The notes under the pieces were generated by a model that searched no databases, was not told the origin of the DNA, and worked only from the letters and a program-made list of their open reading frames with translations. A DNA stretch of 64,000 nucleotides. It comes from Eledone cirrhosa (taxonomy: Eukaryota). Position numbers and translations under genes: made by a program. This document shows positions 1-64,000 of this stretch, one piece after another. Position 1 is the first letter of the stretch. Every line of letters begins with the position of its first letter. The stretch spans positions 365,304,001-365,368,000 of the forward strand of contig OZ024741.1 of the NCBI GenBank assembly GCA_964016885.1. Direction: 5' to 3'.

Positions 1-897
1 GTAGCAATTTATTTGTGCCCCCAGCTGGGCTCTTTTAGTTTAAGGATGGTTAGAATTTTTTAATTTAATATCTATGTATAACTTTTCAATTCCAATTACT
101 TGCGCCAAGTTAAATTTGATATGTAAAATTGGGGGATTTGCTGTGTATTCTAATTTAGTGTTATGAAATCCCCCCCCCCCAAAAAAAAACCCCCCTGAAG
201 TGCCCCAGGCTCACCAAGGTCTAAATTTAACCCAGTTTACCACATGCACTTTTCTGTTCCTTAAAAATACTCTCCCTATAAAGATGTAAAACCATATATG
301 TTTTCACACTTTCACTGTGTTTGGAAGCCATAAATAGTGATGAATATTAGTAAAATAGGATAAGAATGTTCGCAATTCACCAGCTGTTTATACCTAGGTA
401 TGTAGATGATAGTAAATGAAACACAGGGCCACCTATGACCACCTAATAAACTCCTAGTTTAGTGGATGCATAAGAGTATGTTCGAATTTAAAGATGTGCC
501 GAGTTATCTGTTGTTGAATAACAATAACAACAATAAACATGAAACTTATAGAAGGGTTTTAGTGCAAAACATTGATTCTATAAATGTTTGATTGAAAAGT
601 AGGAAATATTTAGTGACCAGCCAAGGAAATATAAAACTGAAAACCATGTTAAAACGAGCAACAGCATCTTCAAATCAGGCCTCAATATATTGAAATAAAA
701 AAGGATATAGTCAGGAATGTAGTTCAAGATGCTGTTGCAAAGACAATATGGTCCTGATTGGCTGATATATTTTTCTAGATCAAGGTCAACTTGTGAAGAA
801 GAAGAAGAAGAAGAAGAAGAAGAAGAGCTACAACAACGACGACGATGAATCTCGACGATGCTGACAATAGTGATAATAGTTTTTAAGTTGTGCTCCA

Positions 898-1335
898 GAA
901 AGGTTGTAGACTGGTAAAATTAGTGAAGTGTCGGATAAATGCTATTGCATTATTTGTTCTGTCTCAGGGCGGTGGTTCGGCAGTATCGGTAGAGGGTAAG
1001 ACGCCATGCTTTTCAGCATTGAGTTATGGCCCTTTACGGTCTGAGTTCAAATCCCATCGAGATTATCTTTGCCTTTCATCCCTATTGGGTCGATAAAATA
1101 AAGTACCAGTTACGCAATGGGGTCGATTTAATCGACTTTCCCCTCCTCCCAAATTACTAGCCTTGTGCTTATAGTAGAAACCATTATTTGTTCTGGCTCT
1201 TTACATTCTGATTTCAAGTTCCTCCGAATTCAACCTTGTCTTTCATCATTCTGGGGTCGATGAAATATAGTACTGGTGTTTATTTAATCAACTTTGCTCC
1301 AAACTTTGCAGGAAGTGTGCCTAAATTAGAAATCT
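898..1335 (+). mobile_element. Old degenerate tRNA-derived SINE interrupted by a younger SINE
   Basis: Decayed head at ~898-948. The body resumes at ~1200 with a decayed B-box, the 'ctttcatcattctggggtcgatgaaat' core and a 3' end 'gtgcctaaattagaaatc'. Confidence 0.6.
967..1182 (+). mobile_element. tRNA-derived SINE with 17-bp TSD
   Basis: Starts GGGCGGTGG; A-box-like GGCAGTATCGG; B-box GAGTTCAAATCCC; core GCCTTTCATCC...GGGTCGATAAAATAAAGTACCAG (resembles the Meta-SINE domain, from memory); ends CCTTGTGCTTATAGTAGAAACC. TSD attatttgttctgKctc at 949-965 and 1183-1199. Confidence 0.9.
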
Positions 1336-1344
1336 ATTTATGCA

Positions 1345-1770
1345 AATGTACAACATTTTATGGGACAGGAAAGTCGATTAAATCGATCCTTTTACTTAAC
1401 CGGGGCTATATTTTGTAGATCCTGGAAGGATGAAAGACAAAATTAACCTTGGTGGGATTCGGTCTCAAAAAGTAAAGAACCGGAAATATTACCCGCGAGT
1501 ACTTTTTTCGATGTTCTATCTATTCTGCCAACCCTTCACTCCAATGGCAACAGTAATAAAGGTTTCTGATTGATGCATACGGCTGATAATTTAGGGGAAC
1601 CCAAAATTCAATCACGTTCTCACTATTTCAATATTTTATCGCCTCCTGGAAAAATAAAAGACAAATTTTAATTCTCTGGGATTTAAACTCAGAACGTAAA
1701 GAGATGGAACAAATATCATGAAATAATTTGTCCAACGCTCTAATGATTTTTCCTATTCACCACTCTAACG
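1345..1770 (-). mobile_element. Two decayed SINE copies of the same superfamily
   Basis: Reverse-complement remnants of the core and B-box (ggatgaaagacaaaattaacc..., gggatttaaactcagaacgtaaag). Confidence 0.55.
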
Positions 1771-3182
1771 AGCACAGTAACAACATTATCAATATTGGTA
1801 CAGACAAAGGAACTCCACTTTATCAAGTTACGGTTTTATAGTTCCATTCAGCTTCCGAAATCTTATAACGTGTGGAAATGGCATTAATACACAATGTATT
1901 GTATTTGGTATATTTATTAATGATTATAAGGTAATGCCACAATTATTATCTGAGAAACAAAACAACCCGTAAATGCTGAAATAACATACTGCAACTCATT
2001 CTTATCTTAGACTTCCTTTCATACACCATTGTTCAATGCCTCTAAACATCCTACACAGAGCCATTTCAACATTCTTACTACAGAATTTATTGCGTTTATA
2101 TAGGCTATACAGAGAACGGTTAATATAACATTTTATTTTCACTGGAATACTATCAATTCTAGACTGTCCAATTGGGTTAAATTACAAAATGATCTTACTA
2201 TATGATAAATCTAAATTTATTCTTGTTTCTATGCCCAAACATTGACAGATTCATTTCCTGAGTTGTAACTTGTCAAATAAAGCTAGTCACACTTCACCTG
2301 CGCTTTCAATTGTTTAATTTCTAATGCACATTTCAGTCACATCATATAGAACAGTCGTGGGAAATCTCAGACCCGTTTGGCTTTCTGAATGGTACGCTTA
2401 ATTTCAAAATTGCCTTGAATATTTTAGTCTTATGATGAGCCACATCCTATGCAGCCTCCTGCTCGAAAGGGTTTATCCATGCCTGGTATATAACATTCCA
2501 TTATAAATGATTGTTAAAATATAAATTCATATAACTGAAAAGCAACTAATATTATATTTGCAGTTATATATTCTAAAATGTAGGTGGCATATTCGTATAG
2601 TTAATAAGTTCAATTCTTAACTCCTTTGTACCAGATAGAAGGCAGGGGCGTGACCGCTTTGTCAAGTCTATTCTACTGCAGTCTTGGGTTGTCAAAGAGC
2701 TAGTATTTAATTTCTAATTCACAATATGTCAGACTTATTCTTATCATTTCTATAGAATGTTTCATCACATATGATTGCAAATTACATATACGTACAGCGC
2801 TGGATTAAAAATGCCTTCAAATTTGTTCCGGGTCACTGAACTCTGAATTCAAATCCCATCGAGAGCAACTTAGATTTTCATCCTTTCTAAATCGATAAAT
2901 AAAGTACCAATCCTGAACTGGGTGTTGATTCTTGCTTTCTTTTTCCGACTTGAAGAAGGATGGGCTCCGCCAGGTTTTCATATGCAGACGACATGCATCA
3001 GACGACACCACCAACTGTTAAGTGTCAACAAGTAAAGAGAACATATGTAAAGAACCGGTGGTGTTTATCTATAATTATCTTTTATGAAGGACATGCGGTA
3101 GAGTCGTATGTTTTAAGTCAATCGTGCAGCACATTCTGCAAATATATTCTTCAGTCTCGGGGTAATTAGAACCTTGTGCTGC

Positions 3183-3597
<415 letters not shown>

Positions 3598-3701
3598 CGC
3601 GAGTGTGATTGTATGTAGGTAAATAACAAAAAATGACAAAACAAATGCCACATTATATGGAAGAGATATGTTAGTTTAACGCTTGAACTAGCAGGAAGAG
3701 C

Positions 3702-3739
3702 ATCTTAACGTTTCGGACACTAGTCCTTCATCAGAAGAT
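3702..3739 (-). ncRNA. Minimal type I hammerhead ribozyme motif (Penelope-like-element type)
   Basis: Minus strand reads ATCTT-CTGATGA-A-GGAC-TAGT-GTCC-GAA-ACGT-T-AAGAT: helix I ATCTT/AAGAT, helix II GGAC/GTCC, palindromic helix III ACGT, predicted cleavage after GUU. Confidence 0.75.
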
Positions 3740-3915
3740 AGAGTTAGAAATGGAGGATAAATTGAAAGTAAAGAATGATGAAAGGAAGGAACAGGGAAAA
3801 TTAGGAAAAAAATATTTGCGAGAAAAAAAACCACGTTCGTATACAATCGGCAATCTTGGATATCTCTCTCTATATATATATTTATATGTTTGTGTATACA
3901 TACATACAACCATCC

Positions 3916-4029
<114 letters not shown>

Positions 4030-4030
4030 T

Positions 4031-5150
4031 ATCAACTAGAAATAGATTGACATATATATATATATAAAATAAATACATGAAACAATCACAGGGAATAATT
4101 TGTAAAGAATGTAAGCACACATAGCTAGGTAGGTAACTAATTAAAGTTTGACTAGAACTTCAAATATAGATACCTTTTAAAGTGATTAATCTCCTTTGTA
4201 TATATTTCTTTAAGTAAGAAATATATTTCACCTATTAATCCGTAAATCACAGCAGTTAAATTCTTGGATGTTCACCAAAGGAGAAGAAAATAACCTTCTG
4301 TGTTTACACAGCAAATCTGTGAATGATTCGAATCACGTTTTGCATTTTTTTAAAAATACACTCGTTGAACAACGTCATCCCAGTGGCGTGAATAGGACCA
4401 TCGACAGCCAGAAATAGCAGCCGAACTGAATTAACTCAACAATCAAGCTCACATATCCACCGTAGAATAAGCTCAAAGATTAGATCCGAGCATTACATAT
4501 CAACTATCTATTTCTAGTTGATATGTAATGCTCGGATCTTATCTTTGAGCTTATTCTACGGTGGATATGGCGCATGTCTTTCAGACATGACAACCCTTAA
4601 TTTTAATTTTGGATATATATACGGCCCCTTGATTGTTGAGTTAATTCAGTTGAATAGGCTCGGCTGCTATTTCTGGCTGTCGATGGTCCTATTCACGCCA
4701 CTGGGATGACGTTGTTCAACGAGTGTATTTTTAAAAAATGCAAAACGTGATTCGAATCATTCACAGATTTGCTGTGTAAACACAGAAGGTTATTTTCTTC
4801 TCCTTTGGTGAACATCCAAGAATTTAACTGCTGTGATTTACGGATTAATAGGTGAAATATATTTCTTACTTAAAGAAATATATACAAAGGAGATTAATCA
4901 CTTTAAAAGGTATCTATATTTGAAGTTCTAGTCAAACTTTAATTAGTTACCTACCTAGCTATGTGTGCTTACATTCTTTACAAATTATTCCCTGTGATCG
5001 TTTCATGTATTTATTTTATATATATGTCAATCTATTTCTAGTTGATATATAATGCTCAGATCTAATCTTTCAGATCTAATCTTATTCTACGGTGGATATG
5101 GAGCATGTCTCTCAGATATGACAACCCTTAATTTTAACTTGGTATATATA
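4031..5150. repeat. ~1.1 kb imperfect palindrome made from a dispersed repeat
   Basis: 4031-4446 is the reverse complement of ~4628-5047. The inner arms 4451-4506 and ~4515-4570 are also inverted. The same family recurs at 40105-40272. Confidence 0.9.
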
Positions 5151-5261
5151 TATATGATATGAAATGTTTATTTACAAGTACCATAAACTACGTTGCACAT
5201 AAATGCTATGAATTACTAAATAAAAATACTACAAATCTTTCTTTTTCGACATCTATTTTAA

Positions 5262-5314
<53 letters not shown>

Positions 5315-5353
5315 AATACACACACACACACCACACACATATATATATATATT

Positions 5354-5391
<38 letters not shown>

Positions 5392-5759
5392 AGTGTGTGT
5401 GTTTATTGATGTCAATCTTTGGGTATATTCGTATACACGAGTGCGTCATGTTCCATCTATTTATATATAAGAGTAAATAAGCGACTGGATAATTAGATAT
5501 GAAACTGATAATTAGCATACAGAGAACATATGATCTGCGAAAACATTTGAAAGCGATGCCTCAGCGTGATCGGTGTCCAGTATCTGAACAATCTAAAAGT
5601 TTATGTAGCTACGCACCGCAAGAACTGTGGGATGCCACATTAGTGTTGTGGCTATTGACTCAGATCAACCTATATCATTTCTTTAGCCCCTGGTTTCGAG
5701 TATAGTTTAACTGTGATAATCTTATCTAATTTTGAGACATTGTATATTTACATATGGGA

Positions 5760-6020
5760 ACGTAACGTCGCTTAATATTTAGAATATTGGTCTCGGGATC
5801 CTAAAGTCGTACGCTCGATTCCCAGCGGCGCATTGTGTCCATGAGCGGGCACTTTATTTCATGCTGTTCCAATCCACTCAGCTAGAAAAATGAATTGTAC
5901 GAATTGTACATGTAATTCACTGAATTGCCCTGGTAACTATCTTAATGTTACACGTGCCTGTGGAATGCATAGCCACTTGCACTTTGATTTTACGAGCAGG
6001 TTTTTCCGTTGCTGGAACAG
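5760..6020 (+). mobile_element. Decayed CORE-type tRNA-derived SINE
   Basis: B-box remnant 'gctcgattccc' followed by CORE-like 'ttgtgtccatgagcgggcacttt...tccactcagct'. A related remnant lies at ~44540-44740. Confidence 0.45.
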
Positions 6021-6852
6021 TTTTAATATCTACATATCTAGGTATTAAATAATTCAATGTATCATTTCTTATGCTTATATAATTCAGCAGCATTGTAACC
6101 AGGCCTAAGAATGAGATTTTGCCTATTCTTTGACATACACAATACATATTATACTCCTTTAACAATGGCGTTTAGAAGAAATCTATAGGTACTTTATGAA
6201 TACAATGGGTATGAGAGGTTTCAGCTGATTCAATTGAATAACAATTATATATTCCTTCAGAAGGTGCAATACTCAACTGTGAATGATTATGAATATTTAA
6301 ACGTTTAACACTTCAAGGTTAATGATATGTCATAATATACTTCACAGAATTATAATTGCAATAGTATGGAGATATCCATTTGTGTTCTAGCCCAAGTTAT
6401 AAACATAAATATTAAATTACATTATTTCTATTACATTCCTAATAACTCCTAATGCATATTACTGAAGTAATTAAGCTGTGTGTAAAATATTCTTATTAAA
6501 TATTTCTGACACTACGTGTTTTCCCCTTTGCTTAGGCTCGAAAGTGGATTAAGTTTTATACTTAAACCAAATTCAAATATTTCTATGACTTACCAGTTAT
6601 ATTTTTAACTACGTTACAAGATGTAAGTAAAGTACGCAACTTGATATGTAGTTTCAGAATTGTAATGAAATCGAATTTACAACTCACACATATTCAAGAT
6701 TAGCTGGCCTCCTACGAAGTTACATTTCACACGAGGTTCCGCACATACTTTAATAATAGTGGCCCCTGTCCTATCATGAAAGATAATCTATAATGAAGCG
6801 CCTTGCTCAACAACACATATACCTAATTAAATCTGGAGGGTCTCAGTTACAC

Positions 6853-6915
<63 letters not shown>

Positions 6916-8244
6916 CTTTCTCTCTCTCCCTCTCTCTCTCTCTCTTTGTGTGTGTATATATATATATATATGGTGTGATTCGAAGTAGAACAGAAACTAG
7001 TCGAATTGTTTGAGGCGGTCACAGAGTACTCGATGATGCGAAAAGTTAATACATTGTCGCCCAGAGCAAACACAAAGTTAAGAAAGTGTAAACACCATGT
7101 ATAAGGCTACCACTTGTATGTGGCCATAGGTTATAACCACAACAACGATAAATACAAACAGGTAGGAAACTAATCTGGGTAATCTTGAATAGATAAGAAT
7201 CGATATAAATCGATAAAGATCTTCGATAGTTTCATGGGGACTCCGGAAAGAACCCCACTAGTTGCGCAATACATATATATATATAAGTCGTAAGTGCACC
7301 TAGCTATGTTTTAGTAGTGGAACCGGAGATACTTCCCGCGCTGGTGTTATATAAGAAATAAAAAAATTGGGTATAATACCAGTTTCTTATCAATTGACAA
7401 GAAGCTCAAAATATTAACCACTTATAGAATATTACAGAGCATAAAATCTTTGAAATCAATTGACAACAAAGGAGTTATTTCAAATCATTTAATTAATGTC
7501 TACATGCATTTGTACTCCAATATTAGCTCATAATACTAAAGCACCGTCAAGGCCTTAATTCGGGATTTGGATGGTGAGAGTCCCAAAGAAATACAATCTA
7601 GTAAAGAAATCAAAGAGGGTTTTTGAAGATATTTTAAATCAAACAAAAAAAAACAGACATTTATTTTATCTCAGGGGACACACAAACAAATCAGTTACTT
7701 ATTTGTGCTAAATTGGCTTCAATTTCTTTCGACAACAAGAAATGAAGATCTTGAAGATATTTTTTAAAAGAAAAATGTCATTTTTCTCCTGAGAGACATA
7801 TGTATTATAGTTGATTAATTATTGATAAAAGTCTTGATTCTTTTTGGCAGCAAGCGATTAGTTATTAATAGAAATTAAAAATATAGTTTAAATTAGATAG
7901 GAATAATAAATGCATGCTTGCTTATTACAATATCCATCTATCATTCAATGTTTTAAGAAATATTTGTATGGCGTTAATTCTGGTCTGCAGACGGCTTTGC
8001 ACGACCAATTATATTTTGCGGCGGTGTTATAATTTATTACGTTGTCTATAAAAATATATCCTAAAACACACCACAGTATTCGGTTATAAATTTAGTCACG
8101 AGTGTAGAATGATAGTGAATTATGATATAAAAGCGTATTGTTTTAAGTACAAATTACTTTGAAGTATCAGATAAATTAGAAGTAGAAACCATATACAAAT
8201 GTATCTTAAGATATGAAATGCATTAAAAGGACTTCACAAAACAT

Positions 8245-8332
<88 letters not shown>

Positions 8333-8468
8333 GGATTATATTACAAGTTGACGTAACTTCTAACGATCAGCGGCTTTTAGACTCACCTGATTAAAGAAAC
8401 AATCGTTTATACTATCGTACATCCGACCATATTATTCTTCATTCTTTTACTCTCTCTCTCTCTCTCCC

Positions 8469-8511
<43 letters not shown>

Positions 8512-8928
8512 CACTTTCTCTCGACTGACCTCGCACTTCCACTCACTCACTCTCTGTTTCTCCCCTTCTCACTTCCCCCCGTTTGGCTAGTAGTGGGTTC
8601 TCTTCTTGCTCACATCTCACTCACGTCGGACGGTCTGTATCTTGATCGCTCATGAAATCCACCCAGGTAATGCTGACCGGATAACCATGTTGCTTGTTTA
8701 TTCCCATCTTTGTGATGCTTTCATCCTTCTATGTTGTTTACTTGTCTCACTCGCTTTACGCGATTTACTTGTCCCAATAGCTTTTTTTAGTTATTGCTAG
8801 CACCAACCGGAGGTATATGATTTTTAATGCGATGAAATACCAATGATGGTTGGCAAATCACTGACGAAGGACTAATTTTATCATATGTAACCCATGTGCA
8901 ACCACGCAGTATTCTTCTTTCTTCTCAT

Positions 8929-8975
<47 letters not shown>

Positions 8976-9561
8976 GACAGATGAAAAAAAAATCAGTCAT
9001 CTTGAACTTATCAACGTGTGCGAGAAATTGCCGCGTCTGAAAGTCTGAACGTTGCCTTTCCTGAATAGCTTCACCCAAGAATTGTATTTCAAGTGTAGCT
9101 GATAGTAGAATTTAATCATGATGTGTCAGTTTATTAAGAATACCAATTTGTTTCCTGAACATTTGAAGATAGCAATTTCATTTTCACTTGTGATATTATT
9201 TTTTTCATATATATTATAATACTTTTTCCATTATTATAACATTTTCCCGCATTTCTTCATATTTTTCTTCTATTACATGCTCTCTCGGTTCCATCTTTAC
9301 TGTTTTATAGAAATGACGTCTCTATTCATACAATTAAGCCATCGCATATATATTTTTTGTTATTTTGTCTCTTCAACAAAAGAAGTAGTAATTGAGTGAT
9401 AACGAGTGCTAATGGTAAAGCAGAATCACGCTCTTATTTATTACATGCTAGTTATGTCCTTTTATTTTCTTTTATCTTAACTCAATTTACTTGTTTATTT
9501 CTTCTTTGCTTTGCATTGTGTTTTATTCATAAAATATTATCATTATTACTATTAATAATAA

Positions 9562-9748
9562 GGGCGGTGGATTGGCAGTATCGGTAGAGGGTCGGACGCC
9601 ATGCTTTGACGTATAGAGTTACGGCCCTTGCCATTCTGAGTTCAAATCCCGCCGAGGTTAACTTTGCCTTTCATCCTTACGGGGTCGATAAAATAAAGTA
9701 CCAGTAATGCACTGGGTAATTGCTGGCCTTGTGCCAAAAGTAGAAACA
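9562..9748 (+). mobile_element. Young tRNA-derived SINE with 19-bp TSD
   Basis: A and B boxes and core are intact; ends CCTTGTGCCAAAAGTAGAAACA. TSD attattactattaataata at 9542-9560 and 9749-9767. Confidence 0.92.
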
Positions 9749-9797
9749 ATTATTACTATTAATAATACTACTAATATTATTATTATTATTATTATGC

Positions 9798-9887
<90 letters not shown>

Positions 9888-9888
9888 T
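9749..9888. repeat. (ATT)n abutting (AAT)n microsatellite; left edge of the retrotransposon nest
   Basis: Polarity switches at 9850/9851. Confidence 0.95.
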
Positions 9889-10253
9889 ATTTTAGGATAC
9901 AGACGGACAACAAATTAGAACACAATAGGCCTGACGTGGTGGTTTTGGACAAGGAAAATGATCGTGCCTGATTGTAGATGTAGCCTGCCCATTTGACACG
10001 AGAGTGCAAGAAAAAGAGAGGGAGAAAATAAACCGATACCAGGACTTAAATTGGGAGGTAAAAAGTATTTGGAACTGCCATGAAGTCAGAGTCGTCCCGA
10101 TTGTCATAGGCGCACTTGTCAAAGAGTTTCCAAGGATGGTTAAATAAAGTTAGTCCAGCCCCACTTTTTGGAACACTTCAAAAGGTAGTGGCTTGATGTT
10201 CATTTCAACAAACTTTCCAGTTAAATAACATCAATGACTGAGACTCAGAGAAC
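9889..10253 (+). mobile_element. 5'-truncated 3' fragment of a Dong/R4 LINE
   Basis: Colinear with ~24383-24820 (RPDVV..IVDVACPFD..EKINRY and the 3'UTR), with an internal deletion of ~58 bp. Flanked by (AAT)n. Confidence 0.9.
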
Positions 10254-10529
10254 AATAATAATAAAAATAATGATTTCATTTATTGGCCACAAGGGCCGAC
10301 ATATAGGGGACAATACAATTGACTGGGACAGTGGGGTTTTACAGAAAAATCCAGTAAACAATATGAATCACAATAACAAAGTAACAAGAAAATTACAACA
10401 AGAAAACATTCCCCAATAGGGGGGATGACCACCCAGGGTTCGCTCAGGTACCCCACCAATCCTGAACGACCCAACGCTTCGAGAGCACCCTGGAAGGGCA
10501 CCCCTCTCCTCCTCAAATTTACCTCCCTA

Positions 10530-13500
10530 CAGTCGCATGACCAGAGTAGGCCCACTCACACGGGCCATTCTCGCCACATTCACCCACCTTTCAGCAGATG
10601 TATTGGGGGGGGGGGGGCAGCACCTCTCACTCCACCCTGACCTTCCTTTCCAAGTGAAACTTGAAAAAGTTGATGAGGGATCGTCCACCATACAACCTCT
10701 TTCGCTACTGCCACCAGACAGAGGAAAATTGCCGCCCTTCCTGGCCAAAAGAAGGCGGCGGGTCGATTTTCACTATGGACTCGGCCGATAGCCGGATCCG
10801 TTCTACACGCGACAACAGCTGTTCAACATAACTCCACAAGTCAGTAATGCACGGACACTTGACGAGTGCGTGCAGAACGGTTTCGTCGCTCTGCGCGCAT
10901 CTTGGGCAAGTCCGTCTGACAGCTACTTCCGTGCCTGTAGAGTTTATCTCGAACCGGCAGTGCCCCCCAGTAGCACTGCCAAGCGAGGGATTTTTGGAAA
11001 TTATCCATTGTCCCCGGCTCGAAAGTCCTCCAGTACAGACTAGTTAGTTCGACTTCGTTGACTCGCAGAGCCTCTCCGAGTGCACGTCGCACTTGCCCAC
11101 CACTAATCCTCTATAGAACTCGAGAGTGGAAGTTCCACTGACCGCATTTCGCGCCTCGTAGAAGGCAGTGAGTGCCTGGCAACATTCCAGATTCCAGTCA
11201 CCCTATCTCGGTCTCTTCTTGACCCAGGACTGCAGCTCAGTCAAAGAAACGAGCTGCGGAAAGGCCGGTCTGACAAACGGCGACCACACCTATTCACCGT
11301 TTAGGCAGAAATATCTGGAGATGCCGCAGCCCCAGCGCGTGCCTGCGCATTATTAGCCACGGCATGCCCAGCCATCCACGTAGAGGGTACTGGCAGCAGA
11401 TGGAGCGCTTCACCAGCGGAACCTGACCCCTCCAAAAGAATTTGAAGAGGAGCCGCTCCAAGGTGGCGAGGCGCGAACGGGGACAAGGTACGACGGTTAG
11501 ACGGTAGTAGATGACGGACGCGATGTACACGTTCGCTACCGCCCCCGACCTTTCAGTGATAGGTTCACCCCAGCCCGTTTCTGGGTGAGACTGGCTACCC
11601 TGCCCGTCTCCTCGTCCCAATTCTTATCCACCTGGAGGTCTGGCCCGAACCATACCCCGAACAACTTTACCGATCCGTCCGTCCAATGCCTAACGACGCT
11701 GTTGGACGGCATGGCCTTGCCTCACCAGGTGCCGAGTTGCAAGCCCACCGATTTTCCGGGTTAAGTTTTGCTCCCGTCAACCTTTCATATTCCTCCAATA
11801 AGTTGCCGACCACCTCGATTTCTGAGGTGTCCGACGCCATCACGGTGATGTCGTCCGCATAAGCCGACACACCCTTTCCGCGTCCCGTTTCGAGCGGGAT
11901 GCCCTGCAACAGCTCCAGCTTCCGCAGTAAAGGCTCGAGAGTCAATACGTACAGAAGGGAAGAGAGAGGGCACCCTTGACGGACCGATCGGGAGACCTGA
12001 AACGGTTCCGAGAGGTGGCCATTAATTTTGACCATCGAGCAGGTGCCGCTGTGCATTGCAGCGATCCAGCTTCTGAAGACGGGACCGAAGCCAGCCGCCT
12101 TGAGGACAGCCTCCAGGTACCGATGGTCGACCCTATCGAATGCTTTCGTTTGATCTAAATTGATCAGATCCCCACCGAAGTCAGGTTTACACCCTACCCT
12201 CTCTATGATGTATTGCATTAGGTGGAGGTTGTCGTGTTTGGACCTGGTTGGGATTGCGCAAGTTTGCGCCTCCCCAACCAAATCCCCGACGACAAGCGCC
12301 AACCTCTTCGCTAACACCCTGGCCAAAATCTTAAACTCTGTGTTGAGCGGAGTTATGGGCCTGAAATTGTCTAATGTGTCCCTCTTGTTCTCGTCTTTCC
12401 TTATCAGCGTCACTATGCTCACAGAACTGGCAATGCTCCCGTTCTGCTGCCAGTTGCAGTAGAGGGCTTCGAGGAGATTGGAGAACAAGTCTGGCATATT
12501 TATGTAAAGCTTTTGGGCAGACCATCCAAACCGGGTGACCTGCGCCTCATGCAGCCGACAAGGACATCCTAAATATCGGCTGAAGTAATTGGCCTTTCGC
12601 AGCGCCCAGCGTCAGCCGTCGAGATTTGCGGCAAGCCATCGAGGTAGGGACTGAAGTCCGCCACCATCTCTGACCCGCCACTTCCCCCGAACAACCGAGC
12701 AAAATGTTGGCGAAAGCCCTCACACATCCGCTGGAATCGCTCAGCTCGTGTCCGTCTCGGTCCGTCAAAGACCGAATCGTGGTTTTATTACCACGCTGCG
12801 TCTCTGCCACGCGGGCCCATCGAACAGCTTTGGTTCCCTGGTTTCTCAGAGCACGCGCCTTAGCTCTGACAATGCAACCTTCGTGTTTCGCATAGAAGAA
12901 ATGGTCTAATGCCATTCTCGCCGCTAGCACATCAGTTGCAATGCCACTACCGATAGCCTCGTCTAACTTATCTACCAACTCCTCCTCCTTTCTATTTTTC
13001 TCTAACGCTACTTCTTTGCTAAACTCTATCGACATTACTCTAATCTCTCTTTTGAGAGCCCCCACCATCTATTGTTGACGACTCCCCCTGTCAACTTTTT
13101 TTAAATTAAATTGTCGACCTGGTCCCTGTAAGCCTTACGGGCCGGAAATGACATGTTTAGCTTCCAGTAACCAGGTCCTAACCTACGCGTCTTATCTAGG
13201 TTGACCATACAGAAAACAAACTAGTGATCTGAATAGGCGACCGTTTCAAAGCGTGGACAGCTTACACTGTTTCTGTCTATTTTCCTCATGAATATCCTGT
13301 CTATATACGATCTAGATGACCCTAGATGCGGTTAGCCCAGCTCCACACTGGCGCATTAGGGAAATCTAGTCGGTATCTGTCAGACAGTTGGAACTGGCTG
13401 ATCCGGTTCTTCAGGCTTTTGCACCCCCCGCTCCTATCGTATACTCCCACTCAGTCCCAGCGTGCGTCTAAGATGCCGTTCCAGTCCCACGCTAACAGTA

Positions 13501-13902
13501 AAGGGCGAGACGTACCCAGAAAGGCTTCCAGGCGTCTAAAGAAGTCCGGCCGTCCTGCCCCAGTAGGAGCATAGACAGCCACCAGTCTAAAGGCACCACC
13601 TTTGTTATTGTTCAAGTCCAGGACCACCAACTTCCCGTCCGGGTCCCGGAAGATCGACCTTACCTCGAGATCCAAGCTTTTCCTAAACAGCACTGCCACC
13701 CTCCCATTCCCGGCCGGATAACAGATGCAAAGATCTGATAGTCGTCGAGAATGGAGGCTAGTGCGCGCGTGTCGAAAATCCTGGTCTCGCTGACGGCAAT
13801 TACATCCATTTCTAGAGACCTGAGGTCGTTGAGCATGTGACCCTGCTTCCAGGACGATCCCAGGCCTCGAACATTTAAACATCCTACTCTTAATAAGGCC
13901 AT
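10530..13902 (-). pseudogene. Tx1 copy 1 ORF2 (APE endonuclease, RT, zinc finger), frameshifted
   Basis: ORF pieces: MALLRVGCLNVRGL, VYAPTG..WDWN, KAFDRVDH, RQGCPLS, YADD, WQCYWGALPVRDKL. Confidence 0.9.
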
Positions 13903-13934
13903 GTTGGCAGGTTAAAAAGAGAGAGAGGAAAGGT

Positions 13935-15892
13935 TTACTTACCTTCCGGGCTCTTGTGAAGATCGGGTTGTTCGACCGCCATAGTTGGTGGGGTTTCTTT
14001 TGGAACCCCTTTAAAAGTCTTGAAGTGGGTTTTACATTCGGGGTTCCCACGTCCCGAGGAAAGCTGTCTCGTATTTCTTTGTATAAATCGATCGACATTC
14101 GCACCACAACCAAATTTTCCGGCACGCGAAATGTGCTCGATTTAAAAATGTCCCCCTCTTTTTGTATATTTTCACTTCGTGCTATGAGGGCCATGAGTTC
14201 CTTGTTGGCCCTCCTGACGAGCACGAAGTTTTGTATGTTTTGTTGGTGTGATTTTATTTGTTTGCGTGGCTGTGGTGGTGATGGTTTTGGTGGTGTTGTT
14301 TCGGTTGTGTCTGTGTTTGTTGTGAGTGCGGTGTCTGTGGTTTCAGATGTTTGTGTGTGTATTTGTTCTTGCGTCTGTTTAGGTTCTTTGCGTTTGGGGG
14401 ATTCTGGTGATGGTGATGGTGGTGTTGATGTTGGTGTTATTGGAGAGATGTTTGCGTGGGTGGTGTCTGCTTTTTTTTTATTGTGGGGGATTTTGTGCTT
14501 TGTTGAGTTTTTTTTTTCTTTTTGCGTTTCCTTTTTTGTATTTTGGGGGATTTGGGTTTTCCCTCATCTTCACTACTGGTAGATGAGGGGTTTGTGTCTG
14601 TAAGTGTGTCTGTATGTATGTTTATGGTTTTATTGGTGTGTGTATTTTGGGGGGGAGGGGGAATTTAACAGCTTTCCTCGTTTCCCCCCTCGGTGGTCAA
14701 TGTTGGTGGTGGTCTTTCTATTGGTGTTGTTGTTGGTGGTTTTGCCAGTGCTGGTGTTGGTTGTGCTCCTCGCCCCGTCGTCGGCAGCAGTGGAGCCTTT
14801 CGACCCCTTGCCTCTTTCAGTAGTTGAGGGAAGAAGGCTCGCAAAGGGTTTTTTCCCCACAAACAAAACACTGAGGCTTTTTGCCTTCGGTCATAATGTG
14901 AATGACCGTCACATTCTGAAGGCGGATGTGGTCCGGGATTGTCTTCACATTCTCGGGCCTGATCTGGAGAAGGATCTCCAGGTCAACCCCGGACCAGTTC
15001 TCTCTGGCCGTTCTGGTCACTTCTATAGGGACGTTATCCGTCTCCTCCACAATCACACATCCCAGAAGCCACCACATATCAAGTCCTGGTGGGATTCTGA
15101 GAATGCAGAGACGGGCCGTTCTTTTTCCTATGTGGGAGGGGTACATTATGACCTTGCTGGTTTTGCAAGGAGTCATAGCGTGTTTCATAGTGAGGGCTTC
15201 TGACTTGAACAACACCGAAATGGTGCCGTACTGTCTTCTCTGATGTACCTCATCGCGACTTCGACAGCTTCTTGTGGGATTAAACTGCTCTTTTGGTTTG
15301 TGCTGAGATGCATCTATAATGCACCGTTCTGCGCTCCACTGCCTCAATAGCTTCTACCGGGACAGTTAATTTGGCCCAGGTTTGCTCTTGCTTGATGAGC
15401 TTCCATGCCTGGGCCAACTTTTCATATTTGTTTGAGAGGTCCATGTTGAAGCATGGCCTCTTTTTTGCTGCTGCCGTAGCGAAAGTGTTCTTCTTGTTTT
15501 CGTTGGGGGTGTCGTTGCCGTTGTCGTTGTTCTTGTTGGTTTTGTTGTTATCACTGTCGCTGTTATTATTGTTGTCTTTGTTGCCACCGTTGTTCTCGGT
15601 GCAGTTGGTATTGTTGCTGTTGATGTTGTCGCTACTTGTTTTCATGTTAGTGGTGTTGATATATTTTGTTGCATTTGTCATTTTTTTTTGTTATCTGTAT
15701 TTTCCTTGTCGCTGTTACTGTCATTTTTTTCAAAATTAGAGTTCTCATTGGTATCATTGGTGTCTTTGTTTACATTGTTTGTGGTGGTGTTTGTGTTATC
15801 AATTTGTGTTATTTCGCTGTAGCTCTCCTCTCAACTTCTACGTAGTTGTGGCACGACAGCAGACATATCGCTGGGAGGCGTGGCTCAGCCAT
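13935..15892 (-). pseudogene. Tx1 copy 1 ORF1 (Asn/Thr-rich N-terminus, putative RNA-binding core, zinc-knuckle remnant), frameshifted
   Basis: ATG at 15892 after an A-run. Pieces are homologous to ORF1 of the other copies (GTISVLFK, PPGLDMWWLLG, PQCFVCGE). Confidence 0.8.
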
Positions 15893-16086
15893 GTTTTTTT
15901 TTTTCTCTGAAATTTTTTAAAATGTAAAAAAATGTTCAAATATTTGGGCCAAAAGGCCCAAATATTATACTTTCCCCTTCACAGGGCTTATATCCCTTAC
16001 ACAACAAGAAATATTTAACAACAAATAATTTTAACAGGCAAATAAAGCGACTTACTGGGAGCGAGCAAAATACGTCCGATTAGACC

Positions 16087-16155
<69 letters not shown>
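16087..16155. repeat. (AAT)n spacer between Tx1 copies 1 and 2
   Basis: Pure tract joining the 5' end of copy 1 to the 3' end of copy 2. Confidence 0.98.
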
Positions 16156-16157
<2 letters not shown>

Positions 16158-16405
16158 TTTCTTTATTAACCACAAGGGTTTACATAAAGTAAACATTAAG
16201 GACAGTGCAGGACAATGCAGGACGGTACAAATGGGCATTTCTGCGTGTAAAAAACAAAAACTGAGGATGTAACAAAAAATAACAATGAAAAATTCCCCAA
16301 TAGGGGGGAGACTTCGGAGGGACATTTGTGGAGAGTGCCCAGTTAAAACCCACAATGACCCTGACCACCAAGGCAAGTGCCCTCTCCCAGTTTTCCACCT
16401 TTAAT

Positions 16406-19400
16406 TTACAGATATATACTCAGAGTAGGCCCATTCAGTCGGGCCATTCTTGCTTCTCTCACCCATCTTTCAACAAAATGCTGGGAAGAGAGCACTTCCC
16501 TCTCTACTCTGATTTTCCTTTTCAAATGAAATTTGAAAAAGTCAATCAGGGCATCACCGAAGAGGTAAGTGCTCGTCTTCAGCCCTTTCAAACGTGTCCA
16601 CCATACTATCTCTTTCGCCATGGCCACCAGACAGATAAAAACTGCCTGCCCTTCCCGGCTAAAGGAAGAGGGCAGGGCAATCCTCAGGATGGACTCAGAT
16701 GATAGCCGGATCCGTCCTACACGCGACAGCAGGTGTTCGACATAAACCCACAAGTCAGCAATTTTCGGACACTGGACGAGTGCGTGCAGGACGGTTTCGT
16801 CGCCCTCCGCGCATCTCGGACATGTCCGGCTGACGGCACCTCCATGCCTGTAGAGTTTATCCCGAACTGGCAAGGCTCCTCGGTAGCACTGCCAGGCCAG
16901 AGATTTCTGGAAGTTGTCCATAGGCCCCGGCCCGAAAGTTCTTCCGAAGAGATTGGCTAGTTGATTTTCGTCGACGCCTAGAGTTTCCCCAAGTATGTCG
17001 TCGCTCTTCCCCTCCACTAATCCTCTATAGAACGCCGAGGTGGAGTTTCCACCGATCACATTGCCCGATTGGTCGAGGGCTGTGAGCGCCTGAAGATATT
17101 CCAGTCTCCAGGCGCTCCCTCTCGGTCTTCGCTTGACCCAGGACTGCAGCTCCGTCAAGGAAACGAGCTGGGGAAATACGTGTCTAGCAAACGGCGACCA
17201 CACCTGATCACCGTCGAGGAAGAGGTGGAGATGTCGTAGCCTGCGCATCATCAGCCACGGCATGCCCAGCCCTCCACGTAGCGGGTGTTGACAACAGATG
17301 GACCGCCTGACCATCGGAGCACGTCCCTTCCACAAAAAGCGAAAGAGCAAACGCTCCAGCGCAATCAGGCGAGGCTTAGGACAAGGTACGACGGTCAGGC
17401 GGTAGCAGATGACAGACGCGATGTACGCGTTAGCCACCTCCGCTCGACCTTTCAGGGATAGCTTCCTCTCCGCCCATTTCTGGGTGAGAGAAGCCACCCT
17501 GCTCGTCACCTCGTCCCGGTTTTTGTCCGTCTGGAGGTCCGGACCGAACCAGACCCCTAGCAGTTTAACCGGTCCGTCCGTCCAGCGTCCGACGACGCTG
17601 TTGGACGGCATGGACCTGCCTCTCCAGGTGCCGAGCTGCAGGCCCACTGACTTTTCCTGGTTGATCATTGCTCCTGTCACCGCTTCGTATTCTCTTAGTG
17701 TAGTGCCGATCGCCTCGATGTGTTTGGCGTTCGACACCACTACGGTGACATCGTCCGCATATGCTGACACGGATCTTCCGCATCCTAGTTCGCGCGGGAC
17801 TCCCCTCAACGTCTCCAGTTTGTGCAGTAATGGCTCGAGAGTCAATACGTACAAGAGGGACGAGAGGGGACATCCTTGGCGGACCGAGCGCATGATGTTG
17901 AACGGTTCCGACAGGTGACCGTTCACTCTCACCACAGAGCAGATGTCGCTGTGCATGGCAGCGATCCAGCCTCTGAAGACGGGCCCAAAGCCAGCCGCCC
18001 TCAGGACTGCCGCTAGGTAACGATGGTCGACCCTATCGAAAGCTTTCGACTGATCTAAATTGATCAAGGACCCACCCGTGCCAGGTTCCTTAGCTACCCT
18101 CTCTATGATGTATCGCATGAGGTGGAGGTTGTCGTGGATTGATCTGTCGGGAATGGCGCATGTCTGCGCCTCTCCCACCAGACCACCAACGACAAGCGCC
18201 AACCTCTTTGCTAGCACCTTGGCCAAAATCTTGAACTCTGTGTTTAGCAGAGTTATGGGCCGGAAATTATCTATGTTATCCCCCTTGTTCGGATCCTTTC
18301 TCAGCAGTGCCACCGCTCCTCGGCTCACAGAACTGGGAATTCTCCCGTTCTGTTGCCAGTTGCAGTAGACGTCCGCCAAGAGGCCTCCGAACAAGTCTGG
18401 CATCTGTACGTAAAGTTCATAGGGCAGACCATCCAAACCAGGCGATTTACCCCTTGTGCAGCCAGTCATTGCCTCCCTTACTTCAGCGGCTGTTATCGGC
18501 TTTTCGCAACGCTTCGCCTCAGTGGCCGAGAGCCGCGGCAGTCCGTCGAGGTAGACACTAAAGTCCATCCCTCTACCCGGCCCACCGCTGCCCCCGAACA
18601 GCTGAGCGAAGTGTCGCTGAAAAGCTTCACACATTTTCCCGGGATCGAGTAGCATGCGCCCGTCGTGGTCCACCAAAGACCGGATCGTGGCTTTGTTGCC
18701 ACGACGCGCCTCCGCCACTCGGGCCCATTGAACGGCTTTCGTCCCCTCGTGTCTGAGAGCACGCACCCTTGCTCTGACAACGCACCCTTCGTGCTTTGCA
18801 TTGAAGAATTGGTCAAGGGCCAATTTCGCCGCAAGCACGTCGGTCGCAACGCCTTTGCTAAGCGCCTCGTCTAATTTTCTAACTAGTTCTCCCTCTGCTC
18901 TATTTTTCTCTATTGCTAAAGCCTTACTAAACCTAATCGATTCTATTCTAATCGCTCTTTTCAGAGCAAACCACCACTTGTTGTTGACGATGGCCCCCGT
19001 CAACGCCCGCTTAACTAGTTCGCTAATCCGGTCTCTGTAGGCCTTGCGCGCTGGTAAGGACGCGTTTAGCTTCCAGTAGCCGGGTCCTCGTCTATGAAGC
19101 CTATCTAAGTCAAGCACACAGATCACGAATTTGTGGTCCGTGTAGTTGACTATCTTGAATTGTGGACAGCCTATGCTAGACCTATCTATTTCCCTACAAA
19201 ATACTCTATCTAGATATGATCTGGATGATCCTATGCGATTTGTCCAAGTCCACATTGGCACATTCGGGAAATCCAATCGGTACCTGTCTGACAGTTCAAA
19301 ACGCCTGAGCAGGTTGGTGAGGCTCTTGCACCCTCCACTCCTATCCGCTAATCCCACACAGTCCCAGCGTGCATCTAAGATCCCGTTCCAGTCGCCCACT

Positions 19401-19813
19401 AACACTAAAGAGCGGGACGTTCCAAGAAAGGTCTCCAGACGCCGGAAGAAATCAGGCCGCCCTGCTCCTGTCGGGGCATAGACGGCCACTAGCCTGAAAG
19501 CTTGCCCGTCTCCGCTGGTCACGTCCAGCACCACCAGCTTACCCTCTGGGTCCAGGAAGATGGCCCGTATGGCAAGATCCAAACCTCTCCGAAAAAGCAC
19601 AGCAACTCCTCCACCCGATCCAGGACGGCTGGGAGATGCGTACACATCGTAGCCGCCGAAGATCGGTGCGAAGGCCCGTGCTTCGGAGATTCTGGTCTCG
19701 CTGATGGCCACTACATCTATGTTTAGTGACCTGAGGTCGTTGAGCAGGTGACCCTGCTTCCATGACGACCCCAAGCCACGCGCATTTATGCTGCCTATTC
19801 TGAGTGAGGTCAT
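16406..19813 (-). CDS. Tx1/L1-type ORF2p: APE endonuclease + reverse transcriptase + C-terminal CCHC zinc finger (1135 aa)
   Basis: APE motifs INARGL, SET, VYAP, GDWN, YLDR, TDH; RT motifs KSPGLDG, FRPITLLN, KAFDRVDH, RQGCPLS, YADD; zinc finger CPRC-x-ETVLH-x-C. Confidence 0.96.
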   Translation of the reverse strand: MTSLRIGSINARGLGSSWKQGHLLNDLRSLNIDVVAISETRISEARAFAPIFGGYDVYASPSRPGSGGGVAVLFRRGLDLAIRAIFLDPEGKLVVLDVTSGDGQAFRLVAVYAPTGAGRPDFFRRLETFLGTSRSLVLVGDWNGILDARWDCVGLADRSGGCKSLTNLLRRFELSDRYRLDFPNVPMWTWTNRIGSSRSYLDRVFCREIDRSSIGCPQFKIVNYTDHKFVICVLDLDRLHRRGPGYWKLNASLPARKAYRDRISELVKRALTGAIVNNKWWFALKRAIRIESIRFSKALAIEKNRAEGELVRKLDEALSKGVATDVLAAKLALDQFFNAKHEGCVVRARVRALRHEGTKAVQWARVAEARRGNKATIRSLVDHDGRMLLDPGKMCEAFQRHFAQLFGGSGGPGRGMDFSVYLDGLPRLSATEAKRCEKPITAAEVREAMTGCTRGKSPGLDGLPYELYVQMPDLFGGLLADVYCNWQQNGRIPSSVSRGAVALLRKDPNKGDNIDNFRPITLLNTEFKILAKVLAKRLALVVGGLVGEAQTCAIPDRSIHDNLHLMRYIIERVAKEPGTGGSLINLDQSKAFDRVDHRYLAAVLRAAGFGPVFRGWIAAMHSDICSVVRVNGHLSEPFNIMRSVRQGCPLSSLLYVLTLEPLLHKLETLRGVPRELGCGRSVSAYADDVTVVVSNAKHIEAIGTTLREYEAVTGAMINQEKSVGLQLGTWRGRSMPSNSVVGRWTDGPVKLLGVWFGPDLQTDKNRDEVTSRVASLTQKWAERKLSLKGRAEVANAYIASVICYRLTVVPCPKPRLIALERLLFRFLWKGRAPMVRRSICCQHPLRGGLGMPWLMMRRLRHLHLFLDGDQVWSPFARHVFPQLVSLTELQSWVKRRPRGSAWRLEYLQALTALDQSGNVIGGNSTSAFYRGLVEGKSDDILGETLGVDENQLANLFGRTFGPGPMDNFQKSLAWQCYRGALPVRDKLYRHGGAVSRTCPRCAEGDETVLHALVQCPKIADLWVYVEHLLSRVGRIRLSSESILRIALPSSFSREGQAVFICLVAMAKEIVWWTRLKGLKTSTYLFGDALIDFFKFHLKRKIRVEREVLSSQHFVERWVREARMARLNGPTLSIYL

Positions 19814-19848
19814 GTTTAAAATAGAGTGGAAAAGATGGGAAAGACCAC

Positions 19849-21950
19849 TTACCGTACTTTTAGTAGAGGAGGGATGGTTTTTACATCCCTTTTCACTTGA
19901 TCGTCTGGTGAAGGGACCGTTGAATCGTCCCTTCGGCTGGTCGTCGGCTCTTCTAAGAGAATGTCTGAATATACTCTTCGATTGATGGTTCCTCCTAGGT
20001 CCCTGAAATCACCAACTGCGTTGGGGAATTTCGTTTTAATGTTTGTGTATTGTTTCTGTGCTATTTTTAGCAGTCTTATGTTAGTTGGCGTTTTGATTGG
20101 TGCTGGTATTATGTAGTCCTGTTGTGAAATGTCTGTGTGTTCAATTATGTAAGTCATTAGTTTCTTGTTGTGTGTATTTATTGCCGTGCATTTGTTTTTC
20201 TGGGGGTGGGGTGTGGTTCTGCTATTTTCTTGTCGTTGTTGCTGGATGTGTGTGTTTTGTTGTTGTGTTTGCAATGTTGGTGCTTGTGGTGGTGGTGTTG
20301 AAGGTGTTGTTGGCGGTGGGGTTGTCGCCGGTGGTGATGGTGGTGCTAGTGTGGGTGGTGATGGTGTTGGTGGTGTTGCTGCTGTGGGTCTCTTTGCAGT
20401 AGACTTTACCCTTTTCTCATTTCTTTCCTCCCTTTTCAAAGGCAACGATGCGCTGCTTCTGCGTTTGTGCCTTCTTACGACCTTTTGCCATCCCTCTCCC
20501 ACCTCACACTCCATGTCTGATTCTGTGAAGTCGGGGAGGGGTACCAGCTCCACTCTTTCACTTGTTGTTGTTGGTGATGTTTGCACTGGAGTCTCTGTTG
20601 CAGCTGCATTTGGTATTGCTGTTGTTGTTGTTAATATTTCCACTGCTGCTGCTGTTTTTGATTTCCGTGGCGTGGGTATGGGTGCCACGGACCTATCGTT
20701 CCTGGTTGCCGCTTGTCCTGTTGCTGGTAGCCGTGGAGCCGGATTCGGAAGGAGGGGGGTTTTCTCCTTTCTCAGGGTCTTCTCGTTGCAGAAGGCCCTG
20801 ATGTGAGTCTTCGATCCACAGCGAAAGCATTTCGGGCGTTTGCCCTCAACACCTATGGGCAGTTGAGTGCCGTTATCGAAGTCTATCACATCCGGGATAG
20901 CTTCGATGCACTCCTGGTTGGTTTGGATTAGCATCTCAATGGAGGTGCCGACCCAATCTTCTCTTACTTGTTTCTGTACTTGCAGTACAGTTGTTTTGTC
21001 CTCGATTCCGACGAGGACAGACGCGGCCAGCCAAGAAGGGGCCATTCCGGGGGGGACGTGGGTCAGTTTGACCCTCACAAATTTTGCCCGCAGTAGGAGG
21101 GCACCAACACCATTTCCTCGCTCCTTAGGGTCACTACGGATTGGGTTTTTGCCTCCTGGGGTGTGGCAAAAAGTACGTCTACGGTGGCATATTTTTTGCC
21201 TCGGGTGATGTGCGTTTTCCGCTGCCACACAGACCCCAAGGCTTTTTGTATTTGAGCCTCTGTGGCTCTTTCCACCCTACGGGATTTTGTACTTACTGTA
21301 CGGTACGTGACCGTACAGTGCTGTTGGGTTTCGAAAAAATTTTCCGCTGCCTTGCAAATTGCTCGGTGTCCATTCTTTGTCACCATCTTCTTCGCTTCCT
21401 CTAATTCCTCATTTGTTATGAGGATTGTTTCCAAGTTTTTCGCAATACCTGCAAATGAGATTGGTTTTTCTTTGCTGCAGTTGTTGTTGTTGTCGTCAGA
21501 GCTGCTGTTACTTTTGTTGTTGCTGCAGGTACTACGACTACTGCCTTCGCCGCTGTTGCTGTGGTTGTTGTTGGTGTTGCTGCTGCTAATGCTGTTGTTG
21601 TTTATGCTGCTGGTGATGCTGTTGCGGCTGCTACTGTTGTTTTCATTGTCACTGTTGCTGTTGTTATTACGGCTGCTACTGCTATTATTCCTGACGTCAG
21701 ACGAATGAACTGGGTTTTCGTATTTCCCGCACACCTGTTTCGTCGCTGTCGTCGTCGTCGTGGAGAAACCTTGCATGCTTTGCACGAGACTTTTCTTTTC
21801 TTTCGTCACTTGCGAAAGAGAAGGGAGGGAGAGAGACACATTTAAAGAAGGGAGGGAGAGAGACAATCTTCTCTCTACTGTAGTGACGATTGAGGAAAAA
21901 GAAGACGGAATGAGTGGGAGTGACCTATGCAAATTCTTTTTCGTAGCCAT
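19849..21950 (-). pseudogene. Tx1 copy 2 ORF1 (gag-like, CCHC knuckle), one frameshift near 21080
   Basis: ORFs 21986-21075 and 21228-19849 join into one protein. Knuckle CFRCGSKTHIRAFC, Asn/Ser-rich N-terminus, Pro/Thr-rich C-terminus. Likely ATG at 21950. Confidence 0.85.
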
Positions 21951-22184
21951 GTTGTTTTTTTTGTTTAAAATACATATTGGGTACAAAACCCCAATAAGCA
22001 GTTATTTAACCCCTAAGGGCCAAATAACGGGCAGAAAGACCCCTCTCACGAGGAGGAGGGTGTTTTTGTCTACAAGTTGGTCTAAGTTTTAAACAATTTA
22101 CAATTGTTATAGCGTTCAAAATTTACAGTACCTTACAGAGCCAAGCCTCCGTCAACCATAGCATTCAATAATAATAATAATAAT

Positions 22185-24820
22185 GGGACACTAAAAAACA
22201 TAGACACTAAACATAGACTAGAAATAAAGTACAAACCTAGGAGGAAAAAGCTAAATATTATCATAGAGGAACTGAAGCAACGCATTGTAGCAAAAAGTGC
22301 AAAAATCAGGCGATACGAGAACGGAGTCAGCCAGTATAGACAGAACCGCATGTTCGACAACAACCAGAAGATGCTGTTTGGACAGCTTGAAGGGAAAGAA
22401 AGAGGCAACGACTTGATCCCTGAGGCGGAACAAACTAAAACATTCTGGAGAGGAATATGGGAGCAGGATGTTAAACATAATGACCAGGCAGTGTGGATTG
22501 AGACAGTACAGAAGGAGATCAGTGAACAAGCACGCCAACAAACTGATTTGAGTATCACAGTTGAAACTCTTAAGGGGCAGGCCAAAAAACTAACCAACTG
22601 GAAATCACCTGGCCCAGATGGTGTGCATGGGTATTGGATTAAAAACATAACATCCCTCCACCCGAAACTGACAACCATGTTCAATGACTGCTTGATGTCA
22701 GGTGAGGTACCAGAGTGGTTGACAAAAGGTACCACAGTTCTGATAATGAAAGACCGAATCAAGGGTAATGATGTTACCAACTATAGACCTATCACATGTC
22801 TGTCCGTAATGTGGAAACTGTTGACAAGCATTATGTCTGAGGAAATCTACCATCACCTCTACACAAACAACTTGTTACCGGACGAACAGAAAGGATGCCG
22901 AAAGAAGTCACGTGGTACAAAGGACCAGTTACTTATTGATAAGATGGTAATGAGGAATTGCAAGAGGAGACACACTGGTCTTGACATGGGATGGATAGAC
23001 TACAAAAAGGCATTTGACATGGTGCCTCATTCTTGGATCACGAAAAGCCTGGAGATCTTCAAGGTGGCAGATAACATCAGGCAGTTGTTGGGCAAAAGTA
23101 TGAAGTCCTGGAAAACAGAGTTAACATCAACTGGAGAATCCTTGGTAAGAGTGAAGATCAAGAGAGGTATCTTCCAGGGAGATAGTCTGTCCCCTCTGTT
23201 GTTTGTCCTTGCCCTGATGCCCCTGACCAGTGTACTGCGAAAAGTGAGAGCAGGATACAGGTTGGGAAAGAGAGGGCTTACCATCAATCACCTCCTCTTC
23301 ATGGACGATCTTAAGCTCTTCGGGAAGAGTGAGAAGGAGTTGGATGTGCTTGTTGACACTGTCCGTATTTTCAGCAATGATATATGTATGCAATTTGGTA
23401 TTAGTAAGTGTGGAGTCATTGTGATGAGGAGGGGTAAGTTGAGCAGAAGTAACGGAATCCAGATACTAACAGGTGAGATGATAAAAGAAATTGACTCTGA
23501 AGAAGGATACAAGTATTTGGGCGTTCTGGAGGCTGATGACATCAAGAACAAAAAAATGAAGGAATTGATAAGAACTGAATACCTTCGGAGAGTAAGGAGC
23601 GTGTTAAAGTCACATCTGAACAGTAGGAATGCCATTAGTGCAGTAAATTCCCGAGCTGTGTCTATTATTAGGTACAGTGCGGGAATTCTGAGATGGAATG
23701 TTGCTGAACAAAAAGAAATGGATAGGAAGACTAGGAAGCTATTGACTATCTACAATATGTTCCACAAGAGGAGTGATGTCGATAGACTCTACTTAAGGAG
23801 ATCTGAGGTTGGAAGAGGTCTTATCAGCATAGAGGACTGTGTTCAGATGGAGAAAAACAACCTACACAAATACGCGACTGATAGTAAGGAGCCAATGTTC
23901 AGAGCTGTACTCAAGGAGGGGACAATAGGCCAGGGGAGGTCCAAGGTGGAAATAACATCAAGGAGAAAGAGCAGCCTTCATGAAAAATCCCTTCATATTA
24001 CCTTCTTTGAGAAAACTGAATTCAGAGATCCACAGACATGGAACTGGTTGAAAAGAGGAGACCTTAAAAAGGCTACAGAAGGAATGTTAATGGCTGCGCA
24101 GGAGCAGGCCCTCAAAACGAAGTGGTTGAAACACCACATTTACAAGGAGGAGGCTAGCCCACTGTGCAGGATCTGTGGAGAGAGAGAGGAGACTGTGGCT
24201 CACATTGTATCCGAGTGTAAACACCTAGCCCAGACTCACTACAAGGGCTGGAGACATGATGTGATAGGCAGGGTGATCCACTGGCACCTATGCAAAGTAA
24301 ACAATTTACCACATTCTGAGAAGTGGTATGAGCATAAGCCAGAGGCGGTGATAGAAAACGATCAGGTGAAGGTGCTGTGGAATTTTAGGATACAGACAGA
24401 CAAGAAACTGCAACACAATAGGCCTGACCTGGTGGCTTTGGACAAAGAAAAAAGATCGTGCCTGATTGTGGATGTGGCCTGCCCATTCGACACGAGAGTG
24501 CAAGAGAAGGAGAGGGAGAAAATTAACCGATACCAGGACTTAAAGTGGGAGGTAAAAAGGATTTGGAACTGCCATGAAGTCAAAGTGATCCCGATTGTCA
24601 TAGGCGCACTAGGGACTATCTCAAAAAGTTTCCAGGGATGGTTAAAGAAAATTGGCCCCTTCACGCTTTTTGGAACGCTTCAAAAGTCATGCTTGCTGGG
24701 AACAGCAAGAACCCTCCAATACGTCCTGAATATCTGAGGCTGCAGGTAGTGGCTTGATATTCATTTCAACAAACTTTCCATTTAACTAACATCAATGACT
24801 GAGACTCAAAGAGTATTAAC
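22185..24820 (+). mobile_element. 5'-truncated Dong/R4-clade LINE (RT + restriction-like endonuclease)
   Basis: Bounded by (AAT)n on both sides; single ORF and short 3'UTR. (TAA)n is the known target of Dong elements. Confidence 0.92.
22350..24737 (+). CDS. R4/Dong polyprotein: RT, CCHC knuckle, PD-(D/E)xK RLE (frame open from 22185)
   Basis: WKSPGPDG, NYRPITCL, EQKGC, DYKKAFD, GIFQGDSLSP, FMDD, CRIC..ETVAHIVSEC, RHD, RPDLV, IVDVACP, EKINRY. Confidence 0.95.
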   Translation: MFDNNQKMLFGQLEGKERGNDLIPEAEQTKTFWRGIWEQDVKHNDQAVWIETVQKEISEQARQQTDLSITVETLKGQAKKLTNWKSPGPDGVHGYWIKNITSLHPKLTTMFNDCLMSGEVPEWLTKGTTVLIMKDRIKGNDVTNYRPITCLSVMWKLLTSIMSEEIYHHLYTNNLLPDEQKGCRKKSRGTKDQLLIDKMVMRNCKRRHTGLDMGWIDYKKAFDMVPHSWITKSLEIFKVADNIRQLLGKSMKSWKTELTSTGESLVRVKIKRGIFQGDSLSPLLFVLALMPLTSVLRKVRAGYRLGKRGLTINHLLFMDDLKLFGKSEKELDVLVDTVRIFSNDICMQFGISKCGVIVMRRGKLSRSNGIQILTGEMIKEIDSEEGYKYLGVLEADDIKNKKMKELIRTEYLRRVRSVLKSHLNSRNAISAVNSRAVSIIRYSAGILRWNVAEQKEMDRKTRKLLTIYNMFHKRSDVDRLYLRRSEVGRGLISIEDCVQMEKNNLHKYATDSKEPMFRAVLKEGTIGQGRSKVEITSRRKSSLHEKSLHITFFEKTEFRDPQTWNWLKRGDLKKATEGMLMAAQEQALKTKWLKHHIYKEEASPLCRICGEREETVAHIVSECKHLAQTHYKGWRHDVIGRVIHWHLCKVNNLPHSEKWYEHKPEAVIENDQVKVLWNFRIQTDKKLQHNRPDLVALDKEKRSCLIVDVACPFDTRVQEKEREKINRYQDLKWEVKRIWNCHEVKVIPIVIGALGTISKSFQGWLKKIGPFTLFGTLQKSCLLGTARTLQYVLNI

Positions 24821-24847
24821 AATAATAATAATAATAATAATAATAAT

Positions 24848-25028
24848 TGTTTCTACTTTAGGCACAAGGCCAGCAATTACTCAGTGCATTACTGGTACTT
24901 TATTTTATCGACCCCGTAAGGATGAAAGGTAAAGTTAACCTCGGCGGGATTTGAACTTAGATCGTAAAGGGACGTAACTATGCTGGAAAGCATGGCGTCC
25001 GACCCTCTACTGATACTGCCAATTCACC
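24848..25028 (-). mobile_element. tRNA-derived SINE inserted in (ATT)n between Dong and Tx1 copy 3
   Basis: Reverse complement of the 9562 SINE, with (AAT)n tracts on both sides. Confidence 0.92.
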
Positions 25029-25074
<46 letters not shown>

Positions 25075-25082
25075 GTAATAAT

Positions 25083-28000
25083 GATTTCCTTTATTAGCCA
25101 CAAGGGGATAATGTAGGGACATGTAGGGGACAATACAAAGACAGGGACAGTGGGGGTTTACAATAAGGTCGAGTAAAAGTGCATAATGGCAAGACTAACT
25201 TAACAATGAAAATATAAAATATAAAATAAACTATGCAAAATATAACAAAATAAATTCCCCGATAGGGGGTGGACAACCCTGGGGTGATTCGGGTACCCCA
25301 CCAATCCTGAACCACCCTGCGCTTCTAGGGCACCCAGGAGAGCACCCCTCTCCTCAAGTTAGCCAGCCTATAGGCGCATGGTCAGAGTAGGCCCATTCAC
25401 ACGAGCCATTCTCGCCACATTCACCCACCTTCTAGCAAATGTACTGGGGGGCAGCACTTCTCTCTCCACCCTCACCCTCCTTTCCAGGTGAAACTTGAAG
25501 AAGTTGATGAGGGATTGGCCGAAGAGAAAAGTGTCTGTCTTTAGTCCTTTCAACCTGGTCCACCATATAATCTCTTTCGCAACTGCCACCAGACAGAGGA
25601 AAATGTCCTGCTCTTCCTGACCTAAGGAAGGTGGCGGCTCGATCTTCACTATGGACTCGGCCGATAACTGGATTCGTTCCACACGCGACAGTAGCTGTTC
25701 GACATAACTCCACAAGTCAGTAATGCACGGACATTGGACAAGTGCGTGCAGAACGGTTTCGTCGTTCTCTGCGCATCTTGGGCAGGTCCGTCTGACAGCA
25801 CTTCCGTGCCTGTAGAGTTTATCCCGAACCGGCAGTGCCCCCCAGTAGCACTGCCAAGCGAGGGATTTCTGGAAATTGTCCATCGTCCCCGGCTCAAAAG
25901 TCCTCCGGTACAGACTGGTCAGTTCGACTTCGTCGAGGCCCAAAGCTTCTCCGAGTGCGTCATCGCACTTGCCCACCACTAATCCTCTATAGAACTCGAG
26001 AGTGGAAGTTCCACTGATCGCATTGCCCGCTTGGTAGAGGGCAGTGAGTGCCTGGCAACATTCCAGGTGCCAGTCACCCAGTCTCGGTCTCTTCTTGACC
26101 AAGGACTGCAGCTCAGTAAAAGAAATGTGCTGCGGAAAGGCCCGTCTGATAAACGGCGACCACACCTGTTCACCATTGAGGCAGCATATCTGGAGATGTC
26201 GCAGCCTCAACGCATGTCTGCGCATCTTTAGTCACGGCATGCCCAGCCCTCCGCGTAGAGGGTGCTGGCAGCAGATGGACCGCCTCACCAACGGAACTTG
26301 TCCCCTCCACAAGAATTTGATGAGGAGCCGTTCCAACTTGACGAGGCGCGGACGGGGGCAAGGCACGACGGTTAGGCGGTAGTAGATGACGGACGCGATG
26401 TACGCATTCGCCACCTCTGCGCGACCTTTCAGTGATAGCTTCCTCCCAGCCCATTTTTGGGTGAGACTGGCTACTCTGCTCGTTACCTCGTCCCAATTCT
26501 TTTCCACCTGGAGGTCTGGCCCGAACCAAACCCCGAGCAACTTTACCGGTCCGTCCGTCCAGCGCCCCACGACGCTGTTGGACGGCATGTGCTTGCCTCT
26601 CCAGGTTCCGAGCTGCAAGCCCACCGACTTTTCCGGGTTAAGTTTGGCTCCTGTCAACCTTTCATATTCCTTCAGTAAGGTGCCGACCACCTCGATTTCT
26701 GAGGTGTTCGACACCATCACGGTGATGTCGTCCGCATAAGCCGACACCGCCTTTCCACGTCCCGGTTCGAGCGGGATGCCCTGCAACAGCTCCAGCTTCT
26801 GCAGTAAAGGCTCGAGAGTCAATACGTACAGAAGGGAAGAGAGATGGCACCCTTGACGGACCGATCGGGAGAGCCGAAATGGTTCCGAAAGGTGGCCATT
26901 AACCTTGACCACCGAGCGTGTGCCGCTGTGCATTGAAACGATCCAGCTTCTAAAGACAGGGCCGAAGCCAGCTGCTTTGAGGAGCAACTCCAGATACCGA
27001 TGGTCGACCCTATCGAATGCTTTCGATTGATCTAAATTGATCAGTGCCCCACCGAAGCCAGGTTTACACCCTACCCTCTCTATGATGTATCGCATGAGGT
27101 GGAGATTGTCGTGTATGGACCTGGCTGGGATTGCGCAAGTTTGCGCCTCCCCAACCAAATCCTCGACGACAAGCGCCAATCTCTTGGCTAACACCTTGGC
27201 CAAAATCTTAAACTCTGTGTTGAGCAGAGTTATGGGCCTGAAGTTGTCTAATGTATCCCTCTTGTACTCGTCTTTCCTTATCAGCGTCACCACTCCCCTG
27301 CTCACAGAACTGGGAATACTCCCATTCTGCTGCCAGTTGCAGTAGAGTGCTTCGAGGAGTTCGGAGAACAAGTCTGGCATATTTACGTAAAGCTCGTAGG
27401 GCAGGCCATCCAAACCGGGTGACTTGCGCCTCATGCAGCCGACAAGGGCGTCCTGAATTTCGGCTGAAGTAATCGGCCTTTCGCAGCGCTCAGCGTCGCC
27501 CGTCGAGATGCGCGGCAAGCCGTCAAGGTACGGACTGAAATCCGCTACTCTCTCTGACTCGCCACTCTCCCTGAACAACCGAGCAAAGTGCTGGCGAAAG
27601 GCCTCACACATCCGCTTGGAATCGCTTATCTCGTGTCCGTCTCGGTCCGCCAAAGACCGAATTGTGGTTTTATTCCCACGCTGCGCCTCCGCCACGCGGA
27701 CCCATCGAACAGCTTTAGTTCCCTCGTTTCTCAGCGCACGCGCCTTAGCTCTGACAATGCAACCTTCGTGTTTGACGTTGAAGAAATGGTCTAATGCCAT
27801 TCTCGCCGCTAGCATGTCAGTTGCGATGCCACTACAAATAGCCTCGTCTAACTTATCTACCAGCTCCCCCTCCTTTCTATTTTTCTCTAACGCTAGTTCT
27901 TTGCTGAACTCTATCGAAGTTACTCTAATCTCTCTTTTGAGAGCCCCCCACCATCTGTTGTGGTGATCCCCCCTGTCAACTTTTGCTTAACTAAATTGTT

Positions 28001-30380
28001 GACTCGGTCCCTGTAAGCCTTACGTGCCGGAAATGGCATGTTCAGCTTCCAGTAACCCGGTACAAACCTACGCGTTTTATTTAGGTAGACCGTACAGATC
28101 AAAAATTTGTGATCTGAATAGGCGACCGTTTTAAAAAGTGGACAGCCCACACTATTTCTGTCTATTTTCCTAATGAAGATCCTGTCTATATACGATCTAG
28201 ATGACCCCATTCGGTTGGTCCATGTCCATACTGGCACATTGGGGAAATCTAGTCGATACCTTTCAGACAGTTGGAACTGGCTGAGTAGGTGCTTTAGGCT
28301 TTTGCACCCCCCGCTCCTATCGGCTACTCCCACACAATCCCAGCGTGCGTCTAAGATGCCATTCCAGTCCCCCGCTAACAGTAAAGGGCGAGACGTACCC
28401 AGAAAGGTCTCCAGGCGCCTAAAGAAGTCAGGTCGTCCGGCCCCTGTAGGGGCGTAGACGGCCAGCAGTCTAAAGGCACCACCTTCGCTACTGCTCACAT
28501 CCAAGACCACCAACTTACCGTCCGGGTCCCGGAAGATCGACCTTACCTTGAGATCCAGTCCTTTCCTGAACAGCACTGCCCCCCCCCCCCCCCCCACCAT
28601 TCCCGGCCTGCTAACAGATGCGAAGATCTGATAGTCGTCGAAAATGGGGGCTAGTGCGCGCGTGTCGGAAATTCTGGTATCGCTTACAGCAATCACATCC
28701 ATTTCCAGCGACCTTAGGTCGTTGAGCAGGCGACCCTGCTTCCAGGATGACCCCAGGCCGCGAACATTTAAACTTCCTACTCTTAATATGGCCATATTGG
28801 TAAGCTAAGAGAGAGAGAGGGAAGGTTTACTTACCTCCCGGGTCTTGTGAAGGTCGGGTGGTTCGACCTCCATGGTTGGTGGAGTTTCTTTTGGGAACCT
28901 CTTTAAAAGTCTTGATGTGGGTTTCACATTCGGGGTTCCCACGTCTTGAGGAAAGCTCTCTAGAATTTCTTTGAAGGAATTGAGTGACAATCGGACCAGA
29001 AGCAAATCTTCTGGCACGCATAATGCGCTCATTTCAAAAATCTCCCCCTCTGTTTGAATCTCCTCGCTTCGCGCTAAGAGGGCCATCAGTTTATCGTTGG
29101 CCCTTCTGACAAGCACGAAGTTTTTAACATTTTGTTGGTGTGGTTTTATTTGTTTTCGTTTTGGTGAAGGTGGTGGCGATGGTTTTGGTGGTGTTGTTTC
29201 GGGTATGTCTATGTTTGTTGTAGGTGTGGTGTCTGCAATTTCAGGTATTTGTGTGTTTATTTGTACTTGTGTTTGTTTAGGTTGTTTGCGTTTCGGGGAT
29301 TGTGGAGGTGGAGTCGATGTTGCTGATGGTGCTGATGTTATTGGGGAAGTGTTTGCGTTAGTGGTGTCTGTATTTTTTGTTGTGTGTGTTTTTGTGTTTG
29401 GTTGGGGCTTTTTTTTTGTGAGTTTTCTCTGTTTTTTTGCACTTTTGGGTTTTCCTTCATCTTCGCTGCTGGAAGACAAAGGGTCTGTATCTGTGAGTGT
29501 CTCTGTGTCTGTGTGTGCGTTTATTTTTTTTTGTCTATGTGTATAATTGGGGGGGGGGTAGGGGGAGTGGGAGAGCTTTCCTCGTTTTCTCCTTGGATTG
29601 GTTTTGGTGTTGGTGGTGATCCGGCTGCTTTTGATGTTGGTGTCCGTGTTTTTGTTGATGTTGTTTTTGGTGGTGGTGGTGCAGATTTCCGTGCTGACAC
29701 TGGCGTTGTCAACAAAGGGGGTTTGCGACCCCCTGCATTTTTGCGCTGAGGGCAGAAGGCTTGAAGATGCGTTGCTTCCCCGCAAACGAAGCAGCGTGGC
29801 CTTCTTCCGTCAATCATTAGTTGGATTGTTGTCCCGTCCTGCAGGCGGGCAAAATCGTGGATGTTATTCATATCCTCTGGTTTCATTTGGAGAAGAATCT
29901 CCAAATCCATTCCGGACCAGTCCTCTCTCTCTGTCCTTTTGATGTCCAGGAGGGTGGTGTCTGTCCCCTCCTCGATTACGCATCCCAGCAGCCACCATAT
30001 GTTCATTCCTGGTGGGATGCTGGGAATGCGTACCTTCACTGTCCTTTTATCCATATAGGACGGATGCATGATAATGCGTTCCGTTCTGCAGGGGGTCACC
30101 GAGTGCTTAATAGCGAGGGCCTCGGTTTTGAACAGTACCGAGATGGTACCGAACTGTTTGCCTCTTGCTTTGTACTCTATGTTACTTCCGATGTACTCCA
30201 AAGCAGCCTCTACCTCTGCTTGGCTCGCAAGTTCCACTTTTCGTGTCTGCACCGAAATACATCGAAAGAGCACCGTCCTCCTTTGCATGGCCGCTATTGC
30301 CTCGTCCGGGATGGTCAGGTTTGCCCAGGACTTCTCCCGTTTAATTAGCCTCCACGCTTTGGCCAACTGTTCGTCTTTAT
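25083..30380 (-). mobile_element. Tx1 copy 3 (subfamily A), lacking 5'UTR and ORF1 N-terminus
   Basis: 3' end CCTTGTGGCTAATAAAGGAAATC|ATT. ORF2 in three pieces (28795-27920, 27815-26232, 26225-25368). ORF1 pieces contain CFVCGEATHLQAFC. Confidence 0.93.
25368..28795 (-). pseudogene. Tx1 copy 3 ORF2, frameshifted
   Basis: APE, RT (YADD) and CPRC..H..C motifs distributed over three ORFs. Confidence 0.9.
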
Positions 30381-30399
30381 CGCCAACTGTTCGTCTTTA

Positions 30400-33025
30400 G
30401 GATAAAACGGAACAAAATAAAGCCAATGTCAAAATAAAGCCAATGTCAAATGATAAAATCTCATACCGGATCGGCCGTCACCCCGGTCAAAAAGGGCCGC
30501 GTCCGTCAAAGAGGAACCAGACTTGGATTGAAAAATCAGTTCAAACCTTCCCATGAATTCGGAGCTGGAGACCTCCCGTAACCGGAATACTCCTACTGAT
30601 GGCCCGCCATGCTCACCACCAAGAAATCCAAAGAAAAAGAGAGAAAATGGTCAAGGGAAGACAATAAAGAAGTCCTTGAGGCTTTCTACACTCCCATATA
30701 CTACCCATCAAATAGATCGAATATAGAACAGACATATATCAACTGGAAAAAGAAACATCCCCAAAACAGAGACTATATTGATAGTAACAAACTAGTTAAT
30801 ATACGAAGAAATATTGTTAAGAGAAAGTTACTAAGTTATAGTAATTGATCAGATCAAGCAATTAGCGCAAAGTCAGCGAAGGGAAATTGAAACATGTGTC
30901 AGAGAAAACGAGGTAAATTGTAACACTTCAAATCCCAGGGTTGGGCCGGAATCACTGACAGCAAAACAAATTAAAGAAAGGATCGAAAAAGTGGAAGGAG
31001 TGCATGATCAAGATGAAACTCAAAATGAAAACAATGAGATCGCCAATGACAAAGAAATGAATGGAAATGAACTCGCCAACTTGAAGGATGAAATTATGAT
31101 CGAATGGATGAAAATGAAAGAATCTAACATGGGGGAACGAGACACTCCCCCTAAGACCCAGAACTCCAAAAACATTATTTAACATAACTCTCAAAAACAT
31201 TATCATCACAAATAAACTAAACATTACTGATCTAAATCACCTGTACTATGCATCGACTAAAGTCACCACTCACTTATGTGGAGTGAAAAGGAAAAAAAAA
31301 ACAAAGGAATTCCCACAAAAAATCTACTTGGCAAGAGAACATCAATCGCCAAATAAGCCTTCTCCGATCTGACAGAAATGTTAACAAACTACAAAGTAGG
31401 TGAACATGTTAAACAAACTAAACTTAGAAAATTGAAAAGAAAATACAGTATAAAATCAACAAGTGACATAGACATGCTGATAGAAACAATCAAGCAAAAA
31501 GAGTCGGCCAAAGCTGCTCGTATAAGGCGCTTTGAATAACGATCTAGATTCTATAAGGACAATAATATGTTCAAAAACAACAAAAGAAACTTATACAGAA
31601 AAATTGGCAAGTCAACAATAACTGCTAAATCAATACCACCCAAGGAGGAAGTGCAAGAATTGTGCGAAAATTTCTGGACCGAAGAAAAAGTTCATAATAG
31701 ATAGATAATGGATAGATAGACACAGGAAAGATACAGCTCACCTTGAGGAACAAATATGGGAAAATATAACAGTTGATCATGTGCGTTTAGCACTTAGAAA
31801 ATCCATCAAATGGAAATCCCCAGGGAAAGACAAAATACCAAATTTTTGGATAAATGACTTCACAGAGCCTCATCAGCTGTTAGCCCAACTTTACAATGAA
31901 ATGGTTACGGAGCCAGAAAAGATAGCATCATGGCTAATTAACAGCATTACATTCCTACTTCCGAAGAATGATGAGACAAACATTACAGACCGATAACTTG
32001 CTTGACCACAATGTATAACATTTTAACATCAGTCCTAAGTGAATATACATATGACCACCTGATAACAAATGATCTATTTTCCAATGAGCAGAAAGGGTGT
32101 AAACGAGGTTCATATAGCTGTAAGGATAAGCTTTTGGTTAACAAAATGATACTGGAAGATTGTCATAATAGACACACAAATCTATCGATTGCTTGGATAG
32201 ATTACAAAAAAGCATTCGATAGTTTGTCACACGGATTGAAAAGTGTTTAGAGATTTTCAAAATATCTCTCGTTGTCAGTAAGTTCCTGTCATTCAGTATG
32301 AAAAACGACACTCGTTTTGAATAGTGAAAAAAATCACTGGAAGCTGGAGAAGTTAATATTAATTGTGGAATTTTTCAGGGTGACTCTTTATCACCGCTTT
32401 TATTCTGTATCGCACTTTTACCATTAAGTAAAATGCTCAATGAAACAAAACATGGATATAAAGTCTATGACAAAACCATTAATCACTTTTTCTACACGGA
32501 TGACCTGAAACTATTTGCAAAAAATGATGAGCAATTGCAAGGGCTATTTTCCACTGTGAAACAGTTCAGTGATATTAAAATGGAGTTTGGACTAGATAAA
32601 TGCGCCAAAGCCACGTTCACCAGAGGAAAGTTGTTGAAAAGTTCAGAGATTAATCTTGATCGGGGGAACGTGATAAGAGAACTTGATCAAGAGGAAACGT
32701 ACAAATATCTAGGTGTTTGTGAAGGAGACGGAATCAAGCACTCGACAATGAGGGAAAGGATAAGGAAGGAATGTTACCGCAGAGTAAGAGCAATCTTAAG
32801 AACGGAATTGAATGCAAGGAATAAGATCGATGCCATAAACACGCTTGCCATACCAGTAGTAACCTACAGTTACAATGTCATCAACTGGTCAAGCAGAGAG
32901 ATATGTAGGCTCGATACAAAAATTAGAAAATTCTTAACCATGCACAGAATGCATCACCCTAAGGCAGATACAGATAGAATATATCTCCCTAGGAAAGAGG
33001 GAGGACATGGATTAATCTAATTAGG
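30400..33025 (+). mobile_element. Degenerate second Dong/R4-family LINE retaining its N-terminus but missing its 3' end
   Basis: ORF pieces RKWSREDNKEVLEAFY, WKSPGKDKI, EQKGC, DYKKAFDS, FYTDDLKLF, YKYLG, HHPKADTDRIYLPRKEGG. Clearly diverged from the 22185 copy. Confidence 0.88.
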
Positions 33026-36000
33026 AAAGTGTCCGTCTTCAACCCTTTCAACCTTGTCCACCACACAATTTCTTTCACCATGGCCACCTGGCAGAGGAAA
33101 ATTGCCTGCCCTTACTCCTCTTTAAATGAGGATGGCGGGGATGTCTTCACAATGGACTCAGTCGATAACAGGATCCGTCCTACACGCGACAGCAGCTGTT
33201 CGACATAGCTCCATAAGTCAGCGATCCTCGGGCACTGAACGAGTGCTTGCAGGACGGTTTCGACGCCCTACGCGCATCTCGGACAGGCTCGGCTGACAGC
33301 ACCTCCGTGCCTGTAGAGGTTATCTCGAACCGGCAACGCTCCCCGGTAGCACTGCCAGGCCAGGTATTTCTGGAAGTTGTCCATATGCCCCAGTCTGAAA
33401 ATTCTCTTGAAGAGAGCGTACTGCTGATCGTCTTCGATGCCCAGGGTCTCCCCGAGAATGTCGTCGCACTTTCCCTCCACTAGCCCTCTATAGAACGCCG
33501 AGTTGGATGTTCCACCGATACTAGTGCCCAGCTGGTAGAGGGCTGTGAGTGCTTGGAGACATTCCAGCTTCCAAGCGCTATCACTCGGTCTTTTCCTGAT
33601 CCAGGACTGCAACTCTGTCAAGGAGACGAGCTGGGGAAAAGCGCGTCTGGCAAACGGCGACCACACCTGTTCACCGTCAAGGAAGCACCAGAGATGTCGC
33701 AGCCTCAGCGCATGTTTGCGCATCATCAGCCACGGCATGCCTAGTTCTTCACGCAACAGGTGTTGACAGCAAATGGATCGTCTGACCATGGGAGCACGTC
33801 CCTTCCACAAATAGCGGAAGAGAAGGCGCTCCATTTTGGTCATAGTTGGGCGGGGGCAACGTACGACGGTCAGGCGGTAACAGATGACGGACGCTATGTA
33901 CGTATTCACCACCTCCGCCCGACCTTTCAGAGACTGCCTCCTCTCGGCTCATTTCTGGGTGAGAGAAGCCACCCTGCTCGTCACCTCGCTCCAGTTTTTG
34001 TCCATCTGGAGGTCCGGTCCGAACCAGACCCCGAGCAATTTAACCGGTCCTTCCGTCCAGCGCCCCACGACATGTCGGACGGCATGGACTTGCCTCTCCA
34101 GGTGCCGCGTTGCAAGTCCACCGAATTTTCCTGGTTTATCTTTGCTCCTGTCACCGCTTCATATTCGCCGAGAGCAGTGCCGAGCATCTAGACGTGTTTG
34201 GTGCACGACACCACCAAGGTGACGTCGTCGGCGTACACTGGCATGGATCTCCCGCATCTCAGTTCGCGTGGGACCCCCCTCATCGTCTCCAGTTTGTGCA
34301 GTAACAGATCGAGGGCCAGTACGTACAAGAGGGACGAGAGGAGGCAACCCAGACGACCGAGCGCATGATGCTGAAAGGCTGCAACAGGTGACCACTCACC
34401 CTCACAATCGAGTAGATGTCGCTGGTCATCGCAGCAATCCAGCCCCCAAAAATGGGCCCGAAGCCGGCGGCCTCGAGGACCGCAGCCAGGTACCGATGGT
34501 CGACCCTATCAAATGCTTTAGATTGATCCAAGTTGATCAGGGCCCCACCCGTGCCAGGTTCCTTAACCACCCTCTCTATGATGTATCGCATGAGATGGAG
34601 GTTGTCGTGGATGGATTTGTCCGGAATGGCGCACCCTGCGCCTCTCCCACCAGATCACCGACGACAAGCGCCAATCTCTTTGCTAACACCTTGGCCAAAA
34701 TCTTAAACTCTGCGTTTAGCAGAGTTATGGGGCTGAAGTTGTCTATAACGTCCCTCTTGTTCGGGTCTTTTCTCAGCAGCGCCACTGCTCTCCGGCTCAC
34801 AAAACTGGGAATGCTCCCGTACTGCTGCCAGTTGCAGTAGACATCTGCCAAGAGGTCGCCGAACAAGTCTGGTATATAGGCATAAAGCTCGTAGGGCAAA
34901 CCATCCAAACCTGGTAATTTACCCTTCGTGCAGTCAGACATCTCTTCCCGTATTTCATCTGCTGTTATGGGTTTTTAGCAGCACTGCGCTGCGTTCGTCG
35001 AGAGCCGCGGCAGTCCATCGAGTTATGCACCGAAGTCCATACTCCGATCCGGCCCACCGCCGCTACCGAACAATTAAGCAAATTGCTGTTGAAAAGCCGC
35101 ACATATCTGCTCAGGTTCGAGCAACATGCGCCCGTTTTGATCAGGCAAAGAACGAATTGTGGACTTGTTGCCGCGTCGCGTCTCTACCACCCGGGCCCAT
35201 TGAACGGCTTTCGTCCCCTCGTGTCTTAGAGCACGCGCACTAGCTCTGACAACCCAGCCTTCATGCTTTGCTTTGAAGAATTGGTCGAGTGCCAATCTCG
35301 CCGCAAGCACGTCGGTTGCGATGCCTGTCCTAAACGCCTCTTCTAGCTTTCTATCTAACTCTCCGTCTACCCTATTTTCCTCTATCACTACTCCTTTGCT
35401 AAACCTTATCGATTCTACTCTAATAGTCCTTTTCAGGGTAAACCACCACCTGTTGTTGACGATCGCACCCGTCAACATACGCTTAACCAAATCGCTAATC
35501 CGGTCTCTGTAAACTTTGCGCGCTGGGAACGACGCGTTCAGCTTCCAGTAGCCGGGCCTTTGCCTATGGAGTCTATCTAAGTCAACTTCACAGATCACAA
35601 ATTTGTGGCCCGTGTAGTCGACTACACTAGCCTTATTTGTTTCCCTACAGAATACCCTATCTAAATACGATCTGGATGATCCGATGTGGTCTGCCCATGT
35701 CCACATTGGCACATTCGGATAATCCAGTCTATACCTGTCAGAGAGTTCAAAACGTCTGAGCAGGTTGTTGAGGCTTTTACACTCTCTTCTCTGTCTACTA
35801 ACCACACATAATCCCAGCGTGCATCTAAGATACCGTTCCAGTCGCCCACTAACACTAAAGAGCGGGACGTTCCAAGAAACGTCTCTAGACGTCTGAAGAA
35901 ATCTGGCCGTCCTGCCCCTGTTGGGGCGTAGACGGCTACTAGCCTGAAAGCAGTGCTTTCACTGCCGGTCACGTCCAGCACCACCGACTTACCTTCTGGG

Positions 36001-37113
36001 TCCAGGTAGATGGCGCGTATTGCGATATCCAAGCCTCGCCGAAAAAGCACAGCAACTCCACCCCTCGATCCTGGACGACTGGGAGATACGTATACATCGT
36101 AGCCGCCGAAGATCGGCGCGAAGGCTCGTGCTTCGGAGATTCTGGTCTCGCTGATGGCTACCACATCAATGTTTAGTGACCTGAGATCGTCCAGCAGGTG
36201 ACCCTGCTTCCAAGATGACCCCAGGTCACGTACATTTATAATGCCTATTCTAAGTACGGCCATGCTGGATGAGGAAATGGGGTAAGTGAGAAAGGATCAC
36301 TTACTCTGGTCGTGTGGGGAAGGGACAGTAGAACCGTCTCTTCGGCTGGTCATGGGTGTCTCCAGGATAATATCATTATATATTGTGGATTGGGAGTATG
36401 GGTAGAGGGTCGGACGCCATGCTTTGACGTATAGAGTTACGGCCCTTGCCATTCTGAGTTCAAATCCCGCCAAGGTTAACTTTGCCTTTCATCCTGAATT
36501 TTTGGATAAAATAAAGTACCAGTAATGCACTGGGTAATTGATGGCCTTGTGCCTAACGTAGAAACAATTATATATTCTTTTGGAGAGTGACCCCTGAAAT
36601 TCCCAGATGCGTTGGGAAATATTTGCTTTAATTGTTTATAGTCTTCCAGTTTAATTTCGACAATTGTAATGTTCTTGGTGTTGGTGGGGTGTGGTAATTT
36701 AAGTCTGTAATGTCTGTGTTGTTTTATATGTTCCATTAATCCTTTGTGTGTGATATTTATGGCTGTGTACTTTTTTTGGTGCGTGTTGATTTTGTTGCAG
36801 TTTTCTTGTTGCTGTTGGATGTGTGTACTTTGTTGTGTTTGCGATGTTAGTGTTTTGGTGATGCTGGTGGTGGTGGTGTGGTTTTTGTTGGTGGTGATGC
36901 TTGTGGTTGTGATGTTGATGGTAGTGGTGTTGCTGCAAGTCTCCTTGCAACCTTTACCCCTCTTTTTTGCCTTGGCTTTTGGAGGGAGAAACTCTGGTGT
37001 TTTTGCGTTTGTTCTTTTTGTAGACAACCGTTTTACACTCCTCAGCCACTCATACTCCATATCCGACTGTGAGAGGTCAGGGAGGGCTATGAGTTCTACC
37101 TTCTTATTTGTAT

Positions 37114-37145
<32 letters not shown>

Positions 37146-38666
37146 GAAGCCTGGTCTGCCGTTCCTGGCCCAGGTGCAGCTAGTGCAGCTGTTTCTGTTA
37201 CTGCAGTTTTTGTTGTCCGTGGCTTTGGTGTGGGTGCCACGGACGTTGTCTTCCTACTCTCTGTAGAAGGTCCCGACTTTTTCGCTGAATGCTCTGTGTC
37301 TGATGGCAGCGGTTTCGGTGTTGGAAGGAGGGGGACTTTAACCTTTGTTATTTTCTGTAAGCAGTGGGCCCTGAGGTGAGACTTCGATCCATTTTTGAAG
37401 CGTTTTGGGCGCCTTCCTTCCACAGATATGGGAAGTTGGGAGCCATTCCTGGTCGGTTTGGATGAGCATCTCCATTCCAATACCGGACCAGTCCTCTCTC
37501 CCCAACTTCTGTACCTGCAGAATGGTTGTTCTATCCTCGATTCCCGCAAGAACAGACACGACCAGCCAAGACACGGGTACATAGGGCGGGACTGGGTTAC
37601 CCTGATCATTGCAATTTTTTTTCCCGCAGTAAAACGGGACTAACGCTATGTCACCGCTCCGTAGGGTCCCCAGGGAGTGCAATTTGCTTCCTGGGTGGTA
37701 ACAAAAAGTACGTCCACAGTAGCATATTTCTTGCCACGGGTGATGTGGGTTTTCCGTGCCCACACAGTTCCCAAGGCCTTCTGGATTTGAGCCTCCGAGG
37801 CTCTCTCCACACGACGCGATTCGTGGCAATCGTGCGGTATGAGACTGTGCGTCGCTCTTGTTCCTCCAGGAAGTCGGTTGGTGGTTTCAAGGACACTGAA
37901 AATTCAGTTTTGGTTACCATGTGTCTTGCGACCGCCATCTCCTCCTCTGTGATCAGGACTGTTTCTATGTTGCAAGCCACCTTTGCAAAAGAGATGGTCC
38001 CTTTTTCAGTGGCATCATTTTTGCCGCTGCTACTACTGTTACTGGTCTTGTTGCTGGTGCTGTTGCTGTTACCACTGCTACAAATGATCTTGTTGGTATT
38101 GATGCTGTTATCACTGTAGCAGTTGGTTGTATCTTTGGTGCCGCCGTTCTTGTTGTTCTCGGTCCAATTTGTATTGTTGCTGTTTGTGTTGTCGCTATTT
38201 TCATGTTAGTGGTGTTTATATGGTTGTTGCATTTGTTATCATTTTTTCTGTTGTCTATGTTTTGGTTGTCGCTGTTACTTTTGTGGTTGGTATGGTCATT
38301 TTTTTCAAAATTAGTGTTCTCAGTTTTGTTGTCATTGCTGTCTTGTTCACGTTGTTTGTGGTGGTGTTTGTTGTATCAATTTCTGTGTTCTCCGTAACCC
38401 TCCTCTCAACTTTTACGTCTTTGTCACACGACAGCAGACATATCATGGGTGTGTGGCTCAGCCATGTTTTATTTTTTTCGCCAATTTTTAAATGTAAAAA
38501 GTTCAAATATTTGGGACAAAAGGCCCAAATATTATACTTTCCCCTTCACAGAGCAAAGTCCAAGGCTTAAATTCCTTATACAACAACAAACATTTAACAA
38601 TAAATAATTTATGACAGGTAAAAAAAGAGACTTAGGAGTATGAGCAAAAAGACATCCGATCAGACC
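33026..38666 (-). mobile_element. Tx1 copy 4, degenerate, 3' end deleted, chimeric A/B
   Basis: 5' end GGTCTGATCGGATGT after (ATT)n; ORF1 ATG at 38465; ORF2 ATG at 36263 (MAVLRIGIINVRDL); many frameshifts. Confidence 0.92.
36385..36566 (+). mobile_element. tRNA-derived SINE inserted in Tx1 copy 4 ORF1
   Basis: Same family as the 9562 SINE. TSD attatatatt at 36375-36384 and 36567-36576. Confidence 0.9.
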
Positions 38667-38693
38667 AATGATAATAATAATAATAATAATAAT

Positions 38694-39070
38694 GGTTTCA
38701 TTATTGGCCATAAGGGTTAACATGAAGAAAAACATTACAGACGGCACAGAACGGTACAGGACGATACAAAGTGTTTTTTAGCCGTGTAAAAAAGGTTATA
38801 ACAAAACAAAAAAAAAAAAAATAAATAAATAAAAAAAAACCCACAGAAACGTGTAAAAAAAAATTAAAAAATTCAAACAACAAAAATTTCCCAATAGGGG
38901 GAAACCTCCGAGCGTCACTCCTAATGAAAACAACACAAAAGACCAAGGCCTCCCTGACCACCGGGGCAAGCGCCCTCTCTCAGACCTCCCACTCCTCAGT
39001 CTACAGGCGCATATTCAGAGCGGGCCCGTTAATTCGGACCAGACTCGCCTCTTTCACACACCTTCTCAAC
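38694..39070 (-). mobile_element. Tx1 copy 5, 3'-terminal fragment
   Basis: ORF2 C-terminal codons plus 3'UTR; ends CCTTATGGCCAATAATGAAACC|ATT. The 5' side runs into (TG)n. Confidence 0.85.
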
Positions 39071-39409
39071 ATGTGTGTGTGTGTGTGTGTGTTTGTGAGT
39101 GTGTGTGTGTGTACGTGTATGTGTGTGTGCGTGTGCGTGCATGTGAGTGTGTGTTAACTATTTCCGTAGAAAATGTAAAGGAAAAAAGAGTGCTCTATTT
39201 ATTGTAGAGAGCTATTCAATTACATAATAAACAACTCAATATAATTATTTCGTTACCGGAAGTTTCAAGAAACTAGATGATTTTTTTGAAGGAACATCTA
39301 GCACGTTCGTCAGACGAAACAAAATGTTGCTTGAAACCTTCGGTAATGAAATAATTATATAGTGTTGTTTATGTATGTATGTATGTATATATATATATAT
39401 ATATACACA

Positions 39410-39725
39410 CGTATACGACTTTATTTACTTTATTTATTTCCAAGGGAAGAAAATGGCGTTGGGGAACAATTTGTGCAGACCGGAATAACCTAAATTTCTA
39501 CGCTTGCATGGTTTTGGAGAGTTCGTTAGCCCCATCAGTCGCTATCAGGTATGGATATGAATTAATACCGCATATCACGCCAGACTGTCTGATAGCTGTT
39601 GATGGATCTAAAGAACTCTCCCGTATCATGCAAGCGTATAAATTTAGATGATTCTGGTCTGCCCAAATTGTCCCTCTAACGTCATTACTTCCCTTGGGAA
39701 TAAATAAAGTAAATAAAGTATACGT
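39410..39725. repeat. ~315-bp foldback/MITE-like palindrome
   Basis: Imperfect arms at ~39418-39560 and ~39570-39720, e.g. actttatttactttatttattt / aataaataaagtaaataaagt. Confidence 0.85.
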
Positions 39726-39986
39726 TTTCGATAAGCCTCGAATAGATGCTGACTGAGAGTTCACATCTCTCCAGTTTCAAGGCCTTTTCAAACAGTATTT
39801 TGTCGTTTCATTACAAATTACCCAACGCTAACATTAATATACGTAAATCAGTTGCTCATCTTTCCTTTATTTCTTTTGTGAAAGTGGTTTGAATCTATTG
39901 AGCAGAAATGGAATTTTAGATTAGGTTAACTAGAAACTAGTTGTGGGTCTACAACAGTAATGGCTGTATATAGATGCAAAACTATT

Positions 39987-40272
<286 letters not shown>

Positions 40273-41499
40273 ATATATATATATATATATATATATAACA
40301 GAAGCAAGATGAGTCAGTGTATTACAGGCGGTCTAAAAAAACGAGTATTAACGTTTCGAAAAAGGTCTATTATCAAAATAGGAATTTTTAAAAAAAAGGT
40401 AGAGGAAAAGTTATACGTGCAATTATTGAAAGACCATGTTTGGTAATGACAAAAGTATGAAGTTTTGTATGGTTTCCAGAAGCGTGAAGTTAGAATGGAG
40501 GTTCAGCAACTGTCAATCACGGGCGAAAATGTATAGGTGGTTGTTGGGATAATGACGATAAGTGACACGCAGATTTAGGTTAGACTGCGCAGATAATTTG
40601 CGACTGTTTATAGAACCAAAAGCGTTTTAAGACCATTTCTCTGCTAGAGCAGCGTTACGCTTTGCACATTCCATAATAGAATTCATGTTATAAAACGTAT
40701 TTTACATATGAATGCCTTACACATTTAGTCACCTCTTATGACATGCAGTGTTGCAGTGTACCTAAACAGAATACACATAGACGACTACTAATACAGCATT
40801 TCTCAATAACAAATCACCGATTTGATAGTTTTTGCCTTAGTCGATAGCAAGAGTTTATATTTAGCATAAATCTAAAATTAGTAATGCATTCTATTCTCGT
40901 CACTAACAGTAAATATCGAATCAAGGTATAACATCGGGCTACATATATAGCTTTTCACTTTGTATTTCAACATTTTAGTTTCAGATATCATTAAGGATTT
41001 AACACCTTTACAGAACGACGTCGGTATTCATAACATTTTAACTGCAGGTCTCTAAATGACAGTGGAAAGACAAGATTAATTTACAGTAACTGCCAATATT
41101 CATTTAACTATATTTCCCTGGAGTAGAACTTACTATACATGATAAATAAAACTGATATCTATCTAGTTTCTACAGTGTCTATTAATAAAGAAACAAAGAT
41201 AAGGAAGGTAGGAAGCTAAATTAGAAATACTGATTTCTGTTCCGTCAACTTGTCTGAATTGCTGAAGCAGCTATAATGAACTACATTAAATTGAGTGCTT
41301 TACGAATTCATGGTTTGCTTTTTCTGACATTATTGTTTAAAGTTTTCCTAATATGATCTTCGAATTTTAAAGTTTCAAACTGTTTATATACAGCTCTATA
41401 TATCAAACAAGGTCGTCATATATTTGATTGTGTTTTAATGCTTGATGTTGACCATAAAATATTGACACAGGACGACCGCTGCAAAATGCAGATGCACTC

Positions 41500-42803
41500 A
41501 AAGGTATAGGGTTAAATTCCATTTGATGGCACCGTCAGTAAATGCCTTCTACTATAGCCTTGGCTTGGCTTGGTTCTCTAGTCTTGTGACATTTGGTAGA
41601 AGTTTATAAACTGTTTCTGCCAAATATGTTTCACTCACATGGCATGGAGTTATCCCAAACCAAGGCAAGTGCCACTTGCCCAAGATGCCAGGCAGCACTG
41701 ATTTTCATTCAAGCAATGCAGCACTCGACATCATCAAACCTATTGAGTGCAAGTTGGGGATCACCTTCTGCTGAGTAAAGTAACACCATGTCATCTGCAA
41801 ATCCCAGCCGACTGATTTTACACCCGCCATTCGTGATACAACTTCCAACCCAGTTGCGCATGTCAATCATGTTCTTGTAAATAATTGTTTCTACTTTTGG
41901 CACCAGGCCAGCAATTATCCCAGTGCATTACTGGTACTTTATTTTATCGACCCCGTAAGGATGAAAGGCAAAGTTAACCTCGGCGGGATTTGAACTCAGA
42001 TCATAAATGCGCCCGACCCTCTACCGATATGCCAATCCACCGCCCTTCTTGTAAATAATGAGAACGGGAAATGTGAAATGTAACAGTACGCTGCTTTGGC
42101 GGAGTCAGACTCCCACATTGAATGTTTTTGATTTAGCACCATTTATCCAAACAAAAATGCTCAGGTCTTCGTATACAGACATCAAGACAGCGAGAAGTTG
42201 ACCATCGATCCTATACTCCTGCACAACCTTCCACATCTCCCGAGGAATGCGGCCATATGCCTTTTCGAAGTATACAAAACAAGAATATAACTCTTGGCAA
42301 TACTCCCACGATTTCTCGAAGACCTACCACAGTGTGAATATTTGCTTGGCTGTGCTGCGTCCGGGGTGAAACGCTCGCTGTTCATCTGCTAGCTTGGACT
42401 CGTCAATCTCCCTACGTCTCTTTGCCAGACATTTAACAAAGATTTTACTGGGGAGGTTTAAGGAGATCCTTCTGTAATTGGAACAATCTCTCTTGTCTCG
42501 TTTTTTGAAAAGTGGGAATTTCACTCCCAATTGCCATTGCTTAGGTGCCTTTCCAGAGATCCAGGCCACTCGGCACACATGAATTAGCCAGAGAATACCT
42601 TCTGATCTAGACGAGGTGCATCTGGGAGCGGTGACTACTCTCTCGGAGGTTGAAGTCACAAGAGCATTTAAAGAGCTCAAATTTGGCAAGGCAGCTGGGG
42701 AAGATGAAATACGTCCCACAATGTTAAAAGCCTTACATAAAGACGGTATTCTCTGGCCGACTCGTATATGTAGGGTGGCCTAGATCTCTGGAAAGATGCC
42801 TAA
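41500..42803 (-). mobile_element. Degenerate RTE-clade LINE RT fragment with an inverted 5' segment (42606-42803 on +)
   Basis: Minus strand: EGILWL..CRVAW..PLFKK.DKRDCSNYR, EQRAFHPGRST, LGFADD. Plus strand: LKFGKAAGEDEIRPTMLKAL. Confidence 0.8.
41886..42045 (-). mobile_element. tRNA-derived SINE inserted in the RTE fragment, 14-bp TSD
   Basis: TSD ttcttgtaaataat at 41872-41885 and 42046-42059 (ATTATTTACAAGAA on the SINE strand). Confidence 0.92.
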
Positions 42804-43629
42804 AAAAAGAAGAGGATAAGAAACAAAGGAAAAAACGAGAAAGCTCTAAGCACAACATATGAAGTAAATTTAAAGCAAATGAAGAAAGAAATAGCAGATA
42901 GGTATGTTTGGACGGAAGTGTGACCGATCGATTAAGAAGTAGCGAATATAACTAAAAATACCTGGGTTAAAACCTGCCGTGGGGAATCTCATGGAACACT
43001 CATCATGACCTTGGATCGACTCAAACCTTATGAATGAAATTGGGCCGAAAAAACCTTTTTTTTTTAAACTATCGGATGTACTTCCAAGTGCCAACCTTGA
43101 CACATGTCGTGTCCTGCTGATTCGGGTTGGGAATGCGTTTAAGGCACACATATCTATCGAATACTCAATCAATGACACGATGATTCACGAGTAGGACGGA
43201 ACGTTGATCGAGCAAATGAATGTCCATCTTCATAAAAAAATGTATCTTTACTCTGGGTTTTAGGCTGCTATTTCTAATAGGTTGAGCAACCATATATAAG
43301 CAGATTAGTCAATCTATAGTTTTACTCTAGCACTAGAATGTACACTTTCATCCATTCACTGGCCCTGAAATCCTGATATAACATTTATCTGACGGTTTGA
43401 ACACAAGAGAAAGTATAACAGAAGAAGAATAGATTGCAGCACAGGACAGGACGAGTAGTTTATTTATTCACCTCTAAACAATGGAAAATAAAGTTGACAT
43501 CAACGGAATTTGAACTAACGGAACTGGTCCGAATACCATAAATTATTCTATCCGACAATCGTCCTATCAATTCATGGCCGAAAATGCTTACTTACGGTTA
43601 AGTAAATTAATATTCAGTATCATTTGAAT

Positions 43630-43673
<44 letters not shown>

Positions 43674-44851
43674 AATTATACTACATTTTAAACAAGTTCA
43701 GACTTTTATATGGATGAATATATCGCAGTGTGAAATTCCACTTCCAGCAGTCTAGATGTATTAAAAGCCAGAGTTTTCATTATCCCCAAATTGTAGAATG
43801 ACCAACTCGGTCTGCTAAAATCCTAAAATGGTTGCTAGGCAATAATGAATCTTTGAATAATTAACTTACTTATTCAGAATGTGACCATTAGCACCGACAA
43901 CAAAATATTCAGTGGTATTCGCCGCAGTTATTTCGATCATTGAACGACAATACGGTAAAATGTCATTGCCTCAACTAAAATAGTCTGAATAGCTCATATA
44001 AACATTTAACTTTATATCATATCTGATGTATTGCTATAGATACAGACAACATTTAAGTGCAAAGTGAGTAAATCTTCCCAGTGGAATAGATTGAAAATTG
44101 TGAAAACTTCACTCATTGTTAGAGCAAATGATATTGGCTGAAAGTTGGTCGTGAAAAATTGTTTAATTTTCCGTATTGAATCTATACATTTCAAATACAT
44201 ACACACACTTTCACACACACACACTCGCACACACCGCACACACACACACACATATATATACACACACATGTAACAATAGAAGTCACTCTACTTCTATTGT
44301 TAAAGACGTTATAACGATATCATATACATGCATGTACACACATATATGTTAATAGCGATATGTAATATTATATACATGTATATAATATAGGTGGCGCCAA
44401 TATCTATATATCTATCAATATATCTATCAATATATTTATCTATTATCTTTTTGGTTGTGTAGGCACACTTGTGAAGTCGCCGATTGATATCATTGTGAGG
44501 CATCTTGGGCAATTGTTTTTACCATGAAGTTGATGCGATCTTAGCTTTATGTGTAACATTGGGCAGACAGATACTTTGGACGCCCGGCGTATTTTTGTCA
44601 TTTAAAGATCTAGGTTTGTCACATACTATGTAATGTTGTATCTGCCCGAGAATTACATTAAGTGTATACGTGTATGTGGAATACTTCATCACGTTATTAC
44701 ATGATTTGACGGTTTAGTTAATCAAATAACTGCTTTCAAGATTGGTATGATACTATATAGATGATAGAAGTTTTCTATTTTATATATTTTCTATAATTAA
44801 ATATTCTTTCAGATTTAATTCCTTAGTTACAATAGTTTATGACTCTGCCTA

Positions 44852-46130
44852 TTAATCCGTATGGTGAGCAAATGGGGTCCCACATGTTGGCCTCCCCACA
44901 GCCCCGGCGGACAGGATGGCGAAGGCGTTTCCCAGGAGGATGGTAAGGGAGATGCACTGAAAGAGCCATTCCAGCTCGCGAGGCTCACACCTACGCCTGG
45001 CCAGCTCGGCGCCTATGGTGGTGAATAGAGAGGTTGCCCTAGGGCCAAGGACACCAGAAGTCTCCACTGTCAAGGGCACGACGGCGAACCTGTCGGAGAG
45101 CGACCGGTACTTGCAGAGTTTCGCCTCCTCAGCCCGACGTGCAGCGGTACCTGGGTTAGTCTCAGACTGCCCCAGGTTGCGGCTGGAGAAAGTGGCATTC
45201 CAGACGAGGGGTTTGCCACCGCGGAACGGGAAGATAGTCGTACCGTCTGGTATTTTGCCATCTCCTCGTTCCAGCCCCACCGGCTCGAGCTAGGAGGGGA
45301 AGCCTGCAGCGTCCAAGCCATGATTAATGAGGTTAGCATGGCGTGGAAGGCCGCCGGCACTGTGGCGACGGGAAAGAGGGTGGAGGCCGAAAGAGTCCAC
45401 GGTGGATCAACAGCGACATTTATGTGGCTACAGATCCGGAGTCCAAGCCTCAAGGAAACGCCGATACGCAGGCTATCGTTATCCAACTGCGTTCCCGTGA
45501 AGAAGGAGGGCAGGGCATGAAGCCAGGTACCACTGTGAGGTTTGGAGGCCGCGCGAAAACAGGTAAGAAGGTGCAGGCCGAGCTGGCGCGTGATCCTGTC
45601 TGAGGCCAGGCTGCACTGGATGGCATCCCATATGCTTTGGGAGGATTTGACGCCAGCAGGTGGATAAGAAGGGACGTCTACTGGGCTAAGTCCCAGCCTG
45701 TCCCACGTCTCACAGGCGACTTCACGTTCCCTGAACACAGAGGAGTCTATTGTGTTTTGGAGAACCCTGCTGACGAGGACGCGGCATGAGGTTACCGATG
45801 AAATAAACGCCAGCAAAGCCAGCGAGATCGGGGACCGGAGGCCAATGCCGCCATATCTAACAGGTAAAGTGGCCTGTTGCCATCCAATGTGGTCAAACCT
45901 GACGTTGCATATCTCCTCAGCTGCATATCTCCTCGATACAAGTATCGAGGTCAGCGAGGAGAGATGCGTGGCTGCAACACCAAGCCTGCAAATGGTGTAG
46001 AGAAGCTTCGGCATGGCGAAGCAATTCCTCAAGTGGAAGAGATCTGGGTGGCCGTCGATCAAGCCCAGTCGGCTCGTGAGGGTCTGGAGTTGTTGGAGCC
46101 TAGACCTGATGGCGGAGCGGATGTTAACAT
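44852..46130 (-). mobile_element. 3' part of a CRE-like RLE non-LTR retrotransposon, frameshifted
   Basis: ATLPVRYGGIGLR, SGTWLHALP..LRLG, EPVGL.RGDGK.PDG, AE..K..KY, P.TVETSG..G, LFQCISLTILLGNA. Confidence 0.75.
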
Positions 46131-46664
46131 CAATATATTATAAAACCTTCTAGCCTAAAATCAATATATCCTTTGATATTTATAATTTTTTATACCTACA
46201 TTATATGCTTTCACTATATCATTCTCTTACATTACATATATTGCATGTACTCTACTGTAATTAATATATTGCTATAATATTCTTGTTACAAATTTTCATT
46301 ATAACGTTTCATTAAAATTTTTTTATCTGTTCAATTTGTATGCTCTTGCTCTATCATATATTGATATTAACACATATACTTAGACTTCTCACCTATAATA
46401 TATCCTGCTAAATGTTCTAGTGCATAGGAATATATTTGTTTTAACCTTTATATTCTCCAATGAAGCCAGACTTATATCTGGATGAAACAATCGTAAGCTA
46501 TTAAATCTTTTAAACACAATTTGATTGTTACTTATGTTGTATTTATGTTGTATTTCTACTCTGTATTATACGTGATAATTTACATTGTGTTACTCTCTTA
46601 CTGGTAATCGGGTAACATATAATATTACCCTTATCTTATATATATTCTTATATTTAAATATTAT

Positions 46665-46709
<45 letters not shown>

Positions 46710-47742
46710 TCTTACAGGCTTATGGAATCCCCAAGAAGATAGTGGACCTGATATCACTGCTCTACACCAACACCAAAGCCCAAGTCATTACACCTGATGG
46801 GATGACAGAGTTCTTTGAGATACTGGCTGGAGTGCTCCAAGGAAATACATTGGCTCCCTACCTTTTTATCATTGTAGTGGACTATTGTATGCGCCTTGCA
46901 CTGGAGAAATACCAGGACTCTGGCTTTACTGTAGCACCGGCTCAGAGCAGGATAGTTAGGGCGAAAAAGGTATCGGATGCTGAATTTGCCGACGACATAG
47001 TTTTGGTGACAAATACAGTGAAGGAAGCAGAGGATTTGATGCGGGAGGTTGAGACTGTGTCGATGAGTGTGGGGCTGGAGAATGAATGAGACTAAAACAA
47101 AATATCTGGTAGAGAATGTTGAGAAGCCAGAGGGGATCACTAATGTAGGCGGGAAGCCGCTAGAATTGGTTGAGGGCTTCCTGTATTTGGGAGCAAAGAT
47201 TGGGAATACGGAAGATGATGTGGTTGAGAGGAAGCGCAAGGCCTGGGCGGCGTGCCACAGCTTGAGATCGGTGTGGAAGTCGGACCTTCGTAGAGACCTG
47301 AAAATCCGCCTCTTTATTGCTGTAGTGGAGTCTGTGCTGCTGTATGGGTCTGAGACTTGGACACTGACCAAGAAACCCACTCAGATGGTGGATGGGTGCT
47401 ACACGAGAATGCTGAGGATGGCTCTGAACATTAATCAGTATACACTGAGGATGAAAAACTCAGAGCTGTATGGGAGCCTCCCAAGAGTCAGCTCAAAAGT
47501 GACACAGAGGAGACTGAGGTTAGCTGGACATGCTCACCGACATCCAGAGTTGACATTGCACTCAGTGCTCCTTTGGGAGCCCCTACATGGACACACTAGA
47601 AGAGGAAGACCAAGGTTAACGTATGGTGATGCCCTAAGGACAGACACTGGTCTGTTGGAGACGCAGGACACGGCAGCGATAATGAGGGACAGAGACCGCT
47701 GGAGAGAACTCGTCCATGGATCTCGGGAATTTTACCCGCCTT

Positions 47743-47744
<2 letters not shown>
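46710..47744 (+). mobile_element. 5'-truncated RTE-clade LINE (RT C-terminal half) within (TA)n
   Basis: GVLQGNTLAPYLF, EFADD, FLYLG, LLYGSETWTL, RRLRLAGH, RRGRPRLTY; one frameshift near 47080. Confidence 0.88.
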
Positions 47745-47804
<60 letters not shown>

Positions 47805-48534
47805 TAGGGTAAATATTGATGCAATTCAATTCAAGCACTCAACGTACTTTTTCCACATAGGAGTGACGGAGCAAATATCGAATAAGGAAAAGCGAAGTAG
47901 TTTCAGATGTTCAAGTCCTTTAATAATAATGCTGTGATATATATTTCAATGACGACACTGGCCACACTGTTCTGTGTGCGAGTGTCGTGTCATCATCCGA
48001 CAGCTTGTTACATAATAATGTTATGTTTCCGAGGCAATCCAAATTAATTGTTTAATTTATAATTTCTGATATTTGATTTAGGATTTTAATTTTTAATTTT
48101 TATTTCCAACTCTCACTCTTAACTTGCAATGTAAAACCATGATACCTAGAATTAAGTATATTTTCCCTTATGAGATGGTTAGTCGTACTATCAACGCTTA
48201 GTGAGAGGTAGTATTATGAACTGTAAAAACTAACACTCTCCCATCCCCTCTGGCCTTTGGCTGACTGCCACAGTCGTGATGGGTAGCAGTAAAATATAGT
48301 ACAGGCATGGGTGGGCCATTGTTTGGCTGAGCGGGTGAACTGACTAAGCGAATTTCGTCGAAATCTGCGGTGGCTAATGGTCAACTTCCTTCGGACATGC
48401 GCTTGCGCAGACCGGTGGGAGTGAATTGGTACTCACAAGGGAACGGATGAAAAACCCCAAAAGCACGCAATTCATCCGTTCCCATGTCGATTCAATTTGG
48501 ATTGCCTCGGAAACATAACATTATTATGTAACAA

Positions 48535-48608
48535 GCTGTCTGATGATGACACGACACTCGCACACAGAACAGTGTGGCCAGTGTCGTCATTGAAATATAT
48601 ATCTCAGC
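48535..48608 (+). ncRNA. Hammerhead ribozyme motif
   Basis: GCTGT-CTGATGA-long helix II-GAA-ATATATAT-C-TCAGC, with one helix I mismatch. Confidence 0.6.
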
Positions 48609-49843
48609 ATTATTATTAAAGGACTTGAACATCTGAAACTACTTCGTTTTTCCTTATTCGATATTTACTCCGTCACTCCTATGTGGAAAAAGTACGTTGA
48701 GTGCTTGAATTGAATTGTATCAATGTTTACCCTAATAATTTAGCTCCAATTAGTTGAGCGCTCTACGATGTAACCGATATGGTGGAGAAGAGAGGAACCA
48801 ACCATGAGCTACCCCGGAAATTCCCTCTACCATGGGGATGGAAACCCCTAACACTGGACGGACATAATAGTAACTTTCGGCAGGATAAATACGCGGAAAC
48901 AAAAAATAAGATAAACCCATATTTTCCTGCACCAAATCGCATTTGAACAGAAGCCCCCTCAATTCAATCTATACATGGACAGATGGACAATCATATGGAT
49001 CATTTTGCATATATGTACTCTGTGTTTTTGCATTTATTCACTATTGGTTCTGTTCTTTTCTTTTGTGTACTTTATGTCTGTTTTTTCTTTGATTTTGTTC
49101 CATGTGATGGAAATTATGACTGTGTACCAGATTGACTAATGCCTTGATCCCTGTAGTTTGCCCTCCGTTATAATGTACGGCACTGTCGTTCAATATGTGG
49201 ATAGAGTAACTGTGACACTAGAACCCTCTCAGAACTTATTACTTAAACATCTCTCTCCATATTATTTACTCACTTCAATCTATATTTTTACTCACCTCAA
49301 TGCGAATGATCACTTGAAAAATTTTTTAATTTTTTAATTTCTAATTGTTAATTTTTTTATTGTTTAATTTATAATTTCTGATATTTGATTTAGGAATTTA
49401 ATTTTTAATTTTTATTTCCAACTCTCACTCTTAACTTGCAATGTAAAACCATGATACCTAGAATTAAGTTTATTTTCCCTTATGAGATGGTCAGTCGTAC
49501 TGTCAACGCTTAGTGAGAGGTAGTATTATGACCTGTAAAAACTAACACTCTCCCATCCCCTCTGGCCTTCGGCTAACTGCCACAGTCGTGATGGGTAGCA
49601 GTAAAATATAGTACAGCATGGGTGGGCCATTGTTTGACTGAGAGGGTGAACTGACTAAGCGAATTTCGTTGAAATCTACGGTAGCTAATGGTCAACTTCC
49701 TTCGGACAAGCGCTTGCGCAGACCGGTGGGGGTAAATTGGTACTCACAAGGGAACGGATGAAAAACTCCCAAAACGCAATTCATCCGTTCCCATGTCGAT
49801 TCAATTTGGATTGCCTCGGAAACATAACCTTATTATGTAACAA

Positions 49844-49915
49844 GCTGTCTGATGATGACACGACACTCGCACACAGAAGTGTGACCAGTGTCGTCATTGA
49901 AATTTATATCACAGC
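49844..49915 (+). ncRNA. Hammerhead ribozyme motif
   Basis: GCTGT-CTGATGA-helix II (ACGACACT/AGTGTCGT)-GAA-ATTTATAT-C-ACAGC, with perfect helix I. Confidence 0.62.
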
Positions 49916-49958
49916 ATTATTATTAAAGGACTTGAACATCTGAAACTACTTCCCTTTT

Positions 49959-50034
<76 letters not shown>

Positions 50035-50350
50035 TTTCTACTTTAGTCACAAGGCCAACAATTACCCAGTGCATTACTGGTACTTTATATATATGTATAA
50101 TGTATGTATATATATATACATACTACTGTACGTCTGTATACATATATGTATGTACGTATACATACTTATATTTAAGTAACAGCCGTACTAAGAGTGAGAA
50201 ATGAAATTTCGTTTCATTTTTTTCCATTTATCGTTTTTGGTTGTCCCGGCCGATTAACTCACTCGAAATGCAAATTAGGCTGCTCAGCCGTTAATATGCA
50301 TAAGGAAAGTATATACTTTCAGACGTTCAATCATCTGGCAGGAAGGTTTA

Positions 50351-50391
50351 CGGTGCTGACGATAGCTAATAAGCTTGAAACTTGTACATCG
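50351..50391 (+). ncRNA. Minimal hammerhead ribozyme motif inside a 435-bp repeat unit
   Basis: CGGTG-CTGACGA-T-AGCT-AATA-AGCT-T-GAA-ACTTGT-A-CATCG; predicted GUA cleavage. Confidence 0.6.
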
Positions 50392-50659
50392 TTCCTTTGT
50401 CAATGTTGAACAAAAGTGCAACGATGGTTGCTAAACACTGTACGGATTAATTCGGGATTTTTGTTTACAAACAAACCGAGCATTATGATAAATGTTCGGT
50501 GAATCCATACGTACATATATATATATATATGTGTGCATGTATGTATATATATACATACTACTGTACGTCTGTATACATATATGTATGTACGTATACATAC
50601 TTATATTTAAGTAACAGCCGTACTAAGAGTGAGAACTGAAATTTCGTTTCATTTTTTCC

Positions 50660-50719
<60 letters not shown>

Positions 50720-50743
50720 ATGTATGGATAAATATATACATGA

Positions 50744-50840
<97 letters not shown>

Positions 50841-51463
50841 AGTGTGTGTGTGTGTGTCAGTGTCTGTGTATTGCGTTTTAATAAAACATGTATTAATATT
50901 AGATATTTCTAAGGTTCCTATTTGCATATTTTGTCACATGTTTCTCCTTATTTGTGCATATTTGTATGGGAATCAGCTTTATGTGCTATTCTATTCAATG
51001 TATAACGAATCCTGATACAAATTATGTACTATATATAAATAAATAAATATAGATGAGTCTATATATGAGTGTGTCAAAAGCTACAATATTTTTCTTGAGA
51101 TATATATTCATCATAGAGTTGAACACACAAACGCACCATTGTGACACTCAGTATTATAAGAACAACAAACCTGTAACTGTCTTAGTAAAAAGCCGGATTC
51201 AGTAGTGTTCTTGTTAGCAATTTTATTGCGATATGAAATAAGGGACGCCAAAGTTCATGATTGTGTACAGGAATAACGAATAGACGTAAAATGATAGCTT
51301 GTCAGTCGTGTTGGGTTTTTCGTCTTGGACAATGTACTTAAATGACCATGTACGGGATGTGAAGTCAACTTAATAGAGAATTGCTGTGTACATTGTGAAA
51401 TAACGTATAATTATATTGTAGTTCGGTGCAGAGAGCTATTTTTCAAACTTAATGAAAGAATTG

Positions 51464-51538
<75 letters not shown>

Positions 51539-51609
51539 TATATATAAACACATGTATAAATATATTTATACATATATAAACACATATAAATCTCTCTCTC
51601 TCTCTCCCC

Positions 51610-51693
<84 letters not shown>

Positions 51694-52987
51694 GAAAGGT
51701 ATAGATATATAGATGTGTGTTTAAGTGTGTGTGTGTGTATGTATGTATTATTAAATCACTATGTGTACGAAAAGCAAGACAGAGACAGAAGGTTGTTATT
51801 TTGGTTTCTTAAGAGATGTTCTTTTGAGAGAGAGAGAGGGGGGGGTAATATAATTATGTAAGATATAGTGAGGAGTTGTTTGATTATCACTTGTAGTAGT
51901 GTACACCTATGCTTGATTGCTTTTAATGCTTCACGTCTAGTGTAAACGCTACAATTAAATTCTTCTATTTTTGTATGAACACAAACTATTTCCATATAAG
52001 TGATATCTATACTCGATATATCCAAGGACTGTATTGTTAGATAGCGTCTCGGTCAAAAATCTTTGCGGCATTTAGCTGCAACACTTTACGGTCTGAGTTC
52101 AAGTTGCTGCGAAACCCCATTGGCATTACTTTTCTTATAAAATAAAATATCAGTCAAGTATCTTGGGTGATGTAATCTACTATATCTCTTATTAAAATCT
52201 GAAACCATATGGCTGTGGAAGAAATCGATATAAAACTTATGTAGGTACGTGTTGTTAGAGCATCGGACCAAACATCTTGCGGTACTTAGCTAAAGCCTTT
52301 ACGTTCTTGTTTCAAATCTTATCGAGACGTATGTTGCTTTTTACCCTTCTAGTGTGGATAACACAGATGCTAGTCATATAAGGGGATCGATATAATCCTA
52401 TATACTCATTCACTAAGCCTATGCGATAGAAACAATATTCGATATGTACATGTTCGAATTGCTGGATAATAAATCACTGAAAATGGACTATTCTAAATTT
52501 CCATTCTCTGGTTTCCTAAATGTAATTGAGTTGACTATTGAGAAAATTGTTCTGTGACTTATTACAAATACATGACTGTGTCAGTGAGGGAATGCTAACC
52601 TATAAATAACTCTAAAACACATTAAGATCCTCATTCACTTAAGTTGAACTATTATATTTCCAAGTGTAAATTTAAGCAGATTTATAGAAAGAACAACGAT
52701 ATGACTGCAGCTACTGTAAAAACAAATAGCGGTAAGATATATCGTACTTGGGTGGAAGAGTTAATCAGTCACCTTGCTCACCATCACCTGGCTCTTGCAT
52801 GCCTTTAGTGAATTTCATTCTGTTAGAGGTATTTGAGCCACTTCACCTCTTTGAGTATATATATATCTTCCTCGCAGATTCCCGCCCTCACACCAGTCTA
52901 AAAAGCGTTGAAATAGGTCTTCTGTTCCCTGATTAATCAGTAAAAAGAAAACAGAAAAAATATGGGGCCTTTATTCGGAAATATAAT

Positions 52988-53190
52988 GGTTTACCTACAT
53001 AGGGACAAGGCTAGCAATTTTGGGGGAGGGGAAACTCCACTGCGTGACTGGTACTTTATTTTATTGACCCCGTAAGGATGAAAGGTAAAGTTACCCTCGG
53101 CGGGATTTGAACTCAGATCATAGAGGGCAGTAACTCTATGCTGCAAAGCATGGCGTCCGACCCTCTACCAATACTGCCAATCCACCGCCC
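52988..53190 (-). mobile_element. tRNA-derived SINE with ~18-bp TSD
   Basis: TSD tttatYYggaaatataat at 52970-52987 and 53192-53209; begins ATTAT on the SINE strand. Confidence 0.9.
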
Positions 53191-56100
53191 TTTTATCTGG
53201 AAATATAATAAAAGTATCTTGTAACTCTCAATGACAAGTTAAACCCATACATTTATCTCAATATAGCGTATCAAATGTCAATCAAGCAACATCAGCATTG
53301 TCCAAGTTATTAACTAAGGCTGAATATCTCTGAGAAATTGAGTAAATTACTTCAGATTATTCACGTCGTAATCAAACATATATGTCAGGTACCTTATACT
53401 AGAATCTCCATCCACTCATAGACCCTTAATCTCTAATGGGGTCGTAGGAGTTCCGTCAAGATATACGGGAGTTTTCTTGCATTTACTCATGGCAGAATCC
53501 ACCCTTCTCCTGATTTGTATAGGGCCGTTATTTTTTCCAGAGAAGAAGGAAAGAGATAGAAAATAAGTAAATAACATAGAGGAAGAATCGGTCCCAATAT
53601 TGGAGTGGTACTATATTTATCAGCTTTCAAAATATGAAAGGGTTACTTCGGCAGTTTTTAAATAAAGGGGACAAGAACAAATACCGCAATAGATTCTGTC
53701 TAATATACTAACGACTACACTAACGTTTTGCCTTACTAGAAGCTACTCTAAAAACATCGTACCGGTTAAAACGTTGCCCAGAGACATGAACGAAGAAACA
53801 TTATTGAAAGATAGTTACAATGCCCTATATAACTGTCTTCTCGTGTTATTGGTTGCATATAACATAATCTAAATACCAGGGGTTCTTTTTAAATATTTTG
53901 AATGTCTTGAAAGCTTATATGCAAACCTCGGGTATATCGCTTATATGAAATGAATATGGGTTTATTGCCTGAACACCAACGTGTTTAATTGGTTTTCAAT
54001 TATACTGGTAATCATATTCGAAAACGGTAAAAAGTAAAACCAATTTCACATTGATAGCTACGTCAAAGCCATTTCTCTTTTGCTTTAGACTTTGATCTTT
54101 TTGTTAAAATTATACCATTGGGGAAAATACAAAAACAAAAAATAATAAATACAAACAGAACACACAATAGTTATCATTTTGTCATGTTAATATTTCTCAC
54201 TATATTCAATAATCTTAGTCATATTTTGCATTAATCATTATTTTGAAAAAAGATATATACACATTCGCTTAATGTCTTCTTAAACATTTGAAGAAGAAAA
54301 AAAAAACATAGCTTCAGATTTATCGTGCAGCACACATATAGAGAATATTTTGGTTTGATAACTGATTCTAAATCTGGTATTTACTTTATATTTATTATAA
54401 TTGGCATATGGATTTAACTTTTGTAGGTAATTTAGATCTGCATTAGATTAGAAAATCTATATAAAGCTTTATATTGCATATTGCATATACACTAGTAATT
54501 TATTTGCAGCAACATTTTCATATTTGTAATTAAACGAATACCACGTTCATGAATACATAGCATATAGCTTTATAGAATGAGCGTAATGGTAAGGCACTCA
54601 GCCGTGTTATGATATCAAAGTCATCGTGAGGTGTAATCGCATATTTTTTTTCAATAAAACTTCGAATTCGTTGCCAATAGGATTAATGCAAATTAGGTTT
54701 ATACCGTATTTACGCTATTATCCGGATATATGAAACGAGTGGATGATTGGCAGAGCCGTTATCGTTGCCAGACGAAATGCTTTGTAGTATTTTGTTAGGC
54801 TTCTCTACGTTCTAAGTTTAAATTTCGCCGAGTGAATATTGTCATACACTTTCTAGGTCGAAAAATGAAATATCAGTAATGCTCTGGCCTCATGCCTAAA
54901 TCAGAAACCATAATATTATAACAGATTAAATATTTAATGTGTTCACAGAGAGAGAACGAAAGAGAAAGGAAATGAAGAGAACGAAAGAGAAAGGAAATGA
55001 AGAGAAGAGAGTAATGGTTTCTAATTTAGGCCCAAGGCTAGTAATTTGGGTGGATAGATGAAATGGAAGTTTGAACGCAGAACGTAATGGGTTATAAATA
55101 AATACAATAACGTATTTTATCTGGCGCTCAAAATGTTTTATATCAAACCATCACCATTAATAAAAGAGAAATTGAGAAGACATTTACTGAGAAAAGAAAA
55201 AATATTGAAAATCAGAATGGAATCAAGATCAAATTGTATAGAGAAATGGGCCGAAAAATTGACATGTGATTAACCCTTTTGATAACAAACCGCCTGAAGC
55301 TGCCACTGGTTCCATGATATATAGCTTAATTTTAAAATGCTTACATTTATCTAAAAAGCTACCATCAGAGTTTTATTGAAGAACATTTGTTGTGTTCCAG
55401 GCAACAGCTTAATAACGAGAACATTATTCATACGTCAAATTAATGATTATTTAAAAATTATTTGAAAACCATAGGCAATGTGTTTCATATATATGGCAAC
55501 AAAAGGGTTACGAAAGTTCTCTGAGATAAGGAAACTAAGAAAAGAGTATAAGGCATTATACCATATTTGCTGTTATCTGAAGCTTTAGCTACATCATTTG
55601 ATAGGAATATCGGATTTAATTTATGAAGATGCTGGATTTCTAATATGTTCTGAATGAAATAGAATGTAATTATATTGCTTATATGAATCTAATTTATGGT
55701 TTAATTTATGAAATTAACAATGGTTTCCTCTACAAAGAACTATTAATTATTATGCCAAAACGGATACCAGGTTTCATTTCTTAGTTTAAAAGAATTTATT
55801 ATATACATATGCCAAAAATTCTCAGGAAAAGCATAGTTATCACAAAATTCCATTTTCCCTTTATTAATGCAATACTTCTAATCCTTAATGGAGAGAAAAT
55901 CGAGAATACTAGAACATATTTAAGGTGTTAGCAAATTCGGTTGATTTACGAAGTATTAGGAAATTTAAAATTTGAAAATATATTTCTCATGTTGCAGATA
56001 AATAAGTATATAGACAGCTATTGATAACAGTTGAACAAATCGAATAAAATACTGGAGAAGGGAAAACATTGGAAAGAGGTGCATGCGGAGAATAATCGAA

Positions 56101-57184
56101 TCATCCTCTCTGTACAATATTTCCCATCTATAGGAATACTTTACTCGATTTAATCAACTATTGTTTATTTTTATCAACTGCTACTATAGTTATCTGTATT
56201 GTACCGAATATATTGTTGAATATGAATCATTTTGTTTCTGTTGTTTCACATGAATATGATCAAATACATGCTAGCCACGACCATCCTATCTTTTCCGTAA
56301 TTACTGACAAACCAGGATCACATTATCAACGTGGAGAATTGGCTGCTATTTGTAGCTGGTTGTGCAAGCCCGTAAAGCTTTCTCTCGTTGGATCTGCGGT
56401 GTATGTAGACAGTATCGGAACATGTTGACATCTGTTGGAAAACTGTTGTTGCTGGTCTTTGTGTAGTATATACCTTTTTAGAAAAGTGGATGATAAAGCG
56501 CTGAAAGCCAGGCAGGAAATGATCACCACGCAAATCTATTCCAACTCTAATCAATTTTCATCTCAGTAGTGGTTGTGGGAATGTCAATGATGAGAGATTA
56601 ACGAATCTTGAAATAGCACTGTCTAACATTCTGGACTGCTACTGAGATATCTGTGATACGTTCACAGAGCATAAGAATGAAAAATAATTTTTTCACAACG
56701 TAAAAATATTTTCCTTGGTAGCGAGGCTGTCATATGTTTATTGTATATAAACATATAGTATATGGTTTCGTATACACCCCTTAGTGCTATTGCCAATTAA
56801 TTATAACTATATATCTATATCTATATATCTATCTATCTATCTCTCTCTCTATATATATGGTGGCTGCCAACTCGTTTTCGAGTACGGCCACTACTTTATA
56901 TCCATGTAGGAGAACCCCTACCAATGCGCTGAACGACTGTGACTTTTTAGTCCAGCCGGCGACTTGAAAACTCTGGTACAAACACTACACTTGTGACAAC
57001 TATTGACACATAGTGCTGGGCCCATGGTACCATGTGAGGACAAGTGCAGAGAGATCTCCAGATATAAAGTAATCCCTGTGCCGTGAAGCTTTTATAGTGA
57101 GCAAAGGCACTGCACAAAGCCAGTCCCACTCTCTTAACCAAGATGATATTTACCAAAAAGAAGAACAAGTCAACATCATTGGAT

Positions 57185-57465
57185 ACCATCAGGGTTGCAG
57201 GTGTTATATCAGAGTTTTCCTTCTCCTAGAATTCTGCCTTGACAAAGGCTAAGGGGTCATCTCTCCCGGTGATTTTGGATGGCCATTGACTCTTAAGAGC
57301 TCCTTTGCCCTTTGACAGGTTTTGTTTTTAGTCCTGCAGGATGTCCAAAGTCACCCTCCTCACCAAGAAACCTTGGTGGGGTTGCCAGTTTAGTCGCCAA
57401 CGACCCGACCATGAGACAGGTTGTACTGGGATACATGTTACCAGTAGCACCAAGTGGTGACCTGA
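57185..57465 (-). mobile_element. Possible 5'UTR fragment of an RTE-like LINE
   Basis: GC-richer island with 'ggagaaggaaaactctgat...aacacc', resembling RTE 5' regions from memory. No coding support. Confidence 0.3.
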
Positions 57466-57521
57466 CATATACATACAAACATATATATATATATATATAT
57501 ACATATCCCTCTCTCTCTCTG

Positions 57522-57553
<32 letters not shown>

Positions 57554-57580
57554 TAAATACATACATATATATAAATATAT

Positions 57581-57668
<88 letters not shown>

Positions 57669-57789
57669 ATGTATGTATAGTATATTTGATAATATACTGT
57701 ATGTTTAATTAAAAACAGTTTGAAGACCATTCGCTATGAACGTTTTTAATTAAACATACAGTATATTATCAAATATACTATACATACAT
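57669..57789. repeat. Perfect 48-bp inverted repeat with 25-nt spacer
   Basis: 57669-57716 is the exact reverse complement of 57742-57789. Confidence 0.95.
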
Positions 57790-57820
57790 TCATATATACA
57801 TCGCTATTTCAGAGCACCAA

Positions 57821-57929
<109 letters not shown>

Positions 57930-58983
57930 TTTGTGTATATATATTTAATGACATTTCTATATGGTTCAGATGTTTCTGCAACTTTTCAAGCATGACCAGT
58001 AATCTATATTACCTGCCAGATAAGTTGATGATTTTGGCTACGGCAATGTTTAGTTTCACATTTTTTATATTTGACTCCTTTGATCCTAAGCCACCTTTCG
58101 ATGATACAAAAATGTTTATTTTACTCTATTTCAAATCCTTCGTTGATAAGTTTATATAAGAATCCTTGTTAAGTTATGCTCTAAACCGCAGCTTAATACA
58201 GATATTATGAAAACCTTCCAAATTTCTTAGTCTGAAAATTTCATTCGGTGTTTTCCATTAGAAATATGGTAACCAATGTGTTAATAAACCAAGCTAAATA
58301 CTGAAATATGGATTTTTTCACTGACGTTAATGACACCAGACAACCAAGAACACGGCTGAATGATTTCTATATATTTCCCTAAGGTATTAGTATCGACAGT
58401 AAAGTCACTCAGTTACAACTAGAAATAGATTAAAACCATGAACTTTGATCCGGATCGCTTGAGGCACTCTGTTTCGTCACAAAACCTCTAGGATGTTAAA
58501 CAAAGAAACAAATCATAACCCCTTTAGAAATCATATGGCTTGAATTAAAGTTGCTAAACAGATAAGATGTACAATCAGTTTTCTATGATAGTTTCTAATT
58601 TAAGCACTTGGCCAGTATCTTGTAGGAAAGAGCAAATAATTATATGAAACTCAGTATTTTACTGATAATATATTTTATCGATCGGGGAATGATGAGGGAT
58701 GACGTTGATCTCAGTAAGATTTGAAACTAGAACATGGAGAGCCATTTTTTTCCAATGCACTAGCGATTCTTCAAATGTACTGTTCTCCACTCAGTTATGT
58801 ATAATCAGTTATTATATAGACAGAAGAAACTGGCCTTGTGCCAAATGTAGAAACAATTATATAGGGGGAAAATTGAGTCGTTACAGCGTCGGATTAAATG
58901 ACTCAGTATTTTCTTCCGATCACGGCACTCTGAATTCAAATCTCACTGATACCAGCTTTTGCCTTACATTATTTCTGTGTTGA

Positions 58984-59412
58984 GGGGATTAGCAGTATCG
59001 GTAGAGAGTCGGACACCATGCTTTGCAGCATAGAGTTACGGTCCTTTACGGTCTGAGTCCAAATCCCGCCAAGGTTAACTTGCGGGGTCGATACAATAAA
59101 GCACCAGTAATGTAATGGGGTCGATTTAATCGACTTTCCCCTCCCCACAAAAATTACTGGCCTTGTGCCTATACTAGAAATCATTATTTCGGTGTTGATA
59201 GGGAGATAGAATAGCAGTATCGGTAATGGGTCGGACGCCATACTTTGCAGCATAGAGTTACTGCCCTCTATGATCTGAGTTCAAATCCCGCCGAGGCTAA
59301 CTTTACCTTTCATCCTTACGAGGTCAATAAAATAATGTACCAGTCACGCACTGGGGTCGGTTTAATCGACTTTCCCCTCCCCCAAAATTGCCTTGTGCCT
59401 ATATAAGAAATC
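58984..59412 (+). mobile_element. Two SINEs in tandem (58984-59182 and ~59199-59412) separated and flanked by three TSD copies
   Basis: RttatttcKgtgttga at 58968-58983, 59183-59198 and 59413-59428. Confidence 0.9.
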
Positions 59413-60590
59413 GTTATTTCGGTGTTGACAAATAAAATACTAGTCCATAATTAAAAAGATTGACAGAATGCTTTTGAAGTATCTGATAGGGCTCTGTGCA
59501 TTTTTAGTTCAAATCCGCCCCCTTTCCCACAAAGAGTAGTGACCGGCAGGTAGTATCTGCACTAGAAAATGTATTTATGGGTCCAATTTAACGATTGACA
59601 CCTTTTTATTTTTTTTACTATAAACTACCAAGAAATATGGTATTTGAAACAGAAAATAGATAATGTGATGAAAGAAATGAACTCCAACATACCTAGTGAT
59701 TATTAACCGCTTCCATCTCCCTCCATTCATTTGTTTTCTCATAACATTCTTAAAAATGCATATTTTTCAATGGAATTTTGTTGCTTACAATTCATGTGAG
59801 TTGGAGGCGATATTTAAAATCCGAAAGCACAGAATCAGATGAGATAATGCAAGGAATCTTGTCCAACTCTTGATAGTTTCGCCAATCTGCTACTGGTGGA
59901 TTGGTAGATGAGTTATCGATCCCAAATGAAGAACAGGGATGAGACCGGCGGGAATTATATTAGAGGGCAATGTGCCGAAAGAAATAGCTAAGCTTGATAC
60001 TTGAATAAAGTTGCAGAATTGTGTATACAGCGTAGTGGGACAATGAGTGGTTTCGAGTAAGTAATAGAATCCCGCCTGAAGACTCCGTATTTAAATTTCT
60101 AATCCAAGTGTTCCCATTTATACGTAATCATTACCGAATGTACATGTGTAAAGAAAATCTGAAACAAAGCGGAAAACAACCATACATGTAATTAATGGGA
60201 AATAAAATGGCAATATATACATATATATATATATTTATATATATATATGTATGTGTGTGTATGTATGTATGTATGTATGTATGTATGATGTATGTATGTA
60301 TGTATGTATGTATGTATGTATGTATGTATGTATGTATGTATGTATGTATGTGTGTATGTATGCATGTACATAGATACACACATACATACATGAATCTATG
60401 TATGTATGTATCGTTATATATATATGTATGTATACATATATAAATATATATATATATATACATAAATATGTATGTATTTACGTATGTACATATGTGAATA
60501 ATACATTTTTAATATATGTATATGTATTTATATATACATATATGCATATATATGTATGTACATATGTGAATTAATATATGTATATATATA

Positions 60591-61181
60591 CTAGCTAAAG
60601 TACCCGTCCCTTGGACGGTTCAAGTAGCTTTCGATGTAGCTCATTAAACTAAACAAAGTAAATTTGAATACATAGAAGAAAAACGTACTTTATGTATACA
60701 TGAAAACCTTAGGCACTATTCCAGCGAAATAATTAAATGTGAGCTCGGTGTTATCCGTTAGTAATTTTTTGTTAGAAATTGCTGGTTCTGAAATATCCAA
60801 AATGATATTGTTAGTTTCAAGGAAGCGTACCTTTTGTTTCAAGTACAAAGAGTAAAGTAAAATCCGAATGAGCCGAATTGTAATAATCAAAATCCCAACA
60901 TCAAAAATGAGTTCCTATTGTATTGACGAAAGATAACTCTTGTCTTACTTAATAACGAAAATTGACACAAATAACCGAAAACTTTTTAATGTCTCCAAAG
61001 GCCTTAATATCGATTTTTGAAAGCCTTTGTAGATCATGTACAGGTTTTATGCAAGGAAAAGCTCTGTAAAAAATTTCAAAGAAATCGCATGAATGGTTTA
61101 GAATATATGAGCCCTCATTAAAAATTGTCCACACACACATACACACACACACGGGAAAACTTCATCTTTATATATATTACA
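60591..61181 (-). mobile_element. Non-autonomous Helitron-like element
   Basis: Minus-strand 3' end has a CCGTCC-AAG-GGACGG hairpin ~9 nt before CTAG|T. The 5' end 'aatatatataaagatgaag' is followed by (TG)n, a layout typical of small Helitrons. Confidence 0.7.
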
Positions 61182-61927
61182 TATATATATATATATATAC
61201 ACATACAAATACACACACCCACACACACACACACGTAAATATATATATAAATATATATATATATATATGTGTGTGTATGTGTGTGTATGTTGTATTTTTG
61301 CAATTATATATATATATATGGGGGGGGGGCGTTGTGTGTGTATGTGTACATATATTAAGAAGGAGAGAAGCAGTAGAGATAGAGAAATGAGAAAGAAAAA
61401 TTATATATAGATTTTACTCAGTTTTTTACTTTCTTCAAATCTATAATAGTATCCAAACAGCAGAAACGAGTTGTTTAGCGAGAATAATAAGATGCAAAAA
61501 TCGAATTGTATTTGATGAGTGGAGAAAAATGTTTAAAGTGCTATTTTATAATCTGTGAATTAGAAAAGTATTTCCTTTTCTTCCAATATTTTTATTCTTT
61601 GTGTTAGTGTTATTTTCTAAACACATCTTTCTGCTTAAGCTTTTATAGAAAGTAGTTTTAGCTGTGTCTTTAGACAATATTTACATTTTTCAATGCAAGA
61701 ATATATCTTTCCAATAACTTTTTCTTAGCAGATATCTACAATTCCGTTTATCCTGTTTTAGGCCTGAAATATTTTGATTGGTTATGTTAACTCATTTGTC
61801 TATTTATATCTCCTTTCTCTTAATCCACCTCCATATCAATCTATCTGACTGTCTGTCTATCTATTTATCTATCTATCTATCTATCCATCTATTTATTTAT
61901 CTACTTGTCTATCTATCTATATGAACA

Positions 61928-62034
<107 letters not shown>

Positions 62035-62141
62035 ATATATATACACATACATACATACGCACACGCACGCACGCATGCACAAGCACATACACACAGACAA
62101 ACACACACACATATATACATATATATATATATATGTATATG

Positions 62142-62227
<86 letters not shown>

Positions 62228-62229
62228 TA

Positions 62230-63264
62230 AACTGAGTTTTTTTAATATTAATAACATTCGATTCCAAAGAGCTAGTGAAAATATATGCTATTTTCTAAAA
62301 TATACAGTGACTGATTGGCCTGATTTGCATATTAGCAGATCCATTGATCAGCCAGATTTGCATATCAGCAGACTGGCAAGTCAGTTTCCTGTATACGAGT
62401 GATAAATGTCCAACTTTGCCACATTCGAAAAAAAAAAGAAAGAATTTTCGAATAATAATAATAACATTCGATTCCTTTGCAATTATGCGAACAAGCTTCA
62501 TTTTTAAAGCCATGTCAGTTGAATGAACCCTTTAATCTTGCTCTTGTGTTGGAATGTAAACAGAACTGCAGACACAAATGTTTCTGGGTATCACCCTTCA
62601 TCAGTACAACTCACTGATCACCTGCCAACTGTCAGAGCTAGTGAAAATATATGCTATTTTCTAAAATATGCAGTGACTGTCGGCCTGATTTGCATATTAG
62701 CAGACTGGCTGATCAGTCAGATCTGCATATTATCAGATCCACTGATCAGCTGATTTGCATATCAGCAGACTGGCCAGTCAGTTTCCTGTATACAAGTGAT
62801 AAATGGCCGACTTTGCCACATTAAAAAAAAAAAAAAAAATGTTTCGCTCTACATGGCTGAATACAATAAATCTAATCTGAGTTTTTCGAATATTAATAAT
62901 AACAAAAATGTTCGATCTACATGGCGGAATGGGTAATATGCAGATCTGACCGATCAGCCAGTCTGCTAATATGCAAATCAGGCCGATTATCACTGTATAT
63001 TTAAAAAAAAAATAGCATATATTTTCACTAGCTCTGACAGTTGGCAGGTGAACAGTGAGTTGTACTGATGAAGGGTGATACCCAGAAATATTAGTGTCTG
63101 CAGTTCTGTTTATATGCCAACACAAGTGTAAGAATGAAGGGTTCATTCTACTGACATGGCTTTAAAAATGTGGCCTGTTCGCATAATTGCAAACGAATCG
63201 AATATTATTATTAATATTCGAAAATCTCATATCACATTTATTGTATTCAGTCATGAAGAGCGAA

Positions 63265-63270
<6 letters not shown>
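62230..63270. repeat. Composite direct plus inverted repeat with degenerate hammerhead motifs
   Basis: Inverted arms ~62440-62732 and ~62934-63230; direct repeat ~62268-62430 and ~62635-62825; CTGATGAAGGGTGATACCCAGAAA on each arm. Confidence 0.8.
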
Positions 63271-63323
<53 letters not shown>

Positions 63324-63655
63324 TTTCGCTATTCATATATAGTTATGTAATAAACAACATAAGGCAATTATTTCATTTACCAGTGGTTTCTTGAAAGCAA
63401 ACAAATTTTGCTTTCAATCATCAGAATGAATACATCCTGAACTTCTTCTCTGCTCTCTACGCCTTACATCCACTACGATTTTTTTACCTTCTGAACTCAC
63501 TTTCTGTACTCTTATATTCTTTTTCTCCTCTATCTCCCCTTATATTTAAACCTTTTCCTATGTATTTATTTTCCCTATTCCCCCTACTTTATACCTTATC
63601 CTTTACATACCCACCTGTTTTAATTTTAGATATTTATTTCTGTGTGTGTGTGTGT

Positions 63656-63710
<55 letters not shown>

Positions 63711-64000
63711 GGGCATATGTGTATATATGTATATATATATACCGCCAGAGATTCGATTTTACTGATTTCCAATTATATTATTCTCCTAGATTTAATAATT
63801 AACCAATTAATTTAATTAGACAATTCTGTTGATTGGTTAATTATTTGTGTTTGTTTTATAACATCTAGTTGAGAGCTTATCATGATGATTAGCGGAAATT
63901 AAAATATTTCCTTTCGCTAGCATTTTGAATGACCCATCTAAAACCGGGGGTTATTTCCCTTGCCGGAATTAACACGTGATAACTATAGATGCGATTAGCA

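Follow-up and report, generated by a model that had tools for sequence, protein, structure and literature searches.

Kibi and Koshi are Tx1 families that lie in (TC)n and (TTC)n, and crocodilian families lie in (TTCC)n/(TTTC)n (PMC4494074, PMC3812793). A microsatellite-specific Tx1 family is defined by the presence of the target repeat in >20% of its flanks genome-wide (PMC4494074). Keno, an APE-type Tx1 element, and Utopia, which is of the RLE type, came independently to share a target, consisting of one site and the 3' flank in U2 snRNA genes, so that convergence of the two endonuclease types on one target is already known (PMC4640811). In the Dong/R4 clade, an HDV-like ribozyme is located at the 5' end (PMC3774820). 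SINEs make up 11.6% of the O. vulgaris assembly, where 893 of the 900 SINE families with recent activity lack a classification and both L1-Tx1 and Dong-R4 have recently been active (PMC13282606).

The window, that is, the whole 64-kb stretch of DNA that was analysed, contained a 29.5-kb stack at positions 9562..39070 that comprised five Tx1-like LINEs on the minus strand, three Dong-like LINEs on the plus strand, and SINEs (Table 1). We consider that this nest probably arose by repeated insertion into one tract, with the Tx1-like elements nicking at a C|ATTAT site that pairs with their tail and Dong entering from the other strand. The order and strands of the elements were as given by an earlier sequence-only reading, whose list of SINEs was incomplete, as the copy inside T4 had been missed. 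AAT/ATT tracts of at least six units were found eight times in the 64 kb, all within 9775-38691 and all at element ends, and none was present in the remaining ~34 kb of the window. No Tx1 or Dong copy was found outside the nest in the window. Seven of the ten Tx1-like ends were intact, and all seven lay next to sense-strand ATT (at the 5' side in T1, T2 and T4; at the 3' side in T1, T2, T3 and T5), with all of these LINE junctions coming from one nest and not being mutually independent. The (ATT)n polarity previously proposed for the Tx1 sense strand was thus evident at every intact end, but the truncated 5' end of T5 adjoined (TG)n. Similarly, the claim that AAT lies at the intact junctions was borne out at these seven ends and in D1 and D2, but the two junctions of D3 proved to be deletion or rearrangement joints, one at ~30400, where tandem duplications of 20 and 17 bp are present, and one at 33020. 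The tract polarity switched at 9851/9852, with (ATT)n on the plus strand to the left and (AAT)n to the right, so that the first SINE lies in the part of opposite polarity.

Table 1. Elements, tracts and target duplications of the nest, in window coordinates
Feature	Positions	Strand	Description
Target duplication	9542..9560	+	5' copy, 19 bp, of the first SINE; starts ATTAT
SINE (first)	9562..9748	+	tRNA-type
(ATT)n tract	9749..9851	+	(ATT)n on plus; left end degenerate
(AAT)12	9852..9887	+	Polarity flip; 5' flank of D1
D1	9888..10250	+	Decayed Dong-like 3' fragment, 5'-truncated; 86% identity to D2
Degenerate (AAT)n	10251..10271	+	Separates D1 3' end from T1 3' end
T1	10272..16086	-	Full-length Tx1-like LINE; most decayed; ORF2 with 8 stops and ~8 one-base deletions
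(AAT)23	16087..16155	+	T1 5' flank and T2 3' tail/TSD
T2	16156..22166	-	Full-length Tx1-like LINE; ORF2 16406-19819 open; ORF1 from 21950, in two frames
(AAT)6	22167..22184	+	18 bp, head-to-head between T2 5' end and truncated D2 5' end; Tx1 sense C|(ATT)6
D2	22185..24820	+	Dong-like RLE LINE, frame open, 5'-truncated
(AAT)9	24821..24847	+	Between D2 3' end and SINE 3' end
SINE	24848..25028	-	ATT at both flanks, polarity as Tx1
(AAT)18	25029..25082	+	SINE 5' flank and T3 tail
T3	25083..30399	-	Tx1-like LINE, 5' end lost within ORF1; ORF2 with 1 stop
D3	30400..33020	+	Decayed Dong-like copy of other family; lacks its two ends and any flanking AAT
T4	33021..38666	-	Tx1-like LINE, 3' end lost, 5' end intact (homologue of T1 5' end); ORF2 with 6 stops
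SINE within T4	36385..36566	+	TSD of 10-12 bp starting ATTAT; not in microsatellite
(AAT)9-like tract	38667..38693	+	T4 5' flank and T5 tail
T5	38694..39071	-	Tx1-like 3' fragment; truncated 5' end adjoins (TG)n
(TG)n	39072-39154		Beside truncated T5 5' end

The Tx1-like copies were found to be distinct subfamilies that form two pairs (T1 with T3 and T2 with T4), and the differences between them were enriched at codon position 3. The number of in-frame stops in ORF2 was 0 in T2, 1 in T3, 6 in T4 and 8 in T1, and the youngest copy, T2, was located between older or unrelated elements. Two non-homologous types of 5'UTR were present, with a local score of 303 for T1/T4, compared with 34 for T2/T1 and 26 for T2/T4. 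ORF2 of T2 revealed the arrangement of the L1/Tx1 group, namely an N-terminal APE, an RT and the C-terminal zinc motif zf-RVT (Pfam PF03372, PF00078 and PF13966), and its catalytic residues N, E, Y, D, N, D and H aligned to human L1 ORF2 (E 5e-51 versus 3e-21 for R2). ORF1 of T2 contained one CCHC knuckle with a weak Pfam match (E 0.099), and its Atlas look-alikes (0.88-0.93) carried zf-CCHC and ZCCHC3 RBD families; RNA-binding domains with a CCHC knuckle are a feature of Tx1-clade ORF1. In an RT tree of 65 sequences with no named Tx1 among them (FastTree; 20 of 80 metagenome loci taken in, D3 left out), the window copies formed a clade with the fish protein P0021 (support 0.83), which bears ZCCHC3-type domains. 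The AlphaFold model of ORF2 was of low confidence, with a mean pLDDT of 48 and a pTM of 0.31.

In D2, the RT was followed by CCHC and PD-(D/E)xK motifs (read in translation, the RT also by Pfam), which is the order of Dong/R4 elements, and the best solved relatives of D2 were R2 proteins. The 5'-truncated copies D1 and D2 start in (AAT)n, and the truncation of D2, directly after (AAT)6, falls at approximately residue 310 of P0119, the homologue closest to D2. Two of the three copies (D1 and D2) showed the (TAA)n at both junctions that characterizes Dong/R4, whereas D3 had lost both ends; the assignment to the R4 clade relies on motifs and junctions, the homologues carrying no informative names. 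D3 was 30-55% identical to D2 at the amino acid level and belonged to another Dong-like family. The earlier proposal that the Dong copies carry (TAA)n and face away from Tx1 was correct for the orientation of all three and for the tracts of D1 and D2, but a tract in all three copies was rejected, as D3 had none at either end. An Rfam scan of the 64-kb window gave no match, and the 5' ends were missing in all three Dong-like copies.

The SINEs of the window, which we take to resemble octopus OK-type SINEs, had a 3' terminus in common with the Tx1-like copies by reciprocal matrix scans and alignment, as is expected of a SINE-LINE pair under a stringent definition, which also calls for a 3' stem-loop showing compensatory changes and for trans-mobilisation of the SINE by the LINE protein; ARAGORN found nothing over the 64-kb window. 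With a matrix built from 11 SINE ends alone, the termini of T1, T2 and T3 outscored all 127,793 background positions and only 16 positions scored above T5, in a background that left out high-scoring ends; four of these were judged by eye to be old SINEs, and three would outrank T1 if retained. By the same matrix, 14,214 and 93,797 background positions scored above the Dong ends of the window. Conversely, a matrix from T2 and T5 placed 13 of 15 SINE ends in its top 23. One SINE tail was 86% identical to a sister Tx1 3'UTR across 37 nt (E 1e-5 against 137 kb), although only three of eight SINEs gave such matches below E 0.03, and pairwise shuffle tests of SINE and Tx1 ends were modest (13-240 of 2000). 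A hand-chosen 3' stem, which is short (3-4 bp) and has no counterpart in RNAalifold, where no consensus fold was found for the shared 3' end, was 72% paired compared with 61% when slid by +1, and showed two-sided changes in 8 cells (reached by 0 of 500 shuffles). Because the SINE shares its tail end with the Tx1-like element, a Tx1 of this lineage likely copies and mobilises the SINE and is also the likely source of the repeats into which LINEs of both kinds insert, as judged from these sequence comparisons. That the SINE is driven by some other LINE, such as a Tx1 family not seen here or an RTE/CR1 element with an ATT tail, with targeting otherwise as proposed, seems unlikely. In favour of such a driver, the SINE stem is GGC/GCC, as in the sister Tx1 lineage, rather than the CC/GG of the window copies, and tail-matched TSDs are known for RTE SINEs (PMC6007223). 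Nevertheless, the reciprocal matrix ranks tie the SINE ends to the Tx1 ends, neither of the two further LINE 3' ends of the window that were tested, those of D1 and D2, matched the SINE end, and the LINE at 46708-47744, which encodes an RT, terminates in (AT)n and was absent from the top 30 hits.

Among the 15 SINE ends examined, a TSD was present at both ends in eight, and no clear TSD was found in seven. The 5' TSD copy started with ATTAT in all eight resolvable SINEs (background frequency 0.0028). A C preceded ATTAT at five of six independent sites, compared with 37 of 193 background sites (p=0.0013), and in two SINEs this C may belong to the TSD. Because these duplications start with ATTAT and six of the eight insertions lie outside ATT tracts or microsatellites, what the Tx1 machinery favours is likely a short C|ATTAT site that corresponds to the (AUU)n tail, and not a microsatellite as such. 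The suggestion of the sequence-only reading that two endonucleases converged on one target is supported insofar as both clades lie in the tract, but the evidence favours C|ATTAT with tail pairing over recognition of (ATT)n. Strict (ATT)n specificity of the Tx1-like family, as in Kibi and Koshi, with the looser SINE sites due to another driver or to relaxed trans-mobilisation, appears quite unlikely: six of the eight SINE sites with a Tx1-type 3' end were lone ATTAT motifs, sister families have non-repeat targets, and the ORF2 EN hairpin loop gave a gap-free alignment with the human L1 loop, whereas most relatives carry two extra residues. Consistent with such specificity, the flanks of the intact LINE 5' ends were pure ATT of at least 18 bp in all three cases, the best-supported 5' joints in the reads pass through ATT, and the preference for the Tx1-Mar target is weaker in SINEU-1 and -2 than in SINEU-3 (PMC4494074).

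It is very unlikely that ATT is merely a 3' tail and that the tandems are products of template jumping, of read-through or of insertions that piled up passively in AT-rich, neutral DNA. Four of the seven intact Tx1 termini are on the 3' side, each 5' flank could derive from a tail, and three broken element ends have no tract, all of which would fit a tail. However, three intact Tx1 5' ends with two unrelated 5'UTR types and two truncated Dong 5' ends lie in the tract, neighbouring copies differ in subfamily and age, and the insertions occurred in short tracts and not in the kilobases of intervening element; elsewhere in the window, there was neither a tract of six or more units nor a Tx1 or Dong copy. 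Moreover, ATTAT is present in the target itself, according to the 5' TSD copies of the SINEs. The placement of T2 is also informative: T2, with no stops, lies 5' of T1, with eight, so that the ATT flank of T1 is unlikely to have started as the tail of T2. The head-to-head (AAT)6 junction was rejected as proof of targeting by itself, as a joint that once linked two Tx1 copies could later have received the SINE and Dong; the case for targeting is made by the relative ages of the copies and by the SINE TSDs.

Further evidence was obtained from reads. Contigs assembled from X1 and X7, runs of two studies with two organism labels, contained a T2-family 5' end that was joined via an AAT tract to another Tx1 3' end. 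Six such joints were found among the 12 rows listed of 402, with depths of 115-242 versus 6-28 for single pieces, figures that have no denominator (7,462 loose ends lie outside these). In addition, the use of short k-mers biases them towards short spacers, and the window may itself derive from X1. The junction was examined in four of 24 read runs, with X4 and X10 too thinly covered there. Sister Tx1 families (40-43% ORF2 identity, 40 of 48 loci) formed head-to-tail arrays via duplicated 16-17-bp targets with no ATT, and this 16-17-bp spacer was also present in unique DNA at array starts (L084 and L103) and at an array end (L084). Since these families stack without ATT, stacking is not tied to the microsatellite, and the idea that it requires one was ruled out. 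Among the repeats listed for 80 loci of metagenome relatives (25-43%), no AAT/ATT run of at least 14 bases was present, and viral contigs searched by protein and by 3'-end pattern yielded nothing. The earlier notion that insertion regenerates the target survives by way of target-site duplication, but this is not bound to a microsatellite, as the sister arrays do likewise. Least probable of all is a piRNA-cluster-like host trap making antisense RNA against the other clade. A piRNA cluster is marked by dense production of small RNAs from its locus. The opposite orientations of the two clades would suit such a trap, but target polarity accounts for them entirely, and no sequence feature requires a host role.

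With repeated insertion into one tract as the preferred reading, the Tx1-like endonuclease would nick the AAT strand at C|ATTAT, a site that pairs with the (AUU)n tail of the element. Dong would nick the ATT strand, so that it lands facing the opposite way to the Tx1-like elements; such opposite-strand nicking would follow from target-primed reverse transcription. Each insertion would leave two fresh targets, namely a 14-19-bp duplication and its own 3' end reading C|ATTATT, and the SINE and Tx1 tails may seed (ATT)n tracts that Dong then uses. D2 was probably inserted before T2, because the 5' flank of T2 is exactly C plus 18 bp of ATT and this C is the first base of D2. More tentatively, and with slightly less than even confidence, we propose that an ATTAT-cutting Tx1 lineage drives the abundant octopus tRNA-type SINE, whose tails would sow (ATT)n genome-wide for Dong to colonise from the other strand, and that the whole Tx1 lineage would be self-stacking, with a 16-18-bp target that changes by family and one 3' stem-loop that is kept.

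The locus extends the range of target-preferring Tx1 elements to an ATT-type target and offers a natural pair of unrelated endonucleases on one duplex, presumably acting from opposite strands. A candidate driver is named for a very common cephalopod-type SINE, and the five-letter TSD signature together with the short 3' motif makes the proposal computationally testable on existing assemblies. The sister families with different targets provide a series for the study of APE specificity shifts.

Upon comparison with known systems, the Tx1-like copies resemble Kibi, Koshi and the crocodilian Tx1 families as APE-type, two-ORF LINEs of the L1/Tx1 group that lie in microsatellites with fixed polarity. 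In contrast to the (TC)n, (TTC)n, (TTCC)n and (TTTC)n of those families, the tracts here are ATT, a target that is not pyrimidine-only, and the preference appears to be at the level of a motif and is accompanied by a SINE with a common 3' end. The nest resembles Keno and Utopia in that Tx1 elements of the APE type share a target with elements of the RLE type, but that target is a simple repeat in the window, where the two clades are oppositely oriented. In silkworm telomeric repeats, the orientations of TRAS1 and SART1 are reportedly opposite as well. These are likewise two families in one simple repeat, but both are R1-clade APE elements, whereas the enzymes of the window are of unrelated folds (PMC1919474). 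The Dong-like copies share with Dong of B. mori, DongAg and DongBg a single ORF with an RT followed by CCHC and PD-(D/E)xK motifs, and (TAA)n at both ends, truncated 5' ends included (PMC3812793, PMC3774820); nothing new was seen in them. As in Tx1-Mar/SINEU of crocodilians, the SINE is Tx1-driven in our proposal and tandem insertions sandwich a TSD, but SINEU elements have snRNA heads, polyA and no LINE-shared 3' terminus (stated for SINEU-1), whereas the window SINE is tRNA-type with a short 3' end in common with Tx1 and an (ATT)n tail (PMC4494074). The signature of RTE-related SINEs is similar in that the start of the TSD matches a microsatellite-like 3' tail; however, it involves the first nucleotide and RTE, compared with five letters and a proposed L1/Tx1-group driver in the window (PMC6007223). 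Newly seen here are a SINE with a Tx1 3' terminus and SINE target duplications that start with ATTAT.

Self-BLAST, tblastn and direct reading of the window bore out the order and strands of the elements in the sequence-only reading. As evident from the tabulated positions, Tx1-like LINE copies (T1-T5) lie on one strand and Dong-like RLE LINE copies (D1-D3) on the other. The nest was real, but its details were only partly right. All eight AAT/ATT tracts of at least six units in the window lay at element ends inside the nest. The tract proposed for the junctions was found at the seven intact Tx1-like ends (of ten), each of which adjoined sense-strand ATT and three of which were 5' ends, as well as at D1 and D2. 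These two copies were 5'-truncated with (AAT)n immediately before their starts; homology of D2 to the protein P0119 started at residue 310, three bases past (AAT)n. The proposal did not hold for D3, which lacked an AAT/ATT tract at both ends, or for the T5 5' end, which adjoined (TG)n. Additionally, the joints at ~30400 and 33020 were deletions, the tract polarity reversed at 9851/9852, and the reading had overlooked a SINE within T4.

Elements of the nest, other repeats in the window and related arrays
Feature	Position	Strand	Remarks
Inverted pair	4026-5051		
SINE	9562-9748	+	tRNA-type
Near-palindromic tract	9749-9887		(ATT)n then directly (AAT)n, same strand
D1	9888-10250	+	Dong-like
T1	10272-16086	-	Tx1-like
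T1 5' end	15528-16113	-	shared with T4
T2	16156-22166	-	Tx1-like
D2	22185-24820	+	Dong-like
SINE		-	between D2 and T3
T3	25083-30399	-	Tx1-like
Tandem duplications	30362-30450		20-bp and 17-bp, flank T3/D3 joint; look like a repair scar
D3	30400-33020	+	Dong-like
T4	33021-38666	-	Tx1-like
T4 5' end	38085-38693	-	shared with T1
T5	38694-39071	-	Tx1-like
RLE-type LINE	44880-46137	-	3' part; GC-rich; no Pfam match
RT-encoding LINE	46708-47744	+	5'-truncated; (AT)n on both sides; Pfam DUF6451, E 4e-5
Inverted and direct repeats	47802-49961, 62444-63225		244-611 bp, 91-97% identity
Tandem SINEs	58986-59412	+	at 58986 and 59201; three copies of one 16-18-bp TSD
CAXXMW01 contigs	L081-L118, L121, L124		up to 94 kb; head-to-tail Tx1-like LINE arrays amid microsatellite-bearing DNA

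Outside the nest, the LINE flanked by (AT)n, which we take to be RTE-like, is a possible third microsatellite-targeting family; the GC-rich LINE is presumably CRE-like, and the inverted and direct repeats, together with the inverted pair at 4026-5051, are possibly MITE-like.

The ORF2 of T2 was open and contained APE, RT and zf-RVT domains, with human L1 nearest among solved structures, while its ORF1 had one CCHC knuckle and a weak likeness to ZCCHC3-type proteins. Since the RT tree held no named Tx1 member among its sequences, "Tx1-like" is a fair label. D2 showed RT, CCHC and PD-(D/E)xK motifs and was nearest to R2 proteins. One piece of P0240, an O. bimaculoides gene model, was 56-82% identical to the nest ORF2s; the SINE presumably resembles octopus OK-type SINEs. 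On these grounds an octopus is the likely host. The Tx1-like copies fell into two subfamily pairs (T1+T3; T2+T4); differences were enriched at third codon positions, and ORF2 stops numbered zero in T2, one in T3, six in T4 and eight in T1. T1 and T4 had a common 5' end (79%) and T2 had another; this end was thus shared across the ORF2 pairs, i.e., 5' module swapping.

Among 15 SINE 3' ends examined, eight had a target-site duplication (TSD) at both ends, of 10-19 bp where definable. The 5' TSD copy, which is the original target, began with ATTAT in all eight, and six of these sites lay outside microsatellites. A C preceded ATTAT at five of six independent SINE sites versus 37 of 193 background sites (p=0.0013). 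The SINE terminus was like that of the Tx1-like copies, with a short stem bearing a CUUGU loop, AGAAAYC-like letters and then ATT. A forward matrix built from 11 SINE ends alone, with the tail left out, scored the T1, T2 and T3 termini higher than any of the 127,793 background positions, with T5 in 17th place and Dong ends tens of thousands of places down. Built from T2 and T5, the reverse matrix placed 13 of 15 SINE ends within the top 23; four ends judged by eye to be old SINEs were excluded from the matrix background. Pairwise shuffle tests of SINE against Tx1 ends gave a weaker result (13-240 of 2000). RNAalifold returned no consensus structure for the 3' end; a hand-chosen stem had eight double changes (0 of 500 shuffles), yet 61% pairing when slid by one.

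As to whether ATT is a target or only a tail, T2, the youngest copy, adjoins the 5' side of T1, the oldest, and therefore likely inserted into a tract already present at the T1 5' end. A one-step concatemer is expected to yield copies of equal age, unlike T1 and T2. When contigs of four of the 24 listed sequencing runs were aligned to 16156-24826, six of the 12 joints listed (of 402) joined 22185 back to 16158-16163, reading a Tx1 3' end with C as its last base, an ATT tract and then a T2-family 5' end. Their depths were 242, 131 and 125 in run X1 and 223, 171 and 115 in X7, compared with single-piece depths of 6-10 and 12-28, respectively. This shows that the junction recurs, in two studies, although the recurrence gives no fraction of copies: 7,462 loose ends lie outside the listing, and the window may itself derive from X1. 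At 16158-16250, the two best-supported X1 joints (depth 433 and 363) set a ~93-bp Tx1 3' piece beside another Tx1 3' end, reflecting either a subfamily whose end is doubled or tails that contain truncated copies.

CAXXMW01, a GTDB species representative labelled a bacterial MAG, supplied 40 of the 48 loci in the relatives set; its arrays likely come from an animal host and were binned in error. The relatives (P0003/P0005/P0015 group; 40-43% ORF2 identity) stood head-to-tail, one every 6.4-6.9 kb. Their 3'UTR ended in a C-rich stretch and the stem-loop that also marks the SINE/Tx1-like terminus, and matched one SINE at 86% over 37 nt (E 1e-5 in 137 kb) and two others at E 0.006 and 0.02; for five of the eight, the E-value was 0.28 or worse. 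ATTATT followed none of 104 sister 3' ends (from overlapping, redundant loci), and five ATT units occurred in none of the 48 loci. Instead, every joint within a sister family held that family's 16-17-bp spacer, which recurred in unique DNA where arrays started (L084, L103) and where one ended (L084); it is a re-used TSD. Across the CAXXMW01 contigs as a whole, several families had spacers of their own of 11-17 bp. Such re-use in families without ATT suggests that the lineage stacks habitually, with an ATT target in the window's clade. The T2 5' flank consists of C followed by 18 bp of ATT, the same form as the sister spacers.

We infer the mechanism from target-primed reverse transcription. 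With ATTAT at the start of a TSD, the first nick would fall between ATAAT and a purine on the opposite strand, and would leave a primer able to pair with an (AUU)n RNA tail. In the analogous L1 case, TTTT pairs with polyA at the consensus TTTT/AA (described in PMC1950540). Within a tract, the Tx1-like nick would fall on the AAT strand; Dong, whose sense strand carries (TAA)n, would cut the ATT strand. Nicks on opposite strands would thus give the two groups their opposite orientations. The site would be duplicated at every insertion, and since Tx1-like and SINE 3' ends themselves read C|ATTAT, targets would multiply. The EN hairpin loop is as long as that of L1, in line with a short target motif, although this is a weak point. 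Three Tx1-like ends and both D3 ends would have been lost by later deletions.

Overall, the nest is best explained by a Tx1-like lineage that prefers a target motif, stacks on itself and likely has a SINE as its partner, with Dong as a co-coloniser coming from the opposite strand. The literature searched, which did not extend to Repbase, Kojima and Fujiwara 2004, Ohshima and Okada 1994, the PMC13282606 supplement or the figure (Fig. 3) and supplements of PMC4494074 that list further Tx1 targets, contained neither an ATT-targeting Tx1 nor a LINE partner for an octopus SINE. The SINE/LINE review PMC3747384 does not name octopus and mentions Tx1 only in its text. The published Tx1 targets (PMC4494074) are (TC)n, (TTC)n, (TTCC)n, (TTTC)n, U2 and transposons, and the published Dong target is TAA (PMC3812793). 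Tandem SINEs sandwiching a TSD are already in the literature (PMC4494074), as are TSD starts matched to the tail, for RTE (PMC6007223), and Keno and Utopia provide a precedent for APE/RLE convergence (PMC4640811).
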